A stretch of DNA of 64,000 nucleotides from Eledone cirrhosa (taxonomy: Eukaryota). Below are positions 1 to 64,000 of this stretch, piece after piece; position 1 is the first letter of the stretch, and each line of letters opens with the position of its first letter. The stretch lies in assembly GCA_964016885.1 (NCBI GenBank), contig OZ024741.1, forward strand, positions 202,058,001 through 202,122,000, written 5' to 3'. Under the pieces are notes generated by a model. That model did no database searches. It was not told the DNA's origin and was given only the letters and a program-made list of their open reading frames with translations. The position numbers and the translations under genes are program-made.

Positions 1-167
1 TATAATTCCACCAATAAGTAATAGAATATTAAAATATTGTTCAGTTTAATCAAATTTTATTATAAAAATGTAAATGAAGAATTATTCATTTTATAATTTT
101 AAATATTTAACTATTAGGATATTTATGGATGTCTCAGTATTCAGTAAACAAAAGAGTAGGTAGGCAT

Positions 168-622
168 AAAAGCCAAACTCGCTGTCTTCAGTTTTCATGT
201 AAACCCTTACCTATGGTCATGAATCTTGGGTAATGACCGAAAGAATACCATCGCAAATACAAGCAGCTGAAATGGGATTCCTCTAAAGGGTCTTTGGAGT
301 AACGTTACTCAATAAAGTGCGTAGATCAGAGAGTCACTACAGGTAGAGCCACTACTACTCCAAATTTAGAGATCACAGCTCTGATACTATGGGCATGTGG
401 TTAGAATGTCTCAACAAAGAATTGCTGGACAGATTTTACAGGCAAAACCAACCAGCAGGAGACCCAGGAGTAGACCCTGAGCAAGATGGGTGGATAACAT
501 CTATGAGCTTGGCTGGTTATGCTTGGGGATCCAGCCGGATCAGTTGGAGATGGTTGCTTCTGACAAGACTCAGTGTTTGAGGTGTCTGCCCCCACGAACC
601 TCTCAGGAATAAGTGGATGAAG
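168..622 (+). mobile_element. Degraded 3' end of an RTE-clade (Expander-like) LINE
   Basis: Broken translation LTYGHESWVMTERI..QIQAAEMGFL..V.GVTLL.KVR...QVEPLLL....QL..YGHVVRM..RGRP is typical of the post-RT region of RTE elements. A second copy lies at 10960-11225. Confidence 0.75.
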
Positions 623-2647
623 AACTATTAGGATACATTGAATAATGTAGTATGAGATACACAATGTCTGAATATAACATGGGATGGTTATGGATCACAT
701 TTGAGTAGAAATATATAAATACTACAATATCAAAATATTGTTCAACTTAAATCATACTTTATAATCATTTTAATGTTCTTTGTATACATTATGTAATAAT
801 CATTAAGAATATTCCACTGTTAGGTTAATTAGAATTATTGTAACATGCAGAATTCAAATCATTTTCTAGACACATATTTTGCTCAGGATTGAACATGTAA
901 TCCCTCTCATTCAATTGTCATATTTATCACATATCCACATGAGCGCTACCCTCCCCTACATCCGGTCTCCTTACATATGGGAATATCCCAGACACATCTT
1001 AAAACACCTGCATGACTGACAAAACCCACAGTCACATGACTGCGACCTCACCCCCTATTTATGGTTAGGCTATTTAATATGCTTTTAGTCTACAGTAAAC
1101 TTTTGACAAGAGTTTTACTCACTTCAATTATGTTGGGTTATTTACATTAATATCTTAAACAATTTCCAAAATCTACTGATATAATTATCCTTTAAAGAGA
1201 CTGCACATAATTGTCAGGCAATTTTTCTTTTATATGTCAGATTTTTCATGTCTTTACAGTTTGACAACATAGGAGAAACATGTACTATAAAAGGGCAGAA
1301 CTTCTCTAACTACATAACTTTCTTAAAACATTTAGTTTGTTTAAATTACAAAATATTTTCTCGATTCAATGTTATTGTTCAGCTTTACAGTGCACACATA
1401 CTTTAATAATACCATTTCCTTAACTGTATATGGTAGCATGCCAGAAGTAGCAGAAGGACTAAGATTAGGTAAGTGGAAGAAGACAGAGATGAGGCCCTCT
1501 TTCCTGGTGGCAGGCTTGAAGTATCAGAAAGAGCAACATCACAAGTAGAAGAGGATGGCCATGGCAGCTAGAAGTCATATTTCAATGAGCTTTTACAGAA
1601 TCTGGAATTTTTTGGTCAGTATGCAGTCTCCTTAACTTCAAGTCCCCTAACCAGAATACTGCCACCCTCACACTCCACTCAGAATCCTCTGGCACTCCCA
1701 ACCAGGTAACAGGATCCTAACCATATCCCCTTCCACTCATTTAATGTCATTTCTCCTGCTACTGCCAGCACGCCAACCAAAACCCCATACTATATGCTTC
1801 CCTGCTGAGATATTGATTGATTATAGTACAAGATTAACAGATAAATAAAACACTAAATTCACAGGAAACAATCAATACAATAAAGTTCACAGAATGAAGT
1901 AGGTTTGTATATTGCGAGAAGAAAATTGTTAATGTGGGCAGGCTGCTTGGCTTGTGAGAAATAGCAGTGAAATCTTCCCTAAATCACATCCTATAGGTGT
2001 TTTAAAAGGAGACATTGGATGATGTAGCCCAATATACATATTATACATACATGAATACCACATACATAGATTACCACCACATACATAGATGACCAACACA
2101 TTATACATAGGTGACCATTTTCTAGTCTAGAACATTTTTCAAACACATGGTCTGACTCATCACATATCAATTGTGAGCTCACTTTAAACCATAGATAATA
2201 AACAATAGATAATATCACACCAAAGATGTAAAGAACTCCCCCTCTATTTCATCTTTACTCTTGGAACTTCTTTAACCACTAACATGACTTTTTTTTTTAT
2301 CTGTCCCTTACTTTAGCTCCACCTCTTTTCTCTTTATTTAGTTTATCTTTTTATCTATATCACTATTTTTAAAGTAAAAATATAAACATTTGACTATGTA
2401 TAGTCTTCCACTCCTCCTTTTTGTCATCCTAATTTTTTTTAATTGCTTTTCTTTATATTCAATGACAACTTTGTCTCATTTATTTCAGTACTATTTCATC
2501 ACTTGAACCCCCCCCCCCCCACCTCCCTCCTCATTTGTCTTAGAAAATAACTTCATTCAAAGGCCAATAACACATTTTGTCATTTTGACATTTTCTGAGA
2601 AATTATTGAAAATTTTAAACATCTTTATAGATATAAATTGTACTCAC

Positions 2648-2760
2648 ATTACTATTGTTGTTTTGCACCAGAAATTTCTGATAGTCCAAAACTCTACAGA
2701 TATCCGGGAGATTACTAATATACTCAAAAACAATTTTGAATCCTTTTAAATGGGTTTTAT
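2648..2760 (-). CDS. Internal coding exon (113 bp, phase 1 to 0) of a host gene, putative IL-17-receptor-like ectodomain
   Basis: Acceptor ttttttttttaatag|AT and donor AAT|gtgagt. Open frame (D)KTHLKGFKIVFEYISNLPDICRVLDYQKFLVQNNNSN. Phase matches the exon at 11237-11368. Confidence 0.7.
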
Positions 2761-2783
2761 CTATTAAAAAAAAAACATATATA

Positions 2784-5400
2784 ATCATCATCATCATTTT
2801 TACATCCACTTTTCAATGCTTGCATGGGTTGGACAGGTCCTTTTCAACATGGCATCTCTCCACTTGTCGCATTCCTTCGCCATCTCCTCTACCAGTCTTA
2901 GCGATTTGAGGTCTGCTCTCACAACCTCTTCCCAGGTCTTTCTTGATTTTCCTCTATTGCAGCTTCCTTCCACTGGTATTTTCTGGCATCTCTTCACCCA
3001 TAGGTCATTGTCCATACCAATGCAGTCTTCTCTTCTGCACACTATCTCAGATTCCCTTTAAGCCCAGTTTCTCTCTCAGCTCATTCAAGCTCTGCCTTTC
3101 TCTCACACTTACATTGCACATCCAACAAAACATGGCTGCTTCATTTTTCTCCAGTCTACACTTGTCCTCTGCAGTCACAGCCCATGTTTCACTAGCATGC
3201 AGTATTGCACCCTGCACACAGGCGTCATACAACCATCCCTTTGTACATAGGAAGAAACCTTTTGTTGTCATCAGTGGGAGTAGTTCTCTAAAATTCTTTC
3301 ATCCTATCCTTATTCTAGCTATTATATTCTTGGTACACCCTCCTCTGCTGCTAATTAGGTCACCCAGGTAGCAGAAGCTATCAACCACATCTATGGATCC
3401 TTCCTGTGACTGGAAAAGGTTTATATCATTAGCAGCCTTCCTCTCTATTTCTCCTGTGCAACTTCTACAAGTAAAGTTCTCCCTTCCTGTTATTCTACTT
3501 GTTATCCCACTACATCTTTTGTGTACCCAAGATTTACATTGTGTACATTGTATGGAGTTTATGTCTACTCCTTTTCTGCATATTGAGCATGGCCACTTCC
3601 CTGACAGAATCTGGGTCCTGACTTTTCTTCTACTCACTAACACTTTAGTTTTGGCTAAGTTTACTCCCAGGCCTTTTGATTCCAAATTCAGTTTCCATAA
3701 TTGGAATTTATTTTCTAGCTTTTTTTGGTTTCAGCTATAAATGCACAGAGAAGTTCCTATGAGCAGCCCATTTTAAACTCATCTGTTATGGCCTGAAGAA
3801 CTATAATGAACAGCAGTGAACTAAGAACTGAACCTTGATGAACTCCTGCCTGTACCGTGAATTCCTCGCTAAACTCATTTCCTACTCTCACTTTACTGAC
3901 AGCTCCTCTGTACATAGCTTGCACTGCTCGCACAAGCCATTCTTCTACACCTAATTTCCTTAAGAACCACTAGATAATAGATCAAGGTACTCTGTCAAAG
4001 GCCTTCTCTAGATCAACAAAAGCTAAATATAGTGGGGGTTTTTGGCTAGGAACTTCTCTTGTAGTTGCCTCACTAAGAAGAGGGCATCTTTAGTATTTTT
4101 CCCAGGTATGAAACCAAACTGCATCTCATCTATTTTGACTCTTTCCCTAATTAGATGCGCTATAACTTTCTCTCACTTTCATAATTTAGTGTCCATTAGT
4201 TTTATTCCTCTGTTGTTGCTCATTTCTAGAGCATCACCTTTGCCCTTGTAGCAATTTATGATTGCACTGCTGCACCAGTCATTGGGTATGACTCCATCAT
4301 GTATTACTTGATTTACTATACGGGTTACTATTTTGACTCCTACCTCTCCCAATAATTTTAACATCTCAGCAACTATTTCTAATGGTCCTGCAGCTTTACC
4401 ATTTTCCATCTTGATTGCGTCTTTGCCCCTATAACTGTCAACTTCAAGAGCTGATCCTTCTGTTGGGTAAGTTGGGTGTAGTCTCTCTTCTACCCATTCA
4501 TCCTCTACATTTATCAATCTCTCATAGTAACATTTCCAGGCCTCTTTTTTGGGGTGAGGGGGGGGGGGGCATCTGTGGTGCTAAGTGCACCAGCGTAATT
4601 TCTAACACAGGAACACTTCATGCCTCTGATCCTTACATTTCAAGACATTGGCAAATTTACTTTTTTCAGCCTCTCTCCTAGCTGTGTATACCTGTCGCCT
4701 AGCCTTTTTCTTAACTACCTGGTACTGGTTTCTGCTAGCCTCATTTTTCCAGTCTTTCCATGCCTGTCTCTTGGCTTTAATAGCTGTATCTACTGTGCTG
4801 TTCCACCACCAGGTCACCCTCTGTCTGGCTGGCACTTTACTCCAACTACAAGTCTCATCAGTAGTTCACAAATGGTTGTCACATAAGAATTTCCAGTTGT
4901 CCTCTATGTTGTATGTATCTAGTGGTCATCCCGCTCACCAAGTACATCTTGTAGGGCCTTTCTAAACCGAGAGGTTCTTTAGCTTCCACACCCTCCATCT
5001 CCATATTTTCCTGTGTATTGTTCCGTCTTGATTATTTTGATGTCACTAATAACTAACTTGTGCTGGGCAGTGCATTCTTCCCCAGGGAAGGCCTTCGCAT
5101 TTATTACAGTCTGTCTTGTCTATCAAGTAAGTAATCAATTTGGTTTCTGTGTTCACCAGATTGATATGAAATCAGGTGGTTGGCTGGTTTCCTGAAATTT
5201 GTGTTGCAAATGGTTAGTTCATTTGCATCACAGAATTCCAGGTGTCCCACCCCCTCTTCATTTCTTGAGCCATAACCATAGCTGTCATGAACTCCATTGA
5301 ATTCATCCTGTTACTGTCCCACATGTCCATTAAAGTCACCTGCCAGGATGATGAGGTTTCTTTCATCAGTACCTGAAGTTGTCTGTAAAAGATGCGCATA
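2784..5400 (-). mobile_element. 5'-truncated, degraded RTE LINE (APE C-terminal part, RT, PHD finger, (ATG)n tail)
   Basis: ORF fragments LAGDFNGHVG, VTWWWN, GKAAGP..IVAEM, NRGIKLM, GLGVNLAKTKVL, WPCSICRKG..CTQCKSWVHKRC, SFCYLGD, LHASETW. (CAT)n at 2784-2797 is the minus-strand tail. Homologous to 44535-47906. Confidence 0.92.
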
Positions 5401-6046
5401 AAACCTAGTTTTAAAATTATTAGCGGTTGGCTCTATGTAATTAAAGGATTTATTACAAGTTAAAATTTGACATTTATACAATACTTTAATTCTAAGATAA
5501 TTTCCTCTAAGGGGGCAAGAGTCAGGGACTCTACAATTACAGTTGGTTACAAGACTATTAATATTAAGAGGTTTACTTGATATATTACCCTGGTACGATA
5601 AAGAGTTACTAGTACTCAATAGCTTACAATAATTATCAACTTCTAGAATATTATTATTACTATTGTTACACTCGTTATCTACAACGGAATGACTCTGTGC
5701 AGGAGTTTTTTGTTCTAGTTTATATAAGTTTATTTTTTTATTTAGTCAAAGCCAAATATTCTGCTAAATTGGGTGTGGTAGAGAAAGATAAATTAACCAT
5801 ATTTTTGTTTATTATACTATAGTATTATGGTCTTGTGGAAAATTTTTTTATAAGATGCTAAAAAATATTTTTTGTATATGGGACATTATTTGAACTCCGT
5901 ATGGAGGGTGAAACCATATTTGAACTATGGAGGGTGAAACAATATACATTTTCCCCTTCTATTCTTTTTATTACTTACTTGATTTACTAAATTATTAACT
6001 GTTGAGACATTTACTAATAGATTGGTATAATTATTATTCTTATTAA

Positions 6047-6214
6047 GGACAGTGGATTGGCAGTATTGGTAGAGGGTCGGACGCCATGCTTTGCAGCATA
6101 GAGTTACGGCCCTTTACGATTCGAGTTCAAATCCCGCCAGGTTAACTTGGCCTTGCGGGGGTCAATAAAATAAAGCACCAGGGTAATTGCTGGTTTTGTG
6201 CCAAAAGTAGAAAC
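6047..6214 (+). mobile_element. tRNA-derived SINE with 18-bp target-site duplication
   Basis: A-box-like ttggcagtattgg and B-box gagttcaaatccc. Flanked by AATTATTATTCTTATTAA at 6029-6046 and 6215-6232. Body similar to the minus-strand fragment at 48097-48212. Confidence 0.85.
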
Positions 6215-7445
6215 AATTATTATTCTTATTAAAATTATTATAATTACTATTATTGTTTCTACTAGTTTTTACAGTATTTTTATTAATATTAAGTTCTCTA
6301 TTTATATTAACTTTATTATAACTAGGTTTAAGTGTAAAAATCCTATTATTAGCTAACTTAAATGTAGGATTGAACTGTATTTCCTCATTATAACCTGATC
6401 TTGTAAGAGCTTAATTAGAATATATAACATTCTGCATGATTATATCTTTATTAGCCAAAAGTTTAGAAATTCTATCTGACATTATTAACAATAGATTTAA
6501 AAATAGATTTTGGATGATTTGAATTTTTATGCACATAATATAAGAATTCATCAGGTTTATGATAGTGTCTAAAAAGTTCAGTATTTAAATTCAGTGTAAC
6601 ATCTAAGAAATTAACAAACTTTGTATTATCATTATAGCTAGGATATTTTTAATTTATACATGTACTTTCTAACTCTCTCAAAAGCAGAAAAACTGAAACT
6701 TTCGAAGGTAGAAAAGCATCATCTCTATACAGACCACCCCCATGCTAAGGAAATTGCTTTTTAATTTATTAACAAGAAATGAGCCTACAAGATTGGTTAC
6801 TTGGGCCGAGTCATTTGAACCCATTGTAGTATAAAAATTCTATAATAGTTTGTCTAGTTGCTAAGACAATATTAATTTCTTGTTTAGTAATATTAGTAAG
6901 GTCTAAAGCCATAGAAAGTGCTTCATTAACGAGGGTAGGAAAAATAGAAGCATAATAATTGTCAATATGAAATTGCAAAAATTTCACATTATTCTTATCT
7001 AAATTAACAAACCTCTCATTAGTATTGCCCCATAAGTTAAGTGTAGTTTTCTGTTTGATAGCGGAAATAATTCTATTGAAAATATTTTTACTAATTCTTC
7101 CTATATCTAATCAATGGGTTACTTGTTAAATATTTAAGGTTAAACTTAGGGGTTTTAGGAATATAAGGTTCAGTGTATTTTTCTAAATTCGATTGTTTCA
7201 CAATATTTTTACCCTGCTTATTGATTTCAGTTAAGTTAGCTTTGTTAGTTTTCGTATAATTTTTATTAAGTTATTTGTAGATGAAAGAATTATAGAAATG
7301 AAAGTCTATACTGTATATATTTTTAGTTTTAGCAGCAAGTACCTGTATTTTTTTGTCTTTTAAAAGAGTTAATTGTAGTGTTAAGTTGTTTCAAGAATGC
7401 ATTATGATACATAGGTTTTTTTAAATTTGATATTTATCATATTAA

Positions 7446-9721
7446 CCCTTTCGTTACCATATTTCTAACCAAAATACACCCCTTATGTGTTTCAATTAGT
7501 TTCTAACATAATCATAAATTTAGTCTGGTTTCATTAAACAACTCTAACTTTTTTATTTATCAACATATTAATGTGATTTTTGGAAGAAAATTTAACGAAA
7601 GGTTCTCAACCAATTCTATTCCATAATTTTTGTCTCAAAGTGACTAATTACAGGTAAATACAGGTAAATTGAACAAAATATGAAATTATTTAAATTTTGT
7701 TCAAACATCGCTATAGAAAATGGGTTATTAGCTAATATTCAATTGGGTATACAACAAAATTTTACTATAGAAGAGTTGTGCACATTACTGGATTTATCAG
7801 GTGAATTTAAACACACAAAAGACAGGTGTACCATAAAGGTATAAATAAAACGAAAGACTGGAATTTGTCTGTGAAGAAAACTAGAAAACAAAATACACAC
7901 ACACCATCAACTAGATTAAATAAGCTCTCCCACATACATAGATACGCAGAAATATACAATAATGATTTACAAAAGAAATTAATCAAAACTCGTCACTCAC
8001 TTTTCAGGTAAATTAAAATAACAGGTAAATTAAAATTACACATAAAGAAAAAGAAAAACGAAGTAAATTTGAAAATATTAATAAAATAAAATCACACATA
8101 TATACAAATCAAACAATATTCCTATCATGAAAACTTGTAAAGCACCCTGCTCTACATAATGCAACCTTGCAGAATGCACATTGGAAAGTTGTTTCAACAG
8201 ACCTTCCACTAGGAGCTTTCCTTTTTTGATGAAGGCATTCACGACACTGCTTTTTGCGACCCTCGATTTTTTTCTAATTTATGGAGATCGGCTGAATTCA
8301 GAGGAATATCTCTCTGGCAGGCTTTGTTTTTTCTCCCTACAGTTATTTTTTTTTAGGAATAACCAGCTCTTAATTGTGTTGCTACATCTGCTCGGAACTG
8401 CAGATGGTCGCATTGTTTTTTTTTTTATATCCAACGGCAGTCCTTTTCTACTAGCGATCACTGTAGCACATGTATGTGTTGCCACAGTATCTAAATTCTC
8501 CGCAAGTTTGACCGAACTGAAAAACCGGTCAAAAAATAATATACGGCCCTGGTTATGGTATGGAAGTGATAAATTCCAGACCACCTCATACCCTAGGCCA
8601 TGCTGACTTACATAATTGTCTCTTTTGCCAGTATAAAATTCAAATCCAGAGCAGTACCCAGTATTCCATTCGCAAAACTTCCAAACTTTCATCCCCCATT
8701 TTGTGGGATTTCCTGGCATATATTGTCGAAAACGTACTCTGCCTTTATAGCCCACCATACCCTCATCGATAGATAAATATCTCCCTGGTTTGTAAACTGT
8801 TTTATATGTGTTTTGAACACAGTCAATGAGGGGTCTTATTTTAAATAAGGGATCATAGTTTGGTTCTCCACGTGTACTGGTGTACTGCTCATGTCTCTCA
8901 CATGTAAATATTGCGTCAATTTTAAAAACCGTGTCCTCGTCTTCAAAGGGTTCATCGCTACTCCAGTAATTTGTAATTCTGGGTAGCTTTCTAATGCCCA
9001 TAATAATATTTATGGCAAAATAAGCTCTAATTTCATTTAAGCTGTGGGAAACCACAAACTATCCCTTTTTTCGCTTTGTTTACTTTCAGCGTAACGGTTC
9101 GTTTCCGCCGTAATGATTTCAAACAAGCCCATAGGAAAAAGTAAAAGGAAATAGTCTAAAGCTTTGCTCTCCTGGGATAGACTATGACTTGGTCCAGTTT
9201 CTTCACAAAAATCACTGAAAGAAACAGTTTTTAAATTTTTACTCCATTCAGGTGCCAATTCATTTTCTTTATCGCTGTCATCGGAGCTCTCGGATTCCCT
9301 GTGTTCACTTTCGGAAAATGAAACATCGGATTCATTATCAAATACCACGTGCTTTTTTTTTTTCAGTTATAGAGTTAGATTTTTCAAGGTCTTCAGAGGA
9401 AAATCCTTCGAATTCTGACTCGCTGCTTGACAGAATGAAATTGGTATCCATTTTTTGTCAGAATTACAAATTTTCAAAACACAATAGGAACAAATTTTGA
9501 AAAAAATCTCCCAAAATTCACAGAATTAAAATAACACGTCGATCGTTATCCAAAACTGTAGCTCAATTGTTTATGCAGTATAATCACGTGTTTTCATGAA
9601 TGTACTAACGAGATTTGCTCTGATATTCTCATTTAAATATGAATGTGTGAGTACGGGCAGTTTTGGGCGGCTTGGTCACATGAACCAAAATTTTTTTGGG
9701 GCAGTTTTGGTAACGAAAGGG
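7446..9721 (-). mobile_element. piggyBac DNA transposon, internally deleted, with intact ends
   Basis: Perfect 14-bp TIRs CCCTTTCGTTACCA (7446-7459) / TGGTAACGAAAGGG (9708-9721). TTAA at 7442-7445 and 9722-9725. Confidence 0.95.
8109..9451 (-). pseudogene. piggyBac transposase (PGBD4-like), frameshifted and internally deleted
   Basis: Acidic N-terminus (SESEFEGF), ETNRYA, DPLFKIRPLID, LSIDEGMVGYKGR..FRQYMP.NPTKWGMKVW, FFDRFFSS, and a C-terminal cysteine-rich domain CRECL..TTFQCAFCKVALCRAGCF..FH. The third catalytic Asp region is missing. Confidence 0.9.
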
Positions 9722-10024
9722 TTAAACAAATCATTTTCAGAATTATCCAACATAATATTATGAGGTGTGTTCTTATACGTACTAAATCCAAATTTATATG
9801 AAGTTTTGATTTTGTTGTTGTTTTCTTTGTAGTTTTTCTTCTGATAAAAAAATGTTCCTTTGTACATGTCGGATAAATGAATTAATACTATTAATAAAGT
9901 ATTTCAAATATATCTTCTTTTCCGGCACTGGGATACATTTAAGGGACATCAGAAAGTAATCCTTGGTTAACATCTTAGCCAAAATTATTTAGCTCAATAC
10001 AAAAAAAAAACAGTAATAAAATAG

Positions 10025-10617
10025 TTTAGATGACTTGATAACACAACCATATAAGGCAAAGAATAATTCAAACTCAAATGTGATATTTGAATTAATAAGT
10101 ATTATTAAATTTATAAGCTCTGGGTGTATTCCTATAATGTTAAGTTTTAACAGTCAAGTAAATATTGTTTAGTTACTGCACGTTATATTTTATTTCTAAT
10201 AAATTTTAATTTGTATGTTTAGTCTTCCATAAAATTTTAACGTTTTACCAACAATATTTTAAATTTTGCTTATGTTTTCAGAATGGAGATGTTCAGACAT
10301 CATTGGTAAATAATTATATTATTTATGTTGTTTAATAAATTTTGAGGAAATCAGTACAGAAGAAAAAAATGGAACATCTTACTGTATTGATGGAAATGTT
10401 CGTAAATCAATTAAATAATTTAGTGTAATTTAATCCTGGTTATTTTTATTCATTTTATATATGCTCTGTGATATTGTAAAACTAATATGATTGGAAATTA
10501 ACCAATCAGATTAAACTCTGAACTGTCATTAACATATATTGCTGTGGACTATAAAATCACATTTGAGCTTTGAATTATTCTTTGCCTTTATATGGTCGTG
10601 TTATCAACTCGTCTAAA
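10025..10617. repeat. ~60-bp inverted repeat (10025-10084 / 10556-10617) at the 5' end of the PLE; probable inverted pLTR
   Basis: tttagatgacttgataacacaaccatataaggcaaagaataattcaaactcaaatgtgat is the near reverse complement of atcacatttgagctttgaattattctttgcctttatatggtcgtgttatcaactcgtctaaa. Confidence 0.75.
10338..10410 (+). ncRNA. Degenerate hammerhead ribozyme motif (probably inactive)
   Basis: ttgagga-a / stem atcagtacag:ctgtattgat / gaaat-gttc-gta-aat. The tail gaaaYgttcgtaaatcaa is shared with 62122-62139. The core is mutated. Confidence 0.4.
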
Positions 10618-10959
10618 ATAATATTTATATGAAAATTGAATTGAATGAGTTATTTTCACAATAACAGGACATATAAGCCCCCTGAATGGAAAAAATGGGC
10701 ATCAGCATGTATAGGAATCAAAACCAAAACTATTATTTTTATGATAAGTGTGCTGATTACACCAAGCTTGTCAAGTTATTATTAATGTTAATATGAAACC
10801 TACATGATAACTAAATTTCCTAATGTGCTTGAAGAAATGAAATCGTTGACTTAACAGTTATACAACTCTTATGAACATGCATAATATAATTATAGCATTA
10901 AGCTTATGAAATTCAAGAAGAATTTCTTGAATTTGAAAATAAGATCTTACTTCTCACAA

Positions 10960-11225
10960 TTGAGAGATCACAGCTGAGATACTACAGGCACATGGTTAGA
11001 ATGTCTCAGGAAAGAATCACTGGACAGATTTTACTGGCAAAACCAGCCAGCAGGAAACCCAGGGGTAGACCCTGAACAAGATGATTGGATAACAACAATG
11101 AGCTTGGCTGGCCTCGCTTGGGGATCCACTGGAGATGGATGCTTCTGACAGGACCTGCTGGCAGAAGTGTTTGATAACTCTTTCCCTACAACTCCCCCCT
11201 CCCCGTAAGTGGATAAGTGGGTGAA
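10960..11225 (+). mobile_element. RTE (Expander-like) LINE 3' fragment
   Basis: Clearly similar to 368-622 (gagatcacagct..catgtggttagaatgtctca..ggacagatttta..gtagaccctga). Confidence 0.75.
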
Positions 11226-11236
11226 AAAGATCATAC

Positions 11237-11368
11237 CTGCATTCCATGAAACTTTTATCCCCTTTTTTTGATTGCGCAGGAAATCTGTTACATGAAAAGT
11301 GTTTGGTTTTGCTGGGTACTTCCCAGGAGAAAAAGGGTTGAAGACCTCCAATTTAGTGTTGTTGCAAC
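11237..11368 (-). CDS. Internal coding exon (132 bp, phase 1 to 1) of the same host gene
   Basis: Acceptor ttttaatatttcag|GT and donor CAG|gtatga. Open frame xCNNTKLEVFNPFSPGKYPAKPNTFHVTDFLRNQKKGIKVSWNA, with an FnIII-like P..P..F.V...I.VSW pattern. Confidence 0.7.
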
Positions 11369-11592
11369 CTGAAATATTAAAACCATTTCTTCAAGATCTA
11401 TTGACATTATAGAATACATTTTTTACATCCTCAATGGCTACAGGATATTTATTCATGGACTCATAACTCCGGATGGAGTTGTGGGGGTGTTGTCAAAACA
11501 TACAGTGTGTTTTGGGGATTTTAAACCTAGCAGAGTCCATAAGGTGCTAAAATATCTGGAGTGATTATTTCATAATGAAACACTGTTTTCTA

Positions 11593-11773
11593 CAAGGCTG
11601 AAAAGTTCATAGGCTGACCAAGATACTTTCATGAAATGACCAAAAGGGGTTTATTTTTCAACATGGTCCCTGGAAAGAAACAATACAGTTATTAATAATT
11701 AGTGCGTGCAAGATTTCATAGCTCTAGCATCACTTCTTCATAGTCAGTCTATGAACTTTCCAGTTGACTCTTG
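11593..11773. mobile_element. Tc1/mariner-derived MITE
   Basis: Imperfect TIRs caaggctgaaaagttcataggctgac / gtcagtctatgaactttccagttgactcttg, with TA on both sides (11591-11592, 11774-11775). Confidence 0.75.
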
Positions 11774-12060
11774 TACAATTACTATACCATCATGAGTTTT
11801 ATTTATGCTTTGTCTTGAGACTTTTTAATATATAAATATCCTCTACACATATACATGGCTGGATTTAGACCGGGGGGGGCACTTCATGTTTGGAGGGTAT
11901 TTCATATACAAAAAAAAAGAATACACAGAAAACCTCCAATTTTACATATCAAAGTCGGCTAGGCGCACATAGTTGGAATTGAAAGACTATACATACAGGC
12001 ATTGAATTCAAAAAAAATCTAACCATCCTCATTTTACATCCACTTTCCATACTGCATGTG

Positions 12061-12885
12061 TTGGACTGTTACAACACAGTGCAGTACAGAAAACAGACAT
12101 AAAAATGATCTAATCTAGGATTTTAACAACACAGTACAATATAGAAAACAGGTATATGATGTAATCTAGGACTGTAACAACACCGTACAGAAAACAGATA
12201 TAATATGATCTAATCTAGGACTGTTACAACATTGTACTGTATAGAAAACAGACATAAAATGATCCAATCTAGGACTGTTACAACATTGTACTGTATAGAA
12301 AATAGATATAAAATGATCCAATCTAGGACCGTTACAACATAGTGCTGTATAGAAAACAGATATAATATGATGTAATCTAGGACTGTAACAACACAGTACA
12401 GAAAACATAATAAGATGTAATCTAGGACTGTTACAACACAGTACAGTACAGAAAATAGATATAAAATAATCTAATCTAGGACTGTAACAACACAGTACTG
12501 TATAGAAAACAAATATAAAATGATCCAATCTATGACTGTAACAACACAGTATAGAAAACAGATATAATATGATCTAATGTAGGACTGTATAAACACTGTA
12601 CAGTACAGAAAACAAACAACAACACGGTACAGTATAGAAAACAGACATAAAATGATCTAATCTAGGACTGTGTCAACACTGCACAGTACAGAAAACAGAT
12701 AACACAGTACAGTATAGAAAACAGACATAATAAGATCTAATCTAGTACTGTAACAACACAGTACTGTACAGAAAACAGATATAAGATCTAATCTGGGACT
12801 GTTACAACACAGTACTGTACAGAAAACAGACATAAAATGATCCAATCTAGGACTGTAAAAACTCAATCACAGTACGGAAAACAGT
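12061..12885. repeat. Minisatellite, ~50-60-bp unit (AATCTAGGACTGTTACAACACAGTACAGTACAGAAAACAGACATAAAATGATCT), about 15 copies
   Basis: Directly visible tandem units. The array starts immediately after a minus-strand RTE-type 3' end (12031-12066, matching 2797-2835). Confidence 0.9.
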
Positions 12886-12900
12886 TTGAATATGATAATA

Positions 12901-15400
12901 AATGCACACTACTGCTCTAACAAACGACAATGACTTCCTAATCATTGCAGGAGATTTTAACGGACATGTAGGTAAACACCGAGATGGCTTCTATAGAGTC
13001 CATGGAGGCCATGGGGTTGGCACAATGAAGAAGGCTTCAGGCTTCTAGAATTCTGCGACGCTAATGACATGTGGATATGTAACACAAACTTCAAAAACCC
13101 AACAACCATCTGATCACCTATAGATCAGGGGAGCATTCTAATCAGATAGATTTTATCCTCATCAGAGGACGTGATAGATGGACGGTCGTAAACACAAAAG
13201 CTTTCCCTAGTGAGGAATGTACCTCCCAACATAGCTTAGTTGTCAGCGACCTCACGGTCAGAACTAGACGAACCTGGAAACAGAAGCCAACTTGGTGAAG
13301 AAAGATCTGGAAGCTGAAAGAACCCTCAGCCAGTAACAGATGTAAAGATATTTTACTCATTGCCTATGACAGTAAAGAAGAACAGATAGAGACATTCAAT
13401 GTAGACGAGCACTGGGAGTTCCTAAAAAATAACTTACTAAAGGCGATGGATGAGATCTGTGGCTGGAGTAAGACCACAGGCAGGAGGAGAGTGACTTGGT
13501 GGTGGAACAATAAGGTAGATGAGGCAGTTAAAGCCAAGAAACGGGCATGGAAAGAATGGAAGAACGGGTGAAGCAGGGTACATTACATAGAGACCAGGAG
13601 GGAAGCTAGGCGACAAGTATATTTAGCTAGGAGGCAAGCAGAGGATAGAAAATTCAAGCATGTTTTGCAATGTGAGGACCAGAAACAGGAGGTGTTCAAG
13701 ATTGCGAGGCAGTGTGTCAAAGAGAATTGTGATGTCATTGGAGAGAAGTGTATCCGGAATGATAAAGGTGAGCTTGCCCTCACAAGTTCTGAGAAGAAAG
13801 ATGCGTGGAAGAGCCATTATGATAGATTACTAAATGAAGAGAATGCATGGGAAGAAGAGACCCTACCCCAAGTAGACCCTATAGAGGGGCCAGCAGTAGA
13901 AGTCAGTAGCAGCATAGTAAGTAAGGCAATCAAAGATATGAAGATGGGGAAGGCAACCGGTCCATCGGGTATAGCTGCCGAGATGCTGAAGGCATCTGGG
14001 TCGGTAGGTCACACCATAACCACATATATTGTTAACCAGGTAATACTAGAGGGTATCATACCAAAGGATTGGTGCAGCAACATCATTGTCAACTGCTACA
14101 AAGGTAAAGGTGATGCACTAGATAGAGGAAACTATAGAGGTATAAAGCTGATGAACCAGGTCATGAAAGTAACAGAAAGAGTTATAGCACAGTTGATTAG
14201 GGACCGGGTGAAACTAGATGAGATGCAATTTGGGTTTGTGCCAGGAAGAGGCACCATGATGCCCTCTTCCTTGTGAGGCAGTTACAGGAAAAGTACCTAG
14301 CTAAAAGTAAGCCACTCTACCTGGCATTCGGCGATCTCGAGAAAGCCTTTGGCAGAGTTCTTCGTGCTATAATCTGGTGGGCTCTTAGAAAACTAGGAGC
14401 AGATGAATGGCTTGTGAAAGCTGTACAAGCCATGTATAGGGGAGCAGTCAGCAAAGTTAGGATTAGCAATGACTATAGCGAAGAATTTAGCGTACAGGTC
14501 GGTGTCCACCAGGGCTCTGTTCTTAGCCCTCCTGTTCATCATAGTCCTGCAAGCAATAACGGAGGAGTTTAAGACCGGATGCCCATGGGAACTCCTGTAT
14601 GCAGATGACCTTGCACTTATAGCTGAATCTATGGTAGAACTAGAGAAGAAATTCCAAACTTGGAAGCAGGAACTAGAAAGAACGGGTCTCAAAGTCAACC
14701 TGACAAAGACTAAAGTCCTTGTAAGTAGATGAGAAAACAGAACCCAGATCCCCTCAGAAAAATGGCCTTGCTCAGTATGTAGGAACTCCATTCTCTGCCC
14801 CAAATGCAAAGAAGCTTAACTAAGAATGTAAGCTTCACATGTAGCAGCTGTGCTGGAACAGCAAGCAGCAAACAGCCACAGGGAACAAGTACCATCAAAC
14901 TCTGGGAGAGCTCTGTAGAAACAGTAGACAGCTACTGCTACCTAGGTGACCGAATTAGCAGCGGAGGTGGGTGTTCGGAAAATACAATAACTAGGGTAAG
15001 AACAGGATGGAAAAAGTTCAGGGAGCTACTGCCACGGCTAGCTGCAAAAGGCTTTTCCCTCAAAATGAAAGGCAGACTGTATGATGCGTGTATACGGACT
15101 GCAATGTTACATGGTAGTGAGACCTGGGCGCTGAAGGTGGAAGACTTACGTAGATTAGAAACAAACGAAGCCTGCATGCTCCGATGGATGTGTAATGGTA
15201 ATATATGCAAACGGCAACGCATAAATGAATTGAGAAAGAGACTGAGCATAAGAGGAATGAATCAAATGCTGTGTGCAGGAGAGACGGTTGCGTTGGTATG
15301 GACATGTGATGCGTATGAAGGATGATAGCTGCATAAAAAGGTGCAGAGCACTAGAAGTCGATGGAAACCGCTGAGTGGGGAGACCCAAGAAGACCGGGAT
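12901..15400 (+). mobile_element. RTE LINE truncated at both ends (APE C-terminal part, RT, partly deleted PHD finger)
   Basis: IAGDFNGH, SQIDFIL, NYRGIKLM, QFGFVPGRGT, DLEKAF, GVHQGSVLSP, LLYADDL, YLGD, LHGSETW, GRPKKT. It ends abruptly at the 18-bp array and has no (ATG)n tail. Confidence 0.92.
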
Positions 15401-18400
15401 GAGTAGAGTTGGTGGTGAGAGTGGTGTTGGTGGTGGGAGTAGTGTTGGTGGTGGGAGTAGTGTTGGTGGTGAGAGTAGTGTTGGTGGTGAGAGTAGTGTT
15501 GGTGGTGAGAGTAGTGTTGGTGGTGAGAGTAGTGTTGGTGGTGAGAGTAGTGTTGGTGGTGGGAGTAGTGTTGGTGGTGAGAGTAGTGTTGGTGGTGAGA
15601 GTAGTGTTGGTGGTGAGAGTAGTGTTGGTGGTGAGAGTAGTGTTGGTGGTGGGAGTAGTGTTGGTGGTGGGAGTAGTGTTGGTGGTGAGAGTAGTGTTGG
15701 TGGTGGGAGTAGTGTTGGTGGTGGGAGTAGTGTTGGTGGTGGGAGTAGTGTTGGTGGTTGGAGTAGTGTTGGTGGTGGGAGTAGTGTTGGTGGTGGGAGT
15801 AGTGTTGGTGGTGAGAGTAGTGTTGGTGGTGGAAGTAGTGTTGGTGGTGGAAGTAGTGTTGGTGGTGGGAGTAGTGTTGGTGGTGGGAGTAGTGTTGGTG
15901 GTGGGAGTAGTGTTGGTGGTGGGAGTAGTGTTGGTGGTGAGAGTAGTGTTGGTGGTGGAAGTAGTGTTGGTGGTGGGAGTAGTGTTGGTGGTGGGAGTAG
16001 TGTTGGTGGTGGGAGTAGTGTTGGTGGTGGAAGTAGTGTTGGTGGTGGGAGTAGTGTTGGTGGTGGGAGTAGTGTTGGTGGTGGGAGTAGTGTTGGTGGT
16101 GGGAGTAGTGTTGGTGGTGAAAGTAGTGTTGGTGGTGAGAGTAGTGTTGGTGGTGGGAGTAGTGTTGGTGGTGAGAGTAGTGTTGGTGGTGAGAGTAGCG
16201 TTGGTGGTGAGAGTAGCGTTGGTGGTGGGAGTAGTGTTGGTGGTGGGAGTAGTGTTGGTGGTGAGAGTAGTGTTGGTGGTGGGAGTAGTGTTGGGGGTGA
16301 GAGTAGTGTTGGTGGTGGAAGTAGTGTTGGTGGTGGGAGTAGTGTTGGTGGTGGGAGTAGTGTTGGTGGTGGGAGTAGTGTTGGTGGTGAGAGTAGCGTT
16401 GGTGGTGAGAGTAGCGTTGGTGGTGGGAGTAGTGTTGGTGGTGGGAGTAGTGTTGGTGGTGAGAGTGTTGGTGGTGAGAGTAGTGTTGGTGATGAGAGTA
16501 GTGTTGGTGATGAGAGTAGTGTTGGTGGAGGGAGTAGTGTTGGTGATGAGAGTAGTGTTGGTGGTGGGAGTAGTGTTGGTGATGAGAGTAGTGTTGGTGG
16601 TGGGAGTAGTGTTGGTGGAGGGAGTAGTGTTGGTGATGAGAGTAGTGTTGGTGGTGGGAGTAGTGTTGGTGGAGGGAGTTGTGTTGGTGGTGAGAGTAGT
16701 GTTGGTGGTGAGAGTAGTGTTGGTGGTGAGAGTAGTGTTGGTGGTGGGAGTAGTGTTGGTGGTGGGAGTAGTGTTGGTGGTGAGAGTAGTGTTGGTGGTG
16801 AGAGTAGCGTTGGTGGTGAGAGTAGTGTTGGTGGTGGGAGTAGTGTTGGTGGTGGGAGTAGTGTTGGTGGTGGGAGTAGTGTTGGTGGTGAGAGTAGTGT
16901 TGGTGGTGGGAGTAGTGTTGGTGGTGGGAGTAGTGTTGGTGGTGAGAGTAGTGTTGGTGGTGAGAGTAGTGTTGGTGGTGGGAGTAGTGTTGGTGGTGGA
17001 AGTAGTGTTGGTGATGAGAGTAGTGTTGGTGATGAGAGTAGTGTTGGTGGAGGGAGTAGTGTTGGTGATGAGAGTAGTGTTGGTGGTGGGAGTAGTGTTG
17101 GTGGTGGGAGTAGTGTTGGTGGTGAGAGTAGTGTTGGTGGTGAGAGTAGTGTTGGTGGTGGGAGTAGTGTTGGTGGTGGGAGTAGTGTTGGTGGTGAGAG
17201 TAGTGTTGGTGGTGGGAGTAGTGTTGGTGGTGGAAGTAGTGTTGGTGATGAGAGTAGTGTTGGTGATGAGAGTAGTGTTGGTGGAGGGAGTAGTGTTGGT
17301 GATGAGAGTAGTGTTGGTGGTGAGAGTAGTGTTGGTGATGAGAGTAGTGTTGGTGGTGGGAGTAGTGTTGGTGGTGAGAGTAGTGTTGGTGGTGAGAGTA
17401 GTGTTGGTGGTGAGAGTAGTGTTGGTGGTGGAAGTAGTGTTGGTGATGAGAGTAGTGTTGGTGGTGAGAGTAGTGTTGGTGGAGGGAGTAGTGTTGGTGG
17501 TGAGAGTAGTGTTGGTGGTGAGAGTAGTGTTGGTGGTGGGAGTAGTGTTGGTGATGAGAGTAGTGTTGGTGGAGGGAGTAGTGTTGGTGATGAGAGTAGT
17601 GTTGGTGGAGGGAGTAGTGTTGGTGGTGAGAGTAGTGTTGGTGGTGAGAGTAGTGTTGGTGGTGAGAGTAGTGTTGGTGGTGAGAGTAGTGTTGGTGGTG
17701 AGAGTAGTGTTGGTGGTGAGAGTAGTGTTGGTGGTGAGAGTAGTGTTGGTGGTGGGAGTAGTGTTGGTGATGAGAGTAGTGTTGGTGATGAGAGTAGTGT
17801 TGGTGATGAGAGTAGTGTTGGTGGAGGGAGTAGTGTTGGTGGTGAGAGTAGTGTTGGTGGTGAGAGTAGTGTTGGTGGTGAGAGTAGTGTTGGTGGTGAG
17901 AGTAGTGTTGGTGGTGAGAGTAGTGTTGGTGGTGAGAGTAGTGTTGGTGGTGAGAGTAGTGTTGGTGGTGGGAGTAGTGCTGGTGGTGGGAGTAGTGTTG
18001 GTGGTGAGAGTGTTGGTGGTGAGAGTAGTGTTGGTGATGAGTAGTGTTGGTGATGAGAGTAGTGTTGGTGGAGGGAGTAGTGTTGGTGGAGGGAGTAGTG
18101 TTGGTGGAGGGAGTAGTGTTGGTGGTGGGAGTAGTGTTGGTGGTGGAAGTAGTGTTGGTGGTGGAAGTAGTGTTGGTGGTGGAAGTTGTGTTGGTGGTGA
18201 GAGTAGTGTTGGTGGTGAGAGTAGTGTTGGTGGTGAGAGTAGTGTTGGTAGTGGGAGTAGTGCTGGTGGTGGGAGTAGTGCTGGTGGTGGGAGTAGTGCT
18301 GGTGGTGGGAGTAGTGTTGGTGGTGGGAGTAGTGTTGGTGGTGAGAGTAGTGTTGGTGGTGGGAGTAGTGTTGGTGGTGGGAGTAGTGTTGGTGGTGGAA

Positions 18401-21400
18401 GTAGTGTTGGTGGTGGGAGTAGTGTTGGTGGTGGAAGTTGTGTTGGTGGTGGAAGTTGTGTTGGTGGTGAGAGTAGTGTTGGTGGTGAGAGTAGTGTTGG
18501 TGGTGAGAGTAGTGTTGGTGGTGGGAGTAGTGTTGGTGGTGAGAGTAGTGTTGGTGGTGATAGTAGTGTTGGTGGTGAGAGTAGTGTTGGTGGTGAGAGT
18601 AGTGTTGGTGGTGAGAGTAGTGTTGGTGGTGAGAGTAGTGTTGGTGGTGGAAGTAGTGTTGGTGGTGGGAGTAGTGTTGGTGGTGAGAGTAGTGTTGGTG
18701 GTGAGAGTAGTGTTGGTGGTGGGAGTAGTGTTGGTGGTGGGAGTAGTGTTGGTGGTGAGAGTAGTGTTGGTGGTGAGAGTAGTGTTGGTGGTGGGAGTAG
18801 TGTTGGTGGTGAGAGTAGTGTGGGTGGTGAGTGTTGGTGGTGGGAGTAGTGTTGGTGGTGGGAGTAGTGTTGGTGGTGAGAGTAGTGTTGGTGGTGGGAG
18901 TAGTGTGGGTGGTGAGAGTAGTGTTGGTGGTGGGAGTAGTGTTGGTGGTGGGAGTAGTGTTGGTGGTGAGAGTAGTGTTGATGGTGAGAGTAGTGTTGGA
19001 GGTGGAAGTAGTGTTGGTGGTGGAAGTAGTGTTGGTGGTGAGAGTAGTGTTGGTGGTGAGAGTAGTGTTGGTGGTGAGAGTAGTGTTGGTGGTGAGAGTA
19101 GTGTTGGTGGTGGGAGTAGTGTTGGTGGTGAGAGTAGTGTTGGTGGTGGAGTAGTGTTGGTGGTGAAGTAGTTGGTGGTGGGAGTGTTGGTGGTGGAGTA
19201 GTGTTGGTGGTGGGAGTAGTGTGGTGGTGGTGGGAGTAGTGTTGGTGGTGAGGTAGTGTTGGTGGTGAGAGTAGTGTTGGTGGAGTGTAGCGTTGGTGGT
19301 GAGTAGCGTTGGTGGTGGTAGTAGGGTGGTGAGGTGGTGTGTTGTGGGTGTGAGAGTAGTGTTGGTGTGAGAGTAGTGTTGGTGGTGGAAGTAGTGTGTG
19401 GTGGTGGAGTAGTGTTGTTGGTGGGAGTAGTGTTGGTGGTGAAGTAGTGTTGGTGGTGGGAGTAGTGTTGGTGGTGAGAGTAGTGTTGGTGGTGAGAGTA
19501 GTGTTGGTGGTGAGAGTAGTGTTGGTGGTGAGAGTAGTGTTGGTGGTGGGAGTAGTGTTGGTGGTGAGAGTAGTGTGGGTGGTGAAGTAGTGTTGGTGGT
19601 GGGAGTAGTGTTGGTGGTGAGAGTAGTGTTGGTGGTGGGAGTAGTGTTGGTGATGAGAGTAGTGTTGGTGGTGGGAGTAGTGTTGGTGGTGGGAGTAGTG
19701 TTGGTGGTGACAGTAGTGTTGGTGGTGGAAGTAGTGTTGGTGGTAGGAGTTGTGTTGGTGGTGGGAGTTGTGTTGGTGGTGGGAGTTGTGTTGGTGGTGA
19801 GAGTAGTGTTGGTGGTGAGAGTAGTGTTGGTGGTGGGAGTAGTGTTGGTGGTGGAAGTAGTGTTGCTGGTGGGAGTAGTGTTGGTGGTGGGAGTAGTGTT
19901 GGTGGTGGGAGTAGTGTTGGTGGTGGGAGTAGTGTTGGTGGTGAGAGTAGTGTTGGTGGTGGGAGTAGTGTTGGTGGTGAGAGTAGTGTGGGTGGTGGGA
20001 GTAGTATGGGTGGTGGGAGTAGTGTTGGTGGTGAGAGTAGTGTTGATGGTGGGAGTAGTGTTGGTGGTGAGAGTAATGTTGGTGGTGGGAGTAATGTTGG
20101 TGGTGAGAGTAGTGTTGGTGGTGGGAGTAGTGTTGGAGGTGGAAGTAGTGTTGGTGGTGGGAGTAGTGTTGGTGGTGAGAGTAGTGTTGGTGGTGGAAGT
20201 AGTGTTGGTGGTGGAAGTAGTGTTGGTGGAGGAAGTAGTGTTGGTGGTGGGAGTAGTGTTGGTGGTGGGAGTAGTGTTGGTGGTGGGAGTAGTGTTGGTG
20301 GTGAGAGTAGTGTTGGTGGTGGGAGTAGTGTTGGTGGTGGAAGTAGTGTTGGTGGTGAGAGTAGTGTTGGTGGTGAGAGTAGTGTTGGTGGTGGGAGTAG
20401 CGTTGGTGGTGGGAGTAGTGTTGGTGGTGAGAGTAGTGTTGGTGGTGAGAGTAGTGTTGGTGGTGGGAGTAGCGTTGGTGGTGGGAGTAGTGTGGGTGGT
20501 GAGAGTAGTGTTGGTGGTGAGAGTAGTGTTGGTGGTGGAAGTAGTGTTGGTGGTGAGAGTAGTGTTGGTAGTGGGAGTAGTGTTGGTAGTGAGAGTAGTG
20601 TTGGTGGTGGGAGTAGTGTTGGTGGTGAGAGTAGTGTTGGAGGTGGAAGTAGTGTTGGTGGTGGAAGTAGTGTTGGTGGTGAGAGTAGTGTTGGTGGTGA
20701 GAGTAGTGTTGGTGGTGGGAGTAGCGTTGGTGGTGGGAGTAGTGTTGGTGGTGAGAGTAGTGTTGGTGGTGAGAGTAGTGTTGGTGGTGGGAGTAGCGTT
20801 GGTGGTGGGAGTAGTGTGGGTGGTGAGAGTAGTGTTGGTGGTGAGAGTAGTGTTGGTGGTGTAAGTAGTGTTGGTGGTGAGAGTAGTGTTGGTAGTGGGA
20901 GTAGTGTTGGTGGTGAGAGTAGTGTTGGTGGTGGGAGTAGTGTTGGTGGTGAGAGTAGTGTTGGTGGTGAGAGTAGTGTTGGTGGTGAGAGTAGTGTTGG
21001 TGGTGGGAGTAGCGTTGGTGATGGGAGTAGTGTTGGTGGTGGGAGTAGTGTTGGTGGTGAGAGTAGTGTTGGTGGTGAGAGTAGTGTTGGTGGTGAGAGT
21101 AGTGTTGGTGGTGGGAGTAGCGTTGGTGGTGGGAGTAGTGGTGGGAGTAGTGTTGGTGGTGAGAGTAGTGTTGGTGGTGAGAGTAGTGTTGGTGGTGGAA
21201 GTAGTGTTGGTGGTGGGAGTAGTGTTGGTGGTGGAAGTAGTGTTGGTGGTGGGAGTAGTGTTGGTGGTGGGAGTAGTGTTGGTGGAGGAAGTAGTGTTGG
21301 TGGTGGGAGTAGTGTTGGTGGTGAGAGTAGTGATGGTGGTGGAAGTAGTGTTGGGAGTAGTGTTGGTGGTGGGAGTAGTGTTGGTGGTGAGAGTAGTGTT

Positions 21401-24400
21401 GGAGGTGGAAGTAGTGTTGGGAGTAGTGTTGGTGGTGGGAGTAGTGTTGGTGGTGAGAGTAGTGTGGGTGGTGAGAGTAGTGTGGGTGGTGAGAGTAGTG
21501 TTGGTGGTGGAAGTAGTGTTGGTGGTGGGAGTAGTGTTGGTGGTGGAAGTAGTGTTGGTGGTGGGAGTAGTGTTGGTGGTGGGAGTAGTGTTGGTGGTGA
21601 GAGTAGTGTTGGTGGTGGGAGTAGTGTTGGTGGTGGGAGTAGTGTTGGTGGTGGAAGTAGTGTTGGTGGTGGAAGTAGTGTTGGTGGTGGGAGTAGTGTT
21701 GCTGGTGGGAGTAGTGTTGGTGGTGAGAGTGTGTTGGTGGTGAGAGTAGTGTTGGTGGTGGGAGTAGTGTTGCTGGTGGGAGTAGTGTTGCTGGTGGGAG
21801 TAGTGTTGGTGGTGGAAGTAGTGTTGGTGGTGGGAGTTGTGTTGGTGGTGAGAGTAGTGTTGGAGGTGGAAGTAGTGTTGGGAGTAGTGTTGGTGGTGGG
21901 AGTAGTGTTGGTGGTGAGAGTAGTGTGGGTGGTGAGAGTAGTGTGGGTGGTGAGAGTAGTGTTGGTGGTGGAAGTAGTGTTGGTGGTGGGAGTAGTGTTG
22001 GTGGTGGAAGTAGTGTTGGTGGTGGGAGTAGTGTTGGTGGTGGGAGTAGTGTTGGTGGTGAGAGTAGTGTTGGAGGTGGAAGTAGTGTTGGTGGTGAGAG
22101 TAGTGTTGGTGGTGGGAGTAGTGTTGGTGGTGGGAGTAGTGTTGCTGGTGGGAGTAGTGTTGGTGGTGAGAGTGTGTTGGTGGTGAGAGTAGTGTTGGTG
22201 GTGGGAGTAGTGTTGCTGGTGGGAGTAGTGTTGCTGGTGGGAGTAGTGTTGGAGGTGGAAGTAGTGTTGGTGGTGGAAGTAGTGTTGGTGGTGAGAGTAG
22301 TGTTGGTGGTGGGAGTAGTGTTGGTGGTGGGAGTAGTGTTGCTGGTGGGAGTAGTGTTGGTGGTGAGAGTGTGTTGGTGGTGAGAGTAGTGTTGCTGGTG
22401 GGAGTAGTGTTGGTGGTGGAAGTTGTGTTGGTGGTGGGAGTAGTGTTGGTGGTGGGAGTAGTGTTGGTGGTGGGAGTAGTGTTGGTGGTGGGAGTAGTGT
22501 TGGTGGTGAGAGTAGTGTTGGTGGTGAGAGTAGTGTTGGTGGTGAGAGTAGTGTTGGTGGTGGGAGTAGGGTTGGTGGTGGGAGTAGTGTTGGTGGTGAG
22601 AGTAGTGTTGGTGGTGAGAGTAGTGTTGGTGGTGAGAGTAGTGTTGGTGGTGGGAGTAGCGTTGGTGGTGGGAGTAGTGTTGGTGGTGGGAGTAGTGTTG
22701 GTGGTGAGAGTAGTGTGGGTGGTGAGAGTAGTGTTGGTGGTGGGAGTAGTGTTGGTGGTGGAAGTAGTGTTGGTGGTGGGAGTAGTGTTGGTGGTGGAAG
22801 TAGTGTTGGTGGTGGGAGTAGTGTTGGTGGTGGAAGTAGTGTTGGTGGTGGGAGTAGTGTTGGTGGTGAGAGTAGTGATGGTGGTGGAAGTAGTGTTGGG
22901 AGTAGTGTTGGTGGTGGGAGTAGTGTTGGTGGTGGGAGTAGTGTTGGTGGTGAGAGTAGTGTGGGTGGTGAGAGTAGTGTTGGTGGTGAGAGTAGTGTTG
23001 GTGGTGAGAGTAGTGTTGGTGGTGGAAGTAGTGTTGGTGGTGAGAGTAGTGTTGGTGGTGGAAGTAGTGTTGGTGGTGGGAGTAGTGTTGGTGGTGGGAG
23101 TAGTGTTGGTGGTGGAAGTAGTGTTGGTGGAGGGAGTAGTGTTGGTGGAGGGAGTTGTGTTGGTGGAGGGAGTTGTGTTGGTGGTGGGAGTAGTGTTGGT
23201 GGTGGGAGTAGTGTTGGTGGAGGAAGTAGTGTTGGTGGTGGGAGTAGCGTTGGTGGTGAGAGTAGTGATGGTGGTGGAAGTAGTGTTGGGAGTAGTGTTG
23301 GTGGTGGGAGTAGTGTTGGTGGTGGGAGTTGTGTTGGTGGTGGGAGTAGTGTTGGTGGTGGGAGTAGTGTTGGTGGTGAGAGTAGTGTTGGTGGTGGAAG
23401 TAGTGTTGGTGGTGGGAGTAGTGTTGGTGGTGGGAGTAGTGTTAGTGGTGGAAGTAGTGTTGGTGGAGGGAGTAGTGTTGGTGGAGGGAGTTGTGTTGGT
23501 GGTGGGAGTAGTGTTGGTGGTGGGAGTACTGTTGGTGGTGGGAGTAGTGTTGGTGGTGGAAGTAGTGTTGGTGGTGGAAGTAGTGTTGGTGGTGGGAGTA
23601 GTGTTGGTGGTGGGAGTACTGTTGGTGGTGGGAGTAGTGTTGGTGGTGGAAGTAGTGTTGGTGGTGGGAGTAGTGTTGGTGGTGGAAGTAGTGTTGGTGG
23701 TGAGAGTTGTGTTGGTGGTGGGAGTAGTGTTGGTGGTGGGAGTACTGTTGGTGGTGGGAGTAGTGTTGGTGGTGGAAGTAGTGTTGGTGGTGGGAGTAGT
23801 GTTGGTGGTGAGAGTAGTGTTGGTGGTGAGAGTAGCGTTGGTGGTGGGAGTAGCGTTGGTGGTGAGAGTAGCGTTGGTGGTGGGAGTAGTGTTGGTGGTG
23901 AAAGTAGTGTTGGTGGTGGGAGTAGTGTTGGTGGTGAGAGTAGTGTTGGTGGTGGAAGTAGTGTTGGTGGAGGGAGTAGTGTTGGTGGAGGGAGTTGTGT
24001 TGGTGGAGGGAGTTGTGTTGGTGGTGGGAGTAGTGTTGGTGGTGGGAGTACTGTTGGTGGTGGGAGTAGTGTTGGTGGTGGGAGTAGTGTTGGTGGTGAG
24101 AGTAGTGTTGGAGGTGGGAGTAGTGTTGGTGGTGGGAGTAGTGTTGGTGGTGAGAGTAATGTTGGTGGTGAGAGTAGTGTTGGTGGTGAGAGTAGTGTTG
24201 GTGGTGGAAGTAGTGTTGGTGGTGAGAGTAATGTTGGTGGTGAGAGTAGTGTTGGTGGTGAGAGTAGTGTTGGTGGTGAGAGTAGTGTTGGTGGTGGGAG
24301 TAGTGTTGGTGGTGGGAGTAGTGTTGGTGGTGAGAGTAGTGTTGGTGGTGAGAGTAGTGTTGGTGGTGAGAGTAGTGTTGGTGGTGAGAGTAGTGTTGGT

Positions 24401-27400
24401 GGTGGAAGTAGTGTTGGTGGTGGAAGTAGTGTTGGTGGTGAGAGTAGTGTTGGTGGTGAGAGTAATGTTGGTGGTGAGAGTAGTGTTGGTGGTGAGAGTA
24501 GTGTTGGTGGTGAGAGTAGTGTTGGTGGTGGGAGTAGTGTTGGTGGTGAGAGTAGTGTTGGTGGTGGGAGTAGTGTTGGTGGTGAGAGTAGTGTTGGTGG
24601 TGGGAGTAGTGTTGGTGGTGGGAGTAGTGTTGGTGGTGGGAGTAGTGTTGGTGGTGAGAGTAGTGTTGGTGGTGGGAGTAGTGTTGGTGGTGAGAGTAGT
24701 GTTGGTGGTGAGAGTAGTGTTGGTGGTTGAAGTAGTGTTGCTGGTGGGAGTAGTGTTGGTGGTGGGAGTTGTGTTGGTGGTGGGAGTAGTGTTGGTGGTG
24801 GAAGTAGTGTTGGTGGTGGGAGTAGTGTTGGTGGTGAGAGTAGTGTTGGTGGTGAGAGTAGTGTTGGTGGTGAGAGTAGTGTTGGTGGTGAGAGTAGTGT
24901 TGGTGGTGAGAGTAGTGTTGGTGGTGAGAGTAGTGTTGGTGGTGGGAGTAGTGTTGGTGGTGGAAGTAGTGTTGGTGGTGAGAGTAGTGTTGGTGGTGGG
25001 AGTAGTGTTGGTGGTGGGAGTACTGTTGGTGGAGGGAGTTGTGTTGGTGGTGGAAGTAGTGTTGGTGGTGAGAGTAGTGTTGGTGGTGAGAGTAGTGTTG
25101 GTGGTGGGAGTAGTGTTGGTGGTGGGAGTAGTGTTGGTGGTGGGAGTAGTGTTGATGGTGAGAGTAGTGTTGGTGGTGAGAGTAGTGTTGGTGGTGATAG
25201 TAGTGTTGGTGGTGAGAGTAGTGTTGGTGGTGGGAGTAATGTTGGTGGTGAGAGTAGTGTTGGTGGTGGGAGTAGTGTTGGTGGTGGGAGTAGTGTTGGT
25301 GTTGGGAGTAGTGTTGGTGGTGAGAGTAGTGTTGGGAGTAGTGTTGGTGGTGAGAATAGTGTTGGAGGTGGAAGTAGTGTTGGTGGTGGAAGTAGTGTTG
25401 GTGGTGAGAGTAGTGTTGGTGGTGGGAGTAGTGTTGGTGGTGAGAGTAGTGTTGGTGGTGGGAGTAGTGTTGGTGGTGAGAGTAGTGTTGGAGTTGGAAG
25501 TAGTGTTGGTGGTGGAAGTAGTGTTGGTGGTGAGAGTAGTGTTGGTGGTGGAAGTAGTGTTGGTGGTGGGAGTAGTGTTGGTGGTGGGAGTAGTGTTGGT
25601 GGTGGGAGTAGTGTTGGTGGTGAGAGTAGTGTTGGTGGTGGAAGTAGTGTTGGTGGTGGAAGTAGTGTTGGTGGTGGGAGTAGTGTTGGTGGTGGGAGTA
25701 GTGTTGGTGGTGAGAGTAGTGTTGGTGGTGCGAGTAGTGTTGGTGGTGGGAGTAGTGTTGGTGGTGGAAGTAGTGTTGGTGGTGGGAGTAGTGTTGGTGG
25801 TGGAAGTAGTGTTGGTGGTGGGAGTAGTGTTGGTGGTGGGAGTAGTGTTGGTGGTGGGAGTAGTGTGGTGGTGAGAGTAGTGATGGTGGTGGAAGTAGTG
25901 TTCGGAGTAGTGTTGGTGGTGGAGTAGTGTTGGTGGTGGGAGTAGTGTTGGTGGTGAGAGTAGTGTGGGTGGTGAGAGTAGTGTTGGTGGTGAGAGTAGT
26001 GTTGGTGGTGAGAGTAGTGTTGGTGGTGGAAGTAGTGTTGGTGGTGAGAGTAGTGTTGGTGGTGGAAGTAGTGTTGGTGGTGGGAGTAGTGTTGGTGGTG
26101 GGAGTAGTGTTGGTGGTGCAAGTAGTGTTGGTGGAGGGAGTAGTGTTGGTGGAGGGAGTTGTGTTGGTGGAGGGAGTTGTGTTGGTGGTGGGAGTAGTGT
26201 TGGTGGTGGGAGTAGTGTTGGTGGAGGAAGTAGTGTTGGTGGTGGGAGTAGTGTTGGTGGTGAGAGTAGTGATGGTGGTGGAAGTAGTGTTGGGAGTAGT
26301 GTTGGTGGTGGGAGTAGTGTTGGTGGTGGAGTAGTGTTGGTGGTGAGAGTAGTGTTGGTGGTGGAAGTAGTGTTGGTGGTGGGAGTAGTGTTGGTGGTGG
26401 GAGTAGTGTTGGTGTGGAAGTAGTGTTGGTGGAGGGAGTAGTGTTGGTGGAGGGAGTTGTGTTGGTGGAGGGAGTTGTGTTGTGGTGGGAGTAGTGTTGG
26501 TGGTGGGAGTACTGTTGGTGGTGGGAGTAGTGTTGGTGGTGGAAGTAGTGTTGGTGGTGGGAGTACTGTTGGTGGTGGAGTAGTGTTGGTGGTGGAAGTA
26601 GTGTTGGTGGTGGAGTAGTGTTGGTGGTGGAAGTAGTGTTGGTGGTGAGAGTTGTGTTGGTGGTGGGAGTAGTGTTGGTGGTGGGAGTACTGTTGGTGGT
26701 GGGAGTAGTGTTGGTGGTGGAGTAGTGTTGGTGGTGAGAGTAGCGTTGGTGGTGGGAGTAGCGTTGGTGGTGGGAGTAGCGTTGGTGGTGGAGTAGTGTG
26801 GTGGTGAAAGTAGTGTTGGTGGTAGAGTAGTGTTGGTGGTGAGAGTAGTGTTGGTGGTGGAAGTAGTGTTGGTGGAGGGAGTAGTGTTGGTGGAGGGAGT
26901 TGTGTTGGTGGAGGGAGTTGTGTTGGTGGTGGGAGTAGTGTTGGTGGTGGGAGTACTGTTGGTGGTGGGAGTAGTGTTGGTGGTGGAAGTAGTGTTGGTG
27001 GTGAGAGTAGCGTTGGTGGTGGAAATAGTGTTGGTGGTGGAAGTAGTGTTGGTGGTGAGAGTAGTGTTGGTGGTGGGAGTAGTGTTGGTGGAGGGAGTAG
27101 TGTTGGTGGTGAGAGTAGTGTTGGTGGTGGGAGTAGTGTTGGTGGTGAGAGTAGTGTGGGTGGTGAGAGTAGTGTTGGTGGTGAGAGTAGTGTTGGTGGT
27201 GGTGGGAGTAGTGTTGGTGGTGGTGGGAGTAGTGTTGGTGGTGGGAGTAGTGTTGGTGGTGAGAGTAGTGTTGGTGGTGAGAGTTGTGTTGGTGGTGGGA
27301 GTAGTGTTGGTGGTGGGAGTAGTGTTGGTGGTGGGAGTAGTGTTGGTGGTGAGAGTAGTGTTGGTGGTGAGAGTAGTGTTTGGTGGTGGAAGTAGTGTTG

Positions 27401-30400
27401 GTGGTGAGAGTAGTGTTGGTGGTGAGAGTAATGTTGGTGGTGAGAGTAATGTTGGTGGTGAGAGTAGTGTTGGTGGTGAGAGTAGTGTTGGTGGTGGAGT
27501 AGTGTTGGTGGTGGAGTAGTGTTGGTGGTGAGAGTAGTGTTGGTGGTGAGAGTAGTGTTGGTGGTGAGAGTAGTGTTGGTGGTGAGAGTAGTGTTGGTGG
27601 TGGAAGTAGTGTTGGTGGTGGAAGTAGTGTTGGTGGTGAGAGTAGTGTTGGTGGTGAGAGTAATGTTGGTGGTGAGAGTAGTGTTGGTGGTGAGAGTAGT
27701 GTTGGTGGTGGGAGTAGTGTTGGTGGTGAGAGTAGTGTTGGTGGTGAGAGTAGTGTTGGTGGTGGGAGTAGTGTTGGTGGTGAGAGTAGTGTTGGTGGTG
27801 GGAGTAGTGTTGGTGGTGAGAGTAGTGTTGGTGGTGGGAGTAGTGTTGGTGGTGAGAGTAGTGTTGGTGGTGAGAGTAGTGTTGGTGGTTGAAGTAGTGT
27901 TGCTGGTGGGAGTAGTGTTGGTGGTGGGAATTGTGTTGGTGGTGGGAGTAGTGTTGGTGGTGGAAGTAGTGTTGGTGGTGGGAGTAGTGTTGGTGGTGAG
28001 AGTAGTGTTGGTGGTGAGAGTAGTGTTGGTGGTGAGAGTAGTGTTGGTGGTGAGAGTAGTGTTGGTGGTGAGAGTAGTGTTGGTGGTGAGAGTAGTGTTG
28101 GTGGTGGGAGTAGTGTTGGTGGTGGAAGTAGTGTTGGTGGTGAGAGTAGTGTTGGTGGTGGGAGTAGTGTTGGTGGTGGGAGTAGTGTTGGTGGAGGGAG
28201 TTGTGTTGGTGGTGGGAGTAGTGTTGGTGGTGAGAGTAGTGTTGGTGGTGAGAGTAGTGTTGGTGGTGGGAGTAGTGTTGCTGGTGAGAGTAGTGTTGGA
28301 GGTGGAAGTAGTGTTGGTGGTGGGAGTAGTGTTGGTGGTGGGAGTAGTGTTGGTGGTGAGAGTAGTGTTGGTGGTGAGAGTAGTGTTGGTGGTGAGAGTA
28401 GTGTTGGTGGTGAGAGTAGTGTTGGTGGTGGAAGTAGTGTTGGTGGTGGGAGTAGTGTTGGTGGTGGAAGTAGTGTTGGTGGTGGGAGTAGTGTTGGTGG
28501 TGGGAGTTGTGTTGGTGGTGAGAGTTGTGTTGGTGGTGAGAGTAGTGTTGGTGGTGAGAGTAGTGTTGGTGGTGGGAGTAGTGTTGGTGGTGGAAGTAGT
28601 GTTGGTGGTGGAAGTAGTGGTGGTGAAAGTAGTGTTGGTGGTGGGAGTAGTGTTGGTGGTGGAAGTAGTGTTGGTGGTGGAAGTAGTGTTGGTGGTGGAA
28701 GTAGTGTTGGTGGTGGGAGTAGTGTTGGTGGTGGGAGTAGTGTTGCTGGTGGGAGTAGTGTTGGTGGTGAGAGTAGTGTTGGTGGTGGGAGTTGTGTTGG
28801 TGGTGAGAGTAGTGTTGGTGGTGAGAGTGGTGTTGGTGGTGAGAGTGGTGTTGGTGGTGAGAGTAGTGTTGGTGGTGAGAGTGGTGTTGGTGGTGAGAGT
28901 AGTGTTGGTGGTGGGAGTAATGTTGGTGGTGAGAGTAGTGTTGGTGGTGGGAGTAGTGTTGGTGGTGGGAGTAGTGTTGGTGGTGAGAGTAGTGTTGGTG
29001 GTGGGAGTAGTGTTGGTGGTGGGAGTAGTGTTGGTGGTGGAAGTAGTGTTGGTGGTTGAAGTAGTGTTGGTGGTGAGAGTAGTGTTGGTGGTTGAAGTAG
29101 TGTTGGTGGTGGGAGTAGTGTTGGTGGTGAGAGTAGTGTTGGTGGTGGGAGTAGTGTTGGTGGTGAGAGTGTTGGTGGTGAGAGTAGTGTTGGTGGTGAG
29201 AGTAGTGTTGGTGGTGGGAGTAGTGTTGGTGGTGAGAGTGGTGTTGGTGGTGGAAGTAGTGTTGGTGGTGAGAGTAGTGTTGGTGGTGAGAGTAGTGTTG
29301 GTGGTGAGAGTAGTGTTGGTGGTGAGAGTAGTGTTGGTGGTGGGAGTAGTGTTGGTGGTGGGAGTAGTGTTGGTGGTGGGAGTAGTGTTGATGGTGAGAG
29401 TAGTGTTGGTGGTGAGAGTAGTGTTGGTGGTGATAGTAGTGTTGGTGGTGAGAGTAGTGTTGGTGGTGGGAGTAATGTTGGTGGTGAGAGTAGTGTTGGT
29501 GGTGGGAGTAGTGTTGGTGGTGGGAGTAGTGTTGGTGTTGGGAGTAGTGTTGGTGGTGAGAGTAGTGTTGGTGGTGGGAGTAGTGTTGGTGGTGGGAGTA
29601 GTGTTGGAGGTGGAAGTAGTGTTGGTGGTGGAAGTAGTGTTGGTGGTGGAAGTAGTGTTGGTGGTGGAAGTAGTGTTGGTGGTGAGAGTAGTGTTGGTGG
29701 TTGAAGTAGTGTTGCTGGTGGGAGTAGTGTTGGTGGTGGGAATTGTGTTGGTGGTGGGAGTAGTGTTGGTGGTGGAAGTAGTGTTGGTGGTGGGAGTAGT
29801 GTTGGTGGTGAGAGTAGTGTTGGTGGTGAGAGTAGTGTTGGTGGTGAGAGTAGTGTTGGTGGTGAGAGTAGTGTTGGTGGTGAGAGTAGTGTTGGTGGTG
29901 AGAGTAGTGTTGGTGGTGGGAGTAGTGTTGGTGGTGGAAGTAGTGTTGGTGGTGAGAGTAGTGTTGGTGGTGGGAGTAGTGTTGGTGGTGGGAGTAGTGT
30001 TGGTGGAGGGAGTTGTGTTGGTGGTGGGAGTAGTGTTGGTGGTGAGAGTAGTGTTGGTGGTGGGAGTAGTGTTGCTGGTGAGAGTAGTGTTGGAGGTGGA
30101 AGTAGTGTTGGTGGTGGGAGTAGTGTTGGTGGTGGGAGTAGTGTTGGTGGTGAGAGTAGTGTTGGTGGTGAGAGTAGTGTTGGTGGTGAGAGTAGTGTTG
30201 GTGGTGAGAGTAGTGTTGGTGGTGGAAGTAGTGTTGGTGGTGGGAGTAGTGTTGGTGGTGGAAGTAGTGTTGGTGGTGGGAGTAGTGTTGGTGGTGGGAG
30301 TTGTGTTGGTGGTGAGAGTTGTGTTGGTGGTGAGAGTAGTGTTGGTGGTGAGAGTAGTGTTGGTGGTGGGAGTAGTGTTGGTGGTGGAAGTAGTGTTGGT

Positions 30401-33400
30401 GGTGGAAGTAGTGGTGGTGAAAGTAGTGTTGGTGGTGGGAGTAGTGTTGGTGGTGAGAGTAGTGTTGGTGGTGGAAGTAGTGTTGGTGGTGGAAGTAGTG
30501 TTGGTGGTGGAAGTAGTGTTGGTGGTGGGAGTAGTGTTGGTGGTGGAAGTAGTGTTGGTGGTGGGAGTAGTGTTGGTGGTGGGAGTAGTGTTGCTGGTGG
30601 GAGTAGTGTTGGTGGTGAGAGTAGTGTTGGTGGTGGGAGTTGTGTTGGTGGTGAGAGTAGTGTTGGTGGTGAGAGTGGTGTTGGTGGTGAGAGTAGTGTT
30701 GGTGGTGAGAGTGGTGTTGGTGGTGAGAGTAGTGTTGGTGGTGGGAGTAATGTTGGTGGTGAGAGTAGTGTTGGTGGTGGGAGTAGTGTTGGTGGTGGGA
30801 GTAGTGTTGGTGGTGAGAGTAGTGTTGGTGGTGGGAGTAGTGTTGGTGGTGGGAGTAGTGTTGGTGGTGGAAGTAGTGTTGGTGGTTGAAGTAGTGTTGG
30901 TGGTGAGAGTAGTGTTGGTGGTTGAAGTAGTGTTGGTGGTGGGAGTAGTGTTGGTGGTGAGAGTAGTGTTGGTGGTGGGAGTAGTGTTGGTGGTGAGAGT
31001 GTTGGTGGTGAGAGTAGTGTTGGTGGTGAGAGTAGTGTTGGTGGTGGGAGTAGTGTTGGTGGTGAGAGTGGTGTTGGTGGTGGAAGTAGTGTTGGTGGTG
31101 AGAGTGGTGTTGGTGGTGGAAGTAGTGTTGGTGGTGAGAGTAGTGTTGGTGGTGAGAGTAGTGTTGGTGGTGAGAGTAGTGTTGGTGGTGGGAGTAGTGT
31201 TGGTGGTGGGAGTAGTGTTGGTGGTGGGAGTAGTGTTGATGGTGAGAGTAGTGTTGGTGGTGAGAGTAGTGTTGGTGGTGATAGTAGTGTTGGTGGTGAG
31301 AGTAGTGTTGGTGGTGGGAGTAATGTTGGTGGTGAGAGTAGTGTTGGTGGTGGGAGTAGTGTTGGTGGTGGGAGTAGTGTTGGTGTTGGGAGTAGTGTTG
31401 GTGGTGAGAGTAGTGTTGGTGGTGGGAGTAGTGTTGGTGGTGGGAGTAGTGTTGGAGGTGGAAGTAGTGTTGGTGGTGGAAGTAGTGTTGGTGGTGAGAG
31501 TAGTGTTGGTGGTGGGAGTAGTGTTGGTGGTGAGAGTAGTGTTGGTGGTGGGAGTAGTGTTGGTGGTGAGAGTAGTGTTGGAGTTGGAAGTAGTGTTGGT
31601 GGTGGAAGTAGTGTTGGTGGTGAGAGTAGTGTTGGTGGTGGAAGTAGTGTTGGTGGTGGGAGTAGTGTTGGTGGTGGGAGTAGTGTTGGTGGTGGGAGTA
31701 GTGTTGGTGGTGGGAGTAGTGTTGGTGGTGGAAGTAGTGTTGGTGGTGGGAGTAGTGTTGGTGGTGGGAGTAGTGTTGGTGGTGAGAGTAGTGTTGGTGG
31801 TGAGAGTAGTGTTGGTGGTGAGAGTAGTGTTGGAGGTGGAAGTAGTGTTGGTGGTGGAAGTAGTGTTGGTGGTGGGAGTAGTGTTGGGAGTAGTGTTGGT
31901 GGTGAGAGTAGTGTTGGTGGTGAGAGTAGTGTTGGAGCTGGAAGTAGTGTTGGTGATGGAAGTAGTGTTGGTGGTGAGAGTAGTGTTGGTGGTGAGAGTA
32001 GTGTTGGTGGTGGAAGTAGTGTTGGTGGTGGGAGTAGTGTTGGTGGTGGGAGTAGTGTTGGTGGTGAGAGTAGTGTTGGTGGTGGGAGTAGTGTTGGTGG
32101 TGAGAGTAGTGTTGGTGGTGGGAGTAGTGTTGGTGGTGGGAGTAGTGTTGGTGGTGAGAGTAGTGTTGGTGGTGGAAGTAGTGTTGGTGGTGGGAGTAGT
32201 GTTGGTGGTGAGAGTAGTGTTGGTGGTGGAAGTAGTGTTGGTGGTGGGAGTAGTGTTGGTGGTGGAAGTAGTGTTGGTGGTGGGAGTAGTGTTGGATGTG
32301 GAAGTAGTGTTGGTGGTGAGAGTAGTGTTGGTGGTGAGAGTAGTGTTGGTGGTGGAAGTAGTGTTGGGAGTAGTGTTGGTGGTGGGAGTAGTGTTGGTGG
32401 TGGGAGTAGTGTTGGTGGTGGGAGTAGTGTTGGTGGTGAGAGTAGTGTTGGTGGTGGGAGTAGTGTTGGTGGTGGGAGTAGTGTTGGTGGTGGGAGTAGT
32501 GTTGTTGGTGGGAGTAGTGTTGGTGGTGGAAGTAGTGTTGGTGGTGGAAGTAGTGTTGGGAGTAGTGTTGGTGGTGAGAGTAGTGTTGGTGGTGGAAGTA
32601 GTGTTGGTGGTGGGAGTAGTGTTGGTGGAGGGAGTAGTGTTGGTGGTGGGAGTAGTGTTGGTGGTGAGAGTATCGTTGGTGGTGGGAGTAGTGTTGGTGG
32701 TGAGAGTAGTGTTAGTGGTGAGAGTAGTGTTGGTGGTGAGAGTAGTGTTGGTGGTGAGAGTAGTGTTGGTGGTTGAAGTAGTGTTGGTGGTGAGAGTAGT
32801 GTTGGTGGTGAGAGTGGTGTTGGTGGTGGGAGTAATGTTGGTGGTGGGAGTAGTGTTGGTGGTGGGAGTAGTGTTGGTGGTGGGAGTAGTGTTGGTGGTG
32901 GGAGTAGTGTTGGTGGTGAGAGTAGTGTTGGTGGTGGGAGTAGTGTTGGTGGTGGGAGTAGTGTTGGTGGTGGGAGTAGTGTTGGTGGTGAGAGTAGTGT
33001 TGGTGGTGGGAGTAGTGTTGGTGGTGAGAGTAGTGTTGGTGGTGGGAGTAGTGTTGGTGGTGAGAGTAGTGTTGATGGTGGGAGTAGTGTTGGTGGTGAG
33101 AGTAGTGTTGGTGGTGAGAGTAGTGTTGGTGGTGAGAGTAGTGTTGGTGGTGGGAGTAGTGTTGGTGGTGGGAGTAGTGTTGGTGGTGAGAGTAGTGTTG
33201 GTGGTGAGAGTGGTGAGAGTAGTGTTGGTGGTGAGAGTAGTGTTGGTGGTGAGAGTAGTGTTGGTGGTGGGAGTAGTGTTGGTGGTGGGAGTAGTGTTGG
33301 TGGTGAGAGTAGTGTTGGTGGTGAGAGTGGTGGGAGTAGTGTTGGTGGAGGGAGTAGTGTTGGTGGTGAGAGTAGTGTTGGTGGTGGAAGTAGTGTTGGT

Positions 33401-36400
33401 GGTGGGAGTAGTGTTGGTGGAGGGAGTAGTGTTGGTGGAGGGAGTAGTGTTGGTGGTGGAAGTAGTGTTGGTGGTGGGAGTAGTGTTGGTGGTGAGAGTA
33501 TCGTTGGTGGTGGGAGTAGTGTTGGTGGTGAGAGTAGTGTTGGTGGTGAGAGTAGTGTTGGTGGTGAGAGTAGTGTTGGTGGTGAGAGTAGTGTTGGTGG
33601 TGAGAGTAGTGTTGGTGGTGAGAGTAGTGTTGGTGGTTGAAGTAGTGTTGGTGGTGAGAGTAGTGTTGGTGGTGAGAGTGGCGTTGGTGGTGGGAGTAAT
33701 GTTGGTGGTGGGAGTAGTGTTGGTGGTGAGAGTAGTGTTGGTGGTGAGAGTAGTGTTGGTGGTGGGAGTAGTGTTGGTGGTGAGAGTAGTGTTGGTCGTG
33801 GGAGTAGTGTTGGTGGTGAGAGTAGTGTTGGTGGTGAGAGTAGTGTTGGTGGTGAGAGTAGTGTTGGTGGTGGGAGTAGTGTTGGTGGTGGAAGTAGTGT
33901 TGGTGGTGGGAGTAGTGTTGGTGGTGGGAGTAGTGTTGGTGGTGAGAGTAGTGATGGTGGTGAGAGTAGTGTTGGTGGTGAGAGTAGTGTTGGTGGTGAG
34001 AGTAGTGTTGGTGGTAAGAGTAGTGTTGGTGGTGAGAGTAGTGTTGGTGGTGAGAGTAGTGTTGGTGGTGAGAGTAGTGTTGGTGGTGAGAGTAGTGTTG
34101 GTGGTGAGAGTAGTGTTGGTGGTGAGAGTAGTGTTGGTGGTGGGAGTAGTGTTGGTGGTGAGAGTAGTGTTGGTGGTGAGAGTAGTGTTGGTGGTGAGAG
34201 TAGTGTTGGTGGTGAGAGTAGTGTTGGTGGTAAGAGTAGTGTTGGTGGTAAGAGTAGTGTTGGTGGTGAGAGTAGTGTTGGTGGTGAGAGTAGTGTTGGT
34301 GGTGAGAGTAGTGTTGGTGGTGAGAGTAGTGTTGGTGGTGAGAGTAGTGTTGGTGGTGGGAGTAGTGTTGGTGGTGGGAGTAGTGTTGGTGGTGAGAGTA
34401 GTGTTGGTGGTGAGAGTAGTGTTGGTGGTGAGAGTAGTGTTGGTGGTGAGAGTAGTGTTGGTTGTGGAAGTAGTGTTGGTGGTGGAAGTAGTGTTGGTGG
34501 TGAGAGTAGTGTTGGTGGTGAGAGTAGTGTTGGTGGTGAGAGTAGTGTTGGTGGTGAGAGTAGTGTTTGTGGTGAGAGTAGTGTTGGTGGTGGGAGTAGT
34601 GTTGGTGGTGAGAATAGTGTTGCTGGTGGGAGTAGTGTTGGTGGTGAGAATAGTGTTGCTGGTGGGAATAGTGTTGGTGGTGAGAGTAGTGTTGGTGGTG
34701 AGAGTAGTGTTGGCAGTGGGAGTAGTGTTGGTGGTGGGAGTAGTGTTGGTGGTGAGAGTAGTGTTGGTGGTGGAAGTAGTGTTGGTGGTGGAAGTAGTGT
34801 TGGTGGTGGGAGTAGTGTTGGTGGTGGGAGTAGTGTTGGTGGTGGAAGTACAGTTGGTGGTGGAAGTAGTGTTGGTGGTGAGAGTAGTGTTGGTGGTGAG
34901 AGTAGTGTTGGTGGTGAGAGTAGTGTTGGTGGTGGAAGTAGTGTTGGTGGTGGAAGTAGTGTTGGGAGTAGTGTTGGTGGTGGGAGTAGTGTTGGTGGTG
35001 GGAGTAGTGTTGGTGGTGAGAGTAGTGTTGGTGGTGGGAGTAGTGTTGGTGGTGGGAGTAGTGTTGGTGGTGAGAGTAGTGTTGGTGGTGAGAGTAGTGT
35101 GGGTGGTGAGAGTAGTGTTGGTGGTGGAAGTAGTGTTGGTGGTGGGAGTAGTGTTGTTGGTGGGAGTAGTGTTGTTGGTGAGAGTAGTGTTGGTGGTGAG
35201 AGTAGTGTTGGTGGTGGGAGTAGTGTTGGTGGTGAGAGTAGTGTTGGTGGAGGGAGTAGTGTTGGTGGTGAGAGTAGTGTTGGTGGTGGGAGTAGTGTTG
35301 GTGGTGAGAGTATCGTTGGTGGTGGGAGTAGTGTTGGTGGTGAGAGTAGTGTTGGTGGTGAGAGTAGTGTTGGTGGTGAGAGTAGTGTTGGTGGTTGAAG
35401 TAGTGTTGGTGGTGAGAGTAGTGTTGGTGGTGAGAGTAGTGTTGGTGGTGAGAGTGGTGTTGGTGGTGGGAGTAATGTTGGCGGTGGGAGTAGTGTTGGT
35501 GGTGGGAGTAGTGTTGGTCGTGGGAGTAGTGTTGGTGGTGAGAGTAGTGTTGGTGGTGAGAGTAGTGTTGGTGGTGAGAGTAGTGTTGGTGGTGGGAGTA
35601 GTGTTGGTGGTGGAAGTAGTGTTGGTGGTGGGAGTAGTGTTGGTGGTGGGAGTAGTGTTGGTGGTGAGAGTAGTGTTGGTGGTGAGAGTAGTGTTGGTGG
35701 TGAGAGTAGTGTTGGTGGTGAGAGTAGTGTTGGTGGTGGGAGTAGTGTTGGTGGTGGAAGTAGTGTTGGTGGTGAGAGTAGTGTTGGTGGTGAGAGTAGT
35801 GTTGGTGGTGAGAGTAGTGTTGGTGGTGAGAGTAGTGTTGGTGGTGAGAGTAGTGTTGGTGGTGAGAGTAGTGTTGGTGGTGAGAGTAGTGTTGGTGGTG
35901 AGAGTAGTGTTGGTGGTGAGAGTAGTGTTGGTGGTGAGAGTAGTGTTGGTGGTGAGAGTAGTGTTGGTGGTGAGAGTAGTGTTGGTGGTAAGAGTAGTGT
36001 TGGTGGTGAGAGTAGTGTTGGTGGTGAGAGTAGTGTTGGTGGTAAGAGTAGTGGTGGTAAGAGTAGTGTTGGTGGTAAGAGTAGTGTTGGTGGTGAGAGT
36101 AGTGTTGGTGGTGAGAGTAGTGTTGGTGGTGAGAGTAGTGTTGGTGGTGAGAGTAGTGTTGGTGGTGAGAGTAGTGTTGGTGGTCAGAGTAGTGTTGGTG
36201 GTCAGAGTAGTGTTGGTGGTGGGAGTAGTGTTGGTGGTGAGAGTAGTGTTGGTGGTGAGAGTAGTGTTGGTGGTGAGAGTAGTGTTGGTGGTGAGAGTAG
36301 TGTTGGTGGTGGAAGTAGTGTTGGTGGTGAGAGTAGTGTTGGTGGTGAGAGTAGTGTTGGTGGTGAGAGTAGTGTTGGTGGTGAGAGTAGTGTTGGTGGT

Positions 36401-39400
36401 GGGAGTTGTGTTGGTGGTGGGAGTAGTGTTGGTGGTGAGAGTAGTGTTGGTGGTGGAAGTAGTGTTGGTGGTGGGAGTAGTGTTGGTGGTGAGAGTAGTG
36501 TTGGTGGTGGAAGTAGTGTTGGTGGTGGGAGTAGTGTTGGTGGTGGAAGTAGTGTTGGTGGTGGGAGTAGTGTTGGATGTGGAAGTAGTGTTGGTGGTGA
36601 GAGTAGTGTTGGTGGTGAGAGTAGTGTTGGTGGTGGAAGTAGTGTTGGTGGTGGAAGTAGTGTTGGGAGTAGTGTTGGTGGTGGGAGTAGTGTTGGTGGT
36701 GGGAGTAGTGTTGGTGGTGGGAGTAGTGTTGGTGGTAAGAGTAGTGTTGGTGGTGAGAGTAGTGTTGGTGGTGGGAGTAGTGTTGGTGGTGGGAGTAGTG
36801 TTGGTGGTGGGAGTAGTGTTGTTGGTGGGAGTAGTGTTGGTGGTGGAAGTAGTGTTGGTGGTGGAAGTAGTGTTGGGAGTAGTGTTGGTGGTGAGAGTAG
36901 TGTTGGTGGTGGAAGTAGTGTTGGTGGTGGGAGTAGTGTTGGTGGAGGGAGTAGTGTTGGTGGTGGGAGTAGTGTTGGTGGTGAGAGTATCGTTGGTGGT
37001 GGGAGTAGTGTTGGTGGTGAGAGTAGTGTTAGTGGTGAGAGTAGTGTTGGTGGTGAGAGTAGTGTTGGTGGTGAGAGTAGTGTTGGTGGTTGAAGTAGTG
37101 TTGGTGGTGAGAGTAGTGTTGGTGGTGAGAGTGGTGTTGGTGGTGGGAGTAATGTTGGTGGTGGGAGTAGTGTTGGTGGTGGGAGTAGTGTTGGTGGTGG
37201 GAGTAGTGTTGGTGGTGAGAGTAGTGTTGGTGGTGGGAGTAGTGTTGGTCGTGGAAGTAGTGTTGGTGGTGGGAGTAGTGTTGGTGGTGGGAGTAGTGTT
37301 GGTGGTGGGAGTAGTGTTGGTGGTGAGAGTAGTGTTGGTGGTGGGAGTAGTGTTGGTGGTGGGAGTAGTGTTGGTGGTGAGAGTAGTGTTGGTGGTGGGA
37401 GTAGTGTTGGTGGTGAGAGTAGTGTTGATGGTGGGAGTAGTGTTGGTGGTGAGAGTAGTGTTGGTGGTGAGAGTAGTGTTGGTGGTGAGAGTAGTGTTGG
37501 TGGTGGGAGTAGTGTTGGTGGTGGGAGTAGTGTTGGTGGTGAGAGTAGTGTTGGTGGTGAGAGTGGTGAGAGTAGTGTTGGTGGTGAGAGTAGTGTTGGT
37601 GGTGAGAGTAGTGTTGGTGGTGGGAGTAGTGTTGGTGGTGGGAGTAGTGTTGGTGGAGGGAGTAGTGTTGGTGGTGGGAGTAGTGTTGGTGGTGGGAGTA
37701 GTGTTGGTGGTGAGAGTATCGTTGGTGGTGGGAGTAGTGTTGGTGGTGAGAGTAGTGTTGGTGGTGAGAGTAGTGTTGGTGGTGAGAGTAGTGTTGGTGG
37801 TGAGAGTAGTGTTGGTGGTGAGAGTAGTGTTGGTGGTGAGAGTAGTGTTGGTGGTTGAAGTAGTGTTGGTGGTGAGAGTAGTGTTGGTGGTGAGAGTGGC
37901 GTTGGTGGTGGGAGTAATGTTGGTGGTGGGAGTAGTGTTGGTGGTGAGAGTAGTGTTGGTGGTGAGAGTAGTGTTGGTGGTGGGAGTAGTGTTGGTGGTG
38001 AGAGTAGTGTTGGTCGTGGGAGTAGTGTTGGTGGTGAGAGTAGTGTTGGTGGTGAGAGTAGTGTTGGTGGTGAGAGTAGTGTTGGTGGTGGGAGTAGTGT
38101 TGGTGGTGGAAGTAGTGTTGGTGGTGGGAGTAGTGTTGGTGGTGGGAGTAGTGTTGGTGGTGAGAGTAGTGATGGTGGTGAGAGTAGTGTTGGTGGTGAG
38201 AGTAGTGTTGGTGGTGAGAGTAGTGTTGGTGGTAAGAGTAGTGTTGGTGGTGAGAGTAGTGTTGGTGGTGAGAGTAGTGTTGGTGGTGAGAGTAGTGTTG
38301 GTGGTGAGAGTAGTGTTGGTGGTGAGAGTAGTGTTGGTGGTGAGAGTAGTGTTGGTGGTGGGAGTAGTGTTGGTGGTGAGAGTAGTGTTGGTGGTGAGAG
38401 TAGTGTTGGTGGTGAGAGTAGTGTTGGTGGTGAGAGTAGTGTTGGTGGTAAGAGTAGTGTTGGTGGTAAGAGTAGTGTTGGTGGTGAGAGTAGTGTTGGT
38501 GGTGAGAGTAGTGTTGGTGGTGAGAGTAGTGTTGGTGGTGAGAGTAGTGTTGGTGGTGAGAGTAGTGTTGGTGGTGGGAGTAGTGTTGGTGGTGGGAGTA
38601 GTGTTGGTGGTGAGAGTAGTGTTGGTGGTGAGAGTAGTGTTGGTGGTGAGAGTAGTGTTGGTGGTGAGAGTAGTGTTGGTGGTGGAAGTAGTGTTGGTGG
38701 TGGAAGTAGTGTTGGTGGTGAGAGTAGTGTTGGTGGTGAGAGTAGTGTTGGTGGTGAGAGTAGTGTTTGTGGTGAGAGTAGTGTTGGTGGTGGGAGTAGT
38801 GTTGGTGGTGAGAATAGTGTTGCTGGTGGGAGTAGTGTTGGTGGTGAGAATAGTGTTGCTGGTGGGAATAGTGTTGGTGGTGAGAGTAGTGTTGGTGGTG
38901 AGAGTAGTGTTGGCAGTGGGAGTAGTGTTGGTGGTGGGAGTAGTGTTGGTGGTGAGAGTAGTGTTGGTGGTGGAAGTAGTGTTGGTGGTGGAAGTAGTGT
39001 TGGTGGTGAGAGTAGTGTTGGTGGTGAGAGTAGTGTTTGTGGTGAGAGTAGTGTTGGTGGTGGGAGTAGTGTTGGTGGTGAGAATAGTGTTGCTGGTGGG
39101 AGTAGTGTTGGTGGTGAGAATAGTGTTGCTGGTGGGAATAGTGTTGGTGGTGAGAGTAGTGTTGGTGGTGAGAGTAGTGTTGGCAGTGGGAGTAGTGTTG
39201 GTGGTGGGAGTAGTGTTGGTGGTGAGAGTAGTGTTGGTGGTGGAAGTAGTGTTGGTGGTGGAAGTAGTGTTGGTGGTGGGAGTAGTGTTGGTGGTGGGAG
39301 TAGTGTTGGTGGTGGAAGTACAGTTGGTGGTGGAAGTAGTGTTGGTGGTGAGAGTAGTGTTGGTGGTGAGAGTAGTGTTGGTGGTGAGAGTAGTGTTGGT

Positions 39401-42358
39401 GGTGGAAGTAGTGTTGGTGGTGGAAGTAGTGTTGGGAGTAGTGTTGGTGGTGGGAGTAGTGTTGGTGGTGGGAGTAGTGTTGGTGGTGAGAGTAGTGTTG
39501 GTGGTGGGAGTAGTGTTGGTGGTGGGAGTAGTGTTGGTGGTGAGAGTAGTGTGGGTGGTGAGAGTAGTGTTGGTGGTGGAAGTAGTGTTGGTGGTGGGAG
39601 TAGTGTTGTTGGTGGGAGTAGTGTTGTTGGTGAGAGTAGTGTTGGTGGTGAGAGTAGTGTTGGTGGTGAGAGTAGTGTTGGTGGTGGGAGTAGTGTTGGT
39701 GGTGAGAGTAGTGTTGGTGGTGGGAGTAGTGTTGGTGGTGGGAGTAGTGTTGGTTGTGAGAGTAGTGTTGGTGGTGAGAGTGGTGGGAGTAGTGTTGGTG
39801 GAGGGAGTAGTGTTGGTGGTGAGAGTAGTGTTGGTGGTGGAAGTAGTGTTGGTGGTGGGAGTAGTGTTGGTGGTGAGAGTAGTGTTGGTGGTGGGAGTAG
39901 TGTTGGTGGTGAGAGTATCGTTGGTGGTGGGAGTAGTGTTGGTGGTGAGAGTAGTGTTGGTGGTGAGAGTAGTGTTGGTGGTGAGAGTAGTGTTGGTGGT
40001 TGAAGTAGTGTTGGTGGTGAGAGTAGTGTTGGTGGTGAGAGTAGTGTTGGTGGTGAGAGTGGTGTTGGTGGTGGGAGTAATGTTGGCGGTGGGAGTAGTG
40101 TTGGTGGTGGGAGTAGTGTTGGTCGTGGGAGTAGTGTTGGTGGTGAGAGTAGTGTTGGTGGTGAGAGTAGTGTTGGTGGTGAGAGTAGTGTTGGTGGTGG
40201 GAGTAGTGTTGGTGGTGGAAGTAGTGTTGGTGGTGGGAGTAGTGTTGGTGGTGGGAGTAGTGTTGGTGGTGGGAGTAGTGTTGGTGGTGAGAGTAGTGTT
40301 GGTGGTGAGAGTAGTGTTGGTGGTGAGAGTAGTGTTGGTGGTGAGAGTAGTGTTGGTGGTGGGAGTAGTGTTGGTGGTGGAAGTTGTGTTGGTGGTGAGA
40401 GTAGTGTTGGTGGTGAGAGTAGTGTTGGTGGTGAGAGTAGTGTTGGTGGTGAGAGTAGTGTTGGTGGTGAGAGTAGTGTTGGTGGTGAGAGTAGTGTTGG
40501 TGGTGAGAGTAGTGTTGGTGGTAAGAGTAGTGTTGGTGGTGAGAGTAGTGTTGGTGGTGAGAGTAGTGTTGGTGGTAAGAGTAGTGTTGGTGGTAAGAGT
40601 AGTGTTGGTGGTAAGAGTAGTGTTGGTGGTGAGAGTAGTGTTGGTGGTGAGAGTAGTGTTGGTGGTGAGAGTAGTGTTGGTGGTGAGAGTAGTGTTGGTG
40701 GTGAGAGTAGTGTTGGTGGTCAGAGTAGTGTTGGTGGTGGGAGTAGTGTTGGTGGTGAGAGTAGTGTTGGTGGTGAGAGTAGTGTTGGTGGTGAGAGTAG
40801 TGTTGGTGGTGAGAGTAGTGTTGGTGGTGGAAGTAGTGTTGGTGGTGAGAGTAGTGTTGGTGGTGAGAGTAGTGTTGGTGGTGAGAGTAGTGTTGGTGGT
40901 GAGAGTAGTGTTGGTGGTGAGAGTAGTGTTGGTGGTGGGAGTTGTGTTGGTGGTGGGAGTAGTGTTGGTGGTGAGAGTAGTGTTGGTGATGAGAGTAGTG
41001 TTTGTGGTGAGAGTAGTGTTGGTGGTGGAAGTAGTGTTGGTGGTGGGAGTAGTGTTGGTGGTGAGAGTAGTGTTGGTGGTGAGAGTAGTGTTGGTGGTGA
41101 GAGTAGTGTTGGTGGTGAGAGTAGTGTTGGTGGTGAGAGTATTGTTGGTGGTGAGAGTAGTGTTGGTGGTGAGAGTAGTGTTGGTGGTGAGAGTAGTGTT
41201 GGTGATGAGAGTAGTGTTTGTGGTGAGAGTAGTGTTGGTGGTGGGAGTAGTGTTGGTGGTGAGAATAGTGTTGCTGGTGGGAGTAGTGTTGGTGGTGAGA
41301 GTAGTGTTGGTGATGAGAGTAGTGTTTGTGGTGAGAGTAGTGTTGGTGGTGGGAGTAGTGTTGGTGGTGAGAGTAGTGTTGGTGGTGGGAGTAGTGTTGG
41401 TCGTGAGAGTAGTGTTGGTGGTGGGAGTAGTGTTGGTGGTGAGAGTAGTGTTGGTGGTGGGAGTAGTGTTGGTGGTGAGAGTAGTGTTGGTGGTGAGAGT
41501 AGTGTTGGTCGTGAGAGTAGTGTTGGTGGTGGGAGTAGTGTTGGTGGTGAGAGTAGTGTTGGTGGTGGGAGTAGTGTTGGTGGTGAGAGTAGTGTTGGTG
41601 GTGAGAGTAGTGTTGGTGATGAGAGTAGTGTTTGTGGTGAGAGTAGTGTTGGTGGTGGGAGTAGTGTTGGTGATGAGAGTAGTGTTTGTGGTGAGAGTAG
41701 TGTTGGTGGTGGGAGTAGTGTTGGTGATGAGAGTAGTGTTTGTGGTGAGAGTAGTGTTGGTGGTGAGAATAGTGTTGCTGGTGGGAGTAGTGTTGGTGGT
41801 GAGAGTAGTGTTGGTGGTGGGAGTAGTGTTGGTGGTGGGAGTAGTGTTGCTGGTGGGAGTAGTGTTGGTGGTGAGAGTAGTGTTGGTGGTGGAAGTAGTG
41901 TTGGTGGTGGGAGTAGTGTTGGTGGTGGGAGTAGTGTTGGTGGTGGGAGTAGTGTTGGTGGTGGAAGTACAGTTGGTGGTGGAAGTAGTGTTGGTGGTGA
42001 GAGTAGTGTTGGTGGTGAGAGTAGTGTTGGTGGTGAGAGTAGTGTTGGTGGTGAGAGTAGTGTTGGTGGTGAGAGTAGTGTTGGTGGTGGGAGTAGTGTT
42101 GCTGGTGGGAGTAGTGTTGGTGGTGAGAGTGGTGTTGGGAGTAGTGTTGGTGGTGAGAGTAGTGTTGGTGGTGGGAGTAGTGTTGGTGGTGAGAGTAGTG
42201 TTGGTGGTGGAAGTAGTGTTGGTGGTGGAAGTAGTGTTGGTGGTGAGAGTAGTGTTGGTGGTGAGAGTAGTGTTGGTGGTGGAAGTAGTGTTGGTGGTGA
42301 GAGTAGTGTTGGTGGTGGAAGTAGTGTTGGTGGTGAGAGTAGTGTTGGTGGTGGAAGT
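15401..42358. repeat. 27-kb tandem array of an 18-bp unit (+ strand GTAGTGTTGGTGGTG[AGA/GGA/GAA]), about 1,500 copies, with kb-scale higher-order duplications
   Basis: Directly visible. 26,958 bp / 18 is about 1,500 units. The plus strand is almost C-free. Confidence 0.99.
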
Positions 42359-42409
42359 GCAAGATTTGATTAGGCTACTAATGTGAAATAAAAGAAAAAC
42401 TAATTCCAT
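27520..42409 (-). CDS. Candidate giant mucin-like Thr/Asn-rich coding region (TTNTT[L/P/S])n, possibly extending to ~15401
   Basis: ATG at 42409 gives MELVFLLFHISSLIKSC followed by repeats. About 4,950 codons stay in one register, with only 3n indels and many synonymous variants. Same strand as the host exons. No splice donor was found at the far end. Confidence 0.4.
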
Positions 42410-42549
42410 TTCAAATATGTTTTTAGATGGTTTCTTCAAAAGTTAAAAGTTTACATTTCTTTGGAAAGATAAATTGTATATAAATATTGATAAATATGAT
42501 TATAAAAAGGTTTTTTTAATCTAAATGATGTTTTGATTAAAATACTTAC

Positions 42550-42577
42550 ATGGTGTCGTATATAAATAGTAAGGTGC
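42550..42577 (-). CDS. 28-bp micro-exon of the host gene
   Basis: Very strong acceptor tttttttttatcttttcag|G and donor CAT|gtaagt. Read in phase 0 it gives APYYLYTTP plus T, which joins GT of the 11368 exon as Cys. Confidence 0.6.
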
Positions 42578-42620
42578 CTGAAAAGATAAAAAAAAAAGTA
42601 TTTTTCAATCTTTCATTAAC

Positions 42621-42629
<9 letters not shown>

Positions 42630-42716
<87 letters not shown>
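42630..42716. repeat. (GA)n microsatellite
   Basis: Perfect AG run preceded by a short (TA)n. Confidence 0.99.
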
Positions 42717-42717
<1 letters not shown>

Positions 42718-43057
42718 CACATGGCTTAGTGGTTAGAGCATTGGTCTTGCAATCAAAATGTTGTTGAGTTCAATTCTCAGACGGGGTGATGTGTTGTTTC
42801 CTTGAGCAAGACACTTTATTTCACATTGCTCCAGTTTACTAAGCTGTAGAAATGAGATGATAGGGATTGGGGTCCATATCATTCTACTGCAAAGTGGTCG
42901 TGGAGGTGCCACGGAAAAAAGCACCCAGCAATCACTGTAAATGAGGTTGGTGTTAGGAAGGGCATCCAGCTGTAGAAATCAAGCCAGAATCAGTTCCCAT
43001 CACACCCTTGCAAGCAGGGAAAAAGCGGACGTAAAATGAAATGATGATGATGATGAT
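42716..43057 (+). mobile_element. tRNA-derived SINE with RTE-derived bipartite 3' half
   Basis: A-box tggcttagtgg, B-box gagttcaattc, central ccttgagcaagacact. Then aaaagcacccag..ggtgttaggaagggcatcc (matches the RTE 5' UTR at ~44600-44670) and cttgcaagcagggaaaa.cggacgt.aaatga..(atg)n (matches the RTE 3' end at 47866-47906). Confidence 0.85.
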
Positions 43058-43069
43058 TACATATATATA

Positions 43070-43718
43070 ATACATATTTATTCATTTGTTTCTAAATGGA
43101 TATATCTTGGTATTATCATTTATACTTGTACTATGAATGCTCTGAATAGAAGTTTATTGAGAAATATTATCAATATATATTTTATTTGTATTGATTAAAC
43201 CTAAAATTAGCTTACTTCTACTCCTAGTTTCTCTAAATTAGTTTGAGTTGACTGGAGCTCTTTCTAGCACTCCTTACCTACCCTTCTATAAAACGTTATA
43301 GTTATACCATGTGGAAATTATTTTAAAATGTTCTTCCAAAGGTAGATGACTAATATTTTAATGTAGCCTGAGAGATATATTTAGCAAAGGCCTATACATA
43401 CTGATGAAGAGAATCATAGTCTTAAGATGTTTACCAAAATCGATAATTACTGTGATCGAAGGTAATCATTCCAGTTTTAGATTCTCAGAAACAGATTTGT
43501 CTATGTAAGTACAGCACAATCTTAATACCTAGGACTATGTATTTAAATTTGTATTTAAATCTACATAACATTTGCTCTTCGTTTCTCAATTGGTATATCC
43601 AGGTATATATCATTTACACTTATATTATAGATGCTCTGAATAGAAGTTTATGGAGTGTTCTACTGAGAAACATTATTAATATATATTTTATGTTTCGATT
43701 AAAGCTAAAATTAGCTTA
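43070..43718. repeat. Partial tandem duplication (~150-bp direct repeats, ~500-bp period) of PLE-like remnant sequence
   Basis: 43070-43214 resembles 43562-43718 (identical atgctctgaatagaagttta and ctaaaattagctta). The repeats bracket a hammerhead motif. Confidence 0.65.
43395..43507 (+). ncRNA. Type I hammerhead ribozyme motif
   Basis: Stem I tacata(43395-43400):tatgta(43502-43507). Core CTGATGA(43401-43407). Stem II gagaatc:gattctc. GAAAC(43488-43492). Near-palindromic stem III acagatttgt. Cleavage triplet GTC(43499-43501). Confidence 0.75.
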
Positions 43719-43726
43719 AATAGATA

Positions 43727-43930
43727 TCTATATACTACTAAAACTCTGTGATTGATTGCTTGCTTGCTTGTCTGTAATTAAATACAGCCAAAATGGCGCA
43801 TAATGGGAAAATACTTTGAAAGGAAGTTGACTCTGAAATGGGAATACCAATGGAATAAAACAAGTTTCGCGTAAATCGGAGCATGGGTTCCCAAGATATG
43901 GGGTTTTTCCGGATACCTTCATAAACAGAG
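43727..43930 (+). mobile_element. Possible non-autonomous Helitron-like 5' end
   Basis: Begins TCTATATACTACTAAAACT, similar to TCTATATATATATAAAACT at 54988, followed by short simple repeats. No 3' hairpin was identified. Confidence 0.3.
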
Positions 43931-44044
43931 AGAGAACGATAGAGAGAAAGAGATAGTGGTTGTGAGAGAGTAGATTCAAAGAGAGACATACAGAGAGGGA
44001 GTGGAGACAGAGAAGGAGAATGGAAGAGAGAAAGAGAGCTGGTG

Positions 44045-44045
<1 letters not shown>

Positions 44046-44095
<50 letters not shown>

Positions 44096-44200
44096 AGTGT
44101 GTGTGTAGGTCTATGACAAGTATGTATAGATCACAGACACCCACATATATATATATACACACACACATACATATATATATATATGTATACACACACACAT
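44046..44200. repeat. Compound (TA)n/(TG)n/(CA)n microsatellite
   Basis: Directly visible. Confidence 0.95.
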
Positions 44201-44534
44201 ATTTATATTTTTTTATGTGCGGGGACATAGAAATAATTGGGCTGGATACCCGATCGTGCAGTTAAACCACTGGGAGTGAAGGACCCCTAGCACTTGTCAG
44301 GGCATTCTTCTAGAAGGCATCTCAGGAAACTGGGTTAACTCCGACATAAAACCTGTAGCTCAGTACTTACCGATGATGTTGATCTTTTCTTCTTTTCGGG
44401 TTATAGCTACTGTCGCTCAGAGAGTGGGATTGGCTCAGTTACCAGTCTTTCCTCACTTTAAAAATATTCTTCATGCACAGGCATTGCACGATTGCATTAA
44501 TTAATAATTATTAATAGTGTTATTATTATTGTTA

Positions 44535-47500
44535 TGACCATGCTGTAAAATGGAGGGGTAGAGAGGGCCCATGAGTCCAGTAAGACATCCTCTCTAGTGC
44601 TGGTGGCACAAATAAAAGCACCCAGTCCGTGCTGTAAAGTGGTGCTGGTGTTAGTAAGGGCATCCAACCAGTATATATATTACTGCCAAAAACTATGAGC
44701 ACAACAAATGATAATTGCAACAACTGCGTCAACAGCAATAACACTAACCATGTTGGGGTTGCGCACGGTAGTGCGAGAACCCCCACGACCGTCTTCAAGC
44801 AATCGCACTATAGGAAAAGGAACAAGAATATAAACTTGTCACATCTCAGAGTTGCCACGCTTAATGTTGGCACTCTCACAGGTCGATCTGGTGAAATAGC
44901 GGAGATGCTGGAGAGAAAACATGTGGATGTGTGCTGCGTGCAAGAGGTGAGATGGAGAGGTGCCTCTGCGAGACTAATCGTAGGCAAGCATCTTAGTTAT
45001 AAGCTTTTCCGGGTAGGTAATGATGATGGGTTAGGGGGAGTAGGCATTTTTCTGGTTGAGAGATGGATCAATAAGACAATAGAGGTAGTTCAAGTTAATA
45101 ATCAAATAATTAAGCTTAGATTAGTTGTAGGCAGGAGACTACTGATAATCATCTCTGCCTATGCTCCCCAAGCAGGCCTAGGCAAAGAAGAAGAAGACTG
45201 CTTTTACAAACAACTTTTACAAACAGCCGCAATGACAGAGGACGGAGACATCGTTATGCTAGCAGGGGACTTCAATGGTCATGCTGGACAGCTCCAGGAT
45301 GATTACACTGGGGTACATGGTGGGCACGGTTACAGCTCAAGAAATGAAGAAGGAGTGAGATTTCTTGAATTTTGTGATGCAAGTGCACTAACCATTTGCA
45401 ACACTAACTTCCAGAAACCTGCCAACCACCTAATAACCTACAAATCTGGCGAGCACATAAGCCAGATTCACTTCTTGCTAGTTAGGCAGCAGGACAGGCA
45501 GATGGTGTCAAATACTAAGGCATACTCTGGGGAAGAATGTACCCCACAGCATAGGTTAGTCGTTAGTCATATCTCAGTAAGCAAGAGATGGAATGACATA
45601 CAGGAAGGTGGGGAGAAGAAAGGTCTGGAGGCTAAAAGACCTTTCACTAAAATACAAATTTAGGAAAACCCATCAAGATGTGTATGACGAAAAAGAAGAC
45701 GATTTAGAGTCATATGACATAGATGATAACTGGAATTTCTTATGTGATAACTTACTGCAGGCTACTGATGAAACCTGTGGCTGGAGCAGAGCTCCAACCA
45801 GACAGAGTGACCTGGTGGTGGAACAGCACGGTAGATAGGGTCATTAGAGACAAAAGACTAGCATGGAATGCTTGGAAAAAGGGTGGGAGTAGAGAAGGAT
45901 ATACAGCCACTAAAAGAGAAGCTAGACGTCAGGTGTACTTAGCACGCAGGGAGGCTGAGAGTAGGAGGTTTGCCAATGTTCTGCGACGGGAAGATCAGAG
46001 ACATGCAGTGTTCCACATTGCAAGACAACGTGTCAATGCAAATCAGGATGTTGTTGGAGATAAATGTGTCCGGAATGATGCCAGTGTACTTAGTGTCATG
46101 AATGATCAGAAAAAGGAGGCCTGGAAATGTCATTATGAGAGACTGATGAATGTGGAGAACAAATGGGAGAGAGAGAAATTATCGTCAGTAGATCCGACAG
46201 AGGGACCAGCTATTGAGATTGACGAATATAGGGTCCAAGAGGCGATTAAGGAAATGAAAAATGGTACGCCGCTGGACCATCAGGTAAAGTTGCTGAGATG
46301 CTGAAGCCATCAGAGGACGTAGGCACTAAACTGGTTGCACACATCATCAATCAGGCTATATATGGTGGTGTCACACCCAAAGACTAGTGCAGCAGTATTC
46401 TCATAAATTGCTACAAAGGTAAAGCGGATGCTCTGAAGAGGAGCAATTATAGGGTATAAAACTGATGGATCAGGTTATGAAAGTGGCAGAAAGGATATTA
46501 GCGCAACTAATTAGAGAAAGGGTCAAACTAGATTTGATGTAGTTTGGTTTTGTGCCTGGGAAGAGTACAACAGATGCCCTCTTCTTGGTGAGACAATTAC
46601 AAGAGAGGTTCTTAGAGAAGAATAAGCCACTATACTTAGCCTTTGTTGACCTAGAGAAGGCCTTTGATAGAGTACCCCGATCTGTCATCTGGTGGTCCCT
46701 AAGGAAACTAGGTGTTGAGGAATGGCTTGTGAGGACAGTGCAAACTTTGTACAGAGGTACTGTCAGTAAAGTGAGGGCAGGAATGGAGTTTAGTGAGGAA
46801 TTCCAGATACAAGTAGGAGTACATCAGGGTTCGGTCCTCAGCCCGCTCTTGTTCATTATAGTCCTCCAAGCCATAACAGAGGAGTTTAAGACTGGCTGAA
46901 CATGGGAACTTCTCTATGCTGACAATCTGGTTCTTATAGCAGAATCAGTAGAGGAGCTAGAGAATAAATTCTGGCTATGGAAACAGCAGTTGGAATCAAG
47001 AGGACTGAGAGTGAACCTAGCTAAGACAAAAGTGTTGATAAGTAGAAAAGAGGACAAAACTCTGATTCCATCAGGGAAATGGCCATGTTCGATATGCAGA
47101 AAAGGAACTGGCATAAATTCTATAAAATGTACACAATGCAGATCTTGGGTACACAAGAGATGTAGCAGGATAGCAGGCAAACTAACAGGTAGGAAGAAAT
47201 ACGTATGCAGTAGATGAACAGGGAAATTTGACAGTAGGAGTCGCATTGATAGACACATTTTTCAAATGCAGGTGGGTGCTATAGAAGTGGTTGATAGCTT
47301 CCGGTACCTAGGTGATCAGATTAGCATGGGAGGGGGGGGAGTGTTCCGAGGCCATAGTATCTAGAATAAGGACGGGTTGGAAGAAGTTTAGGGAGCTGCT
47401 TCCTCTGCTGACGAAGGGTTTCTCCCTGCATACGAAAGGCCGGTTATGTGATGCCTGTATGAGGAGCGCGATGCTGCATGGTAGTGAGACATGGGCAGCA

Positions 47501-47906
47501 ACTGCAGAGGATATGCGACGGCTGGAGAGAAATGAGACAAACATGCTCCATTGGATGTGCAATGTCAATGTGCGTGAACGACCCAGCATGGATGTGTTGA
47601 GAGAGAAACTGTATCTGAGAGGGATAGAATGTAGTGCGGGAGAGGAGACTGCGATGATATGGACATGTGATGCACATGGAGGATGACCGATGGGTGAAGA
47701 AGTGCCAAGAAATGCCAGTTGAAGGAAGACGCGGTAGAGGTAGACCACAAAAAACATGGGCGGAGGTGGTGAGAGCAGACCTCAGATCGCTGAAGCTCAC
47801 GGTGGAGATGACGAAGGACTGTGACAAGTGGAGAGATGCTGTGCTGAATAGGACCCGTCCCATCCTTGCAAGCAGGGAAAAACGGACGTGAAATGATGAT
47901 GATGAT
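44535..47906 (+). mobile_element. Near full-length RTE LINE (5' UTR, APE, RT, PHD finger, (ATG)n tail), inactivated by stops and frameshifts
   Basis: APE motifs VATLNVGTL, CVQEVRW, SAYAPQ, GDFNGH, QHRLVV. RT motifs DLEKAFDRV, GVHQGSVLSP, YADN. PHD WPCSICRKG..CTQC..WVHKRC..C. Tail atgatgatgatgat. Confidence 0.95.
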
Positions 47907-48096
47907 ACTCACACGTATATATATGGGCCTTCCAGTTTCATTTCACATTATATACATGTCTATGTATATTTTAATTATTTAAAAATTATTTTTAAATGAA
48001 CATGATTTTTAAAATATATTCTGAGTGAACGTGACCCAACAGGTCATGGGTGGTCTAGTTATAAATAAATATATAATATATATAAATATAATGTAA

Positions 48097-48212
48097 TGGT
48101 TTCTGATTTAGGTACAAGGCCAGCAATTTTGGGCAAAGGGAAAGTCGATTAAATCGAACCCAGTGTATTACTGGTACTTTATTTTATCGACCCCGTAAGG
48201 ATGAAAGGCAAA
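48097..48212 (-). mobile_element. SINE 3' fragment (same family as 6047-6214)
   Basis: Reverse complement gcctttcatccttacggggtcgataaaataaagtaccag..aattgctggccttgtacctaaatcagaaac matches the 6047-6214 body. Confidence 0.75.
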
Positions 48213-48242
48213 TATATAAATATATGTATATGTTATATATAC

Positions 48243-48290
<48 letters not shown>

Positions 48291-48293
<3 letters not shown>

Positions 48294-48564
48294 AGACACA
48301 AAGCAGGCTTTGTTTACAAGTGGCTATCGAATTTTAAAATTAGGTAGTAACATGTGTTTATGCTGTATTTGACTAAATAGAATTAGACTGTTAGTGGGGA
48401 TTTTAATAAACCCTCTGAATGGAAAAAAGTATGAGTATTGATGTATATGGGACACAAACCCACATCTTTGGTTTGCCGGACCAATGTGTTACCATTACAC
48501 CAACACGCCACCCATGCTTTCTTCCATTCAATTAGAAGCTATATAACCATAGCAGGTGTCTCCC
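48291..48564. mobile_element. Short TIR-bounded element in (TA)n carrying a tRNA-like segment
   Basis: Termini GGGAGACAC / GTGTCTCCC flanked by TA runs. Minus-strand 48509-48439 reads ggcgtgttggtgtaatggtaacac..ggtccggcaaacc.., tRNA-like with a degenerate B-box. A related sequence lies at 10672-10770. Confidence 0.5.
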
Positions 48565-48595
48565 TATTTATATCCATATATATGTAGTATATATA

Positions 48596-48628
<33 letters not shown>

Positions 48629-48721
48629 TGATTAGTCAAGCAAAACAAGACCACAAATTTCACAAGGAAGACATTATTAAAAGATTGTCAGCATATTTTA
48701 GTTTGATGTAAGGAATGTAGA

Positions 48722-48757
<36 letters not shown>

Positions 48758-49381
48758 TGTCCGTTTACAATTGTTTTGCTACTCCATATAATATTTCTGG
48801 ATCAAATAATTATATATCATTATTGATCTGGTTCAGTTGAAAATAATTAACATAGGTAAAGATAGAGCAGCTCATCGGAACTTCAAAAGGAATATAAATT
48901 ACATAACTCTATCACGACCTCTACCGATTAACGATAGAACGAAGGTAACTATTAGCTGTCAACATCGAAGGGCTAATTCCTTCGCCAACAGAATATTTGA
49001 CCCAACATAGTCATCTAGCCCCATTTTTACTTGTAGCTAATAAGTTAAATAGCTATAACTAACTTAGATAATTATAAGTTACCCCCCTTACATTGTCTCT
49101 CAATTAAAAAATTAGCACTTAACTATAAACTACCCACAATTTCTAATCTTCAAGGAGTTACTTCCCCTGAAACCACCCTCTAATTAGTAAGGTAAATATG
49201 TCCATTGGCGGCCATCTTGTTACCCATAGGCAGATCTCACACAATGCAGCATCGACAGAAGAATACTGCTTGACTATGGCAGACAATTGATATACCCAGA
49301 ACACCATAGTGAAATACCAATATATGGAACATTTCATTTATGTAACATTCTTTCCTTATTTTAATTTATATTCCTTTTGAA

Positions 49382-49500
49382 GTTCCGATGAGCTGCTCTA
49401 TCTTTACCTATGTTAACTATTTTCAACTGAACCAGATCAATAATGATATATAATCATTTGATCCAGAAATATTATATGGAGTAGCGAAACAATTGTAAAC
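49382..49500 (+). ncRNA. Minimal hammerhead-like motif in the inverted-repeat arm
   Basis: gtt-CCGATGA-gctgctcta..tggagtagc-GAAAC-aatt-GTA-aac, with palindromic stem III (acaattgt). The core has a U-to-C variant and stem I is only 3 bp. The left-arm copy has GAAA changed to AAAA. Confidence 0.55.
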
Positions 49501-49517
49501 GGACATTATTATTATTA

Positions 49518-50869
49518 GCAGAGGTAGAGGCTGCTTTGGAGTACATCGGAAGTAACATAGAGTACAAAGCAAGAGGCAAACAGTTCGGTACCATCTCGGT
49601 ACTGTTCAAAACCGAGGCCCTCGCTATTAAGCACTCGGTGACCCCCTGCAGAACGAAACGCATTATCATGCATCCATCCTATATGGGTAAAAGGACAGCG
49701 AAGGTACGCATTCCCAGCATCCCACCAGGAATGAACATATGGTGGCTGCTGGGATGCGTAATCGAGGAGGGGACAGACACTGCCCTCCTAGACATCAAAA
49801 GGACAGAGAGAGAGGACTGGTCCGGAATGGATTTGGAGATTCTTCTTCAAATGAAACCGGAGGATATGAATAACATCCCGGATTTTGCCCGCCTGCAGGA
49901 TGGGACAACAATCCAACTAATGATTGATGGAAGAAGGCCACGCTGCTTCGTCTGCGGGGAAGCAACGCATCTTCAAGCCTTCTGCCCTCAGCGCAAAAAT
50001 GCAGGGGGTCGCAAACCTCCTTTGTTGCCAACGCAAGTGTCAGCATGGAAAGCTGCACCACCACCACCACCAAAAACAACATCAACAAAAACACGGACAC
50101 CAACATCAAAAGCAGCCGGATCACCACCAACACCAAAACTAATCCAAGGAGAAAACTAGGAAAGCTCTCCCACTCCCCCTACCCCCCCCCCCCCAATTAT
50201 ACACAGACAAAACAATAAACGCACACACAGACACAGAGACACTCACAGACACAGCCCCTTTGTCTTCCAGCAGCGAAGATGAAGGAAAACCCAAAAGTGC
50301 AAAAAAACAGAAAATTCACAAAAAAAAAGCCCCAACAAAACACGAAAACACACACAACAAAAAATACAGACACCACTAACGCAAACACTTCCCCAATAAC
50401 ATCATCACCAACAGCTACATCGACACCACCTCCACAATCCCCGAAACGCAAACAACCTAAACAAACACAAGTACAAATAAACACACAAATACCTGAAATT
50501 GCAGACACCACACCTGCAACAAACATAGACATACTCGAAACAACACCACCAAAACCATCGCCACCACCTTCACCAAAACGAAAACAAATAAAACCACACC
50601 AACAAAATGTTAAAAACTTTGTGCTTGTCAGAAGGGCCAACGATAAACTGATGGCCCTCTTAGCGCGAAGCGAGGACATTCAAACAGAGGGGGAGATTTT
50701 TGAAATGAGCACATTTTGTGTGCCAGAAGATTTGCTTCTGGTCCGAATGTCACTCAATTCCTTTAAAGAAATTCGAGAGAGCTTTCCTCAAGACGTGGGA
50801 ACCCCGAATGTGAAACCCACATCAAGACTTTTAAAGGGGTTCCCAAAAGAAACCCGACCAACCATGTAG
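49518..50869 (+). pseudogene. Tx1 ORF1 (gag-like, zinc knuckle, Pro/Thr/Lys-rich tail), disrupted
   Basis: IDGRRPRCFVCGEATHLQAFCP. Stop at 50159, then a low-complexity continuation to 50869. Confidence 0.75.
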
Positions 50870-50941
50870 GTCTAACCACCCGACCTTCACAAGACCCGGG
50901 AGGTAAGTAAACCTTCCCTCTCTCTCTCTTAGCTTACCAAT

Positions 50942-53900
50942 ATGGCCATATTAAGAGTAGGAAGTTTAAATGTTCGCGGCCTGGGGTCACTCTGGAAGCA
51001 GGGTCGCCTGCTCAACGACCTCCGGTCGCTGGAAATGGATGTGATTGCCGTAAGCGAGACCAAAATTTCCGACACGCGCGCACTAGCCCCCATTTTCGAC
51101 GACTATCAGATCTTCGCATCTGTTAGCAGGCCGGGAATGAGGGTGGGGTGGCAGTGCTGTTTAGGAAAGGACTGGATCTCGAGGTAAGGTCGATCTTCCG
51201 GGACCCGGACGGTAAGTTGGTGGTCTTGGATGTGAGCAGTAGCGAAGGTGGTGCCTTTAGACTGCTGGCCGTCTACGCCCCTAAAGGGGCTGGACGACCT
51301 GACTTCTTTAGGCGCCTGGAGACCTTTATGGGTACATCTCGCCCTTTACTGTTAGCGGGGGACTGGAATGGCATCTTAGACGCACGCTGGGATTGTGTGG
51401 GAGTAGCCGATAGGAGCGGGGGGGTGCAAAAGCCTCAAGCACCTACTCAGCCAGTTCCAACTGTCTGACAGGTATCGACTAGATTTCCCCAATGTGCCAG
51501 TATGGACATGGACCAACCGAATGGGGTCATCTAGATCGTATATAGACAGGATCTTCATTAGGAAAATAGATAGAAATAGTGTGGGCTGTCCACTTTTTAA
51601 AACGGTCGCCTATTCAGATCACAAATTTGTGATCTGTACGGTCGACCTAAATAAAACGCGTAGGTTAGGACCGGGTTACTGGAAGCTGAACATGTCATTT
51701 CCGGCACATAAGGCTTACAGGGAACGAGTCAACAATTTAGTTAAGCAAAAGTTGACAGGGGGGATCATCAACAACAGATGGTGGGGGCTCTCAAAAGAGA
51801 GATTAGAGTAACTTCGATAGAGTTCAGCAAAGAACTAGCGTTAGAGAAAAATAGAAAGGAGGGGGAGCTGGTAGATAAGTTAGACGAGGCTATTTGTAGT
51901 GGCATCGCAACTGACGTGCTAGCGGCGAGAATGGCATTAGACCATTTCTTCAATGCCAAACACGAAGGTTGCATTGTCAGAGCTAAGGCGCGTGCGCTGA
52001 GAAACGAGGGAACTAAAGCTGTTCGATGGGCCCGCGTGGTGGAGGCGCAGCGTGGTAATAAAACCACAATTCGGTCTTTGGTGAACCGAGACGGACACGA
52101 GATAAGCGATTCCAAGCGGATGTGTGAGGCCTTTCGCCAGCACTTTGCTCGGTTGTTCAGGGAGAGTGGCGAGTCAGAGAGAGTAGCGGATTTCAGTCCC
52201 GACCTTGACGGCTTGCCGCGCATCTCGACGGTCGATGCTGAGCGCTGCGAAAGGCCGATTACTTTAGCCGAAATTCAGGACGCCCTTGTCGGCTGCATGA
52301 GGCGCAAGTCACCCGGTTTGGATGGCCTGTCCTACGAGCTTTACGTAAATATGCCAGACTTGTTCTCCGAACTCCTCAAAGCACTCTACTGCAACTGGCA
52401 GCAGAATGTGAGTATTCCCAGTTCTGTGAGCAGGGGAGTGGTGGCGCTGATAAGGAAAGACGAGAACAAGAGGGATACATTAGACAACTTCAGGCCCATA
52501 ACTCTGCTCAACACAGAGTTTAAGATTTTGGCCAAGGTGTTAGCAAAGAGATTGGCGCTTGTCGTCGAGGATTTGGTTGGGGAGGCGCAAACTTGCGCAA
52601 TCCCAGCCAGGTCCATACACGACAATCTCCACCTCATGCGATACATCATAGAGAGGGTAGGGTGTAAACCTGGCTTCGGTGGGGCACTGATCAATTTACA
52701 TCAATCGAAAGCATTTGATAGGGTCAACCATCGGTATCTGGAGTTTGTCCTCAAAGCAGCTGGCTTCAGCCCTGTCTTCAGAAGCTGGATCGTTGCAATG
52801 CACAGCGGCACACGCTCGGTGGTCAAAGTTAATGGCCACCTCTCAGAACCATTTCGGCTCTCCCGATCGGTCCGTCAAGGGTTCCCTCTCTCTTCCCTTC
52901 TGTACGTATTGACTCTCGAGCCTTTACTGCGGAAGCTGGAGCTGTTGCAGGGCATCCGGCTCGAACCGGGACGTGGAAAGGCGGTGTCGGCTTATGCGGA
53001 CGACATCACCGTGATGGTGTCGAACACCTCAGAAATCGAGGTGGTCGGCACCTTATTGAAGGAATATGAAAGGTTGACAGGAGCCAAACTTAACCCGGAA
53101 AAGTCGGTGGGCTTGCAGCTCGGAACCTGGAGAGGCAAGCCCATGCCATCCAACAGCGTCGTGGGGCGCTGGACGGACGGACCGGTAAAGTTGCTTGGGG
53201 TTTGGTTCGGACCAGACCTCCAAGTGGAAAAGAATTGGGACGAGGTAACGTGCAGAGTAGCCAGTCTCACCCAAAAATGGGCTGGGAAGAAGCTATCACT
53301 GAAAGGTCGCGCGGAGGTGGCGAATGCGTACATCGCGTCCGTCATCTACTACCGCCTAACCGTCGTGCCTTGCCCCCGTCCGCGCCTCGTCAAGTTGGAA
53401 CGGCTCCTCTTCAAATTCTTGTGGAGGGGACAAGTTCCGTTGGTGAGGCGGTCCATCTGCTGCCAGCACCCTCTACGCGGAGGGCTGGGCATGCCGTGGC
53501 TAATGATGCGCAGACATGCGTTGAGGCTGCGACATCTTCAGATATTCTGCCTCAATGGTGAACAGGTGTGGTCGCCGTTTATCAGACGGGCCTTTCCGCA
53601 GCTCATTTCTTTGACTGAGCTGCAGTCCTGGGTCAAGAAGAGACCGAGACTGGGTGACTGGCACCTGGAATGTTGCCAGGCACTCACTGCCCTCTACCAA
53701 GCGGGCAATGCGATCAGTGGAACTTCCACTCTCGAGTTCTATAGAGGATTAGTGGTGGGCAAGTGCGATGACGCACTCGGAGAAGCTTTGGGCCTCGACA
53801 AAGTCGAACTGACCAGTCTGTACCGGAGGACTTTTGAGCCGGGGACGATGGACAATTTCCAGAAATCCCTCGCTTGGCAGTGCTACCGGGGGGCACTGCC

Positions 53901-54363
53901 GGTTCGGGATAAACTCTACAGGCACGGAAGTGCTGTCAGATGGACCTGCCCAAGATGCGCACAGAACGACGAAACCGTTCTGCACGCACTTGTCCAATGT
54001 CCGTGCATTACTGACTTGTGGAGTTATGTCGAACAGCTACTGTCGCGTGTGGTACGAATCCGGCTATCGGCCGAGTCCATAGTGAAGATCGATCCACCGC
54101 CTTCCTTAGGTCAGGAAGAGCAGGAAATTTTCCTCTGTCTGGTGGCAGTTGCGAAAGAGATTATATGGTGGACCAGGTTGAAAGGACTAAAGACAGACAC
54201 TTTTCTCTTCGGCCAATCCCTCATCAACTTCTTCAAGTTTCACCTGGAAAGGAGGGTGAGGGTGGAGAGAGAAGTGCTGCCCCCCAGTACATTTGCTAAA
54301 AGGTGGGTGAATGTGGCGAGAATGGCTCGTGTGAATGGGCCTACTCTGACCATGCGCCTATAG
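50942..54363 (+). pseudogene. Tx1 ORF2 (APE endonuclease, reverse transcriptase, CCHC finger) with a few frameshifts
   Basis: GSLNVRGL, SETK, VYAP, GDWN, YIDRIF, SDH, PGYWKLN. KSPGLDGL, FRPITLLN, SKAFDRV, VRQG.PLS, AYADD, CPRCAQNDETVLHALVQC. Frameshifts at G-runs near 51145, 51420 and 51785. Confidence 0.93.
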
Positions 54364-54929
54364 GCTGGCTAACTTGAGGAGAGGGGTGCTCTCCTGGGTG
54401 CCCTAGAAGCGCAGGGTGGTTCAGGATTGGTGGGGTACCTGAAGCACCCCAGGGTCGTACATCCCCTATCGGGGAATTTATTTTGTTATATTTATGCATA
54501 GTTTATTTTATATTTTTATATTTTCATTGTTAAATTAGTCTTGCCATTACTCGACTTTATTGTAAATCCCCACTGTCCCTGTCTTTGTATTGTCCCCTAC
54601 ATGTCGGCCCTTGTGGCTAATAAATGAAATCATTATTATTATTATTATTATTCTCTACATTCTTTACATCAAACTAAAATATGTTGACAATCTTTTAATA
54701 ATGTCTTCCTTGTGAAATTTGTGGTCTTGTTTTGCTTAACTAATCAATATTTCCAGCTCTGTGCACTTAACCTCTGCATGAACCCAGCCACCTAGCTGCT
54801 TTCCACTGCATATTGCACATTGAGCACATGCCTTTACGCTTTGGCTTCTAACTAATTCACCAATCTCTCCTCTCCTATCTCCTCTCCTACCTCCATCTCT
54901 CTCTTTAAGATTGGTTACTCTTGAACTGT

Positions 54930-54961
<32 letters not shown>

Positions 54962-54987
54962 GTCTGTGTGTATAGTATATATATATA

Positions 54988-57900
54988 TCTATATATATAT
55001 AAAACTGATGTTCTCTGTGTGTCCTCATTTTTGCAAAGTCTATACAAATCCACATTTCTACTCCGATTGACTTCAAACTTGCATTTATATATTCCTTGCG
55101 GTCTAAAGATACTAACTGCCGCTTTTATTTTTCAATTTTCTTTTGTCAAAGAGGTGTTAGGCGCCGGTTATCGATCTCCGTCGCGCTCTTATAATATCTG
55201 TCTGTATGCCTGGCTGTCTGCATTACGACATTCTAACGAACATTGATGACGCATTATGTTCGCTATTATCTGTTCATTGCCAGGCAACGTATACACAAAC
55301 CAAAGTAGCGTCTGCCTGTTTTCCTTCGGCTGCAACGTTTTTTGAAATAGTTTTTCCGTTCACAGATAGATTTTTAGAGTTTCAGAAAATCCCATTAAGG
55401 GTGAAAGCAGCGATTCTTTGCTTAAACTTTAATCTGTTATTTTAATATATAATATAAGCGAGCCAAGCCAGCCCAGGTTAACAATGGAACTTGAGAATAC
55501 CTTTCCGACGGTCGGCTTATTTTTCAATCAGTAAGTGTCATTTACTAATTTTTTGGCTAACAATCCTGAGACATTCCCACTTACCCCAGTTGCTTTAATA
55601 TTTTTTTGCAATACTTCCTCAGACATAATCACTTACCCCCGTTGCACACATTATTATTGGTGTTAGTACCAAGCCATACGCCCCATTACATACATAGATA
55701 GAAATAATGGATCTTTTTAGAAAGACCCCGCCAAAAAAGATCCCCACATCTATGTTAAAAATCACATACGCTGGCGTTAAGCAGTAATTTCTATCTATCT
55801 TGGTACAGACAATACAGTGCAGAGGGGCGGGATAGTGTTAAGGCAAGCTGTCTTAAGTTAAGTCGACTTACGGTGGTTCGACAATCGGTCACAACTAACC
55901 TATTACTCAAGTGAGTTTTAGACTGAAAACTATTAACCCCTTCTACATCAACTAACCTAAGCCTGAACAGACACTTAAACTTACTAGCCCCTCTTGCACC
56001 TGATTTTCTGCATCCACAAGTTATACGTTGTTGTTTAATATATCCTAGGCTATGCCCCCAAAGAAGAGAGTTTGCTTCGGAAGAAAAACGTCCTTTTCAA
56101 AAAGACTGCAAAGGAGGAGAGCAAATGAACAGTCCCCAGAAGTTGATATTAACCCATTGCAAATCGATGCATCAACACCCACTGCCCGAACTGCTGAGAG
56201 TGACGGACAGCGTGACCTTAGACCGGCAACAAATGATTTATCAGAAACCAACGTCCGATCTGCTGAGAATGACGACCAGTGTGTCCTGTGAAAAGCACGA
56301 AATGCTGCATTAAAAGCCGCTGCCCAAGCTGCTGAGACTGCAGAACAGTGTTACCTGTGTATAAGAAAAAATGATGCATCGACTGCTGCCACTCTAACTG
56401 CTGAGAGTGAAGAACAGCGTGCCTTGTGTCAGGCAGGAGATGCTGCATCAACTGCTGCCGCCCGAGCTGCTGAGACCTCCGACGCCCAACGGGATCGCCT
56501 GGAGAGTATCGCCCAGTTTAGAAATACTCGGCAGGGTGTTTCAAGGCCATGTACTTCAAGATGGCTACTAGAAGCATTTGAATATAGGCTCGACAGCTAT
56601 TATGCTAAGCATCGAGACATGTCAATTTCCAGTATGCTAATTTTGCTCTGCGCATAAGTGGCCTGGAGAAGCAGCCGGCATGTGTTGCGCAAGTGGAAAG
56701 GTCAAATTACCCGCTCTAGAGGATCCACCCAGCCATTGCTGCTGCTTCTTACAGGCACAACCCCAGAATCAAAGCATTTCCTAAGTAATACCAGAAAGTA
56801 CAACTGTGGCTTTCAAATGACTTCTTTCGGAGTGAATATCGTTAGGGAAGGTGGGTTTATGCCTACGTTTAAAATCCAGGGGCAGGTTTACCATAGGATA
56901 GGACCACTTCAGCCCGTTGCGAAACAAGAGCCTCAGTTTCTTCAACTGTACTCCGTTGGCAGCTACCAAAAGAAGATGAAACACTATATCACCCGGCATT
57001 AATTTCGAGCTGACATTGCAGCTCCAAGAGATGTTACATGCAAAATACAGTTATGTGCAGAGTTTTAAGTATGCGTTAGAAACAGCATCAATCCCCAATT
57101 TTAATGTTGTCATTAATGCTGACAAACGGCCATCTGGAGAGCATGCTAGCCGCTATAATCTGCCTACATGCAATGAAATCACAATTGTGCTTGAAGGTGA
57201 GCAGCAAAATCCAAGGGACATCGTTCTCACGTGTCGCAACAACACTCTTAAGCGCAAATCAGCGAAACCCACAGATCATACGACGCCCTACAATACCCCT
57301 TGCTCTTTGTGAATTGAGAAGACGGTTACCATTTGGGCATTCACCAGCGTAATCCCCACAGACCAGACGGTGCAGCAGCAAACAAGTTTCCTGCATGGAG
57401 TTCTACGCATACTGCTTCATGACCCGAAGTAACTGCCTGAATCATCTCCACAGTTCACGCGAGCTATTCCATCAATTTGCAGTCGACATGTGCGCCAACA
57501 AAAGCTGCGTTCAGAGAGTTACATTCACCTTCGAGATGGTATCAACAATGACGTTGCTCCAGGAGACTTAGGGCAGGTGTTTATTTTGCCTTCCACTTTC
57601 ATCGGGGGTCCACGGTATATGCATGAGAGGACGCAAGACGCTATGACATATGTGCGCCACCACGGTCGCCCGACCTTTTCATTACCTTTACCTGCAACCC
57701 CAAGTGGAAGGAGATCGAAGCTGAACTCTTCCAAGGCCAAAAGGCCAAAGACAGGCATGACCTTCTAGCCAGGGTCTTCCGACTGAAGTTACAGAAACTC
57801 ATGAACCTTATCACGAAAGGGCAGGTATTTGGGCCTGTAATAGGTGACATGTACACAGTTGAGTGGCAAAAAATGGGTCTGCCACATGCCCATATTCTTA

Positions 57901-60325
57901 TTTGGATGTCAACAAAGATTAACTCCATCAACATTGACAGGCTTATCTCCGCAGAACTCCCCAACCCCTCTGTTGACAAAGACCTCTTTGACATAGTGCG
58001 GGCAAACATGGTTCATGGTCCATGCATGCATGGATTTAACCTACACTCACCATGCTTGAGAGATTCGGTTTGCAGGCAAAAATTTTCCGAACCAGTTTCT
58101 TCGAGAGACCCAGACCGGCAAAGATGGATACCCACTGTACAGACGAAGAAAGCCGGAAGATGGCGGATTTACAGTGCACATCGGGCCATACGAAGTAGAC
58201 AACAGGTGGATAGTGCCATACTGCCCTATTCTGACCAAGGCGTTCAACGTAGAGTTTTGCAACTCTGTGAAGTCCATCAAATATGTCTGCAAGTACATCA
58301 ATAAGGGCTCAGAGGCTGCTATGTTTGGCCTGCAGCAAGACGGCAATCGGGACGAAGTTACACAGTACCAAGTGGGTAGGTACATAAGCAGTAACGAGGC
58401 ATTCTGGCGCATTTTCGGTTTCCCCTTGCATCAAAGGCACCCACCTATCCAACAACTTGCTGTTCACCTTGAAAACGGTCAATCCGTATACTTCACTGCT
58501 TTCACTGCTGCTCGATTGGTCGAGGAACCGAAGGACACTACCCTCACTGCCTTCTTTAACCTTTGTCAAGTCGATCCATTCGCCCAAACCTTGCTGTATC
58601 CACAGGTGCCGTCCTATTACATCTGGGAAAAAAAGAAATGGCAACAGAGGAAGAAGGGTCAAAACGTTGATGGATACCCTGCCATTAAATTAGACAGTTG
58701 CCTCGGGAGGGTTTACACAGTTCATCCAAGTCAACAAGAGTGTTTCTACCTTCGTCTGCTACTTCATGAGGTTAGGGGACCAACATCTTACCAACATTTG
58801 AAAACAGTCAACGGTCGGCTTTGCGTTACTTTCAGAGAGGCCTGCTTAAGACATGGACTGTTAAAAGACTGCGCACAGTGGGATGTTACGCTCGCGGAGG
58901 CTGTCATTTCACAGTTACCGAAAAGTCTTAGGGCTCTCTTTGCAGTGCTTCTGCACATTTGCGAAGTCTCAGATCTCGTCTCTCTGTGATTGAAGTATAG
59001 AGATGCCCTGGTGGAAGACTTTTACAACCAAGAACAATTGCGGTATCCTAGGCTTGATGCTGCCAGTGACGACGTCTACAACTGTGCTTTGATTGACGTG
59101 GAAAACAGGACTGTTTCACTGGGTGGGAATACTTTGCCAACGTACGAGCTGCCACAACCACTACAGACAGGGATGGATAACCTTCTGACAGAGCTCATTC
59201 TCGAAACAGCCTATGATATTGACGCTCTTGCCTAATACGTCCGTGAAACAGAGCCAAAACACCTTCCGGGACAGCAGCAGGCCTACAACACTATTTTCGA
59301 CCATATGCGAAACCGGAAAGGGGGAATCTTCCTAGATGCACCTGGAGGGACAGGAAAAACGTTTCTAACTAAGCTTCTTCTAGCCAAAGTGAAGCAGCAC
59401 AAGGACATCACGTTAGCCGTGGTATCCTCTGGTATTGCTGCAACTTTGTTACCCGGCGGTAGGACAGCGCACTCAGCCTTTAAGCTCCCCTTGAACTTGG
59501 CGACATCCGAAACACCATCCTGCAACATTAGCAAAACTTCGGACAAGGGACTGGTTCTCCGAAGGTGTCAGCTCATAGTGTGGGATGAATGTACCATGGC
59601 CCATAAACGAGCTCTGGAAGCACTAGACACTACTTTGCAAGACATCAGAGACTGCCAGACTGCGATGGGAGGTGTCACCCTTCTCCTATCCGGGGACTTC
59701 CGAAAGACCCTTCCCGTTATTCCCAAGGGAACCAGTGCAGATGAAGTCCGGGCGTGCCTCAAGTCCTCTCCGTTGTGGCAAAAGGTAACAACGTTGACCC
59801 TGACAACTAACATGAGAGCCCAACTGCACGGCGACCAACTGGCTGCAGAGTTTGCTTCTGATATTTTGTCACTTGGTGATGGCAAGATCACCCTCAATGG
59901 AGATGGCGAATTGTCACTCAGTCCAATTTGTACCACTGTCAACACAGTCGAGGACCTCAAGTCTCGTGTTTCCCAGTCTTCCTGATAACTATCAAGATGT
60001 GAATTGGTTATGCAAAAGAGCTATTTTAGCTCCAAAATACATCCCAATGAACGCTATCAATGAGCAACTGTTGCAATCTCTTCCTGGAAGGCTGCATATT
60101 TACAAGTCCGTCGATACAGTCCCCGACCAAGACCAAGCGGTAAACTACCCTGTTGAATTCCTCAATTCGCTAGAACCTCCTGGACTGCCTCCTCATAGAC
60201 TGGGACTACAAATTGGAACTCCAATAATGCTTCTTAGGAATTTGGACCCTCCAAAACTTTGCAACGGCACACGTCTGGTTATAAAGAAGGTAATGCAGCA
60301 CGTCGTTGAAGCCACCATTATTTCA
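54988..60325 (+). mobile_element. Helitron (Rep-Pif1 helicase), degraded and 3'-truncated
   Basis: FQMTSFG, FKIQGQVYHRIG, ILPSTFIGGPRYM, HUH motif VEWQKMGLPHAHILIW, MVHGPC, SIKYVCKYINKG, ECFYLRLLL, LDAPGGTGKTF, IVWDECTM, SGDFR, PIMLLRNLDPPKLCNGTRL. ORF from 56052. The 5' TC at 54988 is tentative. Confidence 0.93.
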
Positions 60326-61769
60326 GACTTTGTGTTCAGTGTCAGAAGGCAAAAATTCACCATCAAGTCAGAACTCCTCTGGGAACCTTCGCAACACCAG
60401 ATGCACATTTCCAACACGCACACATCATCAGACCACTACCTCCTTCTCAGGGTTGCACTCACCTTTTGAACTGTGTGGACAGATTCTCCCGGTGGCCTGA
60501 GGCCATTCCTCTTTCCGACACCACAACCGAATCTATTGCCAAGGCACTACTACAGCATTGGATTTCGCGTTATGGCACACCTTCTACCATAACAACGAAC
60601 AGAGGCGGCCAGTTCGAATCAAACCTTTTTAAAGAATTGACATGCCTCCTAAGTTGTAGCCGGACATGTACAACGGCTTATCACCCTGCAGCTAATGGTA
60701 TGGTGGAACGTTTCCACCGGCAATTAAAATCGGCTCTCAGAGCCTATGTCAACAACAGCAACTGGTTGGAGATCTTACTCCTCATCCTTCTTGGAATTCG
60801 CTCCACCATAACAGGACTTGGTTTTCGGCCAGCTGAGCTGGTTTATGGCACAACATTGGTTTTACCCGGGCAAATGATTGCTACCGAGTCTCAGCACCTC
60901 ACGGATCCAATGGACTATATCCATCACCTGTGGACCTACATGACAAACCTGCAATCCATTGCCCCTCACTCTCAAAGCATCACTACTCAAGTTCCATTCA
61001 ACATACAGCAATGGACACACGTTTTTGTCAGAAAGGACACTACCAGAGCTCCTTTGCAACCACCATACTCGGGGCCCTACCAAGTACTCTAAGATTTTGG
61101 ACATTAATGGAAAGAGGGATGATGTCAGTGTCGACCGGCTAAAAAAGTTCATGTGGATTTGGATGAACCCTCATCATCAGAACAAGGTTACCCAATATCA
61201 GCGCTCCCATCCACCGGCAATTCGAATTCTATGCAAACAACAAGCACTTGATCCGGTCTATGTGTGCTGGCCATCTTGTTATGCCCAATATGTTAAGTAA
61301 CATTCCTCATCTCATCTATAATTTGTTCATTTTCATTTAATTATGTATTTATTTTATCATTTTTACGTTGTTTTTTTTTGGGGGGGGGGGGGGGAGGGGG
61401 AGGGTGTCTCTTTCTACGAAGGAAGTATGTGACAGTTTTCAGTCCGAGGTCATTGGTTCTCTTTCTCGCTAAATTTTCAATTATCGATCGCTACTCCCAT
61501 TTCGATCTGGGCGGGGAACTAATGTAGCGAAAGAAAAGTTCCCACGGTTCCTCTCACTGACATGGCCAACTAAAATTGACCTTCACCCCACTTAGAGGAA
61601 AATACATGAAGAATCCGGATGCTAGGTTTAACAGCACCAAGGAAGGAGAAGATAGCGGGAGGCCATAGGTCAATATAAATAGGCTATCCTGAAATCCTGG
61701 GACAGAGAGAATTTTCTATCACCAAAATAAGACATCATCTTCCCTTGTCACTGGTCTTTTGATACTACA
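60326..61769 (+). mobile_element. Ty3/Gypsy LTR retrotransposon 3' fragment (integrase, PPT, 3' LTR)
   Basis: CVQCQKAK, VDRFSRWPEAIPL, WISRYGTP..ITTNRG.QF, TTAYHPAANGMVERFHRQLK, PAELVYG, GPY motif LQPPYSGPYQV, VSVDRLK. PPT gggcggggaa at ~61509-61518. Confidence 0.92.
61523..61769 (+). repeat. 3' LTR (247 bp)
   Basis: TGTAG...CTACA termini directly after the PPT, with internal TATAAATA at ~61674. No partner LTR in the window. Confidence 0.75.
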
Positions 61770-62354
61770 AACGAACGATAGCTTGATAGCTTACCACTCT
61801 CTATTTAAGCATAACGAAAAAAGAACAAAACATCTTCAACCTTTGTAGTAATCATATTCTTTTTTCCTTTATTCACAAAGGGAAGTAAATTTTATATTTA
61901 AACGAAACCACTTATTTTGTCGTGTTATTTCATCTCTAACAACACTTACTAATTTTGCTTCCCTTCAAACGTATATTTGTTAAGCCTCTCTGTCTATAAC
62001 ATGGCGTCTTTTTAAATGTAAACAAACTCTTTTGATTGTGAGCTGTAGAACCGTTTCGTGTGATTTTATAATGAGATATTTACTTAGAAATAATTGATTT
62101 TTATAAGACTCAATATGGGATGAAACGTTCGTAAATCAACGTATTTGGTAATTACTTTAATGAATAATTTGCTTCATGCACGATTGTTATTTTTAACACA
62201 ATAGGATTTTGTACACATGCTTGTTTGAAAAATCTTTCAAGGAAGCATGAAACAGCCTTTTGTACTGTTTATCATAATAAATTACAGTATTTTGAGCTGT
62301 TTTAACTTCTCCACCTACCTCCTTCCAATTTTTATATTGTTTTTGTAAAAAACG

Positions 62355-62358
<4 letters not shown>

Positions 62359-62408
<50 letters not shown>
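62359..62408. repeat. (TA)n microsatellite at the PLE 5' junction
   Basis: Directly visible. Confidence 0.95.
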
Positions 62409-62409
<1 letters not shown>

Positions 62410-62415
<6 letters not shown>

Positions 62416-64000
62416 GTGTAAACAACAAATTCGGTTTTAGAACTTGTAAAAACCCACCTACCAACCCACTATTAGATGCATTTGAGCAGGACCTTATGAA
62501 CTTAATCCTTAAAATTAAATTCAAAGGACGTAACACCAACAACAAATTACAGAAAGATATTAAAAAACTACTGGACGACCTTAAAAATACCAAAGGAATT
62601 GTAGTAAAAGCGGACAAAACATCAAACCTGTATACTATCGACTGCACTACATACAACAACTTCATTCGAAAAGAATTACATAAAAAATATAGAAAAACGA
62701 ATGAAGTAACTCTTAAGCACATCAATGATGAGGCATGCGAAATAGTGAAAAATCTCGGAATCGAAGATAGGACAGGACCACTCTTACCGGCGGTACCCAC
62801 CTTCAATCTTAAGGACCATAAGGTAAACTTTGATAATGACCCTAAAATTAGATTAATCTGCCCCTCTAAATCAGATATAGGTAAAATAAGCAAATATATC
62901 TTAGATAGAATCATCCCCCAAATTAAGGCTAAGGTTAACATTAAACTCTGGGGGAAGACCCAAGAAGCAATAAGATGGCTTAATAGCATTAGCAATAAGA
63001 ATAAATCTAAGTTTATCCAGTTTGATATCGACGAATATTACTCATCGATATCACCTGAAACTTTGAATAGAGCCATTAAGTTTGCTAAGGATAACTCTGA
63101 CCTTACAAACGATGAAATTAAGATTATATTAGAAGCTAGGAAAACTATAGTCAAATTTGAGAACAGTTATTGGGTACGTAAAGATAGACCCTCTAACTTT
63201 GACATAACAATGGGCTCTAACGATTCGGCGGAAATAACTGATATTGTGGGGTTATTTATCGCCTTTAGACTCCAGGAAAAATTCAGCAATCTCCACGGCG
63301 GAATATACCGCGACGATGTTCTCCTCCTAGTTAAAAACCTAAATAACCAAAAACTAGAAAAACTACGCAAAGATATAAGAAAACTACTACTCGAAATAGG
63401 ACTAACTATAACATATGAATACAACCTTAAAGTAGTTAACTTCCTGGATGTCACACTCAATTTAAACTCTGGTCTGATTAAACCGTTTCATAAATTGAAT
63501 GAAAATCTCAAATACGTAAATGTTGGGTCTAACCACCCCATCTCTATAATTAAATCTATCCCTAAAAATATTTCCCTTAGAATCTCGGGTCTATCTTCTA
63601 ACATACAAGTATTTAAGGAACACGCCGAGTACTACGATAACGCCCTTAGTAAAGCAGGCTACCTCAACAAAATAGAGTATATAGATGAGAACAATCAAAA
63701 CACCCAAAATAAATCCCACATGGACGAAAGGATACGTACACTTGAAAGAAAAATTTAAGTCTGAATGTTAATTAAGTGCAAACACAAAACCAACCACGCA
63801 TATCTATACTATCTCTAATCCTTCTATAGATTTAGAAAAATAACCAATAATATATTCTATAAAAATGTCAAAACAACAGATGGGAATCTAATTACTCACT
63901 GCCACCAAAAATTCTCACTGCTATCAAAAAAACCACTCCCTCAACTATTCTTCTAACAACTTCACCCCTCCCTCCTAATATTCTCTATAAAAACCAAACA
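62410..64000 (+). mobile_element. Penelope-like element, RT region (ORF 62496-63758), running off the window end
   Basis: KFGFRT, VKADKTSNLY, LKDHK.NF...PKIRLICPSKSDIGKISK.ILDRI, FIQFDIDEYYSSI, FDITMGSNDSAE, GGIYRDD, VNFLDVTLNL, YVNVGSNHP..IIKSIP. Confidence 0.93.

Follow-up and report, generated by a model that had tools for sequence, protein, structure and literature searches.

The window, by which we mean the whole 64,000-nucleotide stretch analyzed here (C2:202058001-202122000 of the 3.0-Gb Eledone cirrhosa genome), lies entirely, at positions 1..64000, inside one minus-strand gene. Judged from its sequence, this gene is a new IL-17 receptor (IL-17R) family member in a fast-evolving cephalopod clade. 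We consider it probable that it is an intact 10-exon IL-17R gene whose predicted single-pass product likely binds IL-17 dimers and likely signals via its SEFIR domain. Part of the evidence comes from a second locus, found when the genome was searched with the DNA of exon 3, which had its sole other match there:

C6:84178542-84179717 (L002:1367-2542), intronless receptor copy, hereafter the C6 copy

An initial annotation had proposed a three-exon gene fragment within the window, and the exons are where it placed them:

42550..42577, minus strand, coding exon 2; 28 nt, phase 0-1; unbroken in the C6 copy
11237..11368, minus strand, coding exon 3; 132 nt, phase 1-1; FnIII-like domain 1
2648..2760, minus strand, coding exon 4; 113 nt, phase 1-0; FnIII-like domain 1

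Each exon has an AG acceptor and a GT donor in the phases listed, and the joined 273 nt encode a stop-free peptide of 91 aa, the same as that given by the initial annotation. Matches of the joined 91 aa to three proteins from Octopus reached 53-57% identity, with E values between 2e-32 and 6e-28. When 36 candidate exons from a crude filter were scored against the homologs, exons 4 and 2 were the top two (41.8 and 24.8 bits; the next scored 16.8); exon 3 was missing from this set because the filter's acceptor rule had removed it. A match of exon 4 to IF3 (E 0.07) was put down to chance.

The proposed junction 11237/2760 is spliced exactly in one public contig (run X1) and is unbroken in the C6 copy. 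In this contig (X1 record 1, 2141 nt), exon 3 occupies positions 349-480 and exon 4 positions 481-593, with 0 differences and 0 gaps relative to the window, whereas contigs from the genome-sized runs X2-X4 continue past the exon edges into the intron. All four runs belong to a single study, and X1 holds ~88 million letters versus ~1400 million; since its contig is spliced and the run is small, X1 is likely RNA, though not recorded as such. The other proposed junction, 42550/11368, is read through by the C6 copy, and the Octopus homologs match the joined peptide. The contig also leaves room upstream: it carries 348 nt 5' of exon 3, and there is therefore space for 130 coding nt and ~218 nt of untranslated region (UTR). 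Read support thus covers one of the nine modelled junctions, that between exons 3 and 4.

While the initial annotation spoke of a gene fragment, what emerged when the C6 copy and the three Octopus homologs were mapped onto 364 kb around the window was a whole gene of 10 coding exons in one open frame. The gene spans 117,296 bp, and its joined exons (1677 nt) encode 558 aa, the only stop being the terminal one. Each of the nine introns has GT-AG ends; the shortest measures 593 bp and the longest 31,888 bp, leaving a coding share of 1.4% of the span. A start exon had been predicted above position 42577 and was found 3.6 kb to the right of the window; transmembrane and SEFIR exons had been predicted to the left of position 1 and were found as exons 9 and 10, exons 5-10 lying up to 49.6 kb left of the window. 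The exons beyond those listed above are as follows:

C2:202125665-202125564, minus strand, exon 1; ATG and signal-like stretch
C2:202057984-202057867, minus strand, exon 5; coding
C2:202057273-202057110, minus strand, exon 6; Ig_ILCR1
C2:202025221-202025174, minus strand, exon 7; coding
C2:202015093-202014991, minus strand, exon 8; coding
C2:202013944-202013777, minus strand, exon 9; stalk and transmembrane helix
C2:202009070-202008370, minus strand, exon 10; SEFIR and stop

It is exceedingly improbable that these exons are open by chance or are the remains of a gene that has died. The small coding share and the repeat-filled introns would suit such a view; it is refuted by the open 10-exon frame, the spliced contig, the retrocopy on C6, and the homologs.

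By prediction, the gene product crosses the membrane once. Its order is a hydrophobic N terminus, two cysteine-containing beta domains, a Ser/Thr/Pro stalk, a transmembrane (TM) helix at ~aa 301-323, and the exon 10 cytoplasmic domain. Hydropathy alone gives a type-I membrane layout, with peaks in sliding segments that start at aa 5-6 (1.6) and 297-307 (maximum 2.44). Assuming colinearity, the length of the 2141-nt contig agrees with the model if the 5' UTR takes up ~218 nt and the 3' UTR 246 nt. Two length differences, a 1-aa insertion and a 4-aa deletion, set the gene apart from the C6 copy and the three Octopus homologs; a search of intron 6 for a 12-nt micro-exon that would account for the 4-aa gap, with up to 4 mismatches allowed, produced no candidate.

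Most of intron 2 is taken up by a satellite, which we regard as an intronic passenger:

15401..42358, minisatellite with an 18-bp unit, ~1508 copies, 27 kb

One sense-strand frame of this satellite is open for 9095 codons, and we considered and rejected its reading as a giant mucin exon. That reading fails because all three sense frames are almost stop-free and off-register units shift the frame, and because the contig carries just 348 nt 5' of exon 3. Separately, an LTR related to that of the element around the C6 copy lies beside the window, followed by a DUF7041 gag-like frame.

The family assignment of the initial annotation, made from the three window exons, is upheld by the rest of the gene: Ig_ILCR1 and SEFIR pass their Pfam cut-offs on single exons, and fold comparisons rank IL-17RA/RB first. 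Exon 6 alone matched Ig_ILCR1 (PF23608) at 30.5 against a cut-off of 27, with domain 2 passing, and exon 10 alone matched SEFIR (PF08357) at a borderline 23.1 bits against a cut-off of 23; a whole-genome SEFIR search overlooked exon 10. The peptide had been likened specifically to the first FnIII-like domain, and exons 2-4 do encode most of domain 1, although this domain reaches no Pfam threshold in either the C6 copy or the three closest homologs. PMC11087794 defines an IL-17R as a type-I membrane protein with a double FnIII and a SEFIR domain, a definition with which the gene agrees, and describes sequence degeneration as frequent in both the FnIII and the SEFIR parts.

Structure prediction points in the same direction. 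The model of exon 10 (first 205 aa, pLDDT 91) had three fold matches at E<=0.001, and all three were SEFIR entries from IL-17RA/RB complexes (TM-score 0.68-0.70); TIR domains scored lower. For the ectodomain, the sequence folded was that of the C6 copy (70% identical), not the joined exons of the parent gene, and it yielded a mainly beta model (pLDDT 91.6) for which IL-17RA/RB took fold-match ranks 1-10. Whole-ectodomain TM-scores versus IL-17RA/RB were 0.34-0.41 (rmsd ~13), low values that, with the whole ectodomain aligned, we infer to reflect a different hinge angle in the models. Among PDB sequences, a 36-sequence profile reached the IL-17RA ectodomain at E 3.6e-12, while single-sequence and 4-sequence searches returned chance matches only and no IL-17R; there was no IL-17RD entry among the PDB matches listed. 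The profile search collected 49 proteins, of which 33 were scanned, 16 short or repetitive ones being omitted; Ig_ILCR1 was present in 30/33 and SEFIR in 20/33.

In trees of 16 ectodomains and of 20 SEFIR regions, which held no vertebrate sequence, the gene grouped with proteins of Octopus and Argonauta, plus one further record, in one clade (support 100/98 and 99/98). The more specific likeness to IL17RD in the initial annotation is not supported. The C6 copy was the sister of the gene (96/98). Deeper nodes are unsure because branches are long.

An alternative view is that the gene product belongs to the IL-17R family but modulates the signal instead of passing it on, as a co-receptor or brake with a degenerate SEFIR domain. 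Vertebrate SEF/IL-17RD has been described as such a modulator. The SEFIR score of 23.1 bits, right at the cut-off, compares with ~39-93 in most distant matches, and the cytoplasmic tail is short, giving a total of 558 aa versus 650-860 aa for most distant matches. However, the SEFIR part is the better-conserved half of the protein (60-73% identity to three relatives, versus 47-52% for the ectodomain), its predicted fold is like that of the IL-17RA SEFIR domain, including the extension, and SEFIR degeneration is common among IL-17Rs according to PMC11087794. We regard a modulator as unlikely, and a signalling receptor remains our preferred interpretation.

By analogy to mammalian and invertebrate IL-17Rs, the ligand of this receptor would be one or more IL-17 cytokines of the same genome. 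Ligand binding would pair the receptor with a second IL-17R, and contact between the SEFIR domains would then recruit the CIKS/Act1 adaptor, leading through TRAF6 to NF-kB. IL-17 dimer binding, receptor pairing, CIKS/Act1, and NF-kB are summarized for mammals and bivalves in PMC8353272, where 31-36 IL-17 genes are also cited for O. bimaculoides. In the present genome, 47 IL-17 ligand matches were obtained among 55 candidates, 45 of them within 0.8 Mb of C1. Candidate receptor loci number at least about 4-6 and include, besides the gene itself, the following:

About 265-290 kb to the right of the gene, opposite strand, divergent paralog; candidate receptor
C14, candidate receptor locus
C2:358.1 Mb, weak match; candidate receptor locus
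C4 and C12, SEFIR exons; receptor or adaptor

The faster change of the ectodomain would fit co-evolution with an expanded ligand family. A complex prediction for the C6 ectodomain with a C1 IL-17 dimer, run without alignments, scored 0.00 and was counted neither way.

Arthropod precedents would allow for a different ligand. According to section 11 of PMC11087794, IL-17Rs of shrimp and a bug bind the neurohormones CFSH and PTTH, and the role of the present receptor therefore need not be immune. It could be an IL-17R that signals in response to a neurohormone of the cystine-knot type, encoded apart from the big IL-17 cluster, with a neural or endocrine role; an IL-17R of C. elegans acts in neurons, as stated in bioRxiv 10.64898/2026.04.13.718218. 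Against this idea, the 47 IL-17 matches face only about 4-6 candidate receptor loci, and rapid ectodomain change would suit a diversifying ligand set. We rate a neurohormone ligand as quite improbable and retain IL-17 cytokines as the presumed partners.

The C6 copy is continuous across all eight junctions that it spans, both proposed window junctions included. Its match to the mRNA begins 48 nt 5' of the start codon and stops at coding position 832, a point 24 nt inside exon 9 and ~23 codons ahead of the TM helix, so that it contains the signal peptide and ectodomain only. It is without poly(A) and is 16.5% diverged from its parent, the two differing at 137 sites. Directly 3' of the cDNA, an LTR is represented by its final 14 nt; a primer-binding-site motif and an internal region without coding sequence come next, and then half of an LTR, the 3' one. 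This flank is 86-87% identical to an element copy (L052) that has two LTRs of ~840 nt. On the 5' side, LTR matches are patchy (L002 1029-1125 and 1273-1325); there is a TATA motif at L002:1030 and no ATG between this motif and the receptor ATG. In a check for both element ends and a target-site duplication, the 3' end was located at ~L002 3455, the start of the 5' LTR did not align, and the flanks were microsatellite. The flank search gave at least 54 matches with 40/266 candidates scored, and 14 other element copies were examined.

From this arrangement of sequences, the C6 copy is placed inside a non-autonomous LTR element and is likely an LTR-mediated retrocopy, a known kind. The reverse transcriptase of an LTR element would have switched template to the receptor mRNA, giving rise to an ectodomain-only retrocopy. 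At the 3' junction, 7 nt are common to the mRNA and the LTR end of one element copy (L058), with fewer shared with L052, a count given without a chance simulation; the 5' junction shows no more than a loose, CA-rich overlap. Searches of the assembly, whose counts are lower bounds, turned up no source gene with introns that is closer to the copy.

The frame of the C6 copy is open for 391 codons, 282 of them receptor-derived and 109 from element DNA. Its only hydrophobic peak is at aa 5-6, giving a signal-like N terminus and no TM helix. All 12 cysteines are kept, and all four length differences are in frame. The parent and three homologs agree at 106 sites; the copy has changes at 7 of these, whereas ~17 would be expected at a neutral branch length of 0.08; the neutral P value is 0.002 at this length, 0.035 at 0.06, and 0.29 at 0.04. 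The evidence for selection varies accordingly, because P depends on the age of the copy. The flanks differ from the nearest element copy found by 0.10-0.15, or ~0.05-0.07 per branch, and the chance of no stop in the frame is 0.14 at a branch length of 0.06 and 0.27 at 0.04. Relative to the parent, overall dN/dS is 1.23 (bootstrap 0.84-1.96; 276 codons), with 27 polarized amino acid changes in the copy and 23 in the parent; either both have evolved fast, or one has been drifting. Departures from conserved sites are somewhat more frequent in the copy than in the parent (5 versus 2 in 89 columns). An open match over the whole tail was seen in none of the 14 further copies of the element, and in a crude test, a shuffled tail stayed open in 0.4% of 5000 trials.

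These features raise the prospect, which we hold to be rather doubtful, that an LTR element built a secreted IL-17 decoy in one step. The mRNA would have been cut before the TM helix and placed behind a TATA-bearing LTR, gaining a Ser/Thr-rich tail and a stop, and the frame would have been kept open by selection, its product buffering the ~47 IL-17s. The long open frame and its open tail, the full set of cysteines, the in-frame length changes, and the few invariant-site changes at a branch length of 0.08 speak for a functional copy, whereas the low flank divergence, the weaker P values at shorter branches, and the greater number of conserved-site departures than in the parent speak against it. 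The constraint might also be older than the capture, were the source a paralog since lost.

We conclude that the observation of the initial annotation is real, correctly identified, and mostly ordinary, while its by-product on C6 is possibly novel. The gene itself is an ordinary family member that supplies a complete receptor model and a short paralog list for ligand-receptor pairing, a model that is useful because octopuses have dozens of IL-17 ligands. If expressed and ligand-binding, the C6 copy would amount to a soluble cytokine decoy that a retrotransposon assembled in a mollusc, with a role convergent on that of IL-17REL; if silent, it would still be a clear cephalopod example of likely LTR-mediated retroposition. 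A survey of literature titles, with subscription journals largely outside its scope, found no octopus IL-17 receptor gene or retrocopy and no retrotransposon-built mollusc cytokine decoy.

The closest known counterparts are octopod proteins of the same layout, ~560 aa when full-length: O. bimaculoides LOC106873178, LOC106875973, and LOC106875972, O. vulgaris predicted proteins, and Argonauta hians GAB1607498. Like the gene, these homologs have Ig_ILCR1 and a weak SEFIR domain. The gene is 51-58% identical to P0001-P0003 (56-58% over ~570 columns for P0002 and P0003) and, in the tree, no single Octopus paralog is its sister. Both the gene and the C6 copy were absent among 113 protein-search candidates, and a search for relatives longer than 685 aa gave 0 of 164 candidates. 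Octopod relatives are already in NCBI as uncharacterized or hypothetical proteins, and the gene is apparently unannotated.

Farther afield, the C. elegans receptor ILCR-1 offers a comparison through the PF23608 and PF25519 families, which we take to be named after it: domain 2 of the gene passes PF23608 (Ig_ILCR1), whereas domain 1 is under the PF25519 (ILCR1_N) cut-off even in the sole matching close homolog (15.8 versus 27). Human IL-17RA and IL-17RB (PDB 4hsa, 3jvf, 7uwm, 4nux, and 9ot1), the top fold matches, have in common with the gene a double FnIII, one TM helix, and a SEFIR domain; identity is 12-16%, and the whole-ectodomain TM-score is low.

The LTR-mediated retrocopies described in PMC5131818 share several features with the C6 copy: they are partial, 3' truncated, and without poly(A), with element DNA on both sides and, as may also hold for the C6 copy, short shared sequence at a junction. 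In the Drosophila cases presented there, internal ORF sequence is replaced, whereas in the C6 copy the cDNA stands in for a portion of the 5' LTR that precedes the primer-binding site. A further difference is the age of the C6 copy, whose frame has remained open despite 16.5% divergence. Should the C6 copy be a decoy, its functional analogue would be IL-17REL, likewise a receptor-derived binder. IL-17REL is not known to carry a signalling tail. This vertebrate decoy is reported to suppress IL-17A/F/C by binding, as cited in bioRxiv 10.64898/2026.04.13.718218. Unlike IL-17REL, the C6 copy would represent an independent origin by retroposition, with a 109-aa tail read from element DNA.

The intronless copy of the IL-17 receptor gene lies on another contig than the 10-exon gene and covers the ectodomain only:

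G000:C6:84178542-84179717 (L002:1367-2542), plus strand: intronless, ectodomain-only receptor copy

It is enclosed by a non-autonomous LTR element and retains an open frame of 391 aa; its product is a possible secreted decoy. In three other copies of the LTR family (L052, L053, and L058), the LTR end and primer-binding site are tandemly repeated.

Further receptor-like sequences and SEFIR or Ig_ILCR1 loci were found in the assembly, together with IL-17 ligand genes:

G000:C2:202390921-202416168 (L099 and L049), plus strand, opposite to the main gene: second, divergent IL-17R-like gene
left of the main gene, 95-198 kb from window base 1 (L012-L022), plus strand: repeated segment
C14:40.04-40.05 Mb (L040/L102): SEFIR or Ig_ILCR1 locus
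C4:312.01 Mb (L039): SEFIR or Ig_ILCR1 locus
C12:18.47 Mb (L025): SEFIR or Ig_ILCR1 locus
C2:358.10 Mb (L101): SEFIR or Ig_ILCR1 locus
G000:C1:348.60-349.39 Mb (L086-L097): IL-17 cluster, 45 matches

The second C2 gene has one Ig_ILCR1 exon above the cut-off, and its last exon, 28 to 36% identical to the main gene's receptor subfamily, has lost its SEFIR score. The repeated segment, up to ~58 kb long, is present in about three copies of 98 to 99% identity, each carrying a short stretch like the start exon of the receptor family; two of these stretches hit a stop after 23 codons, and no further receptor exons were found beside them. Both domains are present at the C14 locus, with the Ig_ILCR1 match slightly below the cut-off, and the C4 locus has an exon of 601 aa with a poly-Gln tract. 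One of the four SEFIR or Ig_ILCR1 loci on C14, C4, C12, and C2 may represent the CIKS adaptor. The C1 ligand cluster includes near-identical tandem copies spaced ~9.5 kb apart, and two further IL-17 matches are on C26.

Within the window, the introns of the main gene contain repeats:

15401-42358: 27-kb minisatellite, 18-bp unit
8282-9058, 44638-45660, 51745-54360, 59236-59982, and 60310-61089: transposon remnants

The remnants encode DDE_Tnp_1_7 transposase, endonuclease, reverse transcriptase with zf-RVT, PIF1 helicase, and integrase; frames 58060-58986 and 62349-63755 had no match in Pfam. The minisatellite has a GC skew of ~0.99, and stops are nearly absent from all frames of its sense strand, one of which runs for 9,095 codons; we judged these open frames to be a compositional effect. 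In Octopus vulgaris, two predicted proteins (P0004 and P0007) combine exons of the main gene's receptor subfamily with gag-like sequence, which in P0007 is DUF7041; these fusions are probably gene-prediction artefacts.
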